From an uncultured Candidatus Binatia bacterium (lineage in GTDB: Bacteria > Desulfobacterota > Binatia > UBA9968 > JAJDTQ01): a stretch of DNA of 64,000 nucleotides. Position 1 is the stretch's first letter. Each line of letters opens with the position of its first letter. Of the stretch, positions 1 to 64,000 are shown piece after piece. Under the pieces are notes generated by a model. That model saw only the letters and a list, made by a program, of their open reading frames with translations. It did not search any database and was not told the DNA's origin. The position numbers and the translations under genes were made by a program. The DNA is taken from the NCBI GenBank assembly GCA_965242525.1, contig OZ251459.1:320001-384000 (forward strand), read 5' to 3'.

Positions 1-82
1 GTTGCTGCGGAAGGGCAGCCACGCGCCCGTGATCCTGCTGGACCATCGCGAGCGGTGGCTGCAAAGGGAGATGGGGTTCTGA
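1..82 (+). CDS. 3' end of an upstream gene (partial, unknown product)
   Basis: Frame 2 reads LLRKGSHAPVILLDHRERWLQREMGF* with strong GC3 bias; TGA at 80-82. Confidence 0.5.
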   Translation, partial: LLRKGSHAPVILLDHRERWLQREMGF

Positions 83-564
83 GCGCGGGTTACAGGGTCG
101 GCCAGGGCTTCGACGTCCACCGCCTCGCGCCCGGCCGAAAGCTGGTCCTCGGCGGCGTCCACATCCCGCATCCGGCAGGCCTGTGGGGTCACTCGGACGC
201 CGACGTGCTGCTCCATGCCCTGATGAACGCGGTGCTCGGCGCCATTGGCAAGGGAGACATCGGGACCCATTTCCCGGACACGGACCCGGAGTTCGAGGGG
301 GTTTCGAGCACGGGCCTGCTGGACCGCGTGCTTCGGCTCATGCGGCAGGCGGGGTTCGGCGTCGTGAACGTGGACGTCACCGTCATCGCCCAGCAGCCTC
401 GGCTGGCGCCGCACTTCGGCGCGGTCCGGACCCGCTTGGCGGGCCTCCTGGAAGTGCCCGAGGAGGTGGTCAACCTGAAGGCCGGCACCATGGAAGGCCT
501 CGGTCCCATCGGCGAGGGCCGGGCCATGGCGGCGATGGCGGTGGTGCTACTCCGGTCCGTGTGA
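55..564 (+). CDS. ispF: 2-C-methyl-D-erythritol 2,4-cyclodiphosphate synthase
   Basis: RVGQGFDVH, GHSDADVLLHA, GDIGTHFPDTD motifs; real start may be CTG at 79. Confidence 0.96.
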   Translation: MAAKGDGVLSAGYRVGQGFDVHRLAPGRKLVLGGVHIPHPAGLWGHSDADVLLHALMNAVLGAIGKGDIGTHFPDTDPEFEGVSSTGLLDRVLRLMRQAGFGVVNVDVTVIAQQPRLAPHFGAVRTRLAGLLEVPEEVVNLKAGTMEGLGPIGEGRAMAAMAVVLLRSV

Positions 565-3207
565 CTCGACCCCGTCGCAGGTTTCCGGGAATCCGCCGCC
601 GGCCGAGCGGGCGAGAGCCACCGTACCGCGGTGGCCGTCGATGGTGATCCGGTGTCCGCTCGCGATGCGCTTCGTCGCATCGTCCACGCCCATCACCGCG
701 GGGATGCCGTACTCCCGCACAAGCATGGAACCGTGGGCCAGCGGCCCGCCGATGTCCGTCACCAGGCCAATGGCCTGGTCGAAGAGCTGCATCCACGCCG
801 GGGCGATGTTCGGGCACACCAGGATGCGGTTGGGCTTCATCTTGTGGAAGTCGGTCCGGGAGCGGATGACGCACGCCTCTCCGGTCACCCGTCCCGGGCT
901 CACCGGGGAGCCCCGCAGCACGCGGCCCCGGTCCGCGTCGGGTTCCGTGACCGCGGGCGCGTCCCTGTCCTCCGGCCCGATGGTGTGCGGAGGACGCAAG
1001 GACTTGCGGGCTTCCCGCAGTGCGCGCCGCCTCTCCGCGGTGCGCAACAGGTGGGGCAAGGCCCGGCCCTGCCGGCGCGCCTCGCTGGCCGCGGCGATCT
1101 CGCCGCCGGTCAGGTGGAAAGCGTCCGCGGGCGCCGCCAGGGTCCCCGCCTCCGCCAGACGCCGTCCCAGCTCCAGCGCCAGCGGGCGCAGCACCAACCA
1201 CGCGGCGCCCATGAAGAACAGCGCTTCTTCCCGATACGAGTGGGAACGTCGGGCGAGCCATGCGCGGTGGCGGAGTCGCCAGCGCCGGAAGCCGCGGAAC
1301 GCCGTTCCCGCGGCCCGGGACGCGGGAACGGGCGGGGTCCGGTCCTGCGCGTGCGGTCCGCGTTCGGGGCCCCGGACCAACCGCTGCAGGGTCTGCAGGA
1401 CCTGCCCGGGGTCTTCGGCCATGGCGGGCTCCACGAAATCCAGCGTATAGACCTGGTGGCCGTAGCGACGGATGTACCCGTCGAGGGCGGCGCTCGCCGC
1501 GGCCCCGTCCGCATGGTTCCGAAGCGCCTCCCGCAGGCGTTCCACCGGGGTGGCGAGCGCCAGTTCGCGGAGCGCCGCGCTGGCCCGGACTTCCTCGGCC
1601 AGCGCGCGCAGTTCCGCCCGGGCGCGCATGGCCGGTGACGGCAGCGCGCCGAGGAACCGGGCGTTGGCGAGGTCGGCGTCCGCGGCGTTCTCTTGCAGGA
1701 AACGGCGCAGCCGGTACTCCCTGCGCCTTGCGTGGATGATGGCCAGGTAGGCGCCGTCGTACCAGTAGCTAGCGTCGGCCCGGGCCAGGGCGCGTATCCC
1801 GGACAGCAGCGTCTCGTCGTCCGCGTCGCCGGGGGCCACCCGCGCCCACTCCTCGATGGCCGCCAAGTAAGCCGGCAGGGCCTTGCGGCGCCAACGGGAG
1901 ACCAGCCAGAAGTAGAGCGCGAACCCGCGGCGCGCCTTCTCCATCCACCGGGAGAGACGGCCGTCGCGACTCGGCGCCGCCCCCTCTTCCCGCAGGCGGC
2001 TCCACACGCCGAACCGCCTGTAGGCAAAGCCGTTCACGGTGACGTGGGTGAGCAGACGCGCGGACGGCATGCCGTCCCGCAACGGGTCCACGCCCCTGGC
2101 CCGGAGGAACCAGCGCGCCCAGGGCTCCCGGCACGCCTCGGTCAGGTACACGTCCTCGAACAGCTTCGATACCGGCTCGATCAGGTACTCGACGATCTGG
2201 ATCCGTTTCAGGACGGCGTCCGGTTCCGGCGGTTCCCAGCGGACGTCGGGCGGCGGCTCCGGCGGCAGGCGGGTAATGGGGCGCGACTGGAGGAGCCACG
2301 GCTTGCCGCCCGCGACGGCCCATTCGATGTCCTGGGGCGCGCCCTCCAGGAGGCGTTCCGCCGCGACGCCCAGGCGGACGATCTCCTCGACCAGCGGCGC
2401 CGGCAGCGACGGTTCGCCGCGCCGGGCCGGGTCCACCGGGACTATGCGCGTGCCAGACTCCGCGGCCACCGCCATGCGCTCCTTGGGGCCGACGGTGGTC
2501 TCCCGGACGGCCAGGGCGCCGCGGTCCACCACGTAAACGTCCGGCGTCACCCGTCCGCCGACGATGGCCTCGCCGAGACCGTAGCCGGCGTTGACCACGG
2601 CCTCGGAGCGCTCGCCGGTGACCGGGTTGGCGGTGAACAGGACGCCGGAGACCTCGGCATCCACCATGCGCTGCACCACCACCGCCATGGACGGCTCGTG
2701 GCGGATGCCCATCCGGCGCCGGTAGCCGAGGGCCCGGGCGGTCCACAGGGAGGCCCAGCAACGGCGCACGGCCGACAGCACCGCGTCCTCCCCGCGCACG
2801 TTCAGGAACGTCTCGTACAGGCCGGCGAACGAGAGTCCCGGCAGGTCCTCGGCGGTGGCGGACGAACGCACCGCCACCGCGGGTTCTCCCGCGCCGAGTC
2901 GGCGGTACGCGCGGCCCAACTCGGCCGCTACGTCGGCCGGCAACGCCGCGTTCTCGAAGCGTTCCCGGATGCGGGAGGACGCCCGTTCGAACGAGCCCCT
3001 GCCCTCGGCGTCGAGGGCAGGCCTCGCAAGCTCCCGCAGCGTCGCCCGCAGGCGGTTGGAATCGACGAAACGCTCGTAGGCCGAGCTCGTCAGGATGAAG
3101 CCGCCGGGCACCGGGAAGCCCGCCCTCGACAGCCGCGCCAGCCGCACGCCCTTGCCGCCGACGACTTCGAGCGGCGCGTCCCCGGTTTCCAGAGGCAGGA
3201 CGGTCAT
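547..3207 (-). CDS. PEP-synthase-like phosphotransferase with rifamycin-phosphotransferase-type architecture
   Basis: N-terminal PPDK ATP-grasp (VGGKG, AVRSSATAEDLPGLSFAG, DIEWA..LLQSRPIT), helical middle, C-terminal His swivel domain (TDIGGPLAHG..REYGIPAV). Confidence 0.85.
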   Translation of the reverse strand: MTVLPLETGDAPLEVVGGKGVRLARLSRAGFPVPGGFILTSSAYERFVDSNRLRATLRELARPALDAEGRGSFERASSRIRERFENAALPADVAAELGRAYRRLGAGEPAVAVRSSATAEDLPGLSFAGLYETFLNVRGEDAVLSAVRRCWASLWTARALGYRRRMGIRHEPSMAVVVQRMVDAEVSGVLFTANPVTGERSEAVVNAGYGLGEAIVGGRVTPDVYVVDRGALAVRETTVGPKERMAVAAESGTRIVPVDPARRGEPSLPAPLVEEIVRLGVAAERLLEGAPQDIEWAVAGGKPWLLQSRPITRLPPEPPPDVRWEPPEPDAVLKRIQIVEYLIEPVSKLFEDVYLTEACREPWARWFLRARGVDPLRDGMPSARLLTHVTVNGFAYRRFGVWSRLREEGAAPSRDGRLSRWMEKARRGFALYFWLVSRWRRKALPAYLAAIEEWARVAPGDADDETLLSGIRALARADASYWYDGAYLAIIHARRREYRLRRFLQENAADADLANARFLGALPSPAMRARAELRALAEEVRASAALRELALATPVERLREALRNHADGAAASAALDGYIRRYGHQVYTLDFVEPAMAEDPGQVLQTLQRLVRGPERGPHAQDRTPPVPASRAAGTAFRGFRRWRLRHRAWLARRSHSYREEALFFMGAAWLVLRPLALELGRRLAEAGTLAAPADAFHLTGGEIAAASEARRQGRALPHLLRTAERRRALREARKSLRPPHTIGPEDRDAPAVTEPDADRGRVLRGSPVSPGRVTGEACVIRSRTDFHKMKPNRILVCPNIAPAWMQLFDQAIGLVTDIGGPLAHGSMLVREYGIPAVMGVDDATKRIASGHRITIDGHRGTVALARSAGGGFPETCDGVESHGPE

Positions 3208-3210
3208 GGT

Positions 3211-3351
3211 CTATGGAGGAGTCCCGCGTCCGTCGAGGGACGTCTCCGTCTCCGCCCACCCGAGACTTCCGCGCAACGACGGCCTATGGTAATCGGTTAC
3301 GACGGGTGGATGCGCAAGGATTGCGGCCGGTTGCTTCCACCTGCGCTGCAT
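3211..3351 (-). pseudogene. Internally deleted duplicate of the sulfotransferase at 5594-6472 (46-aa mini-ORF)
   Basis: MQRRWKQPAAILAHPP..SLRG|SLGWAE matches the N-terminus (MQRRLKQLAAFLAHPP..SLRG) fused to the C-terminus (SPGWAQ) of 5594-6472; junction at CTTCCG. Confidence 0.85.
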
Positions 3352-3454
3352 GACGGCGGTCCGATCCGATCCGTCAACCGGGCCCGGCCGGGAGCACGGA
3401 GACGGAGCTACAGGGACACGATAGTAAGCCATGCCGTAAACGTCAATCTCGAAG

Positions 3455-5548
3455 ATGAAGACAGACCGCCCGTGCCCCCCCTCTACCGGGTCTGAACGCT
3501 TGGCCCTGCCGTTGCTGCTGCTTGCGCTGTCCACGTTGTTCCTGTGCAACGTGGACAAGGGACACTTCTACAGTCCCGGCAACCAGGACTGGTCCATCCT
3601 GGGCCTGACGATAGCCGAGAACCTGTCGCCGGATCACAATTTCCGGCTGTTCCGGTGGCTGGAACCGGCACCGGACGGCGCCCCCACCTACCGGATCCAC
3701 AGCCGCTTTCCCGTCGGCGGTTACGCACTCATCAAACTCGCCATCCTCCCATTCGGAAACGACCTCTCCGCCAGGATCCTCGCCGCCCGAATGCTCATGT
3801 TGCTGTTGTTCAGCGCCGCTGCGCTCCTGGCCTTCCACTCCCTCGCCCGGATCACCTTCCGCCGCTGGGTCGCGCTGGCCGCCACCCTCACGGCGTTCTC
3901 CTCCTACTACATGCTGTTCTACAGCAACGCGGTTTTCGTGGAGTACAGCGTGGACCTGTTCGCGGTCATGCTGGTGTTCCACGGCATGGTGGTGTTCGTG
4001 CAGGAGGGACGGTTCCGGCAGTTGCTGGCCAGGACCGGCGTTGCGCTGCTGCTGGGCTGGCACGTGTATGCGTTCCTGCTGCCGTTCATCCTCCTGGGCC
4101 TGGGGAGCGAGGCGGTCCGTGCGTGGAAGGACGGGACTGCGGTGAGGCTGCGCTCCGCCGGGGCGGCGGTGCTGCGCAGCCGCTACATGGCTCTTGGCCT
4201 GGCCTCGCTGCTGTTCGGCGCGGCCGTCCTGAGCTTCAACTTCGCCAACGAGTACGCCGCGTTCGGAGGAGAGACCGCGGTGACCGAACTGCCGTCGTTC
4301 CGGTCCATGCTCCGGCACACCGGACTGAACCGGGACTCCCCCCCCCTCGGTTCGTGGCTGTACTTCCTGGAACAGCAGTCCTTCCGTGTCTGCATGGCGT
4401 CCGTTCCATTCGTGCTGAGCGACTGGGGAATCGGTTTGCTGGAGTCGTTTCTCCCGGTTCGCCTTTCGGCGTCGGGCCTCTCGGGACCGGCGTTGTGGGT
4501 TTGCCTCCTGGCGTTGCTGCTGGCCGTCGGAGCATCCACGGCAGTCGTCCGCCTTGCGAGGCCGCTGTTGGCCCGGCGACACCGCATGCCGCTGGCCGCC
4601 CTTGCCCTGTCGGGGTTCTTCTGGGCCCTGCCCATGCGCCACAACGTTGCTTACCACCCTCACGAGGTCCTGTACTACCTGGGCCTCCCCCTGGTGTTCT
4701 ACTCGCTGCTCTTGCTGTACGTCCACAAGCGCTGGGGGCATCGTCCGGTAGTCGGCCTTGCCGCTGCCGTGGCCCTGCTCGCCTTCGTGGTCTCGGTCTT
4801 CCATCTGGATCACCGACGGGGCACGGACGCCCGTGCGGTGGAGCTCCAACAGGTCGCCATGGCCGAACTCGGGGCCATTCGCGAAACCATCCGGGGGAAG
4901 GTGGTCCTGCTACCCGGATCCGTCGAGCCGGAATGGTCCAGGCAATTATTCCCGGTCTTGACGTGGCAATACTACCTCACCGGAAGCGTCTGGATACACC
5001 ACCTCCACGACGTGGAACTTGCCGCCCGCGCCGCGGACTTCATCGTCGTCCATGACCGTGTGGAGAGCGACGCCCTGCTCACCCCCGGGAACGAACAGGT
5101 GTTCCTGTACGATTCCACAGGTATCGACGACCTGGTGGAGCTGTACCGGTCCACCTACCAACAGGCGGTGTCCGGAGACCCTGTGCCGCGCTCCTACTTC
5201 GACCTCCATCGCGGTGCACACAGCTACTTCGACGTCCATCTCGGTGACGACGCGGTGACCTTCGTCAAGGATCCCTGCACCCGGGAGGATGTGAGATCCC
5301 CGATCCAGGTGGACATAACCCCGGAAGACCGGAAGCACCTCTTCTTGATGCGTCCGGAGTACAGCTACAACCGTCCCACCCGCTGGATCAGGTTGGATAC
5401 ACATCCCGTGCGGTTCGAGGGGAAGTGCGTCGCTGTCGTTTCACTCCCCGATTACCCCATCTCCGGCATCAGGGCGAAACAGAAGCTACGCCGGTCCCGC
5501 GATGGGCGCAGGTCCTACTGGGAAGTGGAGATACCGGCGAGCCGGTAG
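3455..5548 (+). CDS. Multi-TM GT-C-like membrane protein with C-terminal 2-Cys domain, paralog 1
   Basis: Many hydrophobic helices; AENLSP, SRFPVGGYALIKLAILPFG, FNFANEY and KxPC..FEGKC motifs shared with five other copies. Confidence 0.85.
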   Translation: MKTDRPCPPSTGSERLALPLLLLALSTLFLCNVDKGHFYSPGNQDWSILGLTIAENLSPDHNFRLFRWLEPAPDGAPTYRIHSRFPVGGYALIKLAILPFGNDLSARILAARMLMLLLFSAAALLAFHSLARITFRRWVALAATLTAFSSYYMLFYSNAVFVEYSVDLFAVMLVFHGMVVFVQEGRFRQLLARTGVALLLGWHVYAFLLPFILLGLGSEAVRAWKDGTAVRLRSAGAAVLRSRYMALGLASLLFGAAVLSFNFANEYAAFGGETAVTELPSFRSMLRHTGLNRDSPPLGSWLYFLEQQSFRVCMASVPFVLSDWGIGLLESFLPVRLSASGLSGPALWVCLLALLLAVGASTAVVRLARPLLARRHRMPLAALALSGFFWALPMRHNVAYHPHEVLYYLGLPLVFYSLLLLYVHKRWGHRPVVGLAAAVALLAFVVSVFHLDHRRGTDARAVELQQVAMAELGAIRETIRGKVVLLPGSVEPEWSRQLFPVLTWQYYLTGSVWIHHLHDVELAARAADFIVVHDRVESDALLTPGNEQVFLYDSTGIDDLVELYRSTYQQAVSGDPVPRSYFDLHRGAHSYFDVHLGDDAVTFVKDPCTREDVRSPIQVDITPEDRKHLFLMRPEYSYNRPTRWIRLDTHPVRFEGKCVAVVSLPDYPISGIRAKQKLRRSRDGRRSYWEVEIPASR

Positions 5549-5593
5549 TCCCCGGTTCCCGGAGTCAGGACGGTCATGGTCCATGGAGGAGTC

Positions 5594-6472
5594 TCACGCC
5601 CATGGAAGGGGGTTCTTCGCCTGCGCCCACCCGGGACTTCCGGTCTCCGCGGAACTTTCCGAGACGCTCCGGTACAACTCCAGGTCCGCGGCGTAGCGGG
5701 CGGTCAGCAACGCCCTGTTCCGCTCGGTCAGGAGACGGCCCATTTCCGCTCGGGCGGCGCGCACGGCTTCCGACGACGGCCGCCATCCCGCCATGGTGTT
5801 CAGCATCGGCAACTCCGGCGCCGGCATGCCCAGGCGCATGGCGACTCGCTTCAGGTCCTCGTGGATGTTCTCGAGACGGCCGACGAAGTCGGGCAGGCGT
5901 CCTTCCTCGAGGAGTATCTGCGGGCGCTGGGACAGGTAGTGGGCGTCGGCGAAGGCGTCGGCGCCGTAAGGCGTGTTCAGCCACCGGCAGTAGTCGTCGA
6001 AGCTGTCCACCTCCCCCAGCCCGTAGAAATGGTCGTTGTAGAACCGTTGCCTCTCCTCCTTGCGGAGCCGGTTCACACCGTCGAAGCGTTTGTGGAAGAA
6101 ACGCATCTCCGCATAGAACGAGAGCGCCCGGTCGAAAGGGTGCCTGATGAAAGCGAAGCTGTAGTAGCCCTTTGCCTCCGGATACATGGCGCCGACGTCG
6201 GAGATGCTCTTGTCCACGATGAGTTCGGCGTCGGGGTCCGCGTTGCGTAGCGCCGCGATGAGGCTCCGCGACGCCACCTTGGGGTTGCAGAGCCAGAGAT
6301 AGCGGTACTTGCGCGAGACGATCTTCTCGGCGCCGAAGTTGGGGCGCCGCAGGGCGTTGACGGCGCACATCCTCGCGTCGTCGAACCTTCCGCGCAACGA
6401 GAGCTTGACGGCGTCCTTGACGATGGGCGGATGCGCAAGGAACGCGGCCAGTTGCTTCAACCTGCGCTGCAT
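5594..6472 (-). CDS. Sulfotransferase family 2 (PAPS-dependent) protein
   Basis: 5'-PSB-like NPKVASRSL, 3'-PB-like FIRHPFDRALSFY, DFVGRLEN, YAADLELY. Confidence 0.85.
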   Translation of the reverse strand: MQRRLKQLAAFLAHPPIVKDAVKLSLRGRFDDARMCAVNALRRPNFGAEKIVSRKYRYLWLCNPKVASRSLIAALRNADPDAELIVDKSISDVGAMYPEAKGYYSFAFIRHPFDRALSFYAEMRFFHKRFDGVNRLRKEERQRFYNDHFYGLGEVDSFDDYCRWLNTPYGADAFADAHYLSQRPQILLEEGRLPDFVGRLENIHEDLKRVAMRLGMPAPELPMLNTMAGWRPSSEAVRAARAEMGRLLTERNRALLTARYAADLELYRSVSESSAETGSPGWAQAKNPLPWA

Positions 6473-6566
6473 GACGGTGGTCCGGTCCGGTCCGTCAACC
6501 GGGTCCGCCCGGGCGGTTCCACGGGGACGGAAGGTTGCCTTCCGGGTTGGAGGGAAGCCGCCGGTC

Positions 6567-8513
6567 TCAGTCTTCCTCGTACTGTTCCTTCAGCTTGGCG
6601 ACCACCGAGGGGTCGGCAAGGGTCGTGGTGTCTCCCAGCGTCTTTCCGTCGGCGATGTCGCGCAACAACCGGCGCATGATCTTGCCGCTGCGGGTCTTGG
6701 GCAACTCCGCGGCGTAGTAGAGCTCGTCCGGGCGCGCGATGGCGCCGATCTTCCTGGCCACGTGGGCGCGCAGCTCCTCGACCAGCTCCGGCGTGTTCTC
6801 GACGCCGGCGATCAGCGACACGAACGCGCAGATGCCCTGCCCCTTGACTTCGTGCTGCTTCCCGACCACGGCCGCTTCCGCCACCGCCCGATGGTCCACC
6901 AGGGCGCTCTCGACCTCCATGGTGCTGATCCGATGCCCGGAGACGTTCATCACGTCGTCCACCCGCCCCAGGAGCCAGAAATACCCGTCCTCGTCGCGCC
7001 TGGCCCCGTCGCCCGCGAAGTACATGCCCGGGAACCGGCTCCAATAGGTCTCCACGTACCGGTCGGGGTCGTTGAACACGGTCCGCAGCATGGCCGGCCA
7101 CGGCCGCTTCAGCACCAAGTAGCCCCCGCCGCCCGGCGGCACCGATCGGCCCTGCTCGTCCACCACGTCGGCCTCGATGCCGGGGAAGGGCCGGGTGGCC
7201 GAGGCGGGCTTCAGCGTGGTGACCCCCGGGAACGGGGTGATGAGCGGGTGTCCCGTCTCCGTCTGCCACCAAGTGTCCATGATGGGGCAGCGCCCGTGTC
7301 CGATGTGCTCGTGGTACCACATCCACGCCTCGGGATTGATGGGCTCCCCCACGGATCCCAGGAGCCTCAGGCTGCCCAGGTCGCGCCCCGCGGGATACTC
7401 GGCGCCCCAGCGCATGAAGGTGCGGATGGCCGTGGGCGCCGTATGGAATATGGTCACTCCGTATTTCTCCACCATCCGCCACAGCCGGTCCTTGTCCGGC
7501 CAGTCCGGCGACCCCTCGTACATCACCTGGGTCACGCCGTTGGCCATGGGACCGTACACGATGTGCGTGTGGCCCGTGACCCAGCCGATGTCCGCGGCGC
7601 ACCAGAAGACGTCGTCCTCCTTCATGTCGAAGACCCACTTGTTGGCCAGGTAAACGCCCAGCAGGTACCCCGCGGTGGTGTGGACGATGCCCTTGGGCTT
7701 GCCGGTGGTGCCGCTGGTGTAGAGGCTGAAGAGCATGTCCTCGCTGTCCATGCGCTCCGGCTCGCACCAGAGCGGCGCATGCTCCATCAGCTCGTGCCAC
7801 CAGTGGTCCCTGCCTTCCTTCATGACGGCGCCGGAGCCGCTGCCCACCCGTTGCACCACCACCACGTTCTCGATGGACGGCGAGCCTTCCACCGCCTCGT
7901 CCGCGTTCTCCTTCAGGGGGATGACCGCGCCGCGCCGGTAACCGCCGTCGCCGGTCACCAGCACCTTGGCCGAAGCGTCGTTGATCCGGTCGCGCAAGGA
8001 CTCGGCGCTGAAGCCTCCGAACACCACGCTGTGCACCGCCCCGATGCGGTTGCATGCGTGCATGGCGATCAACAACTCCGGGACCATGCCGAGGTAGAGC
8101 GCCACCCGGTCGCCCTTGCTTACCCCCAACCCCTTGAGCACGTTGGCGAACTTGTTCACCTCGCGCCAGACGTCGCGATAGGTCAGGACCCGCTCGTCTC
8201 CCGGCTCCCCTTCCCACAGGATGGCGGCCTTGTTCTTGCGGGGGGTTGCGACGTGCCGGTCCAGACAGTTGAAGGAGGCGTTGAGCTTGCCCCCGATGAA
8301 CCACTTGGCCCAGGGGCAGTCCCACTCCAGCACCTTGTCCCAGGTCTCGAACCAGTCCAACCCGCGGGCCTGCTCGGCCCAGAACCCCTCGGGGTCCTTG
8401 CTCGCCCGCTCGAACACCGCCGGGTCGTTCAGGTTCCCCGACTGCCGGAACGCGTCCGGCGGCGGAAAGGTCCTTCCTTCCTCCAGCAGGACTTCGATCG
8501 CTTCGTCTGCCAT
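6567..8513 (-). CDS. acs: Acetate--CoA ligase
   Basis: [31 protein letters not shown]. Confidence 0.97.
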
Positions 8514-8731
8514 GGTCCCTCCTCGACGGGCGCCGCAGGACTCGGCCGCTCCGGGCCCGTCTTCACCCGTCCACGGATTCTAAGCCACGCCCGTCCGGTT
8601 GGCAAGACGAAGGGTTTCCACGTAAACTGCCCGCCCGGCGCCGCGGTCGGGAGGGAGGACCTCCCCGGCGCCCTTCGTCCGCGCCGTAAGGCGGCCGCGG
8701 AGAACTCCCGCGTTCTGCGACCGAGGAGAAG

Positions 8732-10381
8732 GTGCGTTTCCGACCCGACCGTCTCACCGTGCTGATCGCCGCGGCGGCAGTGCTGGGCGTCGCCTTGGTC
8801 CTGGCGCGGGAAGCCACCTACGGAGTGATGCTGGCGCATGACTCCATCAACTACGTGGTCTCGGCCCGGAACCTGTTGTCCGGAGAGGGTTTGACCCTCC
8901 ACAACGGGCGCTTCTACGTCGTATGGCCTCCCCTCTACCCGCTGCTGCTGGCCGCCGCCAGCCTGGGGACCCTGGATCCCTACGACGTGGCCGGCCCCGT
9001 CAACGCCGCCGTCTTCGGGCTGACTGTGTTGGTAGTAGGGCAATACCTGCGCACGCGCCTGGAGTCCCGCTTCCTCGTGGCGTGGGCGTGTCTCTCTGTC
9101 GCCTTGTCGGTCCCCATGGCGGAGTTGTCGTCGTGGGCCCTGTCCGGCCCCGTGTTCATCCTGTTGGCGACCCTCGCCCTCGTCCAGACCGACGGCTTCC
9201 TGACCGGGGGCAAGACCCGATCGCTGGTCCTGGCCTCGGTGTTCGCCGCCCTGGCCTGCCAAGCCCGGTACATCGGGGTGGCCGTAGCGGTCGTGGTCGG
9301 GCTGCTCTTCCTCTTCTCCGGAAAGGAAAGGGCGTCGCTGCGGCGGCGGGCCGGACGCTTGGCCGTATTCTCGCTGGTCGTAGCCGCGCCCATGGGCCTG
9401 TGGCTGCTGCGCAACTACCTGCTCACCGGGACCCTCGCGGGAGACCGTCCGCCATCCGATTACACTTTGCCGACGCTTCTGGGCGAGACGGTCGGTCGTC
9501 TGCTGCACGGGGGGTTGCTGTACCTCGGTCCCCCTTGGGTCCGGAGGCTGTCCCTCGCCGCGCTGGCGCTGGCGGCCATCGTCCTGGCAGCGCTCGGTTA
9601 CGTTTCCGCCAGGGAGCGGCGCCCCCCGTCCGACTGGCGTCCCTTCTACCTCTTCGGCGGCTTCGGGCTGGCGTACCTTGCCGTGCTCGCCTCGATGATC
9701 ATGATGTGGGGGGACTTGTTCCTCCAGTCGAGGTACCTGGTTCCGCTGTACCTTCCGTTCCTGGTCGTCGCGGTGTCTGCGCTGGACCGGTTGCTCGCCC
9801 GCGGGCGGCAGGGAACGTTGCCGGGAACCGTGGGCGGGCCGCCCCGGCCTGGAGCCATGCGCGCAAGGGCAGGGGGGAAGGGCATCGGCCGGGTCACGGC
9901 GTCGCTGACCCTTGGAGCCGTACGCACGAAGGCAGGGGGGAAGCCGAGCGTGCTGGCCGCCGTCCTGACGGTGGCCCTTTCCCTCTGGACGGTGGGGCAA
10001 GTCGTTGCCAACGTCCGCGCCATCGGCCGGGCGAACGCCCAGGACCTGTCCAGGGGCTACGGCGCACAACCCTGGGCGGTCTCCGAGACCCTGCGGTACG
10101 TCCGGGAAAACCCCCTCGTGGGCAAAGTGTACAGCAACGCGGCCGTCGTCGTGTCTCTCCACAACCATGGAACCGGACCTTGCAAGGGGGCGCCCAGGCA
10201 GTTGGAGAGGCTGCTCGAGAAGGCCCGGAACGGCGTGCACGTGGTCTGGTTCGAGGACTATTGGCGCCGCCACCCCTATGACTACGGCGTCGCCGACTTG
10301 CGCGCATCGCCGGAACTGGAGCCGGTGGCGGAACTGGCGGACGGCGCAATCTTCCGCGTGATCAGGGCAGGGAACCCCTGA
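8732..10381 (+). CDS. ArnT/PMT-like (GT-C) membrane glycosyltransferase
   Basis: HDSINYVVSARNLL, WPPLYPLLLA, RYIG, RYLVPLY; roughly a dozen hydrophobic segments; stop lies inside a MITE terminal repeat. Confidence 0.7.
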   Translation: MRFRPDRLTVLIAAAAVLGVALVLAREATYGVMLAHDSINYVVSARNLLSGEGLTLHNGRFYVVWPPLYPLLLAAASLGTLDPYDVAGPVNAAVFGLTVLVVGQYLRTRLESRFLVAWACLSVALSVPMAELSSWALSGPVFILLATLALVQTDGFLTGGKTRSLVLASVFAALACQARYIGVAVAVVVGLLFLFSGKERASLRRRAGRLAVFSLVVAAPMGLWLLRNYLLTGTLAGDRPPSDYTLPTLLGETVGRLLHGGLLYLGPPWVRRLSLAALALAAIVLAALGYVSARERRPPSDWRPFYLFGGFGLAYLAVLASMIMMWGDLFLQSRYLVPLYLPFLVVAVSALDRLLARGRQGTLPGTVGGPPRPGAMRARAGGKGIGRVTASLTLGAVRTKAGGKPSVLAAVLTVALSLWTVGQVVANVRAIGRANAQDLSRGYGAQPWAVSETLRYVRENPLVGKVYSNAAVVVSLHNHGTGPCKGAPRQLERLLEKARNGVHVVWFEDYWRRHPYDYGVADLRASPELEPVAELADGAIFRVIRAGNP

Positions 10382-10435
10382 ACGACGGTCCCCGTTCGTC
10401 CTGAGCGTAGCGAAGCGAAGTCGAAGGACGCGCTT
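10371..10435 (+). mobile_element. MITE fragment (one TIR plus palindromic core)
   Basis: GGAACCCCTGAACGA then CCGTTCGTCCTGAGCGTAGCGAAGCGAAGTCGAAGGACGCG; matches reverse complement of 62946-63055. Confidence 0.75.
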
Positions 10436-10479
10436 CTCGCGCAGCGCTGGCCATGCGGACCCGCTGGCGCTGCCGGCCG

Positions 10480-10878
10480 CTACCCGTTGATCGGCCCCAC
10501 GCCCTTCCACCACAACGCGAGGCGCCGGGCCAGTTGCAACAAGGGATAACCCGCCCGCGCCGCGCCCGGCAGGCCGAACGCGAGGCGGTGCAACAGGCCC
10601 GGGACGCTCCGGCGCCCGGACAACCCCGCGAGCACGTGCAGCGCCTCGCTGCCGCGATAGAAGCGCCCGTCCAGCTTGAGCACCATGCCCTCGTCCAGGT
10701 CGTACGGCAGGTTGCGGACCTGCTCCACCAGCGGGCCGCCCTCCCGCGCGTTGACGAGCGCCAGTTCGCCCACCGCCTCCTCGACGTCCAGGCGCAGCGC
10801 ATAGTTCCGGCACAGCGGGCATTCGCCGTCATACACCAGCCACGCCTTCCCTGCGCCCTTTCCCGGACCGGACGGCAT
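10480..10878 (-). CDS. DCC1/DUF393 thiol-disulfide oxidoreductase family protein
   Basis: LVYDGECPLC (DxxCxxC) and YRGSEA; start uncertain (10878 or 10917). Confidence 0.85.
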   Translation of the reverse strand: MPSGPGKGAGKAWLVYDGECPLCRNYALRLDVEEAVGELALVNAREGGPLVEQVRNLPYDLDEGMVLKLDGRFYRGSEALHVLAGLSGRRSVPGLLHRLAFGLPGAARAGYPLLQLARRLALWWKGVGPING

Positions 10879-11074
10879 CCGGTCCTTTCCGGCCAACCTG
10901 TAGCGGTCTCTCACCATCGGAACGACCCTGTCGAGCGTCCTCCCGAATTACCATCGAACGCCCCGGCGCGTCGAGTCCGTCTCCCGTGCAAGCCGGACAT
11001 GGTTTACAAAAGAAACCGGGAACATGGCTTACACGTGATCGCCCCGTTGAGGCCAATGAAGGGCGGGAGAGAGT

Positions 11075-11162
11075 GATGGACTCCCACCCCCGTTCGTCCT
11101 GAGCGTAGCGAAGCGAAGTCGAAGGACGCGCTCTTCCCCTGGAAGAGGGTCAGGGTGAGGGC
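11075..11162 (+). repeat. MITE core fragment followed by a REP-like palindrome
   Basis: GATGGACTCCC..CCGTTCGTCCTGAGCGTAGCG..GGACGCG, then CTCTTCCCCTGGAAGAGGGTCAGGGTGAGGG. Confidence 0.7.
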
Positions 11163-11266
11163 GAGGACATGCGCAGTGCTTGCATGTCAGGCCGTGCTCG
11201 GCAACAAAGGAGACGATGACGGCAGCGAACCACACGAATCTGACGGCCGCAGCCGAAACGTACTTT

Positions 11267-11376
11267 GGAACCTCCGATCAATCCCGGCTTGAGGCGCCTC
11301 TCCCCATGGGAAAGCGCGTCCTTCGACTTCGCTTCGCTACGCTCAGGACGAACGGGGGCAATCGTTCAGGGTTTCC
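11267..11376. mobile_element. 110-bp MITE
   Basis: Ends GGAACCTCCGATCAAT..ATCGTTCAGGGTTTCC; colinear with and same length as 62946-63055. Confidence 0.8.
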
Positions 11377-11382
11377 GGTGGG

Positions 11383-11421
11383 CTTTCGCGGGAATGACAG
11401 GGTGGAGTCCGCGGGAATGAC
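11383..11421. repeat. Two partial GCGGGAATGAC REP-like units
   Basis: CTTTCGCGGGAATGAC..CCGCGGGAATGAC; same family as 39032-39140. Confidence 0.6.
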
Positions 11422-11456
11422 CGCGTGGGGCGCGCCGTCGAGCTTGGGATGAACGC

Positions 11457-12491
11457 ATGGGTTGCCTGGACTTCCGACCTGCATGGGAGTTGCTCTATCG
11501 CAGCGGCCTTTCTGCCGCCGTCGGCCGCCGTTACGCCGGCATCGGGGCCATCTTCGCTTTCCACCGCGTGGCGCCCGACGTGTCCGTCCATCTGGACCGG
11601 GAGTTGTACGTCAGCGCCGGGTTCCTGGAGGCCTGGTTGGCGTCGGTGCGCAAGGCCGGCGTCCGGGTGGTCTCCATGGACGCCGCGGTGGAGCGCATCC
11701 GGGACCCCGGCCCCCGTCCCTCCGGGCGGCGTTTCGTCGTGGTCGCCTTCGACGACGGGTATGCCGACAACGTCACCTGCGCCCTGCCCGTACTGGAAAG
11801 GTTCGACGCGCCGTTCACTGTATATGTCACGACGGACCTGGTGGACGGCGGCGGCTATCCGTGGTGGCTCGGGTTGGAGCGCCTGTTCCGGGACAACGAT
11901 AGGGTTGACGCGGCGCCCATGGGGAGGGCGTTCACCGCCGCGTCCCTGGAGGAAAAGCGTAGAGCCGTGGCGCAAGTGACCGACTGGGTGGCCGCGGACA
12001 TGGAACGGCGCGCGCCGCTGCTGCGCCGGGTCTTCGATCGTTACGGCGTGTCCATGGGCGCCGCGGCCAGGGAGGCTGGACTGTCCCGGGAGCAACTGCG
12101 CGCGCTCGGCCGCCACCCGCTGGCGACCATCGGCGGCCATACCACGAGCCATCCCGAGTTGACGAGTCTGGGTGAGCCGCAGGCGTACCGTGAAATGGCC
12201 GACAACAAGGCATGGCTCGAGGACGTCTGCGGAAGCCCGATCCGTCACTTCGCCTATCCCTACGGCGCTTGCGGACCACGCGAAGCCGCGCTCGCCCGGA
12301 AAGCCGGTTTCGAGACCGCCGCAACCGTCGAGTCCGGTTGCCTGTTCCCCGAGCATCGGGACCATCTCCTGGCCCTGCCGCGATGCTCGGGCCGGGGTTC
12401 CCGGATGTGGCTGAGCTTCATGCACGCCCAACGGCACGGCCTGCCGCGTTTCATCCGGAGCCGGGGCGGCTGTCCCGTGGCCACGCTCTGA
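11457..12491 (+). CDS. Polysaccharide deacetylase (NodB/CE4)
   Basis: FHRV, VAFDDGYADN, GGHTTSHP, HFAYPYG. Confidence 0.9.
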   Translation: MGCLDFRPAWELLYRSGLSAAVGRRYAGIGAIFAFHRVAPDVSVHLDRELYVSAGFLEAWLASVRKAGVRVVSMDAAVERIRDPGPRPSGRRFVVVAFDDGYADNVTCALPVLERFDAPFTVYVTTDLVDGGGYPWWLGLERLFRDNDRVDAAPMGRAFTAASLEEKRRAVAQVTDWVAADMERRAPLLRRVFDRYGVSMGAAAREAGLSREQLRALGRHPLATIGGHTTSHPELTSLGEPQAYREMADNKAWLEDVCGSPIRHFAYPYGACGPREAALARKAGFETAATVESGCLFPEHRDHLLALPRCSGRGSRMWLSFMHAQRHGLPRFIRSRGGCPVATL

Positions 12492-14574
12492 CGGACCCGC
12501 GGCCGTGTCCGCCCACCGGTATCTCCGCGGTCCAGCCCTCGATCCGGCTCCGGATCCCGTAGGAGAACGGTTCGGAGAAGTACAGTCCCGTCCGGATGAC
12601 GGAGAGGGGATAGTCGGGGAGTGAAAGGACGGCGATGCACTTCCCGTCGAACAGCGTGAGGCGCTTGCGGAACCGGAAGTCGAGGTCGCCGGAGCCGTAG
12701 CGCCGGCGCAGTCTGCGCAGGTCTTCCGGGACCGCATCCACGAAGATCCAGTCCCCGACGTCCTCCCGGACGCAGGGCTGCTTGACGTAGGCCAGCGTGT
12801 GGTCACCGAGATAGACGTCGAAGCGGGAGTGCGCTGCGGGGTCTCCGGAGGACACGACCCGTTGGTACGCGGCCCGGTACGACTCCACCAGGTCGTCGAT
12901 ACCCGCGGCGTCGTACAGGAACACCCGTTGGTTGTCGGGGGTGAGCAGGGCGCGGCTCTCCACGCGGTCGCGGGTGACGAGGAAGTCCGCGCTGCGGGCG
13001 GCGGCTTCCACGTCGGGGGAGTGCGTCAGGACGCTTCCGGCGAGGTAGTATTTCCATGCGTGGCGCGGCCGTGTGGCCTGCGTGGACCATTCCGGCTGCA
13101 CGGACTCGAGCACCAGGACCACCTTCCTCCGGGTGGTTTCGCGGATGGCTCCGAGTTCGGCCATGGCGGTCTGCTGGAGTTCGGCCGCCCGTGGGTCCGG
13201 TCCCCATCGTTGGTCCATCTGGAAGGCGGAGGCCGCGAAGGCGAGCAGGGCCGCGGCGGCAAGGCCGACTGCCGGACGAGACCCCCATCGCTCGCGGAAG
13301 TACAGCAGGAGCAGCGAGTAGAGCGCCAGCGGGACGCCCACGTAGTACAGGGCGTCGTGGTTATGGTGTACGGAATTGTGGCGCATGGGCAGGGCCCAGC
13401 AGAACCCGGACAGGGCAAGGGCGGCCAGCAGGAGGCGTTGCCGCCCTTCCAGCAGCGGCCTCGCAAGGCGAACGAGGGCCGCGGCTGCTCCCACGGCCAG
13501 GAGCAACGCCAGGATGTATACCGACAACTCCGGCCCCGAGATGCCCGGGGCCGAAAGGCCGAGGTCGAGGAACCACCCCGCCGGATCGACTGCCCGGTGG
13601 GTGAGCAGGAACGGAACGGAGGCCACGCAGACGCGAAAGAACTGCTGGCGCAGGAAGTCCGGCCACCAACCCACCGGGGCGAAGTCCCGGTCCAGTCCGG
13701 TGCGCCTGAGCATGGACTGGACCGATGGCAGTTCGGTCACCGGGGTCTCGCCTCCGAGGGCGGCGTACTCGTTGGCGAAGTTGAAGGCGAGGAGGGCTGC
13801 TCCGAACAGCAGCGCGGCCAAGCCCAGGGCGGTGTAGCGGCTGCGCAGCACTGCAGCTGCAACGGAGCGCAAACGGAGCCGGGGCGCAGTTCCGTGCTTC
13901 CATGCCCGAAGGGCTTCCCGGGCAAGACCCAGGAGGATGAAGGGAAGCAGGAAGGCGTACACGTGCCAGCCCAGCAGCAGCGCCACGCCGGTCTTGGCCA
14001 GCAACTGCCGGAACCGTCCCTCCTGCACGAAGACGGTCATGCCGTGGAAGGCCAGCATGACCGCGAACAGGCCCATGCCGTACTCGTTGGAAACCGCGTC
14101 GCCGTAGAACAGCATGTAGTAGGAGGAGAAGGCCATCGAGGTGGCTGCCAGTGCGACCCAGGGGCGGGAGGTGATGCGTGCGAGGGAGTGGAAGGCGAGG
14201 ACCGCGGCGGCGCTGAACAGGAGCAGCATGAGGATGCGGGCGGCCAGGATCTTTGCGGAGAGGTCGTTTCCGAAGGGGAGGATGGCGAGCTTGAGGATGG
14301 CGTAACCGCCGACGGGAAAGCGGCTGTACATCCGGTATTTCGGGGCGCCGCCCGGTCTCGCGCGCAACTCCGTGAACAACCGGAAACCGTGGTCGGGGGA
14401 CAGGTTCTCGGCGACGGCCAGGTTTATGGAGGAAATCCCGTCATGGGCGCCGGGACGGTAGAAACGTGCCTTGTCCACGCCGTACAGGAACAACGTGGAC
14501 AGCGCGAGCAGCAGCAACGGCAGGGCAAGGCGTGGGGGCCGGTTTCGAGCCCAGTGGATCAGGGCGTCTCGCAT
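12451..14574 (-). CDS. Multi-TM GT-C-like membrane protein, paralog 2
   Basis: Starts MRDALIHWARNRPPRLALPLLLL; same family motifs; the 5' extension in the ORF track is an off-frame reading of the amidohydrolase. Confidence 0.85.
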   Translation of the reverse strand: MRDALIHWARNRPPRLALPLLLLALSTLFLYGVDKARFYRPGAHDGISSINLAVAENLSPDHGFRLFTELRARPGGAPKYRMYSRFPVGGYAILKLAILPFGNDLSAKILAARILMLLLFSAAAVLAFHSLARITSRPWVALAATSMAFSSYYMLFYGDAVSNEYGMGLFAVMLAFHGMTVFVQEGRFRQLLAKTGVALLLGWHVYAFLLPFILLGLAREALRAWKHGTAPRLRLRSVAAAVLRSRYTALGLAALLFGAALLAFNFANEYAALGGETPVTELPSVQSMLRRTGLDRDFAPVGWWPDFLRQQFFRVCVASVPFLLTHRAVDPAGWFLDLGLSAPGISGPELSVYILALLLAVGAAAALVRLARPLLEGRQRLLLAALALSGFCWALPMRHNSVHHNHDALYYVGVPLALYSLLLLYFRERWGSRPAVGLAAAALLAFAASAFQMDQRWGPDPRAAELQQTAMAELGAIRETTRRKVVLVLESVQPEWSTQATRPRHAWKYYLAGSVLTHSPDVEAAARSADFLVTRDRVESRALLTPDNQRVFLYDAAGIDDLVESYRAAYQRVVSSGDPAAHSRFDVYLGDHTLAYVKQPCVREDVGDWIFVDAVPEDLRRLRRRYGSGDLDFRFRKRLTLFDGKCIAVLSLPDYPLSVIRTGLYFSEPFSYGIRSRIEGWTAEIPVGGHGRGSVRAWPRDSRPGSG

Positions 14575-16025
14575 ACGCGGAAGTACATTTCCGAAAGGGA
14601 CGGCTCCATGACCGCGGCGTCCCGCATCTCCCTTGCGACCACGGGCCGCAGCGGCTCGTAGAGCCGGTTGACCTCCGCCATCACCGCCTCCTCGTCCATC
14701 TTCCGGAGCCGGCCCCCTGCCACCACGACCTCGCCGTTGACCAGCACCGTGTCCACCGAGCCGCCGTTCTCGCAGAACACGAGCTGGGCGGTGACGTCGT
14801 TCAACGGCGTGAACGCCGGCGTCCTGCGGTTCAGCAGGACCACGTCCGCGAGGCGGCCCGGCTCCAGCGCGCCGCAGTCCAGGCCGAAGGCCCGGGCGCC
14901 CCATCGGGTGGCCATGGACATGGCCTGGCGCGCGGTGACCCAGCGGTGGAAATCGTGGTCCCGGGTGTTGTGGACCAGGGCCGCGAGCCTCATGGCGTCG
15001 AACAGGTTCTGGTTGTCGTTGGAGCAGGCCCCGTCGGCGCCCAGGGCCACCCGGCCGCCCGCGGCCAGGAAGTCCGGTATGGGCGCCAGCCCGCTGCCCA
15101 ACCGCAGGTTGCTGGCCGGGTTGTGCACCGGCGTCGCCCCCCGCCTCACCATGATCTCCACGTCTTCCTCGTCGATCCACACGGAGTGGGCGGCGGAGAG
15201 GTTCGGCGTCACCAGGCCGAGGTCGTCCAGGTGCTTCAGCAGCGAGGTCCCGTAGAGCCTCGGCCCCATGAGCGCCTGGGAGCGGGACTCGGCGAGGTGG
15301 ATGTGGAGCGGGACCCCGCATCGGTCGGCGATGGCCGAAGCCCCCCGGAGCAGCTCGTCGGTGCAGCGCTGGACCGCGGAGGGTCCCGGACAGCAGGTGG
15401 TCAACCCCCGGGGGTCGTGCAGTTCCGCGATGAACTCCTCGATCTCGTCCAGCCAGCCGCGGGCGTCCCCGGTCTCGGCCCGGGTCATCCGGCCCACTTC
15501 GCCGCGGGCGTCTCCCTCCGGCGCGTCCAGGGGGATGGTTTCCTCGTAGGGCCGGTCGCTCACGGTCAGGGCCACCACGTGGCGCAACCCCAGGTCCCGC
15601 ATGGCGCGGACCGCTTCCCCGGCGCCGGTGAAGCGGCTGTCCCGGTTGCCGAAGAAATGGTCCAGCATGGTGGTGCAGCCGGTCTTGAGCATCTCCATGG
15701 CTCCGAGGATGGCGCTGGCGTAGAACAGGTCGTCGCTGCAGGCGCGCAGCGCCGCGCGCCAGTAGGCGCGCCAGATCTCCAGGGGCCGCGCGGGCATCAG
15801 GCCGCGGAAGACGTTGGCCGGGGAATGGCAGTGGGCGTTCACGAGGCCGGGGATGGCGATGAAGCCGCTGCCGTCGATGACCCGGTGGCCTTCTTCCCGG
15901 GGACAGCCGGAAGACGGCCCCACGTACTCCAGGCGGTCGCCGTCGATGACCAGGGAGCCGTGCTCGATCACCTCGTCCCGCTCGTTCATGGTAACGACCA
16001 GCGCGTCCTCGATCCGTTGCTTCAT
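14559..16025 (-). CDS. Metal-dependent amidohydrolase (AtzA/MtaD-like deaminase)
   Basis: PGLVNAHCH, HIHLAES, AAHSVW, HNPASNLRLGSG, LGADG. Confidence 0.9.
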   Translation of the reverse strand: MKQRIEDALVVTMNERDEVIEHGSLVIDGDRLEYVGPSSGCPREEGHRVIDGSGFIAIPGLVNAHCHSPANVFRGLMPARPLEIWRAYWRAALRACSDDLFYASAILGAMEMLKTGCTTMLDHFFGNRDSRFTGAGEAVRAMRDLGLRHVVALTVSDRPYEETIPLDAPEGDARGEVGRMTRAETGDARGWLDEIEEFIAELHDPRGLTTCCPGPSAVQRCTDELLRGASAIADRCGVPLHIHLAESRSQALMGPRLYGTSLLKHLDDLGLVTPNLSAAHSVWIDEEDVEIMVRRGATPVHNPASNLRLGSGLAPIPDFLAAGGRVALGADGACSNDNQNLFDAMRLAALVHNTRDHDFHRWVTARQAMSMATRWGARAFGLDCGALEPGRLADVVLLNRRTPAFTPLNDVTAQLVFCENGGSVDTVLVNGEVVVAGGRLRKMDEEAVMAEVNRLYEPLRPVVAREMRDAAVMEPSLSEMYFRVCETP

Positions 16026-16059
16026 GGCGCCTGCCTTTCTCGATCCTGTCCCCGCCAAG

Positions 16060-16515
16060 TCACACGGCCGTCCGGTCGAGGTAGAGGCCCAGGAGGAACA
16101 CGACGGTCCCCAGGGCCACGTTGGCCGCCAGCAGGCGCAGCCACGGGTTCCGGGCCGGGCCGTCCGGGGGGCCTTCCGGCGCCGGGTCGTACCGGAACGC
16201 CTGGAGCGCGTGGTGCAGCGCCATGACCGCGGTCAGGACGGACTTGGCGCCCAGCGCGAGCAGGCTGCCGGAGCCCGCGGCCAGCGGGGAAGGGGCCCCC
16301 GGCAGCAGCAGCCCTCCCACCCCGGACAGTATGGCCAGGGGCGCCGCGGCCGCCGCCACCCGGTTCAGGCCCCGGCCGGCCCTCCGCAGGAGGTCCCGGC
16401 GCGCCTCCGCCGGCAACCGGCGGCTTGCCGGCAGGAGGATGCCCAGGACGAACACGTTGGCGCCCAGCCAGACGCTGAAGGACAGTATGTGGACCCACGG
16501 CACGAAGACTTGCAC
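16060..16515 (-). CDS. Small 4-TM protein, CopD-like, divergent from the cox operon
   Basis: WVHILSFSVWLG first helix; four hydrophobic segments; GTG start inferred. Confidence 0.6.
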   Translation of the reverse strand: MQVFVPWVHILSFSVWLGANVFVLGILLPASRRLPAEARRDLLRRAGRGLNRVAAAAAPLAILSGVGGLLLPGAPSPLAAGSGSLLALGAKSVLTAVMALHHALQAFRYDPAPEGPPDGPARNPWLRLLAANVALGTVVFLLGLYLDRTAV

Positions 16516-16664
16516 CCTTGCACCCGTTTCCCTTCCGGACCGCCGCCGCTCCGCGGATATAGCAGGGACCGCGGGGTTTCTCGACGGATTCCTTCGCCCT
16601 TGATACGTCAAGGCGGTTGTGTTAGCAAAGGGGACCATCCCACGAGGAGGTTCTCGAACTTGCC

Positions 16665-17324
16665 ATGATGCGCTGGCTCCCGGAGAACGTATCGACCTAC
16701 GGTGCCCAGATCGACTACCTGTTCTACCTCATCTACTACATCACCGGCGCGGCGCTGATCGCCGTCACCGTGCTGATGGTCCTCTTCCTCGTGATGTACC
16801 GGCAGAGGGAGGGGCGCAAGGCCGTCTATTCCCACGGCAACACCGCCCTGGAGGTCACCTGGACGGTCATCCCCGCGGTGATCCTGCTCATGCTCTCGTT
16901 CATGAGCATCTCCACCTGGGGCGAGATCAAGATCTACGCTCCGCCGGCCGAGTACGAGGTCAAGGTGGTGGGGAAGCAGTTCAACTGGGACGTGGTCCAT
17001 CCGGGACGAGACGGCAAGCTGGACACCGAGGACGACGTGAAGATCGAGAACGAGCTGCACGTGCCCGTGGACAAGGTGGTGCACGTGCAGCTTACGGCGT
17101 CGGACGTGATCCACAGCTTCTTCGTCCCGAACTTCCGGGTCAAGCAGGACGCCGTCCCCGGGCGCGACATCCTGGTCTGGTTCGAGGCCACGAAGCCCGG
17201 CAGGTACGAGCTCCCCTGCGCGGAGTTGTGCGGCTTCGGCCATTCGGGGATGCTCGGGTGGGTGTTCGTGCACACGCCCGAAGACTACGAGAAATTCCTC
17301 GAGGAGAACGCCGGGCAGGGTTGA
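16665..17324 (+). CDS. coxB: Cytochrome c oxidase subunit II
   Basis: LEVTWTVIP, DVIHSF, CuA motif CAELCGFGHSGM; no fused heme c. Confidence 0.97.
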   Translation: MMRWLPENVSTYGAQIDYLFYLIYYITGAALIAVTVLMVLFLVMYRQREGRKAVYSHGNTALEVTWTVIPAVILLMLSFMSISTWGEIKIYAPPAEYEVKVVGKQFNWDVVHPGRDGKLDTEDDVKIENELHVPVDKVVHVQLTASDVIHSFFVPNFRVKQDAVPGRDILVWFEATKPGRYELPCAELCGFGHSGMLGWVFVHTPEDYEKFLEENAGQG

Positions 17325-17385
17325 CCCGGCCGCGGCCGACCTTCCGGAAGGCCGCGTCTCCGAGGGCACAGGAGGAACATCGAGG

Positions 17386-19128
17386 ATGAGCGAAGCAGCG
17401 GCATCCGCCCACGCCGGCCACGAGGCCCACGGACCGTCGGGCTTCTGGGCGACCTACGTCTTTTCGACCGATCACAAGATGATCGGGCGGCAGTTCCTCT
17501 TCCTGGGGCTGTTCATGCTCCTCATCGGCGGCCTTCTCGCCATGCTGATCCGCTGGCAGCTCGCATGGCCGGAGACCGAGGTGCCCGGCATGGGGTGGGT
17601 GCCCGAGCCCACCATGTACGAAGGGATCATCCCGCCCCAGACCTACAACATGCTGTTCACCATGCACGCCACCATCATGATCTTCTTCGTGGTGATGCCC
17701 GTCATGGTGGGCGGCTTCGGCAACTTCCTGATCCCCATCATGATCGGCGCCCGGGACATGGCGTTCCCGTTGCTCAACATGCTGTCCTTCTGGGTGGGCG
17801 CGGTGTCCGGCGTCATCATGCTGGCGAGCTTCTTCGTCATCGGCGGGGCCGCGGCCGCGGGCTGGACGTCCTATACGCCCCTTTCCGGCGCCGCGGTCTT
17901 CACGGGGGTCAACTGGGGCATCAACCTGTGGGTCCTGAGCCTGTTCGTGCTGGCCTTCTCCTCGCTGATGGGCTCCATCAACTACATCACCACGGTGGTC
18001 AACATGAGGGCGCCGGGCATGACCTACTTCCGCATGCCCCTCTCCATCTGGTCCCTGTTCATCACCGCCATCCTGTTGCTGCTGGCCCTGCCGGTGCTCA
18101 CCGCGGCCCTGGGGATGCTCTTCTTCGACCGGGTCTTCGCCACCAACTTCTTCGTGCCCGCGGGCGGGATGCCGCTCCTGTGGCAGCACCTGTTCTGGTT
18201 CTTCGGCCACCCGGAGGTCTATATCCTGGTGCTTCCCGCCATGGGGGTCACCTCCGACATCCTCTCGGTGTTCTCGCGCAAGCCCATCTTCGGGTACCGG
18301 GCCATGGCCTTCTCCATGATCGCCATCGCCTTCCTCTCCTGGATCGTCTGGGGCCACCACATGTTCGTGAGCGGCATGAACCCGTTGCTGGGAACCGCGT
18401 TCATGCTCACCACCATGGTCATCGCGGTGCCCTCGGCCATCAAGACCTTCAACTGGCTGGGCACCCTCTGGGGCGGCTCCATCCGGTTCACGGTGCCGCT
18501 GCTGTTCGCCATCGGCTTCGTGTCGAACTTCGTCATCGGAGGACTCAGCGGCATCTTCATGGCGTCCACCCCGGTGGACATCTTCATCCACGACACCTAC
18601 TTCATCGTGGCGCACTTCCACTACGTGGTGGCGGGGATCATCTTCGCCATGTTCGCCGCCATCTACTTCTGGTTCCCCAAGATGTTCGGGCGCACCATGA
18701 GCAAGACCTGGGGCGTGGTGCATTTCGTGGGCACCTACGTGTTCTTCAACCTCACGTTCTTCCCCATGCACTTCCTGGGCGTGGGAGGGCACATCCGCCG
18801 TATCTACAACCCCATGCAGTACGAGTACCTGGAGCAGTTCGCGGACATGAACGTGTTCATCACCGTCAGCGCGTTCTGCCTCGCGGCGTCCCAGGTGCCC
18901 TTCCTCGTGAACTTCCTCTGGAGCCTCTTCGCCGGCGAGAAGGCGTCGGACAACCCCTGGGAGGCCAACACCCTGGAGTGGTCGGCGCCCTCGCCGCCGC
19001 CCCACGGGAACTTCGCGGCCCTGCCGCAGGTTTACCGCGGCCCCTATGAATACAGCTCCCCGGAGGCGCAGGAAGACTGGCTGCCCCAGGACCGACCGCT
19101 CGGCGCCGCGGCTGCCGCGGGGCATTGA
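17386..19128 (+). CDS. coxA: Cytochrome c oxidase subunit I, A1-type
   Basis: TDHKMIG, MHATIM, WFFGHPEVY, WGHHM, VAHFHYV. Confidence 0.98.
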   Translation: MSEAAASAHAGHEAHGPSGFWATYVFSTDHKMIGRQFLFLGLFMLLIGGLLAMLIRWQLAWPETEVPGMGWVPEPTMYEGIIPPQTYNMLFTMHATIMIFFVVMPVMVGGFGNFLIPIMIGARDMAFPLLNMLSFWVGAVSGVIMLASFFVIGGAAAAGWTSYTPLSGAAVFTGVNWGINLWVLSLFVLAFSSLMGSINYITTVVNMRAPGMTYFRMPLSIWSLFITAILLLLALPVLTAALGMLFFDRVFATNFFVPAGGMPLLWQHLFWFFGHPEVYILVLPAMGVTSDILSVFSRKPIFGYRAMAFSMIAIAFLSWIVWGHHMFVSGMNPLLGTAFMLTTMVIAVPSAIKTFNWLGTLWGGSIRFTVPLLFAIGFVSNFVIGGLSGIFMASTPVDIFIHDTYFIVAHFHYVVAGIIFAMFAAIYFWFPKMFGRTMSKTWGVVHFVGTYVFFNLTFFPMHFLGVGGHIRRIYNPMQYEYLEQFADMNVFITVSAFCLAASQVPFLVNFLWSLFAGEKASDNPWEANTLEWSAPSPPPHGNFAALPQVYRGPYEYSSPEAQEDWLPQDRPLGAAAAAGH

Positions 19129-19145
19129 GGCCGAGGCCCGGGGGG

Positions 19146-20066
19146 ATGGCCGACGCCTGGCTCCATCGGTTGGCGCTGACCACGGCCGGCGCCACCCTGT
19201 TCCTGCTGTTCGTGGGCGCCCTGGTCACGAGCAAGGGCGCGGGGCTCGCGGTTCCGGACTGGCCCACGACCTTCGGCCACAACATGTTCCTGTTCCCGTG
19301 GGCGCGAATGGTGGACGGCGTATTCTACGAGCACAGCCATCGCCTGGTGGCGTCCGGCGTGGGCCTGCTGACGCTGGCGCTGGCGGCGTGCCTGTGGTGG
19401 AAGGAGCCTCGGGCCTGGGTCCGCCGGACCGGGGCCGCGGCGCTGGTGCTGGTGACGGTCCAGGGCGTGGTGGGAGGACTCCGGGTGGTGTGGCTGCAAG
19501 CGGACTTCGCCATCGTCCACGCGGCGCTGGCCCAGGCGTTCTTCGGCCTCATGGCGGCCCTGGCGCTGTTCACCTCCCGCGGCTGGCGGTCGGCCCGGCC
19601 CGTGCCCGCGGACCCGGTCGGGGCCTCGTTCCCGTGGTTCTGCCTCGCCGCCGCGCTGCTGATCTACGTGCAGAGCCTGCTCGGGGCCTTCGTGCGCCAC
19701 ACCGGCGCCGGGGTGGCCCCGCACGTGCTGATGGCGCTGGCGGTGACGGTCCAGACGGGTCTGCTGTGGGTGAAGGCGCTCCGACTCGGTGACGAAGCGC
19801 CGGTCTTCCGCTCCCTGGCGGCGTTGCTGGGGGTGCTGCTGGCGGCGCAGCTCGCGCTGGGCGCCGGCTCCTATGCGGCTCGTTTCCTGTCGTGGGGAGC
19901 GGCGTGGCGGCCCGACGTGACGGTGGCCCTGACCGCCGGCCACGTGGTGGTGGGAGCGCTGCTGCTGGCCTCGAGCGTGGTGGCCGCGTTGTGGGCGTTC
20001 CGCCTGTTCGGCGCCGGCCGCCTGCCCGCGCCGGGGGGCGCAGCGCCCGGGAGGGTGCCGGCGTGA
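19146..20066 (+). CDS. ctaA: Heme A synthase (COX15/CtaA family)
   Basis: GLAVPDWP, EHSHRL, QGVVGGLRV, VHAALAQ. Confidence 0.88.
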   Translation: MADAWLHRLALTTAGATLFLLFVGALVTSKGAGLAVPDWPTTFGHNMFLFPWARMVDGVFYEHSHRLVASGVGLLTLALAACLWWKEPRAWVRRTGAAALVLVTVQGVVGGLRVVWLQADFAIVHAALAQAFFGLMAALALFTSRGWRSARPVPADPVGASFPWFCLAAALLIYVQSLLGAFVRHTGAGVAPHVLMALAVTVQTGLLWVKALRLGDEAPVFRSLAALLGVLLAAQLALGAGSYAARFLSWGAAWRPDVTVALTAGHVVVGALLLASSVVAALWAFRLFGAGRLPAPGGAAPGRVPA

Positions 20067-20965
20067 CCCTTCGAACCGAGACCTGCGCGGTGGGCTCCGC
20101 CCACGTCCGGCGGCTCATGGACTACCTGGAGCTCACCAAGCCGAGGCTCGTGCTGATGGTCCTGATGACCACCCTGGTGGGTTTCTACCTGGGCTCCGAG
20201 TCCCTTCCGGACTACCTCGCGCTGTTGCACGCGCTGCTCGGCACGGCCTTGGCCGCGGGGGGGACCCTCGCCCTCAACCAGGCTTTGGAACGCGACATCG
20301 ACGCCGCCATGGAACGCACCCGGCGCCGGCCCATCCCCGAGGGGAGGGTCCAGCCGCTGGAGTGCGTCCTGTTCGGAAGCCTACTCCTGGCCGGCGGACT
20401 GTTGTTGCTGGCGGCCGCGGTCAACGTCCTGAGCGCGCTGCTGACCGCGGTCATCTCGGTCACCTACCTGTTCCTGTACACGCCCTTGAAGCAGGTGTCC
20501 TCCCTGTGCAGCGTGGTGGGCGCCGTGCCCGGGGCGCTCCCTCCGGTGGTGGGCTGGACCGCGGCCCAGGGCGCCCTCGGCCAGGAGGCCGGGATACTGT
20601 TCGGGATACTCTACCTGTGGCAGATCCCCCACAACCTCGCCATCGCCCGGCTCTACCGCGAGGACTTCCTGGCCGCGGGCATCCGGTTCCTGCCGGTGGT
20701 GGACCGGGAGGGGAAGAGCACGGGCATACAGGCGGTCTGCCATTGCCTGGCGTTGCTGGCGGTGAGCCTGATGCCCACGCTCCTGGGTTTCGCCGGTGCG
20801 GTCTATTACGTCGCGGCCATCCTGTTGGGCGCCGCGTTCCTGGTTTCCTCCCTCCGGTTGGCGGCGCTGAGGTCCGCGGCCAGCGCCCGGCGCCTGCTCT
20901 TCGCCTCGCTGCTCTACCTGCCGCTGCTCTTCGTCGTCATGGCCCTGGACAGGATACCGGTCTGA
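20063..20965 (+). CDS. ctaB: Protoheme IX farnesyltransferase (heme O synthase)
   Basis: LTKPRL, ERDIDAAMERTRRRPIP, YTPLKQ, GAVPGALPP, WQIPH. Confidence 0.95.
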   Translation: MTLRTETCAVGSAHVRRLMDYLELTKPRLVLMVLMTTLVGFYLGSESLPDYLALLHALLGTALAAGGTLALNQALERDIDAAMERTRRRPIPEGRVQPLECVLFGSLLLAGGLLLLAAAVNVLSALLTAVISVTYLFLYTPLKQVSSLCSVVGAVPGALPPVVGWTAAQGALGQEAGILFGILYLWQIPHNLAIARLYREDFLAAGIRFLPVVDREGKSTGIQAVCHCLALLAVSLMPTLLGFAGAVYYVAAILLGAAFLVSSLRLAALRSAASARRLLFASLLYLPLLFVVMALDRIPV

Positions 20966-20966
20966 C

Positions 20967-21080
20967 ATGGGGTCACGGAATCCATCGGCGTCCGCAAGGA
21001 ACGCGCGCCTGGGGCTCACCATCGGGGCCGTGGCGGCGGGCTATATCCTCGCCACCGTGGTCTTCCTGGTGGCTTACTAG
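20967..21080 (+). CDS. 37-aa single-TM microprotein inside the cox operon
   Basis: MGSRNPSASARNARLGLTIGAVAAGYILATVVFLVAY*; ATG immediately after the ctaB stop; below the ORF-track cutoff. Confidence 0.7.
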   Translation: MGSRNPSASARNARLGLTIGAVAAGYILATVVFLVAY

Positions 21081-21105
21081 CGGGCCCGGCATCGGACCAT
21101 CGGAC

Positions 21106-21762
21106 ATGGCAAGGGAATCCGCGGCAAGGATACTCACGGACGACGAAGACCGGGGCGTCGAGCTTGCGCCGGCCTTCGGCGAAGGCCCCCCGCCGCCCTC
21201 CCGCCCGGAGCCGGCCGCCAGCAACGCGAGGCTGGGCCTGATGATGTTCATCGCCGCGGAGGTGATGTTCTTCGCCGGGCTCATCGGCGCGTTCCTGGTG
21301 CTGCGCCTGAGCAGCGAGGTGTGGCCGCCGCCGTCGCAGCCGCGGCTGCCGGTGTGGATCACGGGGTTCAACACCCTGGTGCTGCTGCTGAGCGGCGCCG
21401 CCATGCGGCGGGCGTCGCTGGCGGCCCGTGTGCGGGAGCAGGCGCGGTTGTCGGGCTGGCTGCTCGCCGCCGCGGCGCTGGGGACGCTGTTCCTCGCCAT
21501 ACAGGGTTACGAGTGGGTCCGGTTGATCGGGTTCGGCCTGACCCTGTGGAGCGGCCTCTACGGTTCCACTTTCTACGCGCTGATCGGGTTGCACGGGCTC
21601 CACGTGCTGGGAGCGCTGGTGTGGGTGGGCGTGGTCTGGACCCTCGCCCGGCGGGGGCGCTTTGCCTCGGGCCCCACGGTGGGGGTCGAGACCTGCGCCA
21701 TGTACTGGACCTTCGTGGTGGTCCTGTGGCCGGTGCTCTACGGCCTCGTGTACCTGTATTGA
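21106..21762 (+). CDS. Cytochrome c oxidase subunit III-like protein (first)
   Basis: FIAAEVMFFAGL, NTLVLLLSG, FYALIGLHGLHV, MYWTFV. Confidence 0.92.
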   Translation: MARESAARILTDDEDRGVELAPAFGEGPPPPSRPEPAASNARLGLMMFIAAEVMFFAGLIGAFLVLRLSSEVWPPPSQPRLPVWITGFNTLVLLLSGAAMRRASLAARVREQARLSGWLLAAAALGTLFLAIQGYEWVRLIGFGLTLWSGLYGSTFYALIGLHGLHVLGALVWVGVVWTLARRGRFASGPTVGVETCAMYWTFVVVLWPVLYGLVYLY

Positions 21763-21811
21763 GGGAGACCGGCAGGACCGGATTCCCCTGGTCGGAAAAG
21801 GAGAACGTCAG

Positions 21812-22429
21812 ATGAGCGACGCAGCCACGTTACATCCCGGCGCCGAGCCCGCGGAGTCTCCCCTCACGCCGGAGAGCTGGGGCAAGCTGGGGATGTGGAT
21901 CTTCCTTGCCGGCGACGCCATGACCTTCGGCACGCTGATCGTGACCTTCGGCATCATGCGCATGGCCTCGGACAACTGGCCCGTGGCCGCGGAGGTCCTC
22001 GGCATCAACCTGACCGCGGCCATGACCTTCCTGCTCATTTGCAGCAGCGTCACCATGGTGTTGGCCCTGTCCGGCATCAAGCGCGGCAACCGGCAGGAGT
22101 TCGTCAAGTTCCTGTCGCTCACGGTCCTCGGCGGGGCGGCCTTCCTCGGGTTGCAGGCGTACGAATGGACGCACCTGATCCACGAGGGCGTGACCATGTC
22201 GGAGAACGCCTTCGGCTCGCCGGTGTTCGGCGACACCTTCTACATCATGACGGGATTCCACGGCATGCACGTGTTCGGCGGGGTCGTTTACCTCGCGGTG
22301 GTCCTCGTGGGCGGGCTGACCGGCCGCATCCATGCGGACAACGCTTCGGTGGTGGAGATCGCCGGCCTCTACTGGCATTTCGTCGATCTCGTGTGGATCC
22401 TCATCTTCACCTTCGTGTACCTCTTGTAA
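21812..22429 (+). CDS. Cytochrome c oxidase subunit III-like protein (second)
   Basis: GKLGMWIFLAGDAMTF, TGFHGMHV, GLYWHFVDLVW. Confidence 0.94.
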   Translation: MSDAATLHPGAEPAESPLTPESWGKLGMWIFLAGDAMTFGTLIVTFGIMRMASDNWPVAAEVLGINLTAAMTFLLICSSVTMVLALSGIKRGNRQEFVKFLSLTVLGGAAFLGLQAYEWTHLIHEGVTMSENAFGSPVFGDTFYIMTGFHGMHVFGGVVYLAVVLVGGLTGRIHADNASVVEIAGLYWHFVDLVWILIFTFVYLL

Positions 22430-22447
22430 CGATACGGAGAACCAGCC

Positions 22448-22735
22448 ATGACAGACACAGCAATCCACAAGGAAACCCACGCGGACCCCAACTACCTGGC
22501 CGTGTTCGGCTGGCTCTTCGCCCTCACCGTGGTGGAGGTGGGGGTGATCTACCTGCCGGTGCCCAAGTGGGTCATCCTCGTCTCACTGGTGCTGCTGGCG
22601 GTGGTGAAGGCGGCGCTGGTGGCGATCTACTTCATGCACCTCAAGTTCGAGCGGGTCACCATCTGGTGGATCGCCGTGATCCCGGTGATCCTGTGCGTGT
22701 TCCTGATCTTCATGCTCATCCCGGAGCTCGTCTGA
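22448..22735 (+). CDS. Cytochrome c oxidase subunit IV family protein
   Basis: LTVVEV, KAALVAIYFMHLKFE. Confidence 0.92.
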   Translation: MTDTAIHKETHADPNYLAVFGWLFALTVVEVGVIYLPVPKWVILVSLVLLAVVKAALVAIYFMHLKFERVTIWWIAVIPVILCVFLIFMLIPELV

Positions 22736-22868
22736 TGGCGCGGGTCCCAGGACCGCAGGCCCGGGCGGGTTCGGAACCCGCCCGGGGGATGCGCCGGGAA
22801 ACGGCCCTCCCCGCCTTTCGTTGCGGTTCGCCCGGCCGGACGGGTCCCGGCCGCGGACCACGTTTCCG

Positions 22869-23300
22869 TTGATCCCCGTCACGTCACTCCCCCACCTGAA
22901 CGCGCTGCTCAACTCGGTCAGCGCGCTCCTTCTCCTGGCCGGCTACCTGTTCGTCCGCCGCCGCCGCATGGACGCGCACCGGCGCTGCATGCTGGCCGCG
23001 TTGGGCAGCTCGGCGCTGTTCCTGGTCTCCTACCTCATCTACCACTTCAGCGTGGGTTCCGTCCGTTTCCAGGGCCAGGGCTGGACCCGGCCCGTCTATT
23101 TCGCGGTGCTCGTGTCCCACACGGTCCTCGCCACCGCCATCGTCCCCCTGGTCCTGGTCACCGTCACGCGGGCGCTGCGCCGGCGGTTCGACCGGCACCG
23201 GGCCATTGCGCGATGGACCCTGCCGCTGTGGTTGTACGTGTCCGTGACCGGCGTGGTCGTGTACTGGATGCTGTACCGGATGGATTTCGGGAACCTCTGA
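22869..23300 (+). CDS. DUF420 family membrane protein
   Basis: LPHLNALLN, HRRCM, FLVSYLIYH, WLYVSVTGVVVY; TTG start inferred; stop inside a MITE terminal repeat. Confidence 0.9.
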   Translation: MIPVTSLPHLNALLNSVSALLLLAGYLFVRRRRMDAHRRCMLAALGSSALFLVSYLIYHFSVGSVRFQGQGWTRPVYFAVLVSHTVLATAIVPLVLVTVTRALRRRFDRHRAIARWTLPLWLYVSVTGVVVYWMLYRMDFGNL

Positions 23301-23495
23301 ACGATCCGGACAGGGGGCATGAGCGCGTCCTTCGACTTCGCTACGCTACGCTCAGGATGAACGGAGGACTTCGCTACGCTACGCTCAGGATGAACGGAGG
23401 ACTTCGCTACGCTACGCTCAGGACCAACGGGGATGGGGCGTCAGGATGAGGGAAACGGGAGTCCATCCCGGATGTCTCGATTGTTCGGATGTTCC
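23290..23495. mobile_element. MITE (long variant) with internal 3x33-bp tandem expansion
   Basis: GGAACCTCTGAACGA..TTGTTCGGATGTTCC; reverse-orientation relative of 63060-63192; unit ACTTCGCTACGCTACGCTCAGGATGAACGGAGG at 23335, 23368, 23401. Confidence 0.85.
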
Positions 23496-23598
23496 TTCCA
23501 GCGCTCTTCCGGCTTTCGAGCGGGCGGGGTCTTGCGGCCAAGGTACGGCGGGGTGGATCCCGAAGCGCCGCTTCCGGTTCGGTGTCCCGCCGACGGGA

Positions 23599-24456
23599 TC
23601 ACGAACCCGGCGGCGCTTTTGCGGGCAGGGCCGCGCGGGTCGTCCCCGGGTCGAAGGCGGCCACCGTGCGCAAGGCGTCCGCGACCCCCGGCGCCGCGGC
23701 AAGGACGGGGTTGCCGTGCAGCAGGCCGTCGTTTGCGAGGAAGTCGTTGGTCCAGCCCCCGGCCTCTTCCACCAGCAATATCCCGGCCAGGCAGTCCCAG
23801 GCGTTGATGTGCGCCTCCAGGTAGCCGAGCAGACGGCCGGCGGCCACGTAGGCCAGCATCAGGGCGCCGGAACCGCTGCGCTGGTACATGCCGCCCGCTT
23901 CCAACAGGCGGCGGATGCTCTCCACCGCGGGTCCCGCCGAGGTCCGGGTCGAATAGCCGACGCCCACGGCGCCCTGGGCCAAGCTGTGGGCCGCGCTGCA
24001 CCACATGGGCGTCCCGCCGCAGAAGGCGCCCTTGCCCCGGCGCGCTGCGAAGACCTCGTCCGCGTTCGGGTCGTAAACGACGCCGACTTCGGTTCGGCCC
24101 TGTCGCACGTAGGCGATGGAAACGCACCAGACCGGCGTCCGGTTGACGAAGTTCGCGGTCCCGTCGATGGGATCCACCACCCAGACGCCGCCTGCATGGC
24201 GGCCGTCGAACGCCGCGCCCCCCTCCTCGCCCAGGAACCCGTCGTCCGGAAAGAGCTCGTGGACGCGGTCCCGGATGAGGGTCTCGACGGCGCCGTCGGC
24301 CTGGCTGGCGAAGTCCTGCGGACCCTTGGAGACCACCTCCAGCCCCTCCGGGTTGCGAAAGTACGCCAGCGCCGCCCGCCCCGCTTCGTGCGCGATCTCC
24401 TTCGCCGCCCGGAAGCGCCGGTCCAGCCCCCGATCATCCGTATGGTTGGAGTCCAT
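23599..24456 (-). CDS. Inositol monophosphatase family protein
   Basis: GEEGG, WVVDPIDGTANF, AWDCLAG. Confidence 0.93.
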   Translation of the reverse strand: MDSNHTDDRGLDRRFRAAKEIAHEAGRAALAYFRNPEGLEVVSKGPQDFASQADGAVETLIRDRVHELFPDDGFLGEEGGAAFDGRHAGGVWVVDPIDGTANFVNRTPVWCVSIAYVRQGRTEVGVVYDPNADEVFAARRGKGAFCGGTPMWCSAAHSLAQGAVGVGYSTRTSAGPAVESIRRLLEAGGMYQRSGSGALMLAYVAAGRLLGYLEAHINAWDCLAGILLVEEAGGWTNDFLANDGLLHGNPVLAAAPGVADALRTVAAFDPGTTRAALPAKAPPGS

Positions 24457-24458
24457 CC

Positions 24459-25535
24459 CTAAGTCTGCTCCTCGAGCAGCATGACGCCGCGGTCGCGAAA
24501 GGCGATCCGCACGCGGGACCCCGGGGGGACCAGCGCGTCGAACTGGTAGTCGGCCGCGAAGATCTCGCCGAGGTCGGTGTCGAGGGTGTATTCCACGTGG
24601 CTGCCCACGTAGGTGCCCTTCGACACCGTTCCCGCGAGTCCGCCCTCCGGTTCGCCCGCTTCGAGGATCACCGCTTCCGGCCGGACCGCGAGCTTGACCG
24701 GACCCGCGGGCAGGCCCCGGTGCGGCAGACGGAGCTCCACCCCGCGGCCGACGCGGACGGTTGCGCGGTCGCCCTCGCGGCGCACCAGCTCGGCATCGAC
24801 CACGTTGGCGTCGCCGATGAAGTCGGCGACGAAGAGGTTGCGGGGCGCTTCGTAGAGTTCCCTCGGCGCGCCTTCCTGTGCGACCTCGGCGTTGCCCATC
24901 ACGATGATCCGGTCCGATACCGCCAGCGCCTCCTCCTGGTCGTGGGTGACGTAAACCGTGGTCAAGCCGAGGGTCTGCTGCAACTCCCGGATCTCCTCGC
25001 GGACCCGGCGGCGCAGCTTGGCGTCGAGGTTGGAGAGGGGCTCGTCGAACAGCAGCACGGTCGGTTCGAGGACCAGGGCGCGGGCCACCGCCACCCGCTG
25101 TTGCTGGCCGCCGGAAAGCTCGCTGGGCAGGCGCGCGCCGTAGCCGGAGAGCCCCACCAGCCCGAGGCCCTCTTCGGCCCGCTCCCGCCTCTCCGCCTTG
25201 GCGACGCCGCTGACCGAGAGGCCGTAGGAGACGTTCTCGAGCACGGTCATGTGCGGGAACAGGGCATAGGACTGGAACACCATGGAGACGTCCCGCGCAC
25301 TGGCCGGCAGGCGGGAGACGTCGTCGCCGCCGATATGGATGCTGCCGGATGTGGGCATCTCCAGGCCGGCAACGAGGCGGAGCGTCGTGGTCTTGCCGCA
25401 GCCGCTGGGTCCCAGCAGGGTCACCAGGTCGCCGGCGCGAACCTCGAAGGAGACCCGGTTGACGGCCACCACCGGTCCGTAGTGCTTGCTGACGTCGTGG
25501 AACCGGACCGCCGCGGCCTGCCCCTCGATGCTCAC
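24459..25535 (-). CDS. ABC transporter ATP-binding protein (AfuC/FbpC-like)
   Basis: GPSGCGKT, LSGGQQQR, LLFDEP, TOBE-like tail; GTG start overlapping the permease stop. Confidence 0.95.
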   Translation of the reverse strand: MSIEGQAAAVRFHDVSKHYGPVVAVNRVSFEVRAGDLVTLLGPSGCGKTTTLRLVAGLEMPTSGSIHIGGDDVSRLPASARDVSMVFQSYALFPHMTVLENVSYGLSVSGVAKAERRERAEEGLGLVGLSGYGARLPSELSGGQQQRVAVARALVLEPTVLLFDEPLSNLDAKLRRRVREEIRELQQTLGLTTVYVTHDQEEALAVSDRIIVMGNAEVAQEGAPRELYEAPRNLFVADFIGDANVVDAELVRREGDRATVRVGRGVELRLPHRGLPAGPVKLAVRPEAVILEAGEPEGGLAGTVSKGTYVGSHVEYTLDTDLGEIFAADYQFDALVPPGSRVRIAFRDRGVMLLEEQT

Positions 25536-27754
25536 GCCGCGGCTCCCCCCGCGCCGTGGACGGCCGCGTTCACGGCGCCTGTCCTGCGGCCCATGCGCCG
25601 TTCGCCCACCGCCAGTTGGACCAGCAGGATCACCGCCACCATGACCACGATCAGGACCGAGCTGTAGGCGATGGCGAGTCCGTAATCGCCGTTCTCCACC
25701 CGTCCGATGATGTAGGAAGTCGCCATGTCGTAGTTGGCGCTGACCAGGAAGATCACCGCGCTGATGGCGGTCATGGCGCGGACGAAGCTGAAGACCAGGG
25801 CGGCCACCACCGCCGGGCGCAGGAGCGGCAGGACCACTTTGCGGACGGTGGCGAAGGAACTGGCCCCCAGGGTCAACGACGCCTCGTCCAGGCTCTTGTC
25901 GATCTGGGTCATGGCGGCGACGCCGGCGCGCACGCCCACCGGCATGTTGCGGAAGATGAAGCAGATGACCAGTATGACGCCGGTGCCGGTGAGCTCCATG
26001 GGCGGCACGTTGAAGGCGAGGATGTAGCCGACCCCGATGACGGTGCCGGGTATCGCGAAGCTCAACAGGGTGCCGAACTCGAAGGCGTGCTGCCCGGCGA
26101 ACTTCTGCCGAATCAGCAGGTAGGCGGTCAGCAGCCCCACCGCCGCGGTCAGCGGGGCGGAAACGGCGGAGATGGAGAGGGTGGTCCAGAAGGAGTTCCA
26201 GGCGGCGCCGGACCAGACCAGTCCGCCGGCCCCGGTGGTGACGGAAAAGGCGTCGGCGTAGTGGCGCAGGGTGAGGCTGTGGTCCCGGCCCCAGAGCTCC
26301 ACGAAACCGCCGAACAGGATCATGCAGTAGATGACCGCGGTGAGGCCGGCCCAGGGCAGGGCCGAGCCGTAAACGAGCCAAGTCACGCGCCGGGGCAGGG
26401 GGACGTGCAGGCCGGCGTCGCCCTTGCCGGTGACCGTGGCGTAGGACTTGCGCCCCAGCCAGCGGCGCTGGGCCCAGAACGCGGACAGGGTGAAGGCCAG
26501 GAGGACGATGGCCAGGACCGCGGCCCGGCCCTGGTCGTTCTGGGCCCCGACGATGGCGAAGAAGATGGCGGTGGACAAGACGTCGAAGTTGCCGCCCAGG
26601 ACCAGGGGGTTGCCGAAATCGGCCAGGCTTTCGATGAAGCCCACCAGGAAGGCGTTGGCCAGTCCCGGGCGCATCAGGGGCAACGAGACGGTGGTGAACG
26701 TGCGCCAGTCGTCGGCGCGCAGGGTCTGCGCCGCCTCTTCCATGGAGGGGCTCACGCCCTCCACCACACCGATGAGGACCAGGAACGCGATGGGCGTGAA
26801 GGCCAGGGTCTGGGCCAGCCAGATGCCGGGCAGTCCGTAGATGTAGCGCCCCGGCGTCGCCCCGGTGACCGCTTCGATGGCCAGGGTCACCGTGCCCGAC
26901 GCGCCGAACAGCAGGATGATGGCGAGACCGATGACGAAGGGCGGGGTGATGATGGGCAAGACGGTGAGGGTGCGCAGCAGCCTCTTGGCCTGGAAGCCGG
27001 TCCGGGTCGCCAGCAGGGCGAAAGCCAGGCCCAGGACCGTGGTGCTGGCGCCCACCAGGATGGCCATCCACAGGGAGTTCCAGGCGACGCCGCAGTTGAC
27101 GTTGGCGGCCAGGCAGCCCAGGCCCCAGATGTCGCGGCTGAACAGCTTCTCGACGAAGAGGTAGGGCGCGAAGTGGTAGTCGTTGTCCTGGAAGGCGCTG
27201 GCCAGGATGCGGACCACGGGGAAGAAGATGAAGGCGGCCACGAGGGCGACCACCAAGGCGATGGAGCCCACCACGAAACCGTCGCCGTTGACCGCCCCGC
27301 GGGCGGCGATCCCCTGTGCGAACAGGAAGAGGAAGGATGCCGATACCAGCAGGGCGCCGTAGCCCATGCCGAACTGGCGGTCGCCGAGGGGGCCGAAGAG
27401 CCCTTCGAGAAAAGGGTATTCCCAGCCGCGGATGCCGATGGCGAAGCCCTGGGCCAGCAGGTAGAACGCGCCGAGGCTGCCCGCGGCCAGCAGGACCGCG
27501 CTGAAGAGCGGGTCGGCGCGCCGGCGCCAAAGCACCGCCAAGGGCGCCGCCAGCGGCAGCACCAGCGGCGCCAGCCACCAGCGGCCGGCCAGCAGGACCT
27601 GCAGCAGGCCCGGGGCGTCGTCGGCCCCGGGCGGGTACTCGGACAGCCAGGCGAAGGACCAGAACCCGTCTTCCACGCCGTACCACGGGAGGAGCGCAAA
27701 GCCGCCCCATCCCGCGGCAAGCCAGAGCGCCGCGGGCCGATTCATCGGGCCCAT
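25532..27754 (-). CDS. ABC transporter permease (AfuB/FbpB-like, fused double domain)
   Basis: Two EAA loops (MEEAAQTLRA, LDEASLTLGA), ESLADFGNP. Confidence 0.93.
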   Translation of the reverse strand: MGPMNRPAALWLAAGWGGFALLPWYGVEDGFWSFAWLSEYPPGADDAPGLLQVLLAGRWWLAPLVLPLAAPLAVLWRRRADPLFSAVLLAAGSLGAFYLLAQGFAIGIRGWEYPFLEGLFGPLGDRQFGMGYGALLVSASFLFLFAQGIAARGAVNGDGFVVGSIALVVALVAAFIFFPVVRILASAFQDNDYHFAPYLFVEKLFSRDIWGLGCLAANVNCGVAWNSLWMAILVGASTTVLGLAFALLATRTGFQAKRLLRTLTVLPIITPPFVIGLAIILLFGASGTVTLAIEAVTGATPGRYIYGLPGIWLAQTLAFTPIAFLVLIGVVEGVSPSMEEAAQTLRADDWRTFTTVSLPLMRPGLANAFLVGFIESLADFGNPLVLGGNFDVLSTAIFFAIVGAQNDQGRAAVLAIVLLAFTLSAFWAQRRWLGRKSYATVTGKGDAGLHVPLPRRVTWLVYGSALPWAGLTAVIYCMILFGGFVELWGRDHSLTLRHYADAFSVTTGAGGLVWSGAAWNSFWTTLSISAVSAPLTAAVGLLTAYLLIRQKFAGQHAFEFGTLLSFAIPGTVIGVGYILAFNVPPMELTGTGVILVICFIFRNMPVGVRAGVAAMTQIDKSLDEASLTLGASSFATVRKVVLPLLRPAVVAALVFSFVRAMTAISAVIFLVSANYDMATSYIIGRVENGDYGLAIAYSSVLIVVMVAVILLVQLAVGERRMGRRTGAVNAAVHGAGGAAA

Positions 27755-27765
27755 GCGTCAGCCGC

Positions 27766-28803
27766 TCAACGCGGCAGTGTATAGACCTCGTCGTCCCATT
27801 TCTTCAACAGCCGCCGCCGTTCGGCCGACGACCCGTATTTCTTGAAGTCGTAGTCGATGAGCTTGATCTGGCTCAGGTCCGGCGCCTGCGGCGGCGGCGA
27901 GGCGCCGGAGTGGGACGGCACCTGGTAGGCCCTGGCCTGGGCCGCCATGGTCTGGATCTTCGGGTCGAGGGCGAAATCGACCCACTTCCTGGCGTTCTCC
28001 GGGTTGCGAGCGCCCTCGATGACGCTCACCGAACCGATCTCGTAGCCGGTGCCCTCGCAGGGCGAGACGATCTCGATGGGGAAGCCCTTGACCGCCTGGG
28101 TCACCATGTCGTGCTGGAAGACGATGCCCATCGTGGTCTCGCCCCGGGCCGACGCCTTGATGGGGGCCGAGCCCGACTTGGTGTACTGGTTGATGTTCCG
28201 GTGCAGGCCCTTCATGAACTCGAACCCCGCGTCCTCGCCGAAGACCTGGATGATGGTGGCGAGGGTGGTGTAGGCGGTGCCCGAGGAGTTGGGGTTCGCC
28301 ATCTGGATGTGGCCCTTGTAGGCGGGCCTGGTCAGGTCCTGCCAGCATTTCGGCGCCGGCAGCTTGTGCTTCTGCAACAGCTCGCCGTTGTAGCCGACGC
28401 CCAGCGCGCCGGCATAGATGCCCACCGTGCGGTAGCCGGACTGCTCGGCCTGGCGGCGCGCCCAGTCCTGCAACTCGGGAAGCCGCGGCGACCGGTACTC
28501 CTGCGTCAGGCCTTCTTCGGCCGCCTGCAAGTGCGGGTCGCCGGTGCCGCCCCACCAGACGTCGCCCTTGGGGTTCCGGCGTTCCGCCTTGATCTGGGCG
28601 AAAGTCTCGCCGGAGCTCTTGCGCGTCATGGCCACCTTGACGCCGGTGGCTTTCTCGAACTCCTCGACCATGAGCTGGCACCACTCGATCTGCGGGCTGC
28701 AATACAGGGTCAACTTGCCCGCGGCGAACGCGGTGTGGGCGGCAGCCCCGACGAGGCCGGAGACGGCCAAGGCAACGAACCACGAGCCGAGACGTTTCAT
28801 CAT
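27766..28803 (-). CDS. ABC substrate-binding protein, AfuA-like
   Basis: Signal peptide; LYCS..C, DVWWGGTGDPH, NPNSSGTAY, FQHD, GYEIG. Confidence 0.88.
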   Translation of the reverse strand: MMKRLGSWFVALAVSGLVGAAAHTAFAAGKLTLYCSPQIEWCQLMVEEFEKATGVKVAMTRKSSGETFAQIKAERRNPKGDVWWGGTGDPHLQAAEEGLTQEYRSPRLPELQDWARRQAEQSGYRTVGIYAGALGVGYNGELLQKHKLPAPKCWQDLTRPAYKGHIQMANPNSSGTAYTTLATIIQVFGEDAGFEFMKGLHRNINQYTKSGSAPIKASARGETTMGIVFQHDMVTQAVKGFPIEIVSPCEGTGYEIGSVSVIEGARNPENARKWVDFALDPKIQTMAAQARAYQVPSHSGASPPPQAPDLSQIKLIDYDFKKYGSSAERRRLLKKWDDEVYTLPR

Positions 28804-28889
28804 GGTGTCCTCCCTGTTGGCGTGTTGGCGCAGGTTTCCCTCGCGCCGGGTATTGGGTCTCGAGTCCGCGGGGACGTTACCACACTCGG

Positions 28890-29070
28890 GCGGCCGTTGT
28901 ACACGGCAACGAGGCGTTTGCGGAAGAAACGCGCCTCCGCATATAATGGGAGCGTCCGGTCGAAGGGCGCCTGACGAAAGCGAAGCCGAAGCAGCTCCTT
29001 GCCCCCGGGTACATTGCCGACGTTGGAGATGCCCTTGTCCTCGATGGGATCGGTGTCGAGGTTCGCCATG
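28890..29070 (-). pseudogene. Decayed internal fragment of the sulfotransferase gene
   Basis: DNA aligns by eye to ~6030-6245; DKGISNVG vs DKSISDVG and PFDRTLPLYAEARFFRKR vs PFDRALSFYAEMRFFHKR, with frameshifts. Confidence 0.8.
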
Positions 29071-31164
29071 CGCGGCTCCGCCCGCCTCACCCTGCCATTG
29101 CTGCTTCTCGCGCTGTCCACGTTGTTCCTGTGCAACCTGGACAAGGGGCGCCTCTACCGTCCCGGCGGCCCTAGCTGGAGTACGGCGTGGAATATGGCGA
29201 TGGCCGAGAACCTGTCGCCCGAGCACCGTTTCCGGTTGTTCCTGGGGCGGCGCCAAGGATCGGGCGGCGTCTCCACCTACGAGATGTACAGCCGCTTTCC
29301 CGTGGGCGGTTACGCGCTCCTCAAACTCGCCATCCTCCCCTTCGGAAACGACCTCTCCGCCAAGATCCTCTCCGCCCGCATGCTCATGTTGCTGTTGTTC
29401 AGCGGTGCTGCGCTCCTGGCGTTCCACGCCCTCGCACGCATCACCTCCCGCCGCTGGGTCGCACTGGCCGCCACCCTCGCGGCCTTCTCCTCCTACTACA
29501 TGCTGTTCTACGCCAACGTGGTTTACAACGAGGGCAGCATGGACCTGTTCGCGGTGATGCTGGCCTTCCACGGCATGGTGGTGTTCGTGCAGGAGGGACG
29601 GTTCCGGCAGTTGCTGGCCAAGACCGGCGTGGCGCTGCTGCTGGGATGGCACGTGTACGCCTTCCTGCTTCCCTTCATCCTCCTGGGCCTGGCCCGGGAG
29701 GCCGTCCGGGCCTGGAAGCACGGAAATGCGCCCCGGCTGCGCTCCGCCGGGGCCGCGGTGCTGCGCAGCCGCTACACCGCCCTTGGCCTGGCCGCGCTGC
29801 TCTTCGGCGCGGCCCTCCTCGCCTTCAACTTCGCCAACGAGTACGCCGCCTTCGGAGGCGAGACCCCGGTGACCGAACTGCCGTCGTTCCAGTCCATGCT
29901 CCGGCGCACCGGACTGGATCGGGACTTCGCCCCGGCGGGGTGGTGGCCGGGCTTCCTGCGCCAGCAGTTCTTTCGCGTCTTCGTGGCCTCCGTTCCGTTC
30001 CTGCTCACCCACCGGGCAGTCGACCCGGCGGGATGGTTCCCTTCCCTCGGCCTTTCGGCCCCGGGCCTTTCGGGGTCGGAGTTGTCGGCATACATCCTGC
30101 TGTTGCTGATGGCTGTCGGAGCAGCCGCGGCCCTCGTTCGGCTTGCGAGGCCGCTGTTGGCAGGGCGGTACCGCATGCTGCTGGCCACCCTTGCCCTGTC
30201 GGGGTTTTGCTGGGCCCTGCTCATGCGCCACAACGTCGCAAACTACTCCCACGACCACGAGGCCCTTTACTACGTGGGTGTCCCGCTGGTGTCCTGCTCA
30301 CTGCTCCTGCTGTACGTCCACCAGCGCTGGGGGCGTGGTCCGGTAGTCGGCCTTGCGGTTGCGGCGCTGCTCGCCTTCGTGGTCTCCGCCTTCCAGATGG
30401 ATCGTTGGCAGCGCCCTGACGACCGGGCGGTCGAGCCGCAGCAGGCCGCCATGGCCGAAATCGGGGCCATCCGCGAAATCATTCGGGGAAAGGTGGTCAT
30501 GGTCCTCGGGTCCGTCGAGCCGGAATGGTACTGGCAGTTCAGCAAGCACCAGGAATGGAGGTACTACCTCGCCGGAAGCATCCTGTCATACCCCCTCCAC
30601 ACGGAAAGCGCCAGGAGGTACCATCGCGCCGGAAGCGCGTTGACGCACTTCCCGGACACGGAAGCCGCCGCCCGCGCCGCGGACTTCCTCATCACCCACG
30701 ACCGCGTGGAGAGCGACGCCCTGCTCACGCCCGGCAACCAACGAGTGTTCCTGTATGGTTCGGCCGGTATCGACGACCTCATGGAGTTCTACCGGGCCAC
30801 GTACCAACGGGTGGCGTCCGGAGAACCTGCGGCGCGCTCCCACTTCGACGTCTATCTCGATGAGGATGCGCTGTTCCACGTCAAGGAACCCTGCGTCCGG
30901 GAGGACGCGGGATTGACGGTCTTCGTGGAGGCGGTCCCGGAAGACCCGAAGGACCTGCCCGAAGGGCGCCGGCGGTACGGCTTCGAGCGGCTTCCCGTCT
31001 TCTTCCAGCACAGTGGAGTGCTGTTCGAGGGGAAGTGCATGGCGATTCTTCCACTTCCCGATTATCCCGTCTCCGGCATCAGGACGGGACAGCGGCCGTT
31101 CCGGCACCCCGGCTGGAAAGGGCACCGCGGCTGGGAAGCAGAGATACCGGTGGACCACCCATGA
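29068..31164 (+). CDS. Multi-TM GT-C-like membrane protein, paralog 3
   Basis: Family motifs; start uncertain (29029-29068). Confidence 0.85.
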   Translation: MRGSARLTLPLLLLALSTLFLCNLDKGRLYRPGGPSWSTAWNMAMAENLSPEHRFRLFLGRRQGSGGVSTYEMYSRFPVGGYALLKLAILPFGNDLSAKILSARMLMLLLFSGAALLAFHALARITSRRWVALAATLAAFSSYYMLFYANVVYNEGSMDLFAVMLAFHGMVVFVQEGRFRQLLAKTGVALLLGWHVYAFLLPFILLGLAREAVRAWKHGNAPRLRSAGAAVLRSRYTALGLAALLFGAALLAFNFANEYAAFGGETPVTELPSFQSMLRRTGLDRDFAPAGWWPGFLRQQFFRVFVASVPFLLTHRAVDPAGWFPSLGLSAPGLSGSELSAYILLLLMAVGAAAALVRLARPLLAGRYRMLLATLALSGFCWALLMRHNVANYSHDHEALYYVGVPLVSCSLLLLYVHQRWGRGPVVGLAVAALLAFVVSAFQMDRWQRPDDRAVEPQQAAMAEIGAIREIIRGKVVMVLGSVEPEWYWQFSKHQEWRYYLAGSILSYPLHTESARRYHRAGSALTHFPDTEAAARAADFLITHDRVESDALLTPGNQRVFLYGSAGIDDLMEFYRATYQRVASGEPAARSHFDVYLDEDALFHVKEPCVREDAGLTVFVEAVPEDPKDLPEGRRRYGFERLPVFFQHSGVLFEGKCMAILPLPDYPVSGIRTGQRPFRHPGWKGHRGWEAEIPVDHP

Positions 31165-33275
31165 AGCCTCCCGGTCTCCGTCCGGAACGCCTCACCCTGT
31201 GGTTGCTGCTGCTCGCACTGTCCACGTTGTTCCTGTGCAACGTGGACAAGGGGTACTTCTACCGTCCCGGCAGCCCCAACTGGAATACGGCGAAGAACCT
31301 GGCCATCGCCGAGAACCTGTCGCCCCACCACCGTTTCCGGTTGTCGCCGGGGCTGCGCCCGGGACCGGGCGGCGCCCCCGCCTACGAACTGTACAGCCGC
31401 TTTCCCGTGGGCGGTTACGCGCTCATCAAACTCGCCATCCTCCCCTTCGGGAACGACCTGTCCGCAAAAATCCTCGCCGCCCGAATGCTCATGTTGCTCT
31501 TGTTCAGCGGCGCCGCGCTCCTGGCCTTCCACTCCCTCGCCCGGATCACCTCCCGCCGATGGGTCGCATTGGCCGCCACCCTCACGGCGTTCTCCTCCTA
31601 CTACATGCTGTTGTACGGCAACGCGGTTTCGGTGGAGTACAGCGTGGACCTGTTCGCGGTCATGCTGGCCTTCCACGGCATGGTGGTGTTCGTGCAGGAG
31701 GGACGGTTCCGGCAGTTGCTGGCCAGGACCTGCGTTGCGCTGCTGCTGGGGTGGCGCGTGTACGCCTTCCTGCTTCCCTTCATCCTCCTGGGCCTGGGGA
31801 GCGAGGCGGTCCGGGCGTGGAAGGACGGGACTGCGGTGAGGCTGCGCTCCGCCGGGGCTGCGGTGCTGCGCAGCCGCTACACGGCCCTTGGCCTGGCCGC
31901 GCTGCTGTTCGGCGCGGCCGTCCTGGGCTTCAACTTCGCCAACGAGTACACCGCCTTCCGAGGCGAGACGCCGGTGACCGAACTGCCGTCGTTCCAGTCC
32001 ATGCTCAGGCGGACCACCGGCGTGGGCCAGGACCCGGACGCCTCCTTCCACTCCAGGGGGTGGCTGCGCTTCCTGCGACAGCAGTTCTACCGTGTCCGCG
32101 TGGCGTCCGTTCCAGGTGTGCTGACCGAATGGGGCGCCGGTCTGCGGGGGCGGTTCCCCTCGGTTCCCTCTTCGGCGTCCGGCCTTTCGGGGCCGGAGTT
32201 GTCGCTTTACCTGCTGTCGTTGCTGCTGGCGGCGGTCGCCTCCGCGGTGGCGGTTCGGCTTGCAAGGTCGCTGTTGTCCCGGCGGCAATGCATGCTGCCG
32301 GCCGTCCTTGCCCTGTCGGGGTTCTGCTGGGCCCTGCCCATGCGCCACAACGTTGCCGACCACCTTCACGAGGCCCTGTACTACGTGGGCGTGCCGCTGG
32401 TGTCGTACTCACTGTTCCTGCTGTACGTCCACCAGCGCTGGGGGCGTGGTCCGGTGGTCGGCCTTGCGGTTGCGGCGCTGCTCGCCTTCGTGCTCTCCGC
32501 CTTCCAGATGGAACGACGATGGCGCCCCGACGCCCGGGCGGCAGAGGTCCAGCGAACCGCCATGGCCGAACTCGGGGTCATCCGCGAGACCACCCGGGGA
32601 AAGGTGGTCCTGGTCCCCGGTTCCGTCGAGCCGGAATGGTCCGGGCAGTTCACACAGCGGAACTACGGATCGGACTACGAATGGAGGTACTACCTCGCCG
32701 GAAGCGTCCTGACGCAATTCCCCGACCTCACGCGTTTACCTCACCTGTACCCCGCCGACCCCCGGGACCCCGCCGGAAACGTCCTGGCGCAATCCCTCGA
32801 CGTGGAAGCGGCCGCCCGCGCCGCGGACTTCATCGTCACCCGCGACCGCGTGGAGAGCGACGCCCTGCTCACACCCGGGAACCAACGGGTGTTCCTGTAC
32901 GGTTCCGCGGGCATCGACGACCTGGTGGAGTTGTACCGGGCCACGTACCAACGAGCGGTGTCCGGAGAACCTGCGGCGCGCTCCCGGTTCGACGTCTATC
33001 TCGGTGACCGCGCGCTGTTCCACGTCAAGGATCCCTGTGTCGTGGAGGACGCAGGTCACTGGATCGTCGTGGAGGTGTATCCGGAAGACCCGAAGGACCT
33101 GCCCGAAGAGTACGAACGGTACGGCGACAACCGCGACTTCCGGCTCTATGGGCACCCCGTGCTGTTCGAGGGGAAGTGTATTGCGGTGGTTTCACTCCCC
33201 GATCATCCCATCTCCCGCATCACGACGGGACAACTGCAACACGGCTGGGAAGTGGAGATACCGGCGAGCCGGTAG
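31161..33275 (+). CDS. Multi-TM GT-C-like membrane protein, paralog 4
   Basis: ATGA overlap with paralog 3; family motifs. Confidence 0.87.
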   Translation: MKPPGLRPERLTLWLLLLALSTLFLCNVDKGYFYRPGSPNWNTAKNLAIAENLSPHHRFRLSPGLRPGPGGAPAYELYSRFPVGGYALIKLAILPFGNDLSAKILAARMLMLLLFSGAALLAFHSLARITSRRWVALAATLTAFSSYYMLLYGNAVSVEYSVDLFAVMLAFHGMVVFVQEGRFRQLLARTCVALLLGWRVYAFLLPFILLGLGSEAVRAWKDGTAVRLRSAGAAVLRSRYTALGLAALLFGAAVLGFNFANEYTAFRGETPVTELPSFQSMLRRTTGVGQDPDASFHSRGWLRFLRQQFYRVRVASVPGVLTEWGAGLRGRFPSVPSSASGLSGPELSLYLLSLLLAAVASAVAVRLARSLLSRRQCMLPAVLALSGFCWALPMRHNVADHLHEALYYVGVPLVSYSLFLLYVHQRWGRGPVVGLAVAALLAFVLSAFQMERRWRPDARAAEVQRTAMAELGVIRETTRGKVVLVPGSVEPEWSGQFTQRNYGSDYEWRYYLAGSVLTQFPDLTRLPHLYPADPRDPAGNVLAQSLDVEAAARAADFIVTRDRVESDALLTPGNQRVFLYGSAGIDDLVELYRATYQRAVSGEPAARSRFDVYLGDRALFHVKDPCVVEDAGHWIVVEVYPEDPKDLPEEYERYGDNRDFRLYGHPVLFEGKCIAVVSLPDHPISRITTGQLQHGWEVEIPASR

Positions 33276-33299
33276 TCTCCGCCGGACGCGGCCGTGGAC

Positions 33300-33363
33300 T
33301 CTCCACGGACCGGCTGCCGGGCTGGAAGGAAGCCGCCGGTCCCGGTCTTCCTCGCGCCGTTCC
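33300..33363. repeat. Decayed copy of the acs 3' end and adjacent intergenic DNA
   Basis: CCGGGCTGGAAGGAAGCCGCCGGTCCCGGTCTTCCTCG vs CCGGGTTGGAGGGAAGCCGCCGGTCTCAGTCTTCCTCG at ~6542-6579. Confidence 0.75.
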
Positions 33364-33441
33364 GCGGATGGACAACGCGCAGGGTATCCGTTACCATGAG
33401 CCTCGTCTCACCGTCCGGAAACCGTCTGGGAGAACCGCCTC

Positions 33442-34239
33442 GTGAAGACCATCGGCATCGTCGGCTGCGGCGCCATCGGCAGGGGCTTGTTGCAAGCCGT
33501 GGATGCGGGAGCGGTGGCGGCCAGGGCATGCGTCACCAGTCGCACGGAAGGCCCGTGCCGGGCGTTCCTGGAGACCTTGGGCGCGCCGGCGCCGTTCCTG
33601 GCCCGGGAGGAGCTCATCGCCCGGTCCGACGTGGTGGTGGAGGCCGCGGGGGGCGCCGTGGTTCCGGAGCTTGCCCGGGATGTGTTCGACGCCGGCAAGG
33701 ACCTCATGGTCATCAGCGTGGGCGCGCTGCTGGACCACCCGGAGGTCATGGACAGGGCCCGGGAGACCGGGCGCCGGCTGCTCCTGCCTTCCGGCGCCAT
33801 CGCGGGACTCGACGGCGTCAAGTCGGCGTGCGCCGGGCGCGTGGACCACGTGACCATCACCACCCGGAAGCCGCCCCACGGACTGGAGGGCGCGCCGTAC
33901 CTGGTGCGGCGCGGCGTCTCCCTGGCGGGGCTGACGGAGCCCCGCCAGGTCTTTGCGGGGACCGCCCGGGAGGCGTGCCGGGCCTTTCCGGCCAACGTCA
34001 ACGTGTCCGCGGCGGTGAGCCTGGCGGGCCTGGGGCCGGACGCCACGCGCATCCGCATCCTGGCGGTGCCCGGGCTGGAGCGGAACTGCCACGACGTGGA
34101 GGTGGAGGGCGAGTTCGGGCGCCTCGCCATGCACATCGAGAACGTCCCCACCGAGAACCCGCGCACCGGCCGCCTCACGGTCCTGTCCATGGTGCGTTCC
34201 CTCCAGGATGCGCTGGACCCCGTGCGGGTGGGGACCTGA
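33442..34239 (+). CDS. nadX: L-aspartate dehydrogenase
   Basis: GIVGCGAIG, PSGAIAGLD, FPANVNV, NCH, NPRTG. Confidence 0.9.
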   Translation: MKTIGIVGCGAIGRGLLQAVDAGAVAARACVTSRTEGPCRAFLETLGAPAPFLAREELIARSDVVVEAAGGAVVPELARDVFDAGKDLMVISVGALLDHPEVMDRARETGRRLLLPSGAIAGLDGVKSACAGRVDHVTITTRKPPHGLEGAPYLVRRGVSLAGLTEPRQVFAGTAREACRAFPANVNVSAAVSLAGLGPDATRIRILAVPGLERNCHDVEVEGEFGRLAMHIENVPTENPRTGRLTVLSMVRSLQDALDPVRVGT

Positions 34240-34269
34240 CGAGCGGGTGAGGGCTTCGCGGGTTTCCCC

Positions 34270-35865
34270 ATGACCAACGTCGAGGCCGTGGTCCGGGTGC
34301 TGCAGCAGGCCGGGGTGCGCTGGGTCTTCGGCATTCCCAGCGGTCCGGTGCTGCCGTTGATCGACGCGCTGCGCCGCAGCCCCGTGGAGTTCGTGTTGAC
34401 GGCGAGCGAGACCTCCGCGGGGTTCATGGCGGCCACGGTGGGCCAGCTCACCGGGGTTCCGGGCGCGTGCGCCGCCACCCTGGGCCCCGGCGCCACCAAC
34501 CTCACCACCGGCGTGGGCTGCGCTTGGCTGGACTGCGCGCCGGTGGTGGCCGTCACCTGCAACGTGCCGACTCCCTGGCTCCGGCGCAGGGTCCAGATGC
34601 GCATCGACCACTGCGCGTTGTTCCGGCCGCTGACCAAGGCCACGTTCGCCCTGGGCTTTGCCGGCGCGCCGAAGACGGTGGCCGAAGCCTTGGCCCTTGC
34701 GACGGCCGAACCCCCCGGACCTGTGCACCTGGACCTGCCCGAGGACGTGGGAGGCGCGCCGTCGGACGGGGAGACGCCGCTGCCCGCCGCCGGCGCGCCG
34801 TTGCCGGACGTGGCGGACGACGCCCGGACCGCCCTGGCGGCCGCGCTGTCCCGGAGCCGGCGGCCGCTGGTGGTCACCGGCATGACCTTCGCGAGGCGGA
34901 GCCTGGCGGCGCCGCTGCTGCGCTTCGTTGAGGAGCACCGGCTCCCGTTCGTCTCCACCCTGCACGCCAAGGGCTGCCTGCCGGAGAGCCATCCCAACTG
35001 GGTCGGGGTCCTCGGGCGGGCCCGGCGCACCGACGTGCAGCGCATGGCGGACCGGGCCGACCTGATCCTTGCGGTGGGTTACGACCCCATCGAGATCAAC
35101 TACGAGGAATGGGTGGGGGAGACCCCGGTGTTCCACTTGAGCACCGCCGCGGCCGAGCTGGACCCGCGGGTCCGGTTCGTCTTCAACGGAGCCGGTGACA
35201 TGGACCGGGCGCTGCGGCAGTGGCGCGGCGTGCCCCCGGCGGCGAACGACTGGACCGCGGACGAATGGAGCGCCCACCGGAGCCGGCTGGAGCGGGAGCT
35301 CCGTCCCGAAGGAAGCGGGTTCGCCGCGCACCACGTGCTCGACGCCCTGCGCGCGGCCCTGCCTCCGGACGGCATCCTGGCCTACGACGTGGGCGCGCAT
35401 ACCCACCAGATCGCCACGCAATGGCGCACGGACGAGCCCCGGACCCTGCTCGCCACCAACGGCTGGTCGTCCATGGGGTTCGGCATGCCCGCGGCCTACG
35501 CCGCCAGGATGGTCCACCCGGGTCGGGCGGTGGCGGGGGTCGTGGGCGACGGCTGCTTCCAGATGACCGCGGGCGAGCTGGCCATGGCCCGGCGGCGCGG
35601 CCTTCCGGTCCCCATCGTCGTCCTCAACGACGGATGGCTGGGGTTGATGAAGGTGAAGCAGGAGCGCAAGGGCCTGCCGTTTTCGGGAGTCGATCTGGGC
35701 GCCCGGGTGGACTCCCCCGCGCATTACTTCGGCGTTCCCTGCCGGAGCGCCCGGGACCCGCAAGAGTTCGAAACGGCCATTCGCTGGGGCCTGGACCTGG
35801 GGGGCCCCAGCGTCATCGAGGCGTTCATCGACGTGGCCCCCTACTCCCGGACGGTGTTCGACTGA
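34270..35865 (+). CDS. Thiamine-diphosphate-dependent enzyme (acetolactate-synthase-like family)
   Basis: FGIPSG, TLGPGATN, MGFGMP, GDGCFQM..VVLNDG. Confidence 0.9.
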   Translation: MTNVEAVVRVLQQAGVRWVFGIPSGPVLPLIDALRRSPVEFVLTASETSAGFMAATVGQLTGVPGACAATLGPGATNLTTGVGCAWLDCAPVVAVTCNVPTPWLRRRVQMRIDHCALFRPLTKATFALGFAGAPKTVAEALALATAEPPGPVHLDLPEDVGGAPSDGETPLPAAGAPLPDVADDARTALAAALSRSRRPLVVTGMTFARRSLAAPLLRFVEEHRLPFVSTLHAKGCLPESHPNWVGVLGRARRTDVQRMADRADLILAVGYDPIEINYEEWVGETPVFHLSTAAAELDPRVRFVFNGAGDMDRALRQWRGVPPAANDWTADEWSAHRSRLERELRPEGSGFAAHHVLDALRAALPPDGILAYDVGAHTHQIATQWRTDEPRTLLATNGWSSMGFGMPAAYAARMVHPGRAVAGVVGDGCFQMTAGELAMARRRGLPVPIVVLNDGWLGLMKVKQERKGLPFSGVDLGARVDSPAHYFGVPCRSARDPQEFETAIRWGLDLGGPSVIEAFIDVAPYSRTVFD

Positions 35866-35961
35866 GACCGGCCCGCCCTGCCGCGGCCCGCCCCCCGGCA
35901 AGCGCCGCGGCCGGGGCCGCGGATGGCGCGCCGTCACGAATTGCGGTAGGGTGGGGCGGGT

Positions 35962-37149
35962 ATGCTGAGCCGCATCAAGAACGTCCTGATCCTCGCCACC
36001 TGCCAGATGCTGTTCGGGTCCACCCGCACTCTGGTCATCATGACCGCTCCGGTCATCGCCTACGGCATGGCCGAGAACAAGGCGCTGGCCACGCTGCCCG
36101 CGGCGCTGGTGATCGTCGGTACGGCCCTCGCCACCATGCCGGCTTCCATGCTCATGCGCGCCACCGGCCGCCGTCTCGGCTTCATCATCGGGGCGTGCAT
36201 CGGCGCAGGCTCCGGCGCACTGGCCGGCGCCGCCATCATCCGGGCGGACTTCGAACTCCTGTGCCTCGCCACGTTCGTCTACGGCTTCTTCGCCGCCTTC
36301 GGGCAGTACTACCGTTTCGCCGCGGCCGACACCGCCCCGCAGGAGTTCAAGAGCAAGGCCATCTCGCTGGTCCTGGCCGGGGGCGTCCTGGCGGCCTTCG
36401 TCGGCAAGAACTTGGCCATCGCCGGCCAGAACCTGATTCCCTCGGACGAGTTCTTCGGCTCCTACCTGTTCCTCATCGCCCTCGCCGGGTTGACGGTGGG
36501 CGTGCTCGTCTTCCTCGACATCCCCAACCTGACCCCCGGCGAGCGTTCCGCAGAGCAGCGTTCCCTGGCGAAGATCATGGCCCAACCGGTGTTCGTGGCG
36601 GCGACGCTGGCGGCCACCATGGGGCAGGGGACCATGAACCTGTTGATGACCGCGACCCCCATCGCCATGACCCAGGCGGGCCACCCGTTCGTCTCCACCG
36701 CTTCGGTGATCCAGTGGCACAGCGTGGGCATGTTCGCCCCGGGTTTCGTCACCGGTTCCCTCATCAAGCGCTTCGGCGAGGTGCGCATCATCCTGACGGG
36801 CGTCGGACTCCAGATCGCCTGTGTGGTGACCGCGCTCGTCGGGACCAGCGTGCTCGAATTCTGGCTCTCCATGCTGTTCCTGGGGGTCGGCTGGAACTTC
36901 GCTTTCACCGGGGGCACCTCGCTCCTGACGCTGGCATACAGTCCGGCCGAGCGCGCGAAGACCCAGGGCGCCATGAGCTTCCTCAACTACGGCTTCGTGG
37001 CGGTGGTGTCGCTGTCGTCGGGCGTGCTCCTGCACTACGTGGGCTGGAACGGGGTGAACCTCGGCAGCATCCCGTTGCTCGCGGTGGCCGGCGGCGCCAC
37101 CCTCTGGTTCGCGGCCTCCCGGAGCAAGGCCGCAGGGGCGCTGGCCTGA
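35962..37149 (+). CDS. MFS transporter
   Basis: 12-TM pattern, YRFAAAD, IQWHSVGMFAP. Confidence 0.9.
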   Translation: MLSRIKNVLILATCQMLFGSTRTLVIMTAPVIAYGMAENKALATLPAALVIVGTALATMPASMLMRATGRRLGFIIGACIGAGSGALAGAAIIRADFELLCLATFVYGFFAAFGQYYRFAAADTAPQEFKSKAISLVLAGGVLAAFVGKNLAIAGQNLIPSDEFFGSYLFLIALAGLTVGVLVFLDIPNLTPGERSAEQRSLAKIMAQPVFVAATLAATMGQGTMNLLMTATPIAMTQAGHPFVSTASVIQWHSVGMFAPGFVTGSLIKRFGEVRIILTGVGLQIACVVTALVGTSVLEFWLSMLFLGVGWNFAFTGGTSLLTLAYSPAERAKTQGAMSFLNYGFVAVVSLSSGVLLHYVGWNGVNLGSIPLLAVAGGATLWFAASRSKAAGALA

Positions 37150-37177
37150 CCGGCCCGGCGCCCCAGGGCCGCGCTCG

Positions 37178-37558
37178 TCACAACACCGCCACCACCTCCA
37201 CCTGGAACAGCACCTCGCCCCGGACCGGCGACTTGATGGCGTGGCGGGCCGGCCGGTCGTGCTCGTGGGGGAACATCCTGAGCCACGCCTTGTTGATGGA
37301 CCCCCGGTACTCTTCCTCTTTCATATAGACCGTCATCCGCACGATGTCGTCCGGGCTGCCGCCCGCGAGCTCCATGAACTTGCGGATGTTCTCGAACAGC
37401 ACCTCGGCCTGTGCGTCGGGGTCGCCGGGAAGCTCGCCGGTGGCGGCGTCCCGGCCCGAGATGGCGGAGGAATAGACCAGGTTGCCGACCTTCGCGCCCA
37501 TGGGAATGGGCGCGCCGTGGGCCAGACCCGGGACCTCGATGCTTTCGCGCTTTGCCAT
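37178..37558 (-). CDS. RidA/YjgF family protein
   Basis: GNLVYSSAISG, RPARH, FQVEVVA. Confidence 0.88.
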   Translation of the reverse strand: MAKRESIEVPGLAHGAPIPMGAKVGNLVYSSAISGRDAATGELPGDPDAQAEVLFENIRKFMELAGGSPDDIVRMTVYMKEEEYRGSINKAWLRMFPHEHDRPARHAIKSPVRGEVLFQVEVVAVL

Positions 37559-37586
37559 GTGGTTCTCCTTCCGTGCCTTGTTCACT

Positions 37587-38843
37587 TCAAGCGGGATCCG
37601 GAGCTGGCGGCCTGGCCGTCCGGACCGTGACGAGGAACAGGACCACCGCGATGAGGAGCACCGCCAGCGTGCTGAGTCCCAGCGACCGGTGGATGCCGAT
37701 GAAGGCTCCGAGCACCCCCACGGTGACCCCGCTGAAGCTCCTCAGTCCCTGGGCGGACATGTTGTACAACCCTATCAGGCGGCCCCGCAGGTCCACGGGC
37801 GCCTCCAACTGCACCAGCGTTTGCGCCATGGAGAGGAACGCGAGGTTGAGGACCCCGGCCGCGAACAGGGAGGCCAGGGCCAGCGGGTAGGAGGAAGCGG
37901 CGGCGAACGCGGCCATGGCGACGCACCACAGCACGGCGAGGACGATGGCCGAGGACGCGCGCGCCCGGAGCCAGCCGCCGAACTCCAGCAGGAGGCCTCC
38001 GGCCACCGCGCCGGCGCCGTTGGCCGTCAACAGCGCGGTGTAGCCGTAGCCCGTCTCGTCGGCGCCGAGAGCTAGGGCGAACCCGGGCATCTGGGCCTGG
38101 AAGGCGTTGCCCACGAAGAAGGCGTAGAAACCCGGAAGCAGGATCATGGACAGGAGCACCCGGTTGTGTGACGCGCCCCGGAGCGCCGACAGGGCGTCGG
38201 CCCAGCCTCCCCTCTTGCGCTCGCGTCCCGAGCCGTGTCCCGTGTAGCGGACCCGCTGGCACCAGACCGCCAGCGGCAGGTAGATGAGGGTGTTGAGGCA
38301 CAGGGCGAGGGTGGGCCTCAGCCACACCATGATGGCGCCTCCCACCGCGGGGCCGAGCAGGATCCCCAACTGCCGTCCCGTGGCCAGCAGCCGGATGCCG
38401 CTCTGGAGCGTGTCGGCGCCCACCACGTCGTAGATCATCAGTTGGCGGGCGGGGTTCCACAAGGCTCCGGCGAGTCCGTGCAGCACCAGCAGGACGGCCG
38501 AGTGCCACATCTCCAGGCGGCCGGTGTAGAACAGGACGGCCCAGGCGAGGCTCACCGCCATGAACAGCGCCTGCGACCACTGCATGACCCGCCGGCAATC
38601 GAAGCGGTCGGCCAGCGCGCCGAAATACCACGAGAACGCCAGGAAGGGCAGCCAGTGGCTGATGACCGCGAAGCCGTTGAGGACCTCGGACCGGAAGAGT
38701 TGGTAGATGACCCAGTAGCTGATGACGTGCTCGATGTTGTCGGCCATCATCGACAGCATGTTGCCGACGAAGAACCAACGGAAGTCCCGGTTGTGGAGCG
38801 CGGCGAACGCCGTGGGCGGCGGGGCGGTCGGGTGTGCGGGCAT
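37587..38843 (-). CDS. MFS transporter
   Basis: GALADRFDCRR motif A; 12-TM pattern; the longer track start lies inside a MITE. Confidence 0.9.
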   Translation of the reverse strand: MPAHPTAPPPTAFAALHNRDFRWFFVGNMLSMMADNIEHVISYWVIYQLFRSEVLNGFAVISHWLPFLAFSWYFGALADRFDCRRVMQWSQALFMAVSLAWAVLFYTGRLEMWHSAVLLVLHGLAGALWNPARQLMIYDVVGADTLQSGIRLLATGRQLGILLGPAVGGAIMVWLRPTLALCLNTLIYLPLAVWCQRVRYTGHGSGRERKRGGWADALSALRGASHNRVLLSMILLPGFYAFFVGNAFQAQMPGFALALGADETGYGYTALLTANGAGAVAGGLLLEFGGWLRARASSAIVLAVLWCVAMAAFAAASSYPLALASLFAAGVLNLAFLSMAQTLVQLEAPVDLRGRLIGLYNMSAQGLRSFSGVTVGVLGAFIGIHRSLGLSTLAVLLIAVVLFLVTVRTARPPAPDPA

Positions 38844-38852
38844 GGCGAAAAC

Positions 38853-38937
38853 CCCCGTTCGTCCTGAGCGTAGCGAAGCGGAGTCGAAGGACGCGCTTTC
38901 CACGGGGAGAGGGAAATCGAGCCGGAACGGACATTCC
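38853..38937. mobile_element. Degenerate MITE copy
   Basis: Core palindrome plus GGACGCGCTTTCCACGGGGAGAGG..ACATTCC; reverse-orientation relative of 11267-11376. Confidence 0.7.
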
Positions 38938-39031
38938 CTACTCGGCTCTTCCGGCTTTTGTGTGGATAAGGTAGGAGGGAAAGGGGAGCGAAAGGGAACA
39001 CGCCGTCATTGCTCCGCAGACGCCCACCCCT

Positions 39032-39140
39032 CGTCATTCCCGCGAAAGCGGGAATCCATACCCTGCGAGCAAACCCCATGGGTTCCCTGTATGGATTCCC
39101 GCCCCCGCTTTCGCGAGGACATGCTTTTGCGGGAATGACG
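39032..39140. repeat. Inverted pair of REP-like units
   Basis: CGTCATTCCCGCGAAAGCGGGAATCCATA..TATGGATTCCCGC..GCGGGAATGACG. Confidence 0.8.
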
Positions 39141-39285
39141 GGATGGGGAGTGTCGCAACCCACACGAATTCCGGAAGCGCCCCTTACTCTAATCAGGCAG
39201 GCCGCGGTTTGGCAACCGGCGGATGGACCGAGGGATAGCGCAGCCGATGGCGGCGGGAAGCCGCCTGGAGGAGTCGGAGGAGCCG

Positions 39286-39322
39286 AAAGAGCGAGGGCAG
39301 CCCTCGCAGGCTGCCCTCGCTC
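39286..39322 (-). terminator. Probable terminator hairpin of the ECF operon
   Basis: Perfect 14-bp stem GAGCGAGGGCAGCC/GGCTGCCCTCGCTC with 6-nt loop, ~20 nt after the 39342 stop; U-tract is short. Confidence 0.6.
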
Positions 39323-39341
39323 CCGGTCAACGGAACTCCGC

Positions 39342-39878
39342 CTACCTGTGTCCCCGGCGCATCTTCCCGCCGCCCAGGAGCCGGTTCAGCAGGCCGTCCG
39401 CCTTGGCCACCTGCTCGGGGGTCAGGACCGCTCGCACCGCAAGCGCCGTGCGGGTCCGTTCCTGCAGCCGGTCGCCCCGGATCTTCGAGAGCTCTTCGAC
39501 CTTGGCATCCACCTTCGCCCGGTCCACGGTGGGTTCCGATACGAGCTCCGCCAACTCGATGCGCGCTACCCGCGCCTTGGCGCGCAGACCGATGGCCTTC
39601 TTCCGCGCCTGCCGGAGGACTTCCTCAATGGCCGTCACCTGCTCGTCGGTCAACTCCAGCCTCCTGGCCATGCGCCGGATGCCTTCGCCGTGGCCGTGGC
39701 GTCCGCGCCTGCCGTGACGCCCGCGCCAACCCTCCCGCTCCTCGCCCCGCTCGGCGCGGGTCATGCGGGGGCCGTCCCCCCGACGCCCCTCTCCCTGCTG
39801 GCTCCAGGCGACGCCGCCGGCAAGGCCCGCCAGCAGCACGGGGGCCAGGATCAGCGCCGTTCGTTTACGATGGTTCAT
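39342..39878 (-). CDS. Spy/CpxP-like periplasmic protein
   Basis: Signal peptide; LELTDEQ and LTPEQ (LTxxQ) motifs. Confidence 0.85.
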   Translation of the reverse strand: MNHRKRTALILAPVLLAGLAGGVAWSQQGEGRRGDGPRMTRAERGEEREGWRGRHGRRGRHGHGEGIRRMARRLELTDEQVTAIEEVLRQARKKAIGLRAKARVARIELAELVSEPTVDRAKVDAKVEELSKIRGDRLQERTRTALAVRAVLTPEQVAKADGLLNRLLGGGKMRRGHR

Positions 39879-39995
39879 GGGTGGTTCTCCTTTCGGGTTC
39901 GTGGATGGCATCGCGCGATGTCGATGATTAGACGTTCCGGGGTTCCGTTGCGCCGTCCCGGGGGCCGGGTCCCGGGGACGCCCCCTCCGGCTCTT

Positions 39996-40451
39996 TCAGT
40001 TCCCGGCGTCCTGCGGAAGGGCCTCCAGTCGATCGACCATGCGCCCGCGCGCTTTCTTCCGCCGTTCGCGGAAGTGGTCGGTGAGTTCCTCCAGCTTCTG
40101 CGCCTGCTCCGGGTCGAGCTCCGGCTCGATCTTCCGGTGGAACTCCAGGATGATCCGGTCGGCTTCCTCCAGGGACCGGATGCGCGCCCGGTAGAGGTCC
40201 CGGCGGGCCTGGTTCAACAACGGCCCGACCCGGCCCATCTGCTGCTCGGAGAGGTCGAGCTTCCGTTGCAGCATTCGGACGTACCGCCCGCCGGAGCCGT
40301 GCTTCCCGTGGCCGCGGTGCTTCCCGTCGTGCCAGCCGCGCCAGGGCCGGCTCCACGAGTGCCCCATGGGGTGGAGGCTTCCGAGGAAGGCGCCGCCCAG
40401 GAGTCCCAGCAGGAACACGCCCACCACTGCGAGGAGAGCTTTTCGTTTCAT
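39996..40451 (-). CDS. Membrane-anchored periplasmic helical protein (Spy/metal-sensor-like)
   Basis: N-terminal TM, His-rich linker, LDLSEQQ and LDPEQ. Confidence 0.75.
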   Translation of the reverse strand: MKRKALLAVVGVFLLGLLGGAFLGSLHPMGHSWSRPWRGWHDGKHRGHGKHGSGGRYVRMLQRKLDLSEQQMGRVGPLLNQARRDLYRARIRSLEEADRIILEFHRKIEPELDPEQAQKLEELTDHFRERRKKARGRMVDRLEALPQDAGN

Positions 40452-40900
40452 GGGTTCCGGTCTCCTACCCACGCCACCAGGACCGCATCCGGCTCGTCCG
40501 CCAGCGATGCTTCCCGTCCCGACGGGTTCTCCAGCAGGGCGACGGCGAGGAGGGCCGGGGTCCGGGTCTCCGTCGCCATGCCCTGCCACAAGCCGACGCC
40601 GCCCAGCAACGCCGCCACCAGCGCGAAGGCGGGAGCGAGCCGGCGGCTGAACAGCAGCAGGGCGTCGCTGAGGGATGCGCGCCGGTCCTCTTCTTCGCGG
40701 ATCCGGGCGGCGACCCCGGGCCACGCGGGCCGTCCGGGGGTCGGCTCCGGCGCCGCGGAAAAGAACCGCCGCCAGAGCCGTTCGTCTTCGAGCAGCCCGG
40801 AACAGTCCGCGCACGACCGGGAGTGTTCCCGGTGCGCGTCGGGGAGCGGCTCCGTCAGCCTTGCCGTCTCCAGCCGGCGTCTGAAATCGTCACAGGTCAC
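40448..40900 (-). CDS. Zinc-finger anti-sigma factor
   Basis: C..HxxxCxxC (HSRSCADC) plus a single TM. Confidence 0.82.
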   Translation of the reverse strand: MTCDDFRRRLETARLTEPLPDAHREHSRSCADCSGLLEDERLWRRFFSAAPEPTPGRPAWPGVAARIREEEDRRASLSDALLLFSRRLAPAFALVAALLGGVGLWQGMATETRTPALLAVALLENPSGREASLADEPDAVLVAWVGDRNP

Positions 40901-40903
40901 GAG

Positions 40904-41527
40904 TCACCTCCGAGTCCGCTCGGAAACGTAAGGGGCGAGCATCCGGCGCAGCCGCTCTCGTCCCCGGGCGTGCCGCGACTTGACCGTGCCCGGGGAGCAG
41001 TTCAGGATGCGGCCGACTTCCTCGTAGGAGCAGCCCTCCATGTCCTTCAGGGTGACGACCACGCGGAAGCGTTCGGGCAGACGGGCCACGGTCCGGGCCA
41101 CCACGCGGCTGACGGACTCCCGGCCGTCCGTGTGGTCCTCCCGCTCCGGAGGCTCCTCTCCCGACAGCATGCTCCGCAGGCCCAGGACCGCTTCTTCCCC
41201 GGGCTCGGCGTCCAGGGGGACTTGGCGCGACTGCTTCCTGAACTCGTCCCGGGCGCAGTTGATGGCGATGCGGGTGACCCAGGTCCCGAAGGCCGAGTCT
41301 TCCCGGAACTTGCCCAACGAGAAGAACGCCTTGACGAACGCCTCCTGGACCACGTCGTCCACGTCGCCGTGGTCCGGGCCCAGGAGCCTGCCCACGAGGC
41401 GATGCAACCGGGCCTGGTGCCGCTCCACCAGCAGGCGGTAGGCGTCCGAATCGCCGTCTCGCACCCGTCGCACCACATCCTTCTCCGTATCCCCCAGCGC
41501 CAGGGGATACGGCAGGGTTTCCGTCAT
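40904..41527 (-). CDS. ECF RNA polymerase sigma factor
   Basis: DDVVQEAFVKAF, FGTWVTRIAIN, SYEEVG..GTVKSRHARGR. Confidence 0.95.
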   Translation of the reverse strand: MTETLPYPLALGDTEKDVVRRVRDGDSDAYRLLVERHQARLHRLVGRLLGPDHGDVDDVVQEAFVKAFFSLGKFREDSAFGTWVTRIAINCARDEFRKQSRQVPLDAEPGEEAVLGLRSMLSGEEPPEREDHTDGRESVSRVVARTVARLPERFRVVVTLKDMEGCSYEEVGRILNCSPGTVKSRHARGRERLRRMLAPYVSERTRR

Positions 41528-41699
41528 CCTCAATGGGTCACCTCGATGGCGTGAACCGGCCTGCCCATTTGACGGTGCGGGGTTCCCGCGCCGTCCGCGG
41601 AAGGCGGGCGGAAAGTCCCGGGCGAGGCGCCGGGTCCGCCAGCCCGGCGCCTCGGAGCCGGCGCGGACCATGCCGCTTGGCGCGCGGAAGGGGATCCGG

Positions 41700-43604
41700 T
41701 CAAGCCGCGGCCGCGGCCCTGCGCCGCATCAGGGGCCGGGCCAGACCGGCCGCGGCCAGGGCCACGCCGAGTACGTCGCTGTAGAGACCCGGTGCGATGA
41801 GCATGATGGCGGCCGCGAACACCACCACGCGCTCCGCCGCCTCCACGCGGTCCTTGAGGCTGCCCACCAGCGCGTACGCGGTCAGGATCACCCCCGCGGC
41901 TGCGGTGGCGGTGGTGACCACGACGGCTACGGGACTGCCCCGCATGAGCAGCGGCGTGCCGAAGACGAAGGCGTAGGGCAGGATGTACACCGGCAGCGAG
42001 ATGATGCCGGCGAACAGGCTGGTGCGCCAGAAGTCGCTGCCCGCCACGGTGGCGCCGGCGTAAGCGGCCAGGGCCACGGGCGGAGTGACCATGGACAACA
42101 TGCCGGAGAAGAAGATGAACAGGTGGGCAGCGATGGGGAGCACGCCGACCTTGACCAGCACCGGCGCCACCATCAGCGCCAGTATGATGTAGGCGATGCT
42201 GGTGGGCAGCCCCATGCCGAGGATCATGGATGCGAACATGGTCAGCAGCAGGATGGTGGTGAGGTCGTTGCCGGCGATGCCGATGACGAGGCCCGAGAAA
42301 CGGGTGGCGAGTCCGGTCATGAGGATGGCGCCCATGATGATGCCGACGCAGGCCACCGCGGTGCCCAGGGTGACGAAGTCCCTGCCGGTCCCCTCCAGCA
42401 CCCGGAAACCCGTCCTGACGACCGACACCGCCCCGGCCGGCGCGGACGCGGCGAAGCCGCGCCGGTCCCGGAGCAGCATGGTGACCGCGGTGATGCCCAC
42501 TCCCAACAGCGCGATGAGGGCCATGGCCCGCAGGACCGCCTGGACCGGCGACATCCGCAGCAGCAGCAACACGATGAGCAGGCCGATGCCCGCGACGAAG
42601 GTCAGTCCCTGGGGCTCGCGCACCACCTCCCGGAGGCTCGGCAGCTCGGAGGGGGGCAGCCCGGTGAGCCCGGAGCGGAGCGCGTAGAAATAGACCCCGG
42701 CGAGGACGCCGATGAAGTACAGCACCGCGGGGATGAAGGCGGCCTTGACGATCTGGAGGTAGTCCACGGCGAGGAACTGCATCATGAGGAAGGCCGCGGC
42801 GCCCATCACCGGCGGCATGAACTGTCCTCCGGTGGACGCCGCGGCCTCCACCGCGCCCGCCACGTGGGGCTGGAAGCCCACGCGCTTCATGAGCGGGATG
42901 GTGATGGAGCCGGTGACCATGACGTTGGCCACGGCGCTGCCGCTGACCGACCCCATCATGCCGCTGGACACCACGGACATCATCGCCGGGCCGCCGCGGT
43001 ACCGTCCCACCACCGAGCGGGTGAACTCCATGATGAACGCCAGCGCTCCGGTGGCTTCCAGCAGCTTGCCGAACATGACGAAGAGGAACACGAACTTGAA
43101 GGTGATGTAGGTGGCCACGCCGAAGACGCCGTTGCCCGACAGGTAGATGGTGGTCACGATGCGGTCCAGGTCGAAGCCGCCGTGCCCCCCCACCCAGCGC
43201 GGCAGGTGCTGGCCGTAGAAGACGTAGACCAGGAAGAACAGCGCGGTGACCACCAGCGCCCAACCCACGATGCGGCGGGTGGCCTCCAGCACCACGAGGA
43301 CGCACAGCACTCCCAGCACCAGGTCCGTGCGGGTGACCAGTCCGGACTTGAAGGTGATCTCCTCGTGGTTGACCACCACGTAGCCGAAGACCGCCAGGCT
43401 GAGGGCCAGCCAGAAGAGGTCCAGCGCCGCCTGGCCGGGCCGCGTCCGCTCCGTCGCCTGGGTGAGGAACACCAGCGCGAACAGCACCAGCAGGAACAGG
43501 CTCCGTTCCTGGAGGGGGGGCAACGGACTGAAGGCGTTCCAGACGGCGTACGCCGACAGTCCGATTGCCAGGAACCGGGTGACGATCCGGCCTACCGCTT
43601 CCAG
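41700..43604 (-). CDS. TRAP transporter fused 4TM/12TM permease
   Basis: GSVSGSAVAN, EAAASTGGQFMPPVMG, GMGLPT, TPPVALAA; frame open to a CTG at 43604 behind AGGAGG. Confidence 0.92.
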   Translation of the reverse strand: MEAVGRIVTRFLAIGLSAYAVWNAFSPLPPLQERSLFLLVLFALVFLTQATERTRPGQAALDLFWLALSLAVFGYVVVNHEEITFKSGLVTRTDLVLGVLCVLVVLEATRRIVGWALVVTALFFLVYVFYGQHLPRWVGGHGGFDLDRIVTTIYLSGNGVFGVATYITFKFVFLFVMFGKLLEATGALAFIMEFTRSVVGRYRGGPAMMSVVSSGMMGSVSGSAVANVMVTGSITIPLMKRVGFQPHVAGAVEAAASTGGQFMPPVMGAAAFLMMQFLAVDYLQIVKAAFIPAVLYFIGVLAGVYFYALRSGLTGLPPSELPSLREVVREPQGLTFVAGIGLLIVLLLLRMSPVQAVLRAMALIALLGVGITAVTMLLRDRRGFAASAPAGAVSVVRTGFRVLEGTGRDFVTLGTAVACVGIIMGAILMTGLATRFSGLVIGIAGNDLTTILLLTMFASMILGMGLPTSIAYIILALMVAPVLVKVGVLPIAAHLFIFFSGMLSMVTPPVALAAYAGATVAGSDFWRTSLFAGIISLPVYILPYAFVFGTPLLMRGSPVAVVVTTATAAAGVILTAYALVGSLKDRVEAAERVVVFAAAIMLIAPGLYSDVLGVALAAAGLARPLMRRRAAAAA

Positions 43605-44572
43605 AGGCCCGCCTCCTTCCAGTAGCGCACGGCTCCCGGATGGAAGGGTACGTTGATGTCCTTGGTCAGCACCGCGGGGTTGGCCTGGGCGTACTTGAAG
43701 TAGCGCACTTCGGCCGCCATGCCGTCCAGGTTCTCGTGCAGGAGTCTGGTGATCTTATAGACCACCTCCTCGTCCGCGTCGTTCCGCACGTAGAGGTGCG
43801 GACCGCCGATGTCCACCGTGTCCACGTCCCGGCTGAAGGTGGGGGTGCTCTTGGGGATGGTGAGCCGGGTCATGTACGGCAGTTCCTTCAGGACCTTGTC
43901 GATGGCGGCCGGCTCCGGCGCAAAGTAGGCGGCGCCCTTCTCGGCGTGGAGACGCAAGGCGCCGGGGATGGGACTCAGGCCCGCCACGATCCCCGGGGTG
44001 GCCGCGATGATGCCGTCGCCGAGCTGCGTGTACAGGTCGCTCATCCCCGCGTACACGGGCTTGATGTCCTCGTAGGTCATGCCGTGGGCCTTGAACAGGG
44101 GCTTCAGGAAAGCGTCCCAGGTCCGGCCCGTGCCCACGCCCACGCGTTTGCCCTTGAGGTCCCGGAACGACTTCGCCGGGCTGTCGGGCAGGGTCATGTA
44201 GGCGAAGCCGTGGGGGTACAGGCCCATGATGGGCGCGATGGGGTGCTTCTTCTCGAAGCCGAGGATTCCGTGGTAGCCGGGGTAGCCGTTGTTGGACGAT
44301 ATGACGGCGATATAGACCTGCTTGCGGTCGATCAGCCGGATGTTCTCGCGCGAGCCTTCGGTGACGGCCGCGGTGACCGGGATCTGGAGCTTGTCCTCCA
44401 GCAGCTTGGCGACGCCTCCCGCCATGACGTAGAAGCCTCCTCCCACGCTGGCCCCGCCCACCTCCATGCTGGTCGGCATCTCCGCGGTGGCCGCTTGCGG
44501 GCCGGACGCCCATGCCATGGCGGCGACCGCGGCCGCCGCCAGCAGCCCCTTGAATCTCGGACTCCTCCTCAT
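43592..44572 (-). CDS. TAXI-family TRAP substrate-binding protein
   Basis: GGASVGGGFY, TEGSREN, PFHPGAVRYW. Confidence 0.93.
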   Translation of the reverse strand: MRRSPRFKGLLAAAAVAAMAWASGPQAATAEMPTSMEVGGASVGGGFYVMAGGVAKLLEDKLQIPVTAAVTEGSRENIRLIDRKQVYIAVISSNNGYPGYHGILGFEKKHPIAPIMGLYPHGFAYMTLPDSPAKSFRDLKGKRVGVGTGRTWDAFLKPLFKAHGMTYEDIKPVYAGMSDLYTQLGDGIIAATPGIVAGLSPIPGALRLHAEKGAAYFAPEPAAIDKVLKELPYMTRLTIPKSTPTFSRDVDTVDIGGPHLYVRNDADEEVVYKITRLLHENLDGMAAEVRYFKYAQANPAVLTKDINVPFHPGAVRYWKEAGLWKR

Positions 44573-44832
44573 GCAGCACCTCCTTGCTGGTTTGGTTCCA
44601 TGCGCCGCGCGGCCGGGGCCGCGGTCCGGCGAACCCGCGTAAAATAGGATGGATCGCCGCGCCAGTCAACCTGAAAGAGAAGTCGCCGCAAACCAAGGCC
44701 GCGTCCGAACTTTCCGTTTGACAACCGCTCCCGCCTGCCATAGAAGGGGGCGTCGCCTGCGAGGACGGGCGGTGCGTTTCCGTGTCCATGCGGCGCTCCG
44801 GCGGGGCGCCAAACCGAGAGGAGGACATCCGT

Positions 44833-45870
44833 ATGAAGGCATTGAGCTTGACCGCTGCGCTTCTCCTGCTGGCGGCGTCCGCGGCCTGGAGCCAGAGCAA
44901 GACCGTCAGGGATCTGGCCATGTACGAGGGAGCGGACTACGAGAAGATGCTCCTGGAGGGCGCGAAGAAGGAAGGCAAGGTGGTCTGGTACACGTCGCTG
45001 AGCGGCAAGTCCTACAAGACCATCCAGTCGGAGTTCGCCAGGAAGTACCCGGACGTGAAGATCGAGGTCTATCGGGCGGGAAGCAAGGACATATCGGCGA
45101 AGGTCCTTGCCGAGCACAGGGCCGGGAAACACCTGGCCGACGCCACGGAGACCACCCCGGGGATCCTGCAGCTCTTCCGCGAGCGCAAGATCATCACGCC
45201 CTACGCCAGCCCGGAGCACGCAAGATGGCCGGACGAGCACCGCATCAAGGCCGAGGGCCGGGGGGTGTGGTGGGTCACGGACCGGGAGTCCTTCATCGGG
45301 CTCGGGTACAACACCAACAAGCTGCCCAAGGAGCAGGTCCCCAAGAGCTTCGACGACCTCCTGAACCCGGCCCTCAAGGGCAAGCTGGTCATGAGCATCA
45401 CCAGCACCGGCGACCGGGTCATGGGCACCATGCTCAAGGTCAAGGGGATGGAGTACATCGAGAAGCTCAAGAAGCAGGAGGTCAAGCTCCTCAAGATCTC
45501 GGGCACGGCCACCCGGGACCTCATCATCTCGGGCGAGTTCGTGGCGTCGCCCACGGTCTTCCGGAACCACGCACTGGTGAAGATCCACGAGGGCGCCCCC
45601 CTGGGTTGGGAGGCCATGGACGAGGTCCCCACCAACGCCGGCGGCTCCGCGCTGTTCGCCCACGCGCCGCATCCCCACGCAGCGCTGCTGCTCATCAACT
45701 TCGTCCTGACCGAAGGGCAGACGATCCTGCAGAAGTTCCACTACGGCATGGCGTGGAGGGACTACCCCTTCGAGCGCGTCTATCCGGAGAGGGGCATGAG
45801 CTCGTCCGAGTACAACAAGTCCCTCAAGAAGTGGAACAAGTTGCTGCGCTCCGTCGGCCGCAAGGGCTGA
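44833..45870 (+). CDS. ABC substrate-binding protein (Fe3+/polyamine/thiamine cluster)
   Basis: Signal peptide; EGAKKEGKVVWYTS, APHPHAALL. Confidence 0.88.
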   Translation: MKALSLTAALLLLAASAAWSQSKTVRDLAMYEGADYEKMLLEGAKKEGKVVWYTSLSGKSYKTIQSEFARKYPDVKIEVYRAGSKDISAKVLAEHRAGKHLADATETTPGILQLFRERKIITPYASPEHARWPDEHRIKAEGRGVWWVTDRESFIGLGYNTNKLPKEQVPKSFDDLLNPALKGKLVMSITSTGDRVMGTMLKVKGMEYIEKLKKQEVKLLKISGTATRDLIISGEFVASPTVFRNHALVKIHEGAPLGWEAMDEVPTNAGGSALFAHAPHPHAALLLINFVLTEGQTILQKFHYGMAWRDYPFERVYPERGMSSSEYNKSLKKWNKLLRSVGRKG

Positions 45871-46014
45871 GCGCCTCCCGGGCTCCGTTCGTCCACGCGA
45901 GACCTTCCGTTGCCCTTCCGTTCCGATGGCCGCGGCAACCCGCGGGCAGGCCGTGGACCTGCCCGCGGGCGCCGCGGATGCGCATGACCGCCGCCCGGTG
46001 GAGGACTACCGCGC

Positions 46015-47790
46015 TTGAGTAGAGACCAGGCAACCGCCGCGGCGCCCGTACCGGACAGGGGCGGTTCCGCGGCGTTCCTCGATTTCCTGCGTCCGAGCCG
46101 GCAGGGGCGCGACTACCCCTTCTGGCTGTTCATCCCCTGCGCGCTGGTGCTGCTCTACCTGGTGGTGCCGCCGTTGGTCTTCATCGTCTATACGAGCTTC
46201 GTTCCTCCCGAGGACTCGGGGATCGTCGGGCTGACGCTCCAGAACTTCTTCCACATATTCGAGTCCCTGGCGGAGTTCGAGATCCTGGTCTGGAACTCCC
46301 TGGTGTTCTCCGTGGGGAGCGCGGCCTGGGCCCTGGTGTTCGGCACGGTGATGGCCTGGTTGGCGGAGCGCAGCAACGCGCCGTTCCGCATGGTGGCGTA
46401 CCTGGCGGCCTTCGTGTCGTTTGCCGTGCCCGGGCTCATCAAGGTCATCGGCTGGATCCTGCTGCTGGGGCCGGAGGCCGGTTTCATCAACCTGGCGGTG
46501 GGCTCGGTCACCGGCGTCGCCCCGATCTTCGACATCTTCTCCATGAGCGGCATGGTGCTGGTGGAGGGCTTCCTGTGGACCCCCATCGTCTTCCTGCTCA
46601 TGGCCACGCCGTTCCGTTCCATGGACCCGTCCCTGGAGGAAGCCGCGGTGGTGGCCGGCAGCAGCGACTGGCAGGTCTTCTGGAAGGTCACCCTGCCCAT
46701 GGCCATGCCCAGCGTGCTGTCGGTGCTGATCCTCACGTTCATCCGCAGCCTGGAGGCCTTCGAGATCCCCGCGCTGGTGGGTCTCCCCGCGGGCATCGAG
46801 GTGATGACCACCCAGATCTACCTCCAGTTGAGCGAGGGCTACATCCCCGAGTACGGCAACGCCAGCGCCTACTCCGTGATCCTCATCGGCATCGTGGCCC
46901 TGTGCCTGCTGCCCTACTACCGGGTGACCCAGCACGCGCACCGGTTCACCACCATCACCGGCAAGGGGTTCCAGCCCCGGCGGAAGGACCTGGGACGCTG
47001 GCGCTGGCTGGGAGGGCTGGCCCTGCTGGGCCTGCCGGCGTTGCAGCTCCTCCCGCTCACCGCCCTGGTGTGGGCGAGCTTCATGCCCTACCTGCAGGTG
47101 CCTTCGTGGGAGGCCCTCTCCCTGCTCACCCTCGACAACTACGCGGTGGCGTTCAGCGACGACAAGATCCTGAGCTCCATCATGAACAACCTCATCATCA
47201 GCATCGTTTCCGCCACCGCCTGCGTGGGCGTGGCGTTCGTCACGGCCTGGCTGGTGACGCGGACGAACATCCGGATGCGCTGGTCCCTGGACCGGCTCAC
47301 GATGGTGCCCCTGGTCTTCCCCGGCATCGTCATGGGAGTGGCGGTCCTCCAGACCTACCTCACGGTGCCCATCCCCGTCTATGGCACCATCTGGATCATG
47401 GTCATCGCCTTCTCCGCCCGTTACCTGCCGTACGCCATGCGGTTCAGCCACGCCGGGCTCATCGGCATCCACCGGGAGCTGGAGGAGAGCGCCACCACCA
47501 GCGGATCGAGCTGGGGACAGGTGGCCCGGAAGATCATGGTCCCGTTGATGATGCCGGCGCTGTTCGCCGGCTGGATCTACATCTTCCTCATCACCATCCG
47601 GGAGCTGTCGGTGGCGCTGCTGCTCTACAGCCCGGGGTCCGAGGTGATCTCCGTAGTCATCTGGGAGCTCTGGGACAACGGCGCGGTGGGCACCCTGTCC
47701 GCCTTCGCCCTGGGCATCAGTGCGGGGACCGTGCTGCTGGCCTGCGTCTTCTACCGGCTGAGCCGCCGCCACGGCCTGGACGTGCGCTGA
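46015..47790 (+). CDS. ABC permease (FbpB-like, fused double domain)
   Basis: MDPSLEEAA and ELEESA EAA loops. Confidence 0.9.
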   Translation: MSRDQATAAAPVPDRGGSAAFLDFLRPSRQGRDYPFWLFIPCALVLLYLVVPPLVFIVYTSFVPPEDSGIVGLTLQNFFHIFESLAEFEILVWNSLVFSVGSAAWALVFGTVMAWLAERSNAPFRMVAYLAAFVSFAVPGLIKVIGWILLLGPEAGFINLAVGSVTGVAPIFDIFSMSGMVLVEGFLWTPIVFLLMATPFRSMDPSLEEAAVVAGSSDWQVFWKVTLPMAMPSVLSVLILTFIRSLEAFEIPALVGLPAGIEVMTTQIYLQLSEGYIPEYGNASAYSVILIGIVALCLLPYYRVTQHAHRFTTITGKGFQPRRKDLGRWRWLGGLALLGLPALQLLPLTALVWASFMPYLQVPSWEALSLLTLDNYAVAFSDDKILSSIMNNLIISIVSATACVGVAFVTAWLVTRTNIRMRWSLDRLTMVPLVFPGIVMGVAVLQTYLTVPIPVYGTIWIMVIAFSARYLPYAMRFSHAGLIGIHRELEESATTSGSSWGQVARKIMVPLMMPALFAGWIYIFLITIRELSVALLLYSPGSEVISVVIWELWDNGAVGTLSAFALGISAGTVLLACVFYRLSRRHGLDVR

Positions 47791-47876
47791 GCCTTCGGGA
47801 CCGGCGCTGCCGCGAGCGGTTGGCGCAGACGTCCCGGGCGCGCGGAGACGGAGCCACGTGGACGGAATCGTGGACC

Positions 47877-50051
47877 ATGCCGCAAACGTCGATTCCTGGA
47901 AGACGGAGACATACCACCGTGCCCCCGCTCCCCCCCGGGACCGGGTGCAGGCCTGAACGCCTCCCCCTGTCGTTGCTGCTTCTCGCACTGTCCACGTTGT
48001 TCCTGTGCAGCATGGACAAGGGGTACTTCTACCGTTTCGGCGAGCATAACTGGGATACGGGGAAGAACTTGGCCATCGCCGAGAACCTGTCGCCCGACCA
48101 CCACTTCCGGTTGTTCCTGGCGCGGCGCCAAGGGTCGGGCGACGCTCCGATCCACCAGATGTACAGCCGCTTTCCCGTGGGCGGATACGCGCTCATCAAA
48201 CTCGCCATCCTCCCATTCGGAAACGACCTGTCCGCCAGGATCCTCGCCGCCCGAATGCTCATGTTGGCGTTGTTCAGCGCCGCTGCGCTCCTGGCCTTCC
48301 ACTCCCTCGCCCGCATCACCTCCCGCCGCTGGATCGCGCTGGCCGCCACCCTCATGGCGTTCTCCTCCTCCTACATGCTGTTCTACAACGACTCGGTTTC
48401 CGGGGAGTACAGCATGGACCTGTTCGCGGTCATGCTGGTGTTCCACGGCATGGTGGTGTTCGTGCAGGAGGGACGGTTCCGGCAGTTGCTGGCCAGGACC
48501 TGCGTTGCGCTGCTGCTGGGCTGGCACGTGTATGCGTTCCTGCTGCCGTTCCTCCTCCTGGGCCTGGGTAGCGAGGCGGTTCGGGCGTGGAAGGACGAGA
48601 CGGCGCTGTGGCCGCGTGCGCGCTCTGCCGGGGCGGCGGCGCTGCGCAGCCGCTACATGGCCCTTGGCCTGGCCGCGCTGCTGTTCGGCGCGGCCGTCCT
48701 GGGATTCAACTTCGCCAACGAGTACGCCGCGTTCGGAGGCGAGACCCCGGTGACGGAACTGCCGTCGTTCCGGTCCATGCTCAGGCGGACCACCGGCGTG
48801 GGCCAGGACCTGGACGCCCCTTTCCACTCCGGTGGGTGGCCGGGCTTCCTGCGAGAGCAGTTCCACCGTGTCTGCGTGGCGTCCGTTCCATGGGTGCTGA
48901 CCGACTGGGGCGCCGGTTTGCGGGGGCGGTTCCCTCCGGTTCCCTTTTCGGCGTCCGGCCTTTCGGGGCCGGAGTTGTCGGTTTACCTGCTGTCGTTGCT
49001 GCTGGCGGTGGCCGCATCCGCGGCAGCGGTTCGGCTTGCGAAGCCGCCGTTGGCAGGCCGGTCCCGCCTGCTGCTGGCCGCCCTTGCCCTGTCCGGGTTC
49101 TTCTGGGCGCTGCCCATGCGCCACAACGTTGCCGCCCACCCTCACGAGGCCCTGTACTACGTGGGCGTGCCGCTGGTGTCGTACTCACTGCTCCTGCTGT
49201 ACGTCCACCAGCGCTGGGGGCGTGGTCCGGTGGTCGGCCTTGCGGTTGCGGCCCTGCTCGCCTTCGTGGTCTCCGCCTTCGGGACGGAACGACGGTGGCG
49301 CCCCGACGCCCGGGCGGCAGAGGTCCAGCGAACCGCCATGGCCGAGCTCGGGGCCATCCGCGAGACCACCCGGGGAAAGGCGGTCCTGGTCATCGGGTCC
49401 GTCGAGCCGGAATGGTCCTGGCAGGTCGCGCACCTGTACTACGAATGGAGGTACTATCTCGCAGGTAGCGTCCTGGCGCACTCCCTCCACACGGAACACC
49501 CCTGGAGCTACTATCCCGCCGGAAGCGCGTTGACACACTTCCCGGACATGGAAGACGCCGCCCGCGCCGCGGACTTCATCGTCACCCGAGACCATGTGGA
49601 GAGCGGCGCCCTGCTCACACCCGGGAACCAACGGGTGTTCCTGTATGATTCCGCGGGTATCGACGACCTGGTGGAGTTGTACCGGGCCACGTACCAACGG
49701 GTGGTGTCCGGAGAACCTGCGGCGCGCTCCCAATTCGACGTCTATCTCGATGAGGACGCGCTGTTCCACGTCAAGGAGCCCTGCGTCCGGGAGGACGTGG
49801 GATCGAAGGTCTTCGTGAAGGTCGTCCCGGAAGACCCGAAGGACCTTCCCGAAAGGATCCCGCGGCATGGTTCCAGGGGTCTTCGTGTTTTCTTCCAGCG
49901 AAGCGGCGTGCTGTTCGAGGGGAAGTGCATGGCGATTCTTCCGCTTCCCGATTATCCCGTCTCCGTCCTCAGGACGGGACAGCAGCCGTCCCGACACCCC
50001 GGCTGGAAAGGACCCCCCGGCTGGGAAGTAGAGATACCGGCGAGCCGGTAG
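47877..50051 (+). CDS. Multi-TM GT-C-like membrane protein, paralog 5
   Basis: Starts MPQTSIPG; family motifs; the track's 5' extension is an off-frame reading of the permease. Confidence 0.85.
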   Translation: MPQTSIPGRRRHTTVPPLPPGTGCRPERLPLSLLLLALSTLFLCSMDKGYFYRFGEHNWDTGKNLAIAENLSPDHHFRLFLARRQGSGDAPIHQMYSRFPVGGYALIKLAILPFGNDLSARILAARMLMLALFSAAALLAFHSLARITSRRWIALAATLMAFSSSYMLFYNDSVSGEYSMDLFAVMLVFHGMVVFVQEGRFRQLLARTCVALLLGWHVYAFLLPFLLLGLGSEAVRAWKDETALWPRARSAGAAALRSRYMALGLAALLFGAAVLGFNFANEYAAFGGETPVTELPSFRSMLRRTTGVGQDLDAPFHSGGWPGFLREQFHRVCVASVPWVLTDWGAGLRGRFPPVPFSASGLSGPELSVYLLSLLLAVAASAAAVRLAKPPLAGRSRLLLAALALSGFFWALPMRHNVAAHPHEALYYVGVPLVSYSLLLLYVHQRWGRGPVVGLAVAALLAFVVSAFGTERRWRPDARAAEVQRTAMAELGAIRETTRGKAVLVIGSVEPEWSWQVAHLYYEWRYYLAGSVLAHSLHTEHPWSYYPAGSALTHFPDMEDAARAADFIVTRDHVESGALLTPGNQRVFLYDSAGIDDLVELYRATYQRVVSGEPAARSQFDVYLDEDALFHVKEPCVREDVGSKVFVKVVPEDPKDLPERIPRHGSRGLRVFFQRSGVLFEGKCMAILPLPDYPVSVLRTGQQPSRHPGWKGPPGWEVEIPASR

Positions 50052-50103
50052 TCTCCATCGGCCGCCCTTGCCGTTCGGGTTCGCCTCGAGGACCGCGTCC
50101 AGG

Positions 50104-51345
50104 CTATGGAGCGGCGGAGGCGTCCGTACGCAGGAGCTCCAGGAGTTCCGGACTCGGCAACCCGTCCGCCCGCCGCCGTTTCTCCTTCTGGTAGTCCCGT
50201 ATGGCGGCCCGGGTCCGGGGACCGAGAATCCCGTCCACCTTGCCGATGTCGTATCCCTTGGCGGCCAGGAGGCGTTGCAGCTCCTTGCGGTGGGTCTCGG
50301 CCAGGGGGCGGGCCCCGTCCGGCCAAGCCAGGAGCGCTCCCTCGTCCCGCAGCCGGTCGGCGAGGTGCCCGACGGCCAGCGCGTACTTGCGCGCGGGGTT
50401 GTAGCGCATGATCGAGCGAAAGTTCCGGCGCAGCAGGAAGGCAGGCCCGTCCGTTCCCGCCGGAAGGTAGAGGTAGGCGTTGTCTCCGGGGTGTGGAAAC
50501 GCGAGGCCGTCGGCGCGCCGCAGACCCATGCGCCGCCATTCGCGGACCGCCCTCTCGCCCTCGGGCCCGGCCGCATCGGCCCCGAGGCCTTGCGGAAGGG
50601 TGACGTGGTGGCCCCAGGGTCTTCCGGGCGCCCAGCCGTTCCGGCGCAGGTAGTTGGCGGTGGAGGCCAGCGCGTCCTCCGGCGTGTTCCAGATGTCCCG
50701 GCGGCCGTCGCCGGTGAAGTCCACCGCGTAGGCCGCGTAGCTGGTGGGGATGAACTGCGTGTGGCCCATGGCCCCGGCCCAGGAGCCGGTCATGCGCGGG
50801 AGCGCCACGTCCCCGGCCTCGAGGATCGCGAGCGCGGCCAGCAGTTGCTTGCGGCCGAACCTGGCGCGGCGTCCCTTGTAGGCCAGGGTGGAGAGGGACC
50901 GGATCACGTTCCGGTGGCCGCGCAGCGCGCCGTAGAGCGTTTCCATGCCCCAGACCGCCACCAGCACGCGGCGATCGACTCCGTAGCGCCGTTCCATCCG
51001 CTCCAGGTCGGCTGCGTGCTCGGACAGCTTGGCGCGCCCTTCCCGCACGCGCGTGTCCGTGACCGTCAGGGCCACGTAGTGCGACGGCGGCAGCACGAAC
51101 TCGGGTTGGCGGTCGTTCCTCTCGATGACTTCCGGGTCGGGGGTGAGGCCGCGGAACGCGCGGTCGTACAGGGGCCCCGGGATGCCGTGCCTGAGCGCCT
51201 CCCCCCGGAACTCCTCCACGAACTTCCGATAGGCCGCGTGGTCGGACGCGCTCGGCGGAGCCGCGGAAGCGGGCGCCGGGTTCCCGACGGCCGCCAGGAC
51301 CAGGGCGGCCGCCAAGCCTGCGCCGGTCCTCATCCTGCCGCTCAT
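50104..51345 (-). CDS. Lytic murein transglycosylase (MltB/SLT_2 family) with peptidoglycan-binding domain
   Basis: WGMETLYG, GSWAGAMGHTQFIPTSY, DFTGDGRRDIW, DGILGPRTRAAI. Confidence 0.95.
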   Translation of the reverse strand: MSGRMRTGAGLAAALVLAAVGNPAPASAAPPSASDHAAYRKFVEEFRGEALRHGIPGPLYDRAFRGLTPDPEVIERNDRQPEFVLPPSHYVALTVTDTRVREGRAKLSEHAADLERMERRYGVDRRVLVAVWGMETLYGALRGHRNVIRSLSTLAYKGRRARFGRKQLLAALAILEAGDVALPRMTGSWAGAMGHTQFIPTSYAAYAVDFTGDGRRDIWNTPEDALASTANYLRRNGWAPGRPWGHHVTLPQGLGADAAGPEGERAVREWRRMGLRRADGLAFPHPGDNAYLYLPAGTDGPAFLLRRNFRSIMRYNPARKYALAVGHLADRLRDEGALLAWPDGARPLAETHRKELQRLLAAKGYDIGKVDGILGPRTRAAIRDYQKEKRRRADGLPSPELLELLRTDASAAP

Positions 51346-51376
51346 GGGGAGACTATCCGGCTTCCGGTGCGGGGTG

Positions 51377-53596
51377 TCAAGGGAGCCGCCCGGGCCGGCC
51401 CACCGGCAATTCTACTTCCCAGCCGCGGCGTCCTTTCCAGTCGGGGAGCCGGTATGGCTGCTGTCCCGTCCTGACGCTGGAGACGGGATAATCGGGAAGT
51501 GGAAGGACGGCCATGCACTTCCCCTCGAACAGCACGCCGCTTTGTTGGAAGAGGATGTAAAGCTCTTCGGATCCGTGCCGCCGGCGCTCTTCGGGAAGGT
51601 CCTTCGGGTCTTCCGGGACCACCTCCACGAAGGCCGTCAATCCCACGTCTTCCCGGACGCAGGGATCCTTGACGTGGAAGATGGCGTCCTCACCGAGATG
51701 GACGTCGAAGTGGGAGCGCGCCGCAGGTTCTCCGGACGCCACCCGTTGGTGCGTGGCCCGGTAGAACGCCACCAAGTCGTCGATACCGGCCGAACCATAC
51801 AGGAATACCCGTTGGTTGCCGGGCGTGAGCAGGGCGCTGCTCTCCACGCGGTCGCGGGTGACGAGGAAGTCCGCGGCGCGGGCGGCGGCTTCCATGTCCG
51901 GGAAGTGCGTCAACGCGCTTCCGGCGGGGTGGTATCTCATGGCGCCTTGCGTGTGGAGGGAGTACGCCAGGACGCTTCCTGCGAGGTAGTACCTCCATTT
52001 GTACTGCTGCTGTGTGACCTGCCAGGACCATTCCGGCTCGACGGACCCGAGGACCAGGACCGCCTTTCCCCGGGTGGTTTCGCGGATGGCCCCGAGTTCG
52101 GCCATGGCGGTTCGCTGGATCTCTGCCACCCGGGCGTCGGGGCGCCACCGTCGTTCCGTCCCGAAGGCGGAGACCACGAAGGCGAGCAGGGCCGCAACCG
52201 CAAGGCCGACCACCGGACCGCGCCCCCAGCGCCGGTGGACGTACAGCAGGAGCAGTGAGTACAGCACCAGCGGCGCGCCCACGTAGTACATGGCCTCGTG
52301 AGGGTGGTAGGCAACGTTGTGGCGCATGAGCAGGGCCCAGCAGAACCCGGACAGGGCAAGGGTGCCCAGCAGCATGCGGCGCCGCCCTGCCAACAGCGGC
52401 TTCGCAAGCCGAACCGCGGCCGCGGATGCGGCCACCGCCGCCAGCAACGACAGGAGGTAAACCGACAACTCCGGCCCCGAAAGGCCGGACGCCGAAAAGG
52501 GAACCGGCGGGAGCCACCCCCGCAAACCGGCGCCCCAGTCGGTCAGCACCCATGGAACGGACGCCACGCGGACACGATGGAACTGCTGTCGCAGGAAGCG
52601 CAGCCACCACCTGGAGTGGAAGGGGGCGTCCAGGTCCTGGCCCACGCCGGTGGTCCGCCTGAGCATGGCCCCGAAGGACGGCAGTTCCGTCACCGGGGTC
52701 TCGCCTCCGAACGCGGCGTACTCGTTGGCGAAGTTGAATCCCAGGACGGCCGCGCCGAACAGCAGCGCGGCCAGGCCAAGGGCCATGTAGCGGCTGCGCA
52801 GCACCGCCGCCCCGGCAGAGCGCGCACGCGGCCACAGCGCCGTCTCGTCCTTCCACGCCCGAACCGCCTCGCTACCCAGGCCCAGGAGGAGGAACGGCAG
52901 CAGGAACGCATACACGTGCCAGCCCAGCAGCAGCGCAACGCAGGTCCTGGCCAGCAACTGCCGGAACCGTCCCTCCTGCACGAACACCACCATGCCGTGG
53001 AAGGCCAGCATGACCGCGAACAGGTCCACGCTGTACTCCACGCAAACCCTGTTGCCGAACGACAGCATGTAGTAGGAGGAGAACGCCATGAGGGTGGCGG
53101 CCAGCGCGACCCAGCGGCGGGAGGTGATGCGGGCGAGGGAGTGGAAGGCCAGGAGCGCAGCACCGCTGAACAGGAGCAACATGAGCATTCGGGCGGCGAG
53201 GATCCTGGCGGACAGGTCGTTTCCGAATGGGAGGATGGCGAGTTTGATGAGCGCGTAACCGCCCACGGGAAAGCGGCCGTACAGTTCGTAGGCGGGGGCG
53301 CCGCCCGGTCCCGGGCGCAGTCCCGGCGACAACCGGAAACGGTGGTGGGGCGACAGGTTCTCGGCGATGGCCAGGGTCTTCCCCGTGTTCCAGGTAGGGT
53401 GCTCCGAACGGTAGAAGTACCCCTTGTCCACGTTGCACAGGAACAACGTGGACAGTGCGAGCAGCAGCAACCACAGGGTGAGGCGTTCCGGCCGGCCCCC
53501 CGGGGAGGATGAGGCGGGCTTCACGAATGGTCCGTCTCCGTCTTCCAGATCGACGGCTTCCTTGTCGGGCGGTGGATCCGGGATGGCGCGCGTCAT
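51377..53596 (-). CDS. Multi-TM GT-C-like membrane protein, paralog 6
   Basis: ATGA overlap with the upstream arylsulfotransferase; family motifs. Confidence 0.87.
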   Translation of the reverse strand: MTRAIPDPPPDKEAVDLEDGDGPFVKPASSSPGGRPERLTLWLLLLALSTLFLCNVDKGYFYRSEHPTWNTGKTLAIAENLSPHHRFRLSPGLRPGPGGAPAYELYGRFPVGGYALIKLAILPFGNDLSARILAARMLMLLLFSGAALLAFHSLARITSRRWVALAATLMAFSSYYMLSFGNRVCVEYSVDLFAVMLAFHGMVVFVQEGRFRQLLARTCVALLLGWHVYAFLLPFLLLGLGSEAVRAWKDETALWPRARSAGAAVLRSRYMALGLAALLFGAAVLGFNFANEYAAFGGETPVTELPSFGAMLRRTTGVGQDLDAPFHSRWWLRFLRQQFHRVRVASVPWVLTDWGAGLRGWLPPVPFSASGLSGPELSVYLLSLLAAVAASAAAVRLAKPLLAGRRRMLLGTLALSGFCWALLMRHNVAYHPHEAMYYVGAPLVLYSLLLLYVHRRWGRGPVVGLAVAALLAFVVSAFGTERRWRPDARVAEIQRTAMAELGAIRETTRGKAVLVLGSVEPEWSWQVTQQQYKWRYYLAGSVLAYSLHTQGAMRYHPAGSALTHFPDMEAAARAADFLVTRDRVESSALLTPGNQRVFLYGSAGIDDLVAFYRATHQRVASGEPAARSHFDVHLGEDAIFHVKDPCVREDVGLTAFVEVVPEDPKDLPEERRRHGSEELYILFQQSGVLFEGKCMAVLPLPDYPVSSVRTGQQPYRLPDWKGRRGWEVELPVGRPGRLP

Positions 53597-55026
53597 CGTT
53601 CGGCGGCGTAGCGGATTTCGTGGAGATAGCCCTTTGCCGCCCGGGTGGCCCGTTCCTCCGGAAACCGCTCCATGTGCGACATGTCGTGGAGAGAGCGGAA
53701 CACTGCCAGCACCGCGCCGTCGGCGATCCGAACCTCCGCGGCCTTGCTCTCCCGGGTAAACGTCACCAACGCCCTGCTGCGGTCCGGGGAAATGGCGACT
53801 CCGCCGCGATGGGTCGTGTACGGTTCCCGCAAATGGTCGGGAGTCCGGCGGTTCGGGAAGATCGTGGTCTCCTCGCCGCTCGCCGCGTCCACCATCAGCA
53901 GCCGTGACACGCCCAAGGCGCCGTCCGCGTTTCTGCCGCCCTGGTTGTCCAACAGGAGGAACCTGGACCCTTCCAGATGCAGGACGGAGTGCTGCATCAT
54001 GAACCCGCCGCGCACCATGCGCTTCAAGCGTTGGGTTTCGGGGTCCAGTATGGCGAACGCGCTCAGATGCTTGATGGACACCGCGAGGTCTCCGGGTTCG
54101 AGGCCCGGGCCCGCTGCGTCTTCTCCCAGCAGGTGGACGGAATTGACATGCGTCGGGTCACAACGATCCATGTGGAGCAAAAGCGAGCCATAGGGGGACT
54201 CCAGCAAGGCGTCGAAGACGGAAACCTCCCTCAGCAGCCTCCCCGCAGGGTCGATTGCGTTCACGATGTCGTGATACCAGTGCGGACAAGACATCACGAG
54301 TCGGAGGTTGTCCCGTCCCGATACGAGCGGGAGATCCCTGGGCCTGCCGCGCCGCATGCCCGGAACCAGGACTACTCCGCCATCGGTCAGGTGCGGTCGA
54401 TGGTGGCCGTAGTCCGGACGGTACCACACCGGCTTGCCGCTCCGGTCGATGCGCGCCGTCCCGCCGCCGTAAGGGTGGGTATGATCGAAAGCGAAGACCG
54501 CCAGAAGGTCCCCGTTGGCGTATTTCGATACTCCCGTTATGCGCGTATGGTCGAGGAAGGAGAACCCGAGTGCGTGCTCGTAAGGGAAATCCCCGGTGAA
54601 CTCCTCCTTCTCCAGCCATTCCGCCAATTCCCCGGGGCGGTACGGCCAGGCATGACGGACTTCGCCCCGGCCGGCGTACTCCACCGCAATACAGCCCGCG
54701 TGCTCCGGACAGTGCTCCCGGAAGAGACCCCACCCTCCCGGAACCAGTATCGGGTCGGCCAGGCTGTCGCTGCCGATGAACTCGAAACGCCGGGCCGCCG
54801 CCTGCTCGGGCGGGACGTCCACGAACATCCTTCGTCTGTAGGAAGGTTCCCGCAGCTTGATCTCCACCAGCTCGACGAAGGTTTTCTCCGCGGAAGACAG
54901 GATGGCGTCGGGGAAGACCTCGTACAGCGCGACGTACCGCCCGCCTGCGAAGGCCGCCAGCATGAGCGCCGCCACGAACAGGAGCGCCGGCGCCCTTCTC
55001 CGCAACGCTGGAGCCGCTCCATGCAT
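53593..55026 (-). CDS. Arylsulfotransferase (ASST-like beta-propeller), membrane-anchored
   Basis: N-terminal TM; GHHR, DPTHVNSV, MQHS, LLDNQG. Confidence 0.75.
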   Translation of the reverse strand: MHGAAPALRRRAPALLFVAALMLAAFAGGRYVALYEVFPDAILSSAEKTFVELVEIKLREPSYRRRMFVDVPPEQAAARRFEFIGSDSLADPILVPGGWGLFREHCPEHAGCIAVEYAGRGEVRHAWPYRPGELAEWLEKEEFTGDFPYEHALGFSFLDHTRITGVSKYANGDLLAVFAFDHTHPYGGGTARIDRSGKPVWYRPDYGHHRPHLTDGGVVLVPGMRRGRPRDLPLVSGRDNLRLVMSCPHWYHDIVNAIDPAGRLLREVSVFDALLESPYGSLLLHMDRCDPTHVNSVHLLGEDAAGPGLEPGDLAVSIKHLSAFAILDPETQRLKRMVRGGFMMQHSVLHLEGSRFLLLDNQGGRNADGALGVSRLLMVDAASGEETTIFPNRRTPDHLREPYTTHRGGVAISPDRSRALVTFTRESKAAEVRIADGAVLAVFRSLHDMSHMERFPEERATRAAKGYLHEIRYAAER

Positions 55027-55262
55027 GCGGCTCAAAATAACACGGCGAAAGTCCGTGTGGAACTGCCTGGCCCCCCGTTGGCGACGGTTCTTCCCCCTTG
55101 CGCCACCGTCCCGGCCCGCCTCCCCGCGGACCGAAGCGAGACCCCCTCTCGATCGGGCGCCGGCTCCGGGAAGGGCCGGTTTGCCCAACCGTCCTGCACT
55201 GTCTATGATAGGGGCCTGCGCGGCCGCGCAGGACCGCAGGACACACGAGAGGAGACCTCCCC

Positions 55263-56123
55263 ATGCCCAGACCGCGACCCATCCAGTGGCCGGACGGCGC
55301 AAAGATATGCGTCACCTTCATCATTCCCTGGGAGGTGTGGCCGGACAACTACGCCACCCGGGGCTCGCTCCAGCGGGTCAGCCACCCCCTGCCGCCGGAG
55401 AACGCCGTGTTCAAGCAGAACATGGCCGCGGTCACCGAGCGCGAGTACGGCGACCGGGTGGGCATCTGGCGCATCATGGACATGTTCCAGCGGCACGGCC
55501 TCAAGGCCACGTTCCTGATGAACGGCAAGAAGGTGGAGCAGTTCCCGGACGAGGTCAGGGAGTTCCAGGCCCAGGGCCACGAGTTCTCCTCCGAGTGCTA
55601 CGAGCACGAGTACGCTTTCATGTACACCCGGGAGGAAGAACGGAAGTCGATCCGGGACACGGTGGCCGCCTTCGAGAAGGTCCTGGGCGCGCCGCCCACG
55701 GGCTACCTGTCGCCCGGCCACGCCTCCACCGACAACACCCTGGACCTGGTGGCCGAGGCGGGGTTCGTGTGGTGGGCCGACCCGCTCAACTCGGACGTCC
55801 CCTACACGCTGGAGGCCCGGGGCCGCAAGGTCGCGGTGGTGCCCTACAACGTGCCCGGCTGCAACGACTACTCCACCTACGGCGGCGGACGCACGCCGAG
55901 GGACCTGCTCCAGATCATGAAGGACCAGTTCGACTACCTCTACTGGGAAGGGGAGCAGGGGGCGCCCAAGTTCTTCGCGTTCAACCTCCATCCGTTCGTT
56001 TCCGGCGTGCCCTACCGGACGAAGGTCATCGACGAGTTCATCAAGTACGCCAAGGGCTTCCCCGATGTCTGGTTCGCCAGGCGGATCGAGATCGCCAACT
56101 GGGTCCTGGAGCAGGGATACTGA
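55263..56123 (+). CDS. Polysaccharide-deacetylase-fold hydrolase (PuuE-like)
   Basis: WPDGAKI, EYGDRVGIWRI, DQFDYLYWEG, LHPFVSG. Confidence 0.85.
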   Translation: MPRPRPIQWPDGAKICVTFIIPWEVWPDNYATRGSLQRVSHPLPPENAVFKQNMAAVTEREYGDRVGIWRIMDMFQRHGLKATFLMNGKKVEQFPDEVREFQAQGHEFSSECYEHEYAFMYTREEERKSIRDTVAAFEKVLGAPPTGYLSPGHASTDNTLDLVAEAGFVWWADPLNSDVPYTLEARGRKVAVVPYNVPGCNDYSTYGGGRTPRDLLQIMKDQFDYLYWEGEQGAPKFFAFNLHPFVSGVPYRTKVIDEFIKYAKGFPDVWFARRIEIANWVLEQGY

Positions 56124-56139
56124 GGCGGCCGCCGGAACC

Positions 56140-56913
56140 CTACGGCGCGGCCCGCGGTCTCGCCCGGGGCGGGCCCGCGCTGCGGAGGTCGATGGTCTGC
56201 CCGCACAGGCCCCCGGCGAGGTCGCTGAGCAGGAAGGCGGCCACCGCGGCCACCCGGGGCGTTGCGGAAGGGGTCTCGCCCGCGGGGGCGGGGACGGTGT
56301 CCGGCCGGGTCTCGCCGCGGCTCCGGGGCGCGCCGGCCGCCGCGGCTCCGGCCGCCTGGGCCGGCAGCAGCACGTTCAGGGTAACGTTGTCCCCGGCCAC
56401 GCCCGCGGCCGCGGACTTGAGCCAGGCGGACAGGGCGGCGCCGGCCACGGAGTGGACCTGTCTTTCGGCGTCGGTCCCCGGGTCCGGCCACGGGATCATC
56501 CAGAGCACCCGGCCCCATCCCCGGCGCTGCATTCCGCGCACGAGGGTCTCGGTGGCCGCCCGGAAGCCGAGGAAGCCGGCGCCGAGCCGGGTTTCCCAGG
56601 ACGGCGTGCTCCCTTCCGGCGGGGCGGGAAGCCGGGCCACCCCGAACAGCAGGTCGATGTCGCCCAAGTCCTCGGTGATGCGGCTCACGAGGGCGACGGT
56701 GGAAGGCTCGTCCCAGCCTTCGATGCGGTAGCCCGCGGCGTTGACGCCGCTCCGCTCCACGTTCTCCGAAGCGACCCTTTGCGCCGCCCATCCCTTGCGG
56801 GCGCACACCGCCAGGTCGGCCCCCTCGGCCGCCAGGGCCCCGGCCACGGCCCGGCCGACGCCCCGGGAGCCGCCGAACACCAGCGCCCGCCTGCCTCGGA
56901 TGCCCAGGTCCAT
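56140..56913 (-). CDS. Atypical short-chain dehydrogenase/reductase
   Basis: MDLGIRGRRALVFGGSRGVG Rossmann start, MQRRGWGRV, NVTLNVLLP; no YxxxK. Confidence 0.78.
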   Translation of the reverse strand: MDLGIRGRRALVFGGSRGVGRAVAGALAAEGADLAVCARKGWAAQRVASENVERSGVNAAGYRIEGWDEPSTVALVSRITEDLGDIDLLFGVARLPAPPEGSTPSWETRLGAGFLGFRAATETLVRGMQRRGWGRVLWMIPWPDPGTDAERQVHSVAGAALSAWLKSAAAGVAGDNVTLNVLLPAQAAGAAAAGAPRSRGETRPDTVPAPAGETPSATPRVAAVAAFLLSDLAGGLCGQTIDLRSAGPPRARPRAAP

Positions 56914-56919
56914 GGCGGT

Positions 56920-57894
56920 TCAGGAGCGCGCCTTCCGGTCCTCTCCGCCGCGCCGCGCCCGGAGCCGGATGGGGTGCTCCGGGTGCAGTGGCCGGAAGTC
57001 GGTCATGGAAAGCCAGACCCTCAGGAGATGCCGGCCGGGTCCCCGGTCGTCGGTGAACCCGGTGCGGGTGTGGAGGACCACGTGGTTGTTGAAGTACTCC
57101 ACGTCCCCGGGCTCCAGCTCCATGGACACCGACACCCGATCGGCCACGGCGTTGAAAGCCGCCAGCGCTTCGTTCTGCTCCGGGGTCAGTTCGGGGACCC
57201 CGGGCAGCGACTGTGCGCGCTTGATGTGGACCCGGTAGGCGCAGGCGTTGAAGACCCCGTCCCGGAAGTTCAGGAACGGCAGCCGGGTCCAGGGGTGTCC
57301 GTGGTCCGGGTGGGGATGTTGCAGGGCCATGTGGAAGGGTTGGGTCAGGGTCCGCAGCAGTCGGGGATGCTCCTCCCGCATGACGTTGTACACGGTGGCG
57401 GAGCTGGCGAACTTGCGCGTCCCGCCCGCGGACGCGGACCGTACGCACAGGAACCCGATGACGTCTTCCAAGTCGGCATGGAACGGAAGCTCGCCGGTGT
57501 TGCGAAAGCCGAACCTGCCCTGGGTCTCGGGCTGTGCGCGCACGTGGGCCAGGGTCACGCCGCCGGGCTGCTCCATGGGACGGCCGAGTTGGCGGCTCAA
57601 GGCCAGGAAGGCGTTGGCCGTGCCGTCCTTGCCCAACTCCTTGACCGGCAGGCCCCGGAGTATGCGGAAGCCGACTCCCGACTTGAGCTCGTGGAACGTC
57701 TTCCGTACCTGTGGGGCCAGGAGGGGGAGCGGCGGCGGCTCGTCCGCGCCCGGGGGTCTTCGGGCCGCGGCCAGCAGCTCCGCGGCCTCGCGGCCCGTGA
57801 GGTCGTGGCGCCACGTTTCCGAGCGGGCGAGGTCTTCCGGCGTCCATGCCGCCGGGTCCGTGGTCCTGGGATGGTCTTCCGCGAGTTGGCCCAT
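56920..57894 (-). CDS. TauD/TfdA family Fe(II)/2-oxoglutarate dioxygenase
   Basis: FHADLE (HxD), NNHVVLHTR, RHLLRVWL; AAGGAGG RBS. Confidence 0.9.
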   Translation of the reverse strand: MGQLAEDHPRTTDPAAWTPEDLARSETWRHDLTGREAAELLAAARRPPGADEPPPLPLLAPQVRKTFHELKSGVGFRILRGLPVKELGKDGTANAFLALSRQLGRPMEQPGGVTLAHVRAQPETQGRFGFRNTGELPFHADLEDVIGFLCVRSASAGGTRKFASSATVYNVMREEHPRLLRTLTQPFHMALQHPHPDHGHPWTRLPFLNFRDGVFNACAYRVHIKRAQSLPGVPELTPEQNEALAAFNAVADRVSVSMELEPGDVEYFNNHVVLHTRTGFTDDRGPGRHLLRVWLSMTDFRPLHPEHPIRLRARRGGEDRKARS

Positions 57895-57920
57895 GAGCGT
57901 TCCCTCCTTGCGTGGCGGCG

Positions 57921-59267
57921 TCACCTTTCCCGGAAGGCGTCCTGGCGGTAGCCGCGCAGCGGTTGCAGGACGTACTCGATGACGCGTTGCTTCCCCAGTA
58001 TGACCGAGGCTTCCGCGGACATGCCGGGCAACAGATCGATCTTCCGGCCTTCGATCTCCATCCAGGTCTGGTCCAGGTCGATGAGCGCCCGGAACAGGGG
58101 GCCGGCCGTTTCCGCGCCGGACCCGGAAGAAGAGGACGGGTCCGATGCGGAGGCGCCCTGCGGGGACGTCCGGACGCCGTCCTGGAACCCGGCGTTCACC
58201 GCGTCCTTGCCCACGTGGCTGACCGCGCCTTCGATGGCCCCGTAACGGCGGAAGTCGAAGGTGGCGACCTTCAGGGCCACCCTCTGGCCGGGCTCCACGA
58301 AGCCGATGTCCGCGTTGGAGACGAATGCCTCCATTCGAATGCCCGCGTTCCGGGGCACGATCACCATGAGCCGGGCGCCGGGCTCCACCACGCCGTTCTC
58401 CGTGTGCACGGCCAGGTCCTGGACCACTCCGTCCACCGGCGACGCCAGGGTGTGCCGGCTCCGGTGCTCCCGGGCCTGGCGGATCTCCTGGCGCAGCACG
58501 ATCATCCTCTCCCGGACCGCGGCGAGGGCGGTGCGGCGTTCCCGGTAGAAGTCCGAGACCACTCCTTCCTTCTGCGCTTGCAGCGCGGCCAGGGAGGCCC
58601 TGGCCTGGGCCAGCTCCTCCTCCCGGAGCGCAAGGTCGCCCTGGACCTCCACCAGCCGCTCCTGCTCTTCGAGGAGGTCGAGCCGGGAGCCGTGGTCCTT
58701 GCGGAAGAGGACCTCGCGCATGCGCGTCCTCTCGCGCAGCAGGGGCAGCAGTCTCCGGTGCTTGGCAATGCCCGCCTCCAGGGTGCGGATGCGGGCGCGC
58801 CGTTCCCGGACCATGCCGTCCAGTTCGTGGAGGCGGGCGCGGTGGGCGGCGATCTGGTCCGCCAGCAGCCTCTCGTTGATGGCTGCGATCTCCGGCGGCG
58901 CGTCCGGGGGAGGCCGGAACGGCGCGCCCTTGCGCCAGTCCAGCAGCGCTTCCAGACGGGCCGCCTCCGCGGACTTGACGCCGAGTTCCGAGGTATGCTT
59001 CACGATGTCGGCGTCCACCAGTGTAGTGTCGAGCTCCACCAGCACTTGGCCCCGTTCCACCGCGCTCCCTTCCTCCACCGCGATCCGCCGGACCTTTCCG
59101 CGCTCGAAGGAGCGGATGGTCTTCACCTGCCCCCGCAGGACGATCCGTCCCGGGGCCACCGCGGCCAGCTCCACCTCGGCGATGGAGGCCCAGGCGAGGG
59201 TCGCCACCAGGAAGGCGCACAGGGCCGCCAGCAGGATGACGTGGGTGCGGAGGGGCGGCCTATCCAC
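57921..59267 (-). CDS. HlyD-family type I secretion membrane fusion protein
   Basis: N-terminal TM, coiled coil, SPVDGVVQDL, DIGFV, LLPGM, VIEYVLQPL. Confidence 0.95.
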   Translation of the reverse strand: MDRPPLRTHVILLAALCAFLVATLAWASIAEVELAAVAPGRIVLRGQVKTIRSFERGKVRRIAVEEGSAVERGQVLVELDTTLVDADIVKHTSELGVKSAEAARLEALLDWRKGAPFRPPPDAPPEIAAINERLLADQIAAHRARLHELDGMVRERRARIRTLEAGIAKHRRLLPLLRERTRMREVLFRKDHGSRLDLLEEQERLVEVQGDLALREEELAQARASLAALQAQKEGVVSDFYRERRTALAAVRERMIVLRQEIRQAREHRSRHTLASPVDGVVQDLAVHTENGVVEPGARLMVIVPRNAGIRMEAFVSNADIGFVEPGQRVALKVATFDFRRYGAIEGAVSHVGKDAVNAGFQDGVRTSPQGASASDPSSSSGSGAETAGPLFRALIDLDQTWMEIEGRKIDLLPGMSAEASVILGKQRVIEYVLQPLRGYRQDAFRER

Positions 59268-61074
59268 CTTGCGCCTCCCGCGGACTCCGGCGGGCCAGGG
59301 GGCTCACCCCGTCCCCGGGCCTTGCGCCCATCTCCCTGACCAGCGCCGACTCCTCGCGCACCATGGCGGCGAAATACCCGTTCCCCCGGGCCAGTTGCGC
59401 GGGGGTCCCCTGCTCCGCCACCTTGCCCTGCTCCAGGCAGACGATACGGTCCGCATGGCGCAGCGCGGACAACCTGTGTGCGATGACGACCACGGTCCGC
59501 CCTTGCGCGAACCGCCGCACGTTCTGCTGGATCCGGCCCTCGTCCTCTCCGTCCACCGAGCTCGTGGCTTCGTCCAGGATCAGCACGCTGCCGGAATGGT
59601 AGAGCGCCCGGGCCAACGCGATGCGCTGGCGCTCGCCGCCCGAGAGGACCGCGCCCCGGGCGCCGACCCGGGTGGCGTAGCCCCGGGGGGTCCGGGTGAC
59701 GAACTCGTGGGCGCACGCGGCCCGGGCCGCGGCGATGACCCGGGGCATGCGGCGCTCGCCCGGCCCCAGGGCGATGTTGTCGGCGATGCTGCGCCGGAAG
59801 ATGGGGTAGTCCTGCTCCACCGCGCCCATGTGGCTGCGCAGCCAGTCCGGGTCCAGGACCGCGGCGTCCGCGCCATCCAGGAGCACGCGCCCTCCGGTGG
59901 CCAGGTAGAGCCGCTGGATCAGGCGCGCCACCGTGCTCTTGCCCGATCCCGACGGACCCACGATGCCCAGGGTCTCGCCGGGCCCGACCTCGAAGGTCAC
60001 GCCCTCCAGGGCCTCCCGGTCCGCGTCCGGATAGCGGAAACGCACGTCCTCGAAACCGATGGCCCCCTTGAGGGACGGCAGTTTCACGAGGTGGCCGTCC
60101 TGCCGTTCGGTGGGCTCGTTCAGCACCGTCCCCACTTCCCGCACCAGCGCCCGGAGCCGGGTGAAGTCATAGACGAACGTGCACAGCCGCATCATGGGCT
60201 GGGAGAACCGCATGTTCACCAGGTTCACGGCCACGAGCTGCCCCAGGGTGAGCTGCCCGTCCAGCACCATGGAGGCGCCGAACCACAGCAGGCCCGCGGT
60301 GGCGAAGCGGTTCACGAACTGGTTGTACTGGTTCATGGAGTCGCGCAGGTCCTGGGTGTCCTCGTCCGACGACGCGGCCTCGCCCACCCGCCGGGTGAGG
60401 AAGGCTTCCTGGGCGGGTTCCTCGTGCATGCCCTTGACGGTCTCGATGCCGTTGAAGGTGTCGAGCACCGCCTCGTTGCCCTCCCGGCGGCTGTTCCTGG
60501 TCTTCCGGCTCCGCTGCTGGAGCGTGGGCATGACCAGGAAGGCGGGGGCCGCGTACAGGGGCAGGCAGGCCAGGACCACCAGGGCCAGGGTGAGGCTGAA
60601 GTGGAGCATCAGGACCAGGAAGACCAGCATGAAGAAGATATCGACGAACACGAACACCACCGCGTTGGTGAGGAAGCGGCGCAGGTGGCGGATCTCTTCG
60701 ATGCGGGAGAGGGTCTCCACCGGGGTGTTGCGCAGGTAGAAGGAGACGGGCAGCTCCAGCGAGTGGCGGATGAGGCGCGAGAGGAGCGAGCGGTCCATGT
60801 CGCGGACGGAGCGGCGCAGGACCCTGTGGCGGGCGGCGCGAAGGACCGCCTCGAAGGCCAGGAAGAAGAGCAGGCTCACGATGATGACGTCGAGGGTGGC
60901 GGCGCCCCGGTTGGACAGGACCTTGTCGATGATGATGAGGAAGGTGAAGGGGTAGATGTAGCCCAGCAGGTTGATGAAGAAGGACGCCGCCACCAACGGA
61001 CCGAAGACGGCCTTGTGGGTGAGCAGGTGCTCGGCGATGGAGCGGAGGGTGAACTCCTGGCGGTCCTCAGCCAT
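59260..61074 (-). CDS. HlyB-like type I secretion ABC transporter lacking the C39 domain
   Basis: IIIDKVL near the N-terminus; GPSGSGKS, LSGGERQR, ILDEATS. Confidence 0.92.
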   Translation of the reverse strand: MAEDRQEFTLRSIAEHLLTHKAVFGPLVAASFFINLLGYIYPFTFLIIIDKVLSNRGAATLDVIIVSLLFFLAFEAVLRAARHRVLRRSVRDMDRSLLSRLIRHSLELPVSFYLRNTPVETLSRIEEIRHLRRFLTNAVVFVFVDIFFMLVFLVLMLHFSLTLALVVLACLPLYAAPAFLVMPTLQQRSRKTRNSRREGNEAVLDTFNGIETVKGMHEEPAQEAFLTRRVGEAASSDEDTQDLRDSMNQYNQFVNRFATAGLLWFGASMVLDGQLTLGQLVAVNLVNMRFSQPMMRLCTFVYDFTRLRALVREVGTVLNEPTERQDGHLVKLPSLKGAIGFEDVRFRYPDADREALEGVTFEVGPGETLGIVGPSGSGKSTVARLIQRLYLATGGRVLLDGADAAVLDPDWLRSHMGAVEQDYPIFRRSIADNIALGPGERRMPRVIAAARAACAHEFVTRTPRGYATRVGARGAVLSGGERQRIALARALYHSGSVLILDEATSSVDGEDEGRIQQNVRRFAQGRTVVVIAHRLSALRHADRIVCLEQGKVAEQGTPAQLARGNGYFAAMVREESALVREMGARPGDGVSPLARRSPREAQGG

Positions 61075-61897
61075 GGCTCTCTTCGCCGGGGTCGTTGCCC
61101 CACGCCAGCATCAGGCCTTGCGCCGTCAGGCGCCGGACCAGGGCGTCGCGGGCGACGCCGTCGGGCGCCGCGGTCTCCCCCGGGGCCGCACCGCGCCCCG
61201 GGGTCTCGCCATCTCCCTCCGCGGCCGGCTCGGTCCGGGACCATTCCGCGGCCTCTTCCAGCAGTGCGAATGCCTCCGGCGGAAGCTCCATGACCGCGGG
61301 CCGGCGCCGCCCGCGGGAAGCCAGGACGGCCAGGCGGAGCGGCCGCGGACGGACCTCCTCCCGGGACCGGCCGGGCTCGAACAGGGGTCGGACGTCGTGG
61401 CCGCAGCGCACCAGCACGGCGCAGGGGTGGGTGCGGCGCCAGCCATGGGAGGAGGGGCTCGGGCGCTGCGCCATCGCTTCGCGCTCCATGGCCGCGGGAC
61501 GGAACGTCCGCGCCCGGGCCAGGGCCAGCTCCACGGCCGCCACGTCCGCGGCCCACGCCGGCGTGGGCGGCCGGCCGGCCCATCGTTCCAGGAAATGGTC
61601 GAAGAAGCGCTTGGCGTCCGGGTAGCGCTCGTAGGACCTCGGCGGGCACGCGGCCGCGAAGTCCCGCATGACCTCGGAGAAGCGGTGGCCCAGCAGGTTC
61701 GCGGTCCGCTCGAAGGTCTGGCGGAGCTTCTTGGTCCGCTTGCCGTAGGAGAACTCCGCCTCCAGCCGGAGGCGCCGGACGTCCATGCCGTCCAGGTCCG
61801 GGTCCAGGGCCGCGGACCCGAGGCCTTCCGTCCCGAAGATGAACGCTTGGCTCGTCAGGTGGCGCAGCAGGTTGGTCTGTCTGTCAATCAGCCGCAT
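61067..61897 (-). CDS. DUF2063-like MNIO partner protein (probable RRE)
   Basis: Overlaps the DUF692 gene end; F..TANLLG..F..DF...PP, ADVAAVELA pattern. Confidence 0.7.
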   Translation of the reverse strand: MRLIDRQTNLLRHLTSQAFIFGTEGLGSAALDPDLDGMDVRRLRLEAEFSYGKRTKKLRQTFERTANLLGHRFSEVMRDFAAACPPRSYERYPDAKRFFDHFLERWAGRPPTPAWAADVAAVELALARARTFRPAAMEREAMAQRPSPSSHGWRRTHPCAVLVRCGHDVRPLFEPGRSREEVRPRPLRLAVLASRGRRRPAVMELPPEAFALLEEAAEWSRTEPAAEGDGETPGRGAAPGETAAPDGVARDALVRRLTAQGLMLAWGNDPGEESHG

Positions 61898-62759
61898 GGG
61901 TCCCGGTCCTTTCCCTCAGTGAGGCGGCCCGCGCCGCCTGTGCGCGCAGGCGCGCCACGTCCGCCAGGAGTTCGTCCCCCTGCTCGTAGCCGTTGTCCCG
62001 TTCGAGGACCACCGTCTGCGGGCGTTGCCGCAGGAGCGCGTGCTCCAGCAGGTCCAGGGCCTCTTCCGGCACCGGGTGGCTGTGGTCGTCCGCGTGGAAG
62101 GGCGCGTCGAGGTAGGGCCGGTGGACCAGGGGCCCGCCCGCGGCGTGGACGTCGGTCACCACGTCCTCGGGCAGCTCGTCCAGGAACGCGCGGGGGTCGA
62201 AGCCGTGGTTCCGGGAGTTGACGTGCAGGTTCTCCACGTCCAGCAACATGCCCACTCCGGTCTCCCGGAACAGCAGGTTGAAGAACTCGGCGTCGCTCAT
62301 CTCCCCGTCCGGGAAGTCGAACACGTAGGAGATGTTCTCGATGGAGAACGGCACCGGCAGTCGGGCCTGGACCTGCCGGATCTTGGGGACCAGCAGGTCC
62401 GCCGCGGCCCGGTTCCTGGGCACGGGCAGCAGGTTGGCGATGTCGATGCCCGGCACCTTGGTCCACGCCAGGTGCTCGCTGTAGGACGGTGTCCGGAGGT
62501 CCTCGACGGCCTGCGCCACCCCGTCCAGGTAATCCTCGTCCAGGGGCGCGTCGGTGCCGATGGAAAGGCCCACTCCGTGCAGCGCCAGCGGTATCCTGTC
62601 CACCAGGTTGCGGATGGCGCTGCGGGCGTATTCGCCGCCCTTGATGTAGTGGTCCACCGTCACCTCCAGCACGTCGAAGCGGTGCAGGTTGGCCAGGGTC
62701 CACCGGGCGATGGGAACCCGGAACCCGATGCCGATCAGGGGGGATGTGGATGTGTTCAT
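61884..62759 (-). CDS. DUF692 multinuclear non-heme iron oxidative enzyme (MNIO)
   Basis: IGIGFR, LHGVGLSIG, SEHLAW, IENI, LLDVENLHVN, VHAAGG, DDHS, LERD. Confidence 0.95.
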   Translation of the reverse strand: MNTSTSPLIGIGFRVPIARWTLANLHRFDVLEVTVDHYIKGGEYARSAIRNLVDRIPLALHGVGLSIGTDAPLDEDYLDGVAQAVEDLRTPSYSEHLAWTKVPGIDIANLLPVPRNRAAADLLVPKIRQVQARLPVPFSIENISYVFDFPDGEMSDAEFFNLLFRETGVGMLLDVENLHVNSRNHGFDPRAFLDELPEDVVTDVHAAGGPLVHRPYLDAPFHADDHSHPVPEEALDLLEHALLRQRPQTVVLERDNGYEQGDELLADVARLRAQAARAASLRERTGTHAAD

Positions 62760-62867
62760 GCAGTCTCCCTGCGCCCCGCGCGGGCGGAAGCTCCCGGACC
62801 ATCCGGGCGCCCGCGCCGGGCTTGCGCGCTCGCCGCCCCGGCCTCTCCGGGGCGCGTTGGCCCGCCC

Positions 62868-62896
62868 CGTCGTTCCCGCGAAAGCGGGAATCCCGC
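62868..62896. repeat. REP-like unit
   Basis: CGTCGTTCCCGCGAAAGCGGGAATCC; same family as 39032. Confidence 0.7.
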
Positions 62897-62945
62897 GGCG
62901 TTGGCTTCTACAGGGATATGATCGGACGGTTGGCCCGGAACTTTA

Positions 62946-63055
62946 GGAACCTCTGGACAATTCCGAAGCGAGGCGCCTCTCCCTATGGGAAAGCGCGTCC
63001 TTCGACTCCGCTTCGCTACGCTCAGGACGAACGGAGGCAATCGTTCAGAGTTTCC
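62946..63055. mobile_element. 110-bp MITE
   Basis: GGAACCTCTGGACAAT..ATCGTTCAGAGTTTCC; copy of 11267-11376. Confidence 0.82.
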
Positions 63056-63059
63056 TTCA

Positions 63060-63192
63060 GGAACCTCTGGACAATCGAGACATCCGGGATGGATTCCCTC
63101 GCCCTGACCGCCCTGTCCCCGTTCGTCCTGAGCGTAGCGAAGCGGAGTCGAAGGACGGGACCTTGCCTCTGTCCCGGTTGTTCGGATGTTCC
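63060..63192. mobile_element. 133-bp MITE (long variant), adjacent to the previous element
   Basis: GGAACCTCTGGACAAT..GTTGTTCGGATGTTCC; 4-bp spacer TTCA from the previous element. Confidence 0.82.
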
Positions 63193-63308
63193 TTTGGCGT
63201 TCCCCGGCGATCCGTGCGCGGGAGGCGCGCACGGGACCGGGAGGGAAGGGGCGTCGGGGAGTCAGCCGCACCCTCTCCGGAAGGGGAGGGCGGGGCGGGG
63301 GATGCGGC

Positions 63309-64000
63309 TCAGCCCAGGTCCATGCCCACGACCCGTGCGGGGTTCCGGGTGCAGACGGTGTAGAGTTCGTCCCCGGTCAGGCCGAAGGCTTCCATGTAGC
63401 CCCGGATGAGGCGCATGGCTTCCACGGAGTCCGGGAACAGCGGCTCGCCGGCGTCGCTCGAAAGCGTGAAGTGCTCGACCCCCACCTCGCGGATGGTGTC
63501 GTACATGATCCGAGGGTCCACGCCCAGGAGCGGCGACAGCTCGTCGAAGGTGAAGTTGAACAGGACGTGGGCCTTGGAGAGCTCCTTCATCTGCGCCGGG
63601 GAGACGTCGAGGAAGGGACTGTAGGGATGGTCCACCACCAGCCGGCGGAGGCCGATGCGGTCCGCTTCCTCGGCGACCTTGAAGATCTCGTCGTGGGTCG
63701 GATGGCCGAAGAACAGCGCCGCGCCGCGCTCGGCGCACAGGCGGATGATGTCCCGCACCTCGGGTTTCAGTTCGCCGGACTCGTCGAGGTTGTAGTGCCC
63801 GTGCCGCAGGGCCTCTTCCCAGGAGAGGGGCCCCGTCCAGCCCTTGGCGTCCATGTCGCGCTCGATGAGCGCCCGGTGGCTTCCCACCTTGTGCATCGTG
63901 TTGGCATGGTTGAAGACCGGAAGCCACACGGCCACCACGCCTTCGTCGATGGCCTGCTCGGCCAGCGCGGCCGATACCGGCTCCTGCTGCCGGCCGCAGA
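63309..64000 (-). CDS. Amidohydrolase-fold protein, DUF6282-like (5' end outside the window)
   Basis: AVWLPVF, FFGHP, LVVDHP, TLSSDAG, NPARVVG. Confidence 0.75.
   Translation of the reverse strand, partial: CGRQQEPVSAALAEQAIDEGVVAVWLPVFNHANTMHKVGSHRALIERDMDAKGWTGPLSWEEALRHGHYNLDESGELKPEVRDIIRLCAERGAALFFGHPTHDEIFKVAEEADRIGLRRLVVDHPYSPFLDVSPAQMKELSKAHVLFNFTFDELSPLLGVDPRIMYDTIREVGVEHFTLSSDAGEPLFPDSVEAMRLIRGYMEAFGLTGDELYTVCTRNPARVVGMDLG

Follow-up and report, generated by a model that had tools for sequence, protein, structure and literature searches.

A large family of predicted GT-C-fold membrane glycosyltransferases with variable loops in a sponge-associated Candidatus Binatia bacterium

In Rhizobium, the lipid A/core galacturonosyltransferases RgtA-D form a set of paralogs that draw on one donor and modify different acceptor positions. 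PMTs span the membrane 11 times, with the N-terminus in the cytosol and the C-terminus in the lumen. GtrABC systems combine a GT2 (GtrB), a flippase (GtrA) and a serotype-specific GT-C enzyme (GtrC), with Csd and Pgf in Gram-positives; in known systems of this type, which are frequently carried by prophages, a single GT2 goes with one GT-C gene or a small number of unrelated ones. The GT-C component is described as the sequence-variable, acceptor-specific part of these systems (PMC9574508).

In this study, we analyzed a window of 64,000 nt (GCA_965242525.1, contig OZ251459.1, 320,001 to 384,000 of the forward strand) from the 4.2-Mb genome (G000) of a sponge-associated bacterium. The window encodes six paralogs with a GT-C-like fold, identified by ORF calling, translation and alignment: copy 1 (3455..5548, + strand, 697 aa), copy 2 (12451..14574, - strand, 707 aa), copy 3 (29068..31164, + strand, 698 aa), copy 4 (31161..33275, + strand, 704 aa, P0004), copy 5 (47877..50051, + strand, 724 aa), and copy 6 (51377..53596, - strand, 739 aa). 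Copies 3 and 4 overlap by 4 nt (stop of copy 3, start of copy 4), and the start of copy 6 is overlapped by 4 nt by the stop of an arylsulfotransferase-like ORF upstream of it (53593-55302, - strand). Copy 4 was the reference for structure and residue numbering. Protein identity to copy 1 was 67-73%, DNA-level identity was 78-89%, and the six genes total about 12.8 kb. The initial annotation had reported six intact paralogs of about 700 aa occupying about a fifth of the window, which was borne out, and the loop strings it quoted, an invariant Glu (E159 of copy 4), the RHN..H.HE loop, the EPEW..YYL segment and two invariant Cys residues (C626 and C673) were all present in the alignment. Its "six-copy" family was an undercount, since the genome contains 28 intact copies and one split by a frameshift.

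The sister species G023 of the same genus carries 46 intact copies, and no copies were found in the 22 other congeners searched. In G000 and G023 together, 74 of 77 copies have intact frames of 680-760 aa and three are broken. The 46 G023 copies are monophyletic and show no 1:1 orthologues with the 28 copies of G000; copy 1 has a syntenic gene in G023, yet the divergence is paralog-like (pS 0.247, pN 0.182). Expansions of the family were likewise seen in MAGs of Dehalococcoidia and Nitrospirales, and the family occurs in sponge metagenomes. The G000 copies are scattered among housekeeping genes, and phage context is absent. Eleven G000 genes form a head-to-tail tandem array with spacing of 13-50 nt and one pair overlapping by 11 nt. 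Each has its own start codon and an RBS-like motif. Given the short spacing and the common motif, these genes are probably co-expressed.

No Pfam or NCBIfam model, Pfam PMT included, matched the window copies, and no named relatives of the family were found. Across 66 family members, PMT matched seven weakly (best 2e-6) and PMT_2 matched one. PHROGs and PADLOC returned nothing for the GT-C family genes, and the sole match in a PDB sequence-profile search, to RND, was spurious. The nearest ESM Atlas clusters carry the names RgtA/B/C/D-like, PMT_2, and ArnT. The AlphaFold2 model of copy 4 had a pLDDT of 85.7 and a pTM of 0.90, and the top 39 matches of this model in Foldseek against the PDB were all GT-C enzymes. 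In VIA-align, ArnT (5f15) gave Z 18.3 with 441 residues aligned at an rmsd of 5.1 and a sequence identity of 9-11%, followed by Pmt1/2 and Pmt4 (each Z 17.3; range of the PMT matches 17.0-17.3), STT3 (Z 16.7), and PglB (Z 15.4). These results support the GT-C-like fold proposed earlier, and we consider it fairly probable, jointly with the Gtr-type reading given below, that the family is a large, so far unnamed group of GT-C-fold integral-membrane glycosyltransferases.

About 11 TM helices are predicted, with the N-terminus in the cytoplasm and the C-terminal domain in the periplasm, and with K+R counts of 2.2, 1.8, 5.9, 3.6, and 2.5 in the predicted cytoplasmic loops versus 0-1 in the short periplasmic loops. 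In the copy 4 model, a long external loop (residues 325-343) is disordered, with pLDDT below 50. DSSP of the models delimited a periplasmic alpha/beta subdomain (residues 455-602; 32523..32966, + strand) with indel-rich inserts after EPEW, which the fold search barely probed because its rows spanned only model residues 149-250. The modelled C-terminal beta-sandwich (residues 603-704; 32967..33272, + strand) contains the conserved pair C626/C673 and gave only generic Ig/FN3/CBM-like structural matches (best Z 7.4). The same module forms tandem repeats on Wzy_C, PMT, PMT_2, and GT87 proteins.

A full-length GtrB/PgfS/ArnC-like GT2 is encoded immediately downstream of the family copy ending at G000:C1:895526, and it was the only full-length GtrB-like GT2 found in this genome. 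It matched the PHROG 'GtrB-like O-antigen conversion' (5e-100) and the NCBIfam models PgfS (1.7e-86, the best NCBIfam match) and ArnC (3.5e-52). Among 24 other species of the genus, the GT2 was found in one, G023, with 80% identity and again adjoining a family copy; G023 is also the only one of these species with full family copies, and the GT2 and the family co-occur within the genus. In MAGs of Latescibacteria, Nitrospirales, and Gammaproteobacteria, GT2s with 65% identity to it are located next to family genes or in their vicinity. The G000 genome also has a GtrA-family gene, unlinked. As judged from gene neighborhood and co-occurrence, this evidence ties the family to a putative GtrB-like lipid-sugar synthase, i.e. 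to Gtr-type periplasmic glycosylation. We therefore favor, as the probable explanation, that the family genes encode the variable, acceptor-specific third component of such a GtrB/GtrA/GtrC-like system. Only one of the 28 G000 copies adjoins the GT2, and no GT2 match at E<=1e-40 was found in two Dehalococcoidia genomes and one Latescibacterota genome rich in family copies. Therefore, the donor could differ, or be an Und-PP-linked glycan as in oligosaccharyltransferases and ligases.

It is possible, but rather doubtful, that the proteins are instead PMT/Pgf-type protein O-glycosyltransferases, which would move sugar onto Ser/Thr-rich regions of many different secreted or surface proteins, and not onto envelope glycans, with each paralog choosing its own clients via the beta-sandwich. 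The family is abundant in Dehalococcoidia MAGs, a group not known to have LPS, and an Ig-like module with CDR-like selected loops (see below) would suit protein recognition. PMT and PMT_2 are the only Pfam models touching the family, and in NCBIfam the partner GT2 matches PgfS best, a component of Pgf, which is described as a streptococcal protein-glycosylation machinery (PMC5856776; 10.1101/2024.05.05.592596). However, the best structural match, ArnT, is a lipid A modifier, the GT2 matches phage GtrB of O-antigen conversion more strongly, and the beta-sandwich is also found on Wzy_C/O-antigen-ligase-type proteins.

The variability of the family is strongly non-random, being concentrated in loops and not in TM helices. 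Entropy reached 2 bits or more in 3/215 columns of the predicted TM helices, 20/179 of the periplasmic loops, 7/60 of the cytoplasmic loops, and 30/250 of the C-terminal domain. External loop 1 has a variable stretch at residues 32-46 (31254..31298, + strand), supported by variant counts: residues 33-47 showed 68 distinct variants among 74 copies, and the EL1, EPEW, and C-terminal loops showed 68-73. The variability profile was seen again in an independent Dehalococcoidia array of 14 genes (Spearman 0.41, p 3e-27). These data fit the earlier proposal of a transferase repertoire in which the scaffold is constant and the external loops vary. The variable sites are not confined to the outside: per residue, the cytoplasmic loops vary about as much as the periplasmic loops (7/53 vs 39/179 columns of at least 1.5 bits, p 0.24). 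Near identity of the TM segments even at synonymous sites, as claimed earlier, was not borne out because their synonymous divergence among the six window copies is ordinary (pS 0.203 vs 0.236-0.245 elsewhere); TM4-TM5 (residues 159-196, pS 0.05-0.11) is the only unusually quiet stretch.

Omega was estimated by a counting method on a single tree from a gene set that shows recombination and strong GC3 bias. It was 0.68-0.71 overall and 0.41-0.56 in the rest of the gene outside the loop regions, and the N/S ratio differed between the loop regions and the rest (Fisher p 1e-25 to 1e-59). Significant omega above 1 is confined to loops of the C-terminal beta-sandwich (residues 628-667; 33042..33161, + strand) and was repeated in the second genome. 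At residues 644-667, the 11-copy array showed S 3.5 and N 69.5 events in an indel-free alignment (omega 6.6, p 2e-6), and omega was 1.53 (p 7e-4) in all 28 G000 copies and 1.56 (p 8.5e-5) in the 46 G023 copies. At residues 628-640, it was 2.1 (p 0.04) in the array, 1.56 (p 0.008) in all 28 copies, and 1.06 in G023. The TM-domain loops (EL1 and EL2), EPEW, and the tail gave omega of about 0.8-1.7 and did not significantly exceed 1 in either genome; the variable stretch of external loop 1 gave 1.2-1.4 in G000 and 0.95 in G023, also not significant, and the His-rich loop about 0.5-0.7. Thus, the diversifying selection suggested by the initial annotation is shown only in part, with a significant signal in the beta-sandwich loops but not in the loops that follow TM1 or surround the Glu, nor in the His-rich loop. 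For the TM-domain loops near the presumed active site, with omega of about 1, relaxed constraint is an equally good explanation.

These values also bear on an unlikely reading in which the assigned fold and enzyme class hold, yet the paralogs duplicate one another's function or are merely tolerated, with loops drifting neutrally, conversion homogenizing the scaffold, and no specificity repertoire. The non-significant loop values, the high overall omega, the variable cytoplasmic loops, the demonstrable gene conversion, and the fast copy-number change with three broken copies in two genomes would agree with it. In contrast, the excess of replacements at residues 644-667 in a young tandem array and in two further sets argues against it, as do the 74 copies with intact frames and all candidate catalytic residues, the low omega in the rest of the gene, and independent expansions in at least three other lineages with the same loops variable.

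The candidate catalytic acid of external loop 1, D29 (codon 31245..31247, + strand), lies in a [VF]-D-K-G motif directly after TM1. It is D in 74/74 copies of G000 and G023, and D or E in 45/59 distant relatives and in 13/14 copies of the Dehalococcoidia array. In the external loop 2 motif [D/N]154-x4-E159 (31620..31637, + strand), E159 is present in 74/74 copies and is E or D in 58/59 distant relatives, and D154 is present in 52/59. D154, H172, R182, Q185, K189, N258, E262, R284, and R395 are each retained in 47-58 of the 59 relatives. Nine of these ten residues, counting E159 and including D154, occur in 14/14 copies of the Dehalococcoidia array; the exception is K189, which was not listed as kept. 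Membrane sensors, as the initial annotation had alternatively suggested, or receptors or transporters with variable ligand-binding loops on a GT-C-like scaffold are very improbable, since all 74 copies retain D29 and E159, the candidate catalytic residues. Such a role would accommodate a family without a known model or activity and with variable external domains, but the acidic and basic GT-C active-site residues are also conserved across phyla, the link to a lipid-sugar synthase is made by adjacency, co-occurrence, and cross-phylum conservation, and no signalling domain was detected in the family by profile searches.

Copy 2 and the copy at G000:C1:3920662 share an identical run of 488 nt despite 84% overall identity, and copies 5 and 6 share one of 199 nt; such runs of 199-488 nt were seen in pairs with overall identity of 81-90%. 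In a PHI-type test, the observed value was reached by 0/500 permutations. Gene conversion among the copies is evident from these patterns. Programmed variation, by one expressed gene with silent cassettes (pilE/pilS- or vls-like) or by a diversity-generating retroelement, is scarcely credible: segmental conversion is present and the variable loops are bordered by conserved sequence (third-position conservation of 0.92-0.99 at residues 15-34 and 145-183), but all copies are full-length with their own start codons, the array genes each have an RBS-like motif, the 99%-complete G000 genome yielded no reverse transcriptase (RVT_1), and the selected loops of the array differ by point substitutions with hardly any synonymous change and were therefore not imported as cassettes.

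In the favored Gtr-type system, the single GtrB/ArnC/PgfS-like GT2 would charge polyprenyl phosphate with one sugar at the cytoplasmic face, and the lipid-sugar would be flipped across the membrane. Each paralog may then place the sugar on an acceptor site of its own, either in envelope glycans or in secreted proteins. Which acceptor is recognized would depend on external loops 1 and 2, in the vicinity of D29 and [D/N]154-E159, and also on the two fast-evolving loops of the Ig-like beta-sandwich. The repertoire probably evolves as copies are duplicated in tandem, are lost, and exchange segments by gene conversion, with point substitutions in the beta-sandwich loops being positively selected. 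Outward loops that differ from copy to copy probably allow many different envelope decorations, which may serve to produce a surface coat that is complex or variable.

ArnT (CAZy GT83; Cupriavidus metallidurans 5ezm/5f15) is the best structural match of the family, and ArnT/Rgt likewise have an ArnC-like GT2 partner that makes polyprenyl-P-sugar. Differences from ArnT/Rgt are the approximately 11 predicted TM helices, the periplasmic domain (alpha/beta plus Ig-like beta-sandwich), the 28-46 paralogs versus 1-4 for ArnT/RgtA-D, and the occurrence in Dehalococcoidia MAGs. PMTs (CAZy GT39; Pmt1-Pmt2 6p25, Pmt4) are the second-best structural matches and share the predicted topology, but the family lacks a MIR domain and its extra-membrane domain is C-terminal. 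Like the family, PglB/AglB/STT3 (Z 15-17) adopt the GT-C fold with acidic residues in the first two external loops, and they have a long external loop that is disordered and, at the C-terminus, a periplasmic domain, which may aid acceptor binding. The WWDYG-type motif of oligosaccharyltransferases was not visible in the sequences inspected, and unlike their Und-PP-oligosaccharide donor, the partner GT2 points to a monosaccharide-P-lipid. The likeness to GtrABC lies in the GtrB-like GT2 adjoining a family gene and in the GtrA-family gene of the same genome, whereas here one GT2 accompanies dozens of 65-90% identical paralogs, located among housekeeping genes and with the flippase gene unlinked.

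The six paralogs that the initial annotation described in the window were located as intact ORFs of 697-739 aa (copies 1-6, at 3455+, 14574-, 29068+, 31161+, 47877+ and 53596-), and they could be aligned over their full length. The quoted loop strings, the invariant Glu, the RHN..H.HE loop, the EPEW..YYL segment and the two invariant Cys were all found in this alignment. Copies 2-6 are 67-73% identical to copy 1 at the protein level, and pairwise DNA identity among the six is 78-89%, in a window with a G+C content of about 68%. Copies 3 and 4 overlap by 4 nt. A family of six was the right number for the window but not for the genome. The genome-wide count proposed in that annotation gave 28 intact copies and one more that is broken across two frames in the window's own genome (G000; 4,232,224 bases, 98.96% complete), 46 intact copies out of 48 in a sister species of the same genus (G023), and expansions in MAGs of other phyla. 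The copies occupy about 59 kb (1.4%) of G000, where they include a head-to-tail array of 11 genes at C1:938492-962159, and about 2.5% of the 4.0 Mb of G023. A profile built from the six copies and searched among 1.84 billion representatives recovered 2226 clusters at 50% identity, 691 of them at E<=1e-30, and searches of Pfam, NCBIfam, PADLOC and PHROGs with the window copies assigned no family. Since so many clusters were found and none of these collections recognised it, the family is large but without a name.

None of the six window copies matched Pfam PMT (PF02366) or PMT_2 (PF13231) at E<=1, and among 66 diverse family members weak matches were found to PMT in seven (best 2e-6) and to PMT_2 in one. 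As no match exceeded the threshold of these CAZy GT39/GT83-type families, the family forms a separate, unnamed branch. The single match of a PDB sequence-profile search, a stretch of an RND transporter, was rejected as noise from TM composition. An AlphaFold2 model of copy 4, which serves as the reference for residue numbering, was built on an alignment of the 66 members (pLDDT 85.7, pTM 0.90). A Foldseek search of the PDB with this model agreed with the proposed GT-C-like fold, as the top 39 matches were all GT-C glycosyltransferases. VIA-align placed ArnT first (Z 18.3, 441 residues aligned, rmsd 5.1), followed by Pmt1/2 and Pmt4 (Z 17.0-17.3), STT3 (Z 16.7), and AglB and PglB (Z about 15); the full range of Z 18.3-13 covered ArnT, PMT, STT3, PglB, AglB, ALG9/12 and DPY19. 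The ESM Atlas neighbours of the family (RgtA/B/C/D-like, PMT_2 and ArnT) and the weak PMT and PMT_2 hits agree with this structural ranking. The predicted structure thus superposes on solved GT-C enzymes and places the proteins in this superfamily; on the model, their assignment to a real and large GT-C family is clear.

From the modelled helices and the distribution of charges, the predicted topology has a cytoplasmic N-terminus, 11 TM helices, an external loop 1 at residues 26-99 (EL1), a short external loop 2 at residues 154-158 (EL2), a long and partly disordered external loop at residues 266-344, and a periplasmic C-terminal domain at residues 455-704. K+R amounted to 1.8-5.9 in the short cytoplasmic loops versus 0-1 in the short periplasmic loops. 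The conserved Cys pair of the C-terminal domain fits an oxidising compartment. Features of GT-C enzymes are one or more conserved acids in external loop 1 and, in external loop 2, a modified DxD-like motif. D29, directly after TM1, and E159, in loop 2, were present in 74 of 74 copies of G000 and G023. In 59 distant relatives (35-46% identical), position 159 was E or D in 58, D154 was present in 52, position 29 was D or E in 45, and H172, R182, Q185, K189, N258, E262, R284 and R395 were retained in 47-58. All 14 genes of a Dehalococcoidia tandem array retained D154, E159, H172, R182, Q185, N258, E262, R284, R395 and K189 (R in copy 4). D29, D154 and E159 are therefore candidates for the acidic residues expected of a GT-C enzyme. 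From topological position rather than residue-level superposition, we infer that D29 and E159 would correspond to catalytic residues of ArnT or PglB.

Modelled alone (pLDDT 83), the C-terminal domain comprises an alpha/beta part and, after it, a beta-sandwich at residues 603-704. Foldseek returned nothing for the domain at E<=0.001, and a fold search gave no specific family: the beta-sandwich had generic FN3, CBM56 and Ig-like matches (best Z 7.4), and residues 455-602 were hardly covered. The sandwich, a module of about 100 aa, also occurs outside the family. Two PMT/PMT_2-like proteins of G000, of 792 aa (L036:8765-11143, i.e. G000:C1:1171765-1174143, + strand) and 809 aa (L038:5672-8101, i.e. 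G000:C1:3995672-3998101, - strand), each end in two copies of it. By eye, the sequences of these two proteins look almost alike. Proteins whose membrane domain is Wzy_C (O-antigen ligase/polymerase type), PMT_2 or PMT carry 6-10 copies of the module in tandem, and in another protein, P0260, its repeats stand beside a weak GT87 hit. The presence of the same module on PMT, PMT_2, Wzy_C and GT87-hit proteins marks the beta-sandwich as a portable module that membrane glycoconjugate enzymes carry in the periplasm. This Ig-like module is novel.

The copies had been described as a constant TM scaffold with hypervariable external loops. Columns with an entropy of at least 2 bits numbered 3 of 215 in the TM helices, 20 of 179 in the periplasmic loops, 30 of 250 in the C-terminal domain and 7 of 60 in the cytoplasmic loops including the N-terminal tail. 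Variability thus avoids the TM helices, but it is not confined to the external loops: at a cut-off of at least 1.5 bits, periplasmic loops (39/179) did not differ from cytoplasmic loops (7/53, p 0.24). Among the 74 copies we counted 68 distinct variants of EL1, 73 of the EPEW segment and 73 of residues 644-668, and only one EL1 variant and one EL2 variant were common to G000 and G023. The description of the TM segments as nearly identical even at synonymous sites did not hold, as pS among the six copies was 0.203 in TM and 0.236-0.245 elsewhere; overall, pS was 0.25 and pN 0.167. The only markedly quiet stretch was residues 159-196. Third-position conservation peaked at 0.92-0.99 at residues 15-34 and 145-183, beside the variable stretches of EL1 and EL2.

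Selection was assessed by parsimony counts of S and N events on a FastTree topology, in regions preset from the list of the initial annotation. With this counting method, which uses a single tree despite recombination and faces a strong GC3 bias, omega for the rest of the gene was 0.41 in the array, 0.48 in all 28 copies and 0.56 in the 46 copies of G023. In the same three sets, the two EL1 regions (a, b) had values of 1.40 and 1.23 (n.s.), 1.21 and 1.08 (n.s.), and 0.95 and 0.92; EL2 had 1.08 (n.s.), 1.59 (n.s.) and 0.80; and the His loop had 0.49, 0.51 and 0.69. The EPEW, insert and tail regions resembled EL1 and EL2 and ranged over 1.04-1.44 in G000 and 0.89-1.19 in G023, none of them significant. 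In the beta-sandwich, omega of residues 628-640 was 2.1 in the array (p 0.04), 1.56 in the 28 copies (p 0.008) and 1.06 in G023, and that of residues 644-667 was 6.6 in the array (S 3.5 / N 69.5, p 2e-6), 1.53 in the 28 copies (p 7e-4) and 1.56 in G023 (p 8.5e-5). The N/S ratio of the loop regions differed from that of the rest of the gene with Fisher p of 1e-25 to 1e-59. Among the array copies, which are 91-93% identical, residues 644-667 align unambiguously with one 1-codon gap, and the differences in this segment are almost exclusively non-synonymous point changes. Since omega exceeds 1 and the changes are of this kind, diversifying selection is demonstrated on the beta-sandwich loops. The selection that had been proposed for the variable loops is therefore found there, but not in the TM-domain loops, none of which was significant; relaxed constraint or a mixture could account for their pattern. 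Per-site variability was correlated between the Binatia-like paralogs and the independent Dehalococcoidia array of 14 genes, with a Spearman coefficient of 0.41 over all sites, 0.49 for the periplasmic loops and 0.31 for the C-terminal domain. The copies of that array are 57-76% identical, so that synonymous sites are presumably saturated, and variability profiles alone were compared.

The window is colinear with a G023 region over positions 1-25000, where flanking genes show 84-95% DNA identity, pS of 0.10-0.15 (0.22 for the deacetylase) and pN of 0.014-0.066. The syntenic family genes have diverged like paralogs (copy 1, pS 0.247 and pN 0.182; copy 2, 0.261 and 0.162), and the lowest between-genome pS of the family, 0.194, lies above that of the housekeeping genes. 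The G023 gene syntenic with copy 1 bears the EL1 loop of window copy 4 and is followed by an additional tandem copy. After the cox cluster, G023 carries a sulfotransferase and three tandem copies (about 7.7 kb; locus L107 versus window 23288-24456), and the window has a 338-aa ORF without a family hit (23446-24459) at this site. The site after the cox/DUF420 cluster is an insertion/deletion hotspot. In a joint tree the 46 G023 copies were monophyletic, with zero 1:1 orthologue pairs. Identical runs of 488, 377, 290, 222 and 199 nt were found in pairs only 81-90% identical overall, and in a PHI-type test 0 of 500 permutations reached the observed value (z -6.3 for the 28 copies, -4.1 for the array). 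Together, the divergence at syntenic positions, the copy-number differences, the monophyly, the identical runs and the PHI-type test indicate that the family evolves by birth-and-death with segmental gene conversion.

Programmed variation by a diversity-generating retroelement, which needs a reverse transcriptase and a template repeat close to its variable gene, was rejected, as there was no RVT_1 match in the 98.96%-complete genome while positive controls matched. In the array, intergenic gaps are 13-50 nt, one pair overlaps by 11 nt, and a conserved GGAGG-like motif is shared. The lack of a reverse transcriptase, together with this spacing and motif, argues against cassette- or DGR-type programmed variation and for co-expression of the array genes, as judged from sequence. 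At the array junctions (G000:C1:940561-962159; loci L031 and L032), an indel of about 10 bp sets the C-terminal ending, which is either ...PASR/PAGG or a read-on to a ...WPGPSHGG tail. Three array copies have an extra SRIEVGQALH-type insert near the C-terminus.

Neighbouring genes were scanned in 86 flanking ORFs around the 22 other G000 copies and in 150 of the 184 ORFs that flank 45 loci in other phyla. These flanks held no fixed partner apart from an occasional GT2, and sulfotransferase, polysaccharide deacetylase, epimerase and GDSL-like neighbours recurred loosely. In the window, an arylsulfotransferase-like ORF (53593-55302, - strand; weak, 3e-7) is translationally coupled to copy 6, whose start shares 4 nt with its stop. 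A Sulfotransfer_2 gene (5594-6472, - strand) is convergent with copy 1, and polysaccharide deacetylases (11457-12491 and 55263-56123, both + strand) adjoin copies 2 and 6. From these sulfotransferase and deacetylase neighbours, the family may be linked to sulfated or deacetylated glycans. A 563-aa ORF without a Pfam hit (8690-10378, + strand) has weak NCBIfam matches to the LA_3751/LA_3752 putative glycosyltransferase family (3e-9) and the LIC_10190 family membrane protein, and may be another GT-C-like membrane protein. A ~110-bp intergenic repeat with a 45-bp core (window 11267-11376 and 10368-10438) was considered as a family-flanking element in G023 and dropped, since its 767 blastn hits across the genome mark it as genome-wide and REP/MITE-like; it is also abundant in the sister genome. 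The window further holds a possible RiPP cluster (56923-62942, - strand), with an MbnB/TglH/ChrH-family modification enzyme (61887-62942, E 1e-73), an unassigned 282-aa ORF (61070-61915), an ABC exporter (59263-61110), a HlyD-type adaptor (57924-59303) and a TauD-family dioxygenase (56923-57900), all on the - strand. In MAGs of other phyla, eukaryote-like repeat proteins (cadherin + LRR, FG-GAP/ASPIC, NHL) lie near family genes (L096:7967-10138, -; L067:1212-3380, -; L089:167-718, +).

Among named records, the closest bears the title 'uncultured Candidatus Binatia bacterium', and relatives at 38-47% identity come from MAGs with the titles Dehalococcoidia, Chloroflexota, Latescibacterota, Nitrospirales, Gammaproteobacteria and Pseudomonadales. 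Copies were counted in five genomes of other phyla: a 3.5-Mb Dehalococcoidia MAG has at least 32 full-length matches and about 14 split in two, another has the 14-gene tandem array and two shorter genes, a Nitrospirales MAG has six family genes in tandem, and one Latescibacterota and one Gammaproteobacteria MAG have fewer copies. Bacterial GT-C enzymes typically occur in one or a few copies per genome. The expansion of paralogs in several phyla is extreme and convergent. DNA of window 28000-37000 was present in 20 runs of 8 studies, and five of these runs, which belong to two studies and bear the label 'sponge metagenome', contained 30-42% of the words sampled from it. Of contigs compared in four runs, those from the sponge-labelled runs span the single-copy flanks at about 98% identity; only these flanks were usable, because many short contigs from many paralogs, and possibly from other organisms, make the family region unreadable at the allele level. 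Binatota are reported in sponges (PMC9999580 and PMC8262859). The literature searched on Binatia/Binatota, sponge symbionts and GT-C glycosyltransferases held no description of the family.

A GtrB/PgfS/ArnC-like GT2 (G000:C1:895570-896589) starts 44 nt past the family copy that ends at C1:895526. It matches PHROG GtrB-like 'O-antigen conversion' (5.4e-100), PgfS (1.7e-86) and ArnC (3.5e-52) over its full length, is the single full-length protein of this type found in G000, and adjoins one of the 28 copies. Of 24 other congeneric species, G023 has full family copies and another, G002, has ORFs with the C-terminal module only; the remaining 22 congeners and 16 genomes from other families of the order had nothing at E<=1e-30. 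Among those congeners, an orthologue of the GT2 (80% identical) was found in G023 alone, where it also lies directly beside a family copy, and GT2s in other genomes of the order are only 31-47% identical. Other phyla have GT2s 65% identical to that of G000: one immediately precedes a family gene in a Latescibacteria MAG (E 2e-156), others lie about 8 kb from the six-gene tandem array of the Nitrospirales MAG and, in a Gammaproteobacteria MAG, in the vicinity of genes with the C-terminal module. Compared with the window's copies, the GT-C proteins from these phyla reach only 38-47% identity, below the 65% of the GT2. Two Dehalococcoidia and one Latescibacterota genomes had no such GT2 at E<=1e-40. 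The tie of the family to a GtrB-like donor synthase is well supported. The adjacency, phyletic co-occurrence and cross-phylum conservation of the GT2 lend indirect support to a lipid-phosphate-linked donor on the extracytoplasmic face. A GtrA-family gene (G000:C1:139244-139597; one match to PF04138 above cut-off), unlinked to any copy, may be the flippase. Of the parts of a Gtr-type system, G000 has a GtrB-like GT2, the component whose TM helices are C-terminal and which supplies the polyprenyl-P-sugar, and a GtrA-family gene; the genes do not form one cluster.

The family pairs a constant catalytic scaffold with external loops that differ from copy to copy and a new Ig-like module under measurable positive selection. 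GT-C acceptor specificity is difficult to infer from sequence. As a single donor probably serves these dozens of closely related enzymes, they offer a natural experiment on how acceptor recognition is encoded. They are also a candidate route by which uncultured sponge symbionts build or vary their surface. Annotation models could be made from the family, from its C-terminal module and from the pairing with the GT2. What the acceptor, the sugar and the biological purpose are is a matter of inference. A possible but rather unlikely reading is a horizontally shared 'glycan-coat diversifier' of sponge symbionts. One conserved GtrB-like synthase, with 65% identity between Binatia-like, Nitrospirales, Gammaproteobacteria and Latescibacteria genomes, would serve tens of GT-C paralogs, each with CDR-like, positively selected loops on its Ig-like module. 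The paralogs would jointly write a combinatorial, strain-specific sugar pattern on the envelope, this pattern would decide whether host phagocytic cells or phages recognise the bacterium, and parallel expansions of the family would have taken place in unrelated phyla that share a host tissue.

In three-component periplasmic glycosylation, as outlined in PMC9574508, a GT-A enzyme makes a C55-P-sugar, a GtrA flippase brings it to the other side of the membrane, and an acceptor-specific, poorly conserved GT-C carries out the transfer. The architecture here is the same, but one donor enzyme would serve dozens of GT-C paralogs. Gtr genes form a single cluster and are often prophage-borne, whereas the neighbours here are mostly housekeeping genes and the GT-C proteins have no PHROG match. 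The system is a variant of Gtr-type or ArnT/PMT-like periplasmic glycosylation.

Follow-up and report, generated by a model that had tools for sequence, protein, structure and literature searches.

Mosaic paralogs of a large membrane protein family in a Candidatus Binatia genome: gene conversion and partitioned concerted evolution

Six family copies and their neighbours

The window, a stretch of 64,000 nucleotides from the genome of an uncultured Candidatus Binatia bacterium, contains six paralogous genes (copies 1 to 6, c1 to c6), all of them intact. They are part of a family of about 29 copies in this genome (28 intact and one frameshifted), with proteins of around 700 aa.

c1, 3455..5548, plus strand: 697 aa, paralog with predicted GT-C fold; nearest relative switches along the gene
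c2, 12451..~14574, minus strand: ~707 aa; the open frame extends to 15321
c3, ~29029..31164, plus strand: ~711 aa
c4, 31161..33275, plus strand: 704 aa; the copy modelled and used as query
c5, ~47877..50051, plus strand: ~724 aa; the open frame starts far upstream, at 46575
c6, 51377..53596, minus strand: up to 739 aa; the clearest mosaic
c6, 5' segment nearest to c4, 53266..53488 (approximate, from alignment nt 1-222), minus strand: split {c4,c6}; 93-97% identity to c4; motifs at 53488 and 53350
c6, 3' segment nearest to c3, 51377..51980 (upper limit approximate, from alignment nt 1480), minus strand: split {c3,c6}; 88-93% identity to c3; motifs at 51538 and 51505

Copy c1 lies outside the interval 12451-53596 treated in an earlier note on this DNA. 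Copies c3 and c4 form a tandem pair, the stop codon of c3 overlapping the start codon of c4 (ATGA). Copy c6 is inverted relative to c5, with a lytic transglycosylase gene (50107-51411, minus strand) in between. The counterparts of c1 in the sister genome are two tandem copies located between the same flanking genes, both flanks being syntenic with locus L046. Both flanks of c2 are syntenic with locus L042 of the sister genome.

Scanning covered 38 ORFs of the window, with Pfam, and 48 of the 77 ORFs called around other copies. The flanking genes are diverse housekeeping genes, and neither a consistent operon partner nor a mobile-element gene was seen among the ORFs scanned (38 in the window and 48 elsewhere). 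A sulfotransferase-like gene adjoins c1, polysaccharide deacetylase genes adjoin c2 and lie near c6, and an ASST-like gene adjoins c6. Two glycosyltransferase genes were seen near other copies, GT2 behind the one at 893 kb and GT4 ahead of the one at 3920 kb; a GT2 gene located directly downstream occurs in only one of the neighbourhoods scanned. A 110-nt repeat found beside several copies of the sister genome was considered as a family-specific element and rejected because it is present in ~720 places genome-wide; in the present genome, one of 723 occurrences lies within 500 nt of a family copy.

Family size and distribution

All copies except one (28/29) are open, full-length frames, and the start codon is located 10-38 codons ahead of the first membrane helix in each of the 22 copies examined. 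Most copies are solitary and surrounded by unrelated housekeeping genes; an 11-copy tandem array (C1:938300-962159) has members 92-93% alike. The only partial matches to the family are repeats of the C-terminal domain within two other proteins. The family takes up ~1.5% of the present genome and ~2.4% of the sister genome, which has 45 copies, bringing the two genomes together to 74. Full-length copies were present in one of 24 other genomes of the genus that were searched, whereas 16 genomes representing other families within the order had none. Several copies occur in metagenome-assembled genomes labelled Dehalococcoidia, Pseudomonadales, Azotimanducaceae and Vicinamibacterales. A search of representatives of 50%-identity clusters matched 1733 clusters (E up to 0.001). 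A description of the family was not found in the literature on Binatota and sponge symbionts, on GT-C expansion or on gene-converting glycosyltransferase paralogs.

Predicted fold and function

The structural model of c4 has a GT-C fold. It consists of an N-terminal membrane domain of ~11 helices with GT-C architecture and a C-terminal domain ending in a beta-sandwich, and matches PDB entries 5f15, 9i5l and 6p25 (ArnT, PMT-type GT-C) over ~370-435 residues. Like the ArnT/PMT group, the family proteins have an outer loop that is long and flexible and an outer domain at the C-terminus; an acidic residue where the first outer loop begins may be a further resemblance. Among 46 aligned homologs, the position of the first-loop residue Asp29 of c4, putatively matching the catalytic Asp of ArnT/PglB, is occupied by D in 35 and by E in 2, and R108, Q185 and W198 are invariant. 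Neighbours in the ESM Atlas, which offer a lead only, are unnamed or belong to RgtA-D-like and PMT_2 clusters. A profile search against solved structures returned one match, to an RND transporter (E 4e-5), which was set aside as irrelevant. Pfam assigned no family to any of the six copies at E up to 0.1, and NCBIfam none to c1 and c4; the absence of a match to the glycosyltransferase models of both collections counts against the enzyme reading, as does the fact that Asp29 is not invariant. Judging from the fold, the most likely function of the family proteins is to move a sugar off a polyprenyl-phosphate carrier and onto an acceptor outside the cytoplasmic membrane. Membrane sidedness was assigned by hand from the positive-inside rule and the GT-C architecture. 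On this assignment the variable blocks, namely three loops (the first, the short second and the long, flexible fourth) and the C-terminal domain, would all be periplasmic, and they may set acceptor specificity.

Recombination among the copies

The earlier note had described the paralogs as mosaics whose nearest relative changes along the gene, and had attributed them to segmental gene conversion. Eleven motifs taken from the blocks quoted in it were looked up in the six copies, and all were present in the copies named. ERLTLW and PHHRFR are common to c4 and c6, KDETALW to c5 and c6, and KDGTAV to c1 and c4. TTGVGQD occurs in c4, c5 and c6, its full DLDAPFHS form only in c5 and c6. RAWKHG, GLDRDF and LTHRAVDP are common to c2 and c3, and GVLFEGK and LPLPDYP to c3, c5 and c6, while EIPASR followed by the stop codon ends c1, c4 and c5.

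The codon alignment of the six copies comprised 656 ungapped codons with pairwise nucleotide identities of 79-91%. The PHI statistic was 0.334, whereas permuted data averaged 0.478 (sd 0.007), and none of 1000 permutations reached so low a value. The signal persisted at third codon positions (0.322 vs 0.481, sd 0.017; 0/1000) and across the 28 genomic copies (0/500). A parsimony-based scan for breakpoints, which considered each of the 105 topologies possible for six taxa and used a penalty of 8, placed four of them at alignment nt 222, 806, 1048 and 1479; in 200 site shuffles, the mean number of breakpoints was 0.05 and the maximum 2. The supported split changes along the gene from {c4,c6} to {c5,c6}, back to {c4,c6}, again to {c5,c6} and finally to {c3,c6}. 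Copy c6 thus groups with c4 in its N-terminal part and with c5 in its middle, as the splits and the motifs both indicate and as had been claimed. Copies c5 and c6 are 91% identical overall and 99-100% identical over several hundred nucleotides mid-gene. The middle of c3 is closest to c2 and to the copy near 3920 kb, its 3' end to c5 and c6.

In the 28-copy alignment divided into six segments, each segment rejected the trees of the other five as well as the whole-gene tree, in all 36 comparisons and with delta lnL of 67-364 and p-AU no higher than 0.0025. The single consistent tree along the gene that had been named as the observation speaking against mosaicism is therefore rejected by every segment. 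In two alignments simulated without recombination, the true tree was never rejected (12/12 with p of at least 0.285 and delta lnL of at most 5.3), and cross-segment differences ranged from 0 to 44 lnL units. Copy c2 and the copy at C1:3920662-3922764 are identical over a tract of 442 nt (268 polymorphic sites). These two copies are ~3.6 Mb apart (~0.56 Mb if the contig is circular) and otherwise 85-93% alike. Identical tracts reached by none of 2000 site permutations were found in 9 of 378 copy pairs, the 442-nt tract among them, with ~0.2 pairs expected. The switching of nearest relatives is thus real and far beyond chance, recombination has taken place between the copies, and these tests together with the 442-nt tract bear out segmental gene conversion.

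The same patterns could in principle be artefacts, caused by assembly chimeras of similar copies or by uneven constraint along the gene. Part of the stretch is contained in 15 of the 17 sequencing runs found, and four public runs (X1, X2, X3 and X5) were compared over 46000-55500. These consist of k-mer contigs that end within c5 and c6, none of them bridging a whole copy. However, the unique flanks and the first or last 150-300 nt of c5 and c6 were reproduced without a difference in X1, X2 and X3 (two studies), and the switching segments of c6 reach only 93-97% identity to c4 (5' end) and 88-93% to c3 (3' end), where a chimera would be 100% identical. Together with the persistence of the signal at third codon positions and the same family-wide pattern in a second, independently assembled genome, this makes an artefact highly improbable.

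The claim that the window holds no dedicated recombinase also agrees with our results. In the 38 window ORFs scanned, Pfam detected no domain typical of a recombinase, an integrase or a transposase. The genome, which is 98.96% complete, had no match to the reverse transcriptase family RVT_1, whereas control genomes did; a diversity-generating retroelement, i.e. a reverse transcriptase with template and variable repeats, was accordingly not detected by this model in the genome.

Concerted evolution of constant and variable blocks

In a joint tree of 72 copies from both genomes (543 ungapped codons), the genome label changed only once, the minimum in 200 label shuffles being 17. Paralogs of one genome resemble each other more closely than do positional orthologs from the two genomes. 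Each of the 16 blocks had a higher mean best match inside its own genome than against the sister genome. A sister placement of c2 and its positional ortholog B1117k was rejected on the 72-copy alignment (delta lnL 276.5, p 2e-67); the flanking genes are 84-97% identical. For c1 and its positional counterpart, rejection was not clear-cut (p 0.054). In a protein tree built from part of the copies (12 of the 28 here and 12 of the 45 in the sister genome), the present genome required four label changes instead of one.

The constant and the variable blocks differ in this respect. The constant blocks (867 columns) showed one label change, and none of 22 two-leaf clades crossed genomes; the variable blocks (762 columns) showed six label changes, with three of 24 two-leaf clades crossing. 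These cross-genome pairs include c2 with B1117k (support 92) and c4 with B1098k (support 89), of which the latter two have one flank in common only, in a different arrangement. Copy c2 is sister to the L042 copy on the variable blocks only. A constraint holding all 28 copies as one clade was not rejected by the variable blocks (delta lnL 79.7, p-AU 0.096), so that the difference between constant and variable blocks is backed by support values that are moderate (89 and 92, both SH-aLRT only). The family is a case of partitioned concerted evolution: homogenisation acts on the scaffold, and the divergent blocks keep their orthology.

Clustering of copies by genome was observed in every genome sampled (13 groups, 14 label changes, minimum 12). 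This would also be produced by birth and death of genes with a recent, independent expansion in each lineage, in which the mosaics arose through unequal crossing-over at the birth of a copy. Such hybrid births are consistent with the tandem pairs and arrays (c3-c4 and the 11-copy array) and with the finding that the physically close copies c4, c5 and c6 are the most alike. They do not account for c1 and c2, which are located between the same flanking genes as copies of the sister genome, yet group within their own genome on the constant blocks; since the flanks are common to both genomes, these loci predate the split. The identical tract joining otherwise different copies ~3.6 Mb apart, and the position of most copies as single genes among unrelated ones, likewise argue against an origin at birth, which we regard as quite unlikely.

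The mosaic paralogs very probably arise by ordinary interlocus gene conversion that mainly homogenises the conserved scaffold within each genome. Non-reciprocal homologous recombination between copies would generate the mosaics; the general recombination machinery would suffice, a dedicated recombinase being unnecessary, and in the tandem arrays unequal crossing-over is probably involved as well. Conversion would pass mostly through the conserved scaffold and so lead to concerted evolution of these parts within a genome. Largely beyond its reach, the divergent blocks would preserve the identity of each copy. Occasional tracts may bring a variable block across, which would explain the sharing patterns seen by the earlier reader.

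Stability and possible switching of the variable blocks

The earlier note went further and likened the shuffling of loops to that of antigenic-variation loci. In such cassette systems (pilE/pilS, vlsE with its cassettes, msp2) one expression site is fed by silent partial cassettes. The resemblance lies in conserved stretches guiding a conversion that moves variable segments, and some variable blocks have indeed been transferred: c4 and c6 have part of loop 1 in common, and c3, c5 and c6 one C-terminal type. In contrast to the cassette systems, an expression site fed by truncated or promoterless donor cassettes was not found among the 29 copies, 28 of which are full-length, and it is mainly the constant blocks that are homogenised. 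At 93% nucleotide identity, the 28 copies fall into 26 types for the first loop and 27 for the C-terminal 104 residues, which indicates that few blocks have actually been re-assorted.

Four proteins from relatives (P0001-P0004), 91-93% identical to c4 and considered its putative orthologs by protein likeness alone, each differ from it at one of 49 positions in the hypervariable first loop, compared to 5-17% in most other blocks. The loop of c4 is therefore stable over the timescale of these relatives, and fast change of variable blocks between close relatives was not seen in this comparison of c4 with four proteins. In P0002, one block is identical to c6 at 15/15 positions (11/15 to c4) and a block of 30 residues matches c5 and c6 at 28; these look like conversion patches between close lineages, as far as protein sequences can tell. 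The dN/dS ratio was 0.32-0.36 in the constant blocks; in the variable blocks, where dN is inflated by alignment error, it was 1.16 in the tandem array (95% bootstrap 0.90-1.49) and 0.86 over all 28 copies (0.73-1.02). Relaxed constraint fits such values near 1 as well as diversifying selection does.

Of the 74 copies in the two genomes taken together, 8 contain poly-C runs of 11-26 nt. In seven of these the run is located directly before the first membrane helix: p3086k (C16) in the present genome and, in the sister genome, B124k, B481k, B642k, B647k, B1386k and B3960k. A C18 run at the frameshift of the broken copy makes up the eighth. The two runs of the present genome lie at C1:3088022 and C1:2293189. 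The position of the seven suggests that these copies may be switched on and off. A programmed contingency system would extend this to the family, with conversion re-assorting exposed loops and single copies being turned on and off to yield phases of a surface glycan or surface protein. Besides the poly-C runs, the common variable blocks of otherwise different copies agree with it, as do a dN/dS near 1 in the putatively periplasmic blocks as opposed to ~0.3 elsewhere and the rarity of such runs, the present chromosome having only 27 C or G runs of at least 10 bases. However, the six window copies are intact and none has a run of at least 10 (c1 has an internal C9), so that the long 5' homopolymer of contingency loci is confined to the 8 copies named. 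The enrichment of runs in the present genome is weak (2 vs ~0.4 expected; Poisson p ~0.06, hand calculation). Given also the lack of truncated or promoterless cassettes, the nearly invariant first loop of c4 across four close relatives and the 26 and 27 types in 28 copies, we consider a programmed system of this kind unlikely.

Comparison with known systems and implications

Gene conversion and concerted evolution of bacterial paralogs, e.g. tufA/tufB and the rRNA operons, mostly concern gene pairs homogenised over their full length in the cases treated by Wang and Chen (2018, PMC6053082). Those cases resemble ours in within-genome paralogs closer than positional orthologs, identical tracts, conflicting trees and the lack of a dedicated recombinase. 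They differ in that the present family has ~29 to 45 copies and that homogenisation is confined to conserved blocks while others stay distinct.

The opa genes of Neisseria gonorrhoeae are described by Yu et al. (2026, PMC13183285) as 9-12 complete loci per genome with conserved frames around hypervariable regions, near-identical pairs and a coding repeat that sets the frame. Many complete loci, conserved frames with hypervariable regions, near-identical pairs within a genome and, in some copies, a coding repeat that may set the frame are also features of the present family. To our knowledge, every opa locus carries the coding repeat. Whereas Opa proteins are small outer-membrane adhesins, the present proteins are predicted inner-membrane enzymes, long runs are limited to 8 of 74 copies, and for one copy the variable loop is stable among close relatives.

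A third comparison is offered by Gtr/GtrC of Salmonella, which according to Davies et al. (2013, PMC3688519) comprise many sequence families with recombination, gene shuffling and phase-variable expression. Salmonella has one to four phage-borne gtr operons, each with gtrA and gtrB, whose phase depends on Dam and OxyR. Similar to the present family, a specificity-defining membrane transferase exists in many sequence families, the role in specificity being a putative one in our case. The difference lies in the 28-45 mostly solitary chromosomal genes found here, in which any switching would be due to poly-C slippage.

Gene conversion among paralogs is textbook knowledge, and the mosaic itself is therefore ordinary; the setting is less so. 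A known process is at work on an unusually large family, which thereby provides a clean natural example of partitioned concerted evolution, the specificity blocks being putative. As the scaffold is homogenised and these candidate specificity blocks are orthologous, the family offers a practical starting point for work on the acceptor specificity of GT-C enzymes.

On a broader reading, which we put forward as doubtful, the family would be the equivalent, at the level of glycans, of a phase-variable antigen repertoire spread over many loci, and its bearer an uncultivated bacterium that probably lives with a host. If this were true, the organism would possess 30-45 periplasm-facing transferases with a common donor-binding scaffold, each with its own acceptor-binding loops. 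Recombination would keep the scaffold uniform, so that it would stay a platform for exchange, and a subset of the copies would be switchable by poly-C slippage. The outcome would be a large combinatorial set of surface decorations against phages or the host.

The gene family and its products

The genome of this uncultured Candidatus Binatia bacterium (G000; 4.23 Mb, 7 contigs) contains 28 full-length open copies and one frameshifted copy of the putative membrane sugar-transferase family. The family genes sum to about 62 kb (~1.5% of the genome), and six copies lie in the window, which corresponds to C1:320001-384000 of G000:

3455-5548, plus strand: copy c1, outside the interval 12451-53596 of the earlier note
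12451 to about 14574, minus strand: copy c2
about 29029-31164, plus strand: copy c3
31161-33275, plus strand: copy c4
about 47877-50051, plus strand: copy c5
51377-53596, minus strand: copy c6

All 11 motifs looked up among those quoted in the earlier note sit in the copies it had named. Outside the window, 11 copies 92-93% alike form a tandem array at C1:938300-962159 (C1, the chromosome contig). Its members have a conserved extension, about 25-35 residues long, at the N-terminus, and almost every one has its own version of loop 1 and of the C-terminal block.

Neither Pfam (six copies, E up to 0.1) nor NCBIfam (c1 and c4) yielded a family match, and a literature search for a description of the GT-C family found none. 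A structure model of c4 (46 homologs; pLDDT 85.8, pTM 0.90) was compared with the PDB by Foldseek, and all 29 matches at E <=0.001 were GT-C glycosyltransferases. Asp29 lies where the first loop begins, and 37 of the 46 homologs have D or E there; R108, Q185 and W198 are invariant among aligned homologs. From a manual reading of the hydrophobic stretches and of the positive-inside rule, we infer that the N-terminus would be inside and that the following parts of c4 would face outwards:

residues 26-102: loop 1, putatively outer
residues about 151-160: loop 2, short, putatively outer
residues 258-344: loop 4, long and flexible, putatively outer, pLDDT partly low
residues 451-704: C-terminal domain, putatively outer

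Outside the window, two ORFs that do not belong to the family, each about 800 aa long (C1:1173307-1174137 and C1:3995705-3996472), match it only through its C-terminal domain, with two tandem matches each at 28-41% identity. Some distant homologs contain this domain in 3-10 copies, e.g. P0183 (1851 aa). A 563-aa ORF at window 8690-10378 (plus strand) has no Pfam match and may encode another divergent membrane glycosyltransferase, because it weakly matches the NCBIfam putative glycosyltransferase LA_3751/LA_3752 (E 3e-9, far below cut-off).

Neighbouring genes and repeats

Copy c1 is adjoined by a Sulfotransfer_2 gene (5597-6589, minus strand) and c6 by an arylsulfotransferase-like gene (53596-55311, minus strand). 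The latter is itself multi-copy, and matches at 78-83% nucleotide identity adjoin family copies at loci L032, L041 and L050 of the sister genome G023. The region 57924-62942 (minus strand) is a probable RiPP locus:

61887-62942, minus strand: MbnB/TglH/ChrH-family gene
61070-61915, minus strand: unannotated ORF
59263-61110, minus strand: ABC exporter
57924-59303, minus strand: HlyD-type protein

The window has two copies (11267-11376 and 62946-63057) of an interspersed repeat about 110 nt long. G000 has about 720 such places, 84-94% alike and spaced roughly 5.8 kb apart on average, and the repeat is also frequent in the G023 loci. As an element specifically linked to the paralogs it was rejected, with 1 of 723 places in G000 within 500 nt of a family copy.

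Distribution in other genomes

Among 8000 candidates scored, 1399 proteins, every one unnamed, matched c4 (E up to 0.001); a search of clusters at 50% identity gave 1733 matches to c4, some with 3-10 repeats of the C-terminal domain. Full-length copies were found in only one of 24 other genomes of the genus, G023, whose coordinates correspond to OZ241979.1, a MAG that bears the label 'uncultured Candidatus Binatia bacterium', and whose loci gave 45 full-length copies. Another genome of the genus, G002, had weak matches to the C-terminal domain only, and the family was absent from all 16 genomes searched outside the family but within the order (two other families). MAGs labelled Dehalococcoidia, Chloroflexota, Pseudomonadales, Candidatus Azotimanducaceae and Vicinamibacterales also have copies, which are 35-42% identical and frequently arranged in tandem.

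A protein tree was built from 60 sequences, namely 36 of the 43 distant ORFs, 12 of the 28 G000 copies and 12 of the 45 G023 copies. The sequences clustered by genome, with 14 changes for 13 groups versus a minimum of 12; the G000 copies require 4 changes and the G023 copies 3. Three copies of one Dehalococcoidia-labelled MAG (loci L062 and L064, OZ242043.1) are sister to the G000 and G023 clade with support 98. This grouping hints at a transfer between phyla, to which no direction can be assigned because the tree is unrooted.

Recombination among the copies

When the six window copies are aligned by codon (656 ungapped codons, pairwise identity 79-91%), the nearest relative of c6 changes from c4 at the 5' end to c5 in the middle and c3 at the 3' end, and the nearest relatives of c3, c4 and c5 also change along the gene. 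This mosaicism exceeds chance. PHI was 0.334 versus 0.478 after permutation (sd 0.007; 0/1000 permutations equally low), 0.322 versus 0.481 (sd 0.017; 0/1000) with third codon positions only, and as low in 0/500 permutations of all 28 G000 copies. A parsimony breakpoint scan (105 topologies, penalty 8) placed four breakpoints, whereas 200 site shuffles averaged 0.05 and never exceeded 2. Nine of the 378 pairs among the 28 copies share an identical tract reached by 0/2000 site permutations; the longest (442 nt, 268 polymorphic sites) joins c2 with the copy at C1:3920662-3922764, which elsewhere are only 85-93% alike. One consistent tree along the gene was not found: when the 28-copy alignment was divided into six segments, each rejected the five other segment trees and the whole-gene tree (36/36, delta lnL 67-364, p-AU <=0.0025). 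As trees of short segments are noisy, two alignments free of recombination were simulated on the whole-gene tree; here the true tree was never rejected (12/12 with p >=0.285), and cross-segment delta lnL was 0-44.

Mosaics could also be chimeras of the assembly. No copy is independently bridged, because the k-mer contigs of public runs break inside copies. Nonetheless chimeras are unlikely, since the switching segments are 88-97% and not 100% identical to the nearest copies; moreover, runs X1, X2 and X3 (two studies) reproduce the unique flanks of c5 and c6 plus the first or last 150-300 nt with zero differences. The sequence of the c5/c6 region in run X5 (label: sponge metagenome) is a variant with 95-99% identity; it lacks 128 nt just upstream of c5 (window 47790-47919) and has an insertion of 13 bases following position 51398, close to where c6 ends.

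Concerted evolution and the variable blocks

Copies c1 and c2 have positional counterparts in G023 (loci L046 and L042, respectively); synteny extends to both sides of each, and the flanking genes share 84-97% identity. A nucleotide tree was built from 72 copies of both genomes over 543 ungapped codons, with the long-branch G023 copy B483k omitted. In it the genome label changes only once, versus a minimum of 17 in 200 shuffles. These data reject c2 and its positional ortholog as sisters (delta lnL 276.5, p 2e-67) and are borderline for c1 (p 0.054 with one counterpart, 0.019 with both). The constant blocks (867 columns) gave one label change and no cross-genome pair among 22 two-leaf clades, whereas the putatively periplasmic variable blocks (762 columns) gave six changes, and 3 of their 24 two-leaf clades joined the two genomes, namely c2 with the G023 copy B1117k (support 92), c4 with B1098k (89) and one weak pair (34). 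A single clade of all 28 G000 copies is not rejected by the variable-block data (p 0.096). Gene conversion thus mainly homogenises the scaffold of each genome, and an older, orthologous signal persists in the variable blocks.

At 93% nucleotide identity the 28 copies comprise 26 types of loop 1 and 27 of the C-terminal 104 residues, and a single type of block 161-211. Four proteins from relatives (P0001-P0004), read as c4 orthologs, are 91-93% identical to c4 and have its own loop 1 with its private insertion; each differs from c4 at 1 of 49 loop-1 positions and at 5-17% in most other blocks. In P0002, a loop-2 block (15/15 identical to c6, 11/15 to c4) and a 30-residue block (28/30 identical to both c5 and c6) have the look of recent conversion patches. 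The type counts, the stability of loop 1 and these patches fit scaffold homogenisation with retention of older signal in the variable blocks.

The earlier note had proposed that loops are shuffled as in antigenic-variation loci. Stable and almost entirely unique loops argue against this, as do the lack of silent or truncated cassettes in the genome and the absence of a reverse transcriptase match from it. Its statement that the window lacks a dedicated recombinase holds, with no recombinase domain in the 38 window ORFs scanned; none was found in 48 ORFs around other copies, which likewise speaks against such a system.

Pooled Nei-Gojobori dN/dS (95% bootstrap intervals) was 0.32 (0.24-0.43) in constant and 1.16 (0.90-1.49) in variable blocks of the tandem array, and 0.36 and 0.86 (0.73-1.02), respectively, across all 28 copies. 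As the variable-block values are not significantly >1 and loop 1 is stable among close relatives, the pattern points to copies that diverged after duplication and then came under constraint, and is not proof of diversifying selection.

Contingency-type on/off switching through poly-C runs was also considered. In the broken copy at C1:2291.5-2293.6 kb the frameshift coincides precisely with a poly-C run of 18 bases (C1:2293189, gene strand), and the copy at 3086 kb, in frame as assembled, has a C16 run (C1:3088022, gene strand) between the ATG and the first membrane helix. Homopolymers of C or G that reach at least 10 bases number just 27 on the whole chromosome, one of them at C1:2560724. In G023, 6 of 45 copies carry runs of C11-C26 in the corresponding position, immediately ahead of the conserved segment that precedes the first helix, versus about 1 expected inside the family (Poisson p about 6e-4, a rough hand calculation). 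The expectation assumes about 43 runs of 11 or more in G023, extrapolated from the 15 found in the first 100 positions of a list of 287. Against such switching, runs of this length are absent from all six window copies.

The nearest functional analogies to the family are the opa genes with their multiple loci (PMC13183285) and, in Salmonella, the GtrC transferases (PMC3688519). Ordinary interlocus gene conversion, accompanied by partial concerted evolution, accounts for the mosaics, comparable to that described for bacterial paralogs (PMC6053082). The mosaics are real, their mechanism is already known, and their setting is moderately unusual.
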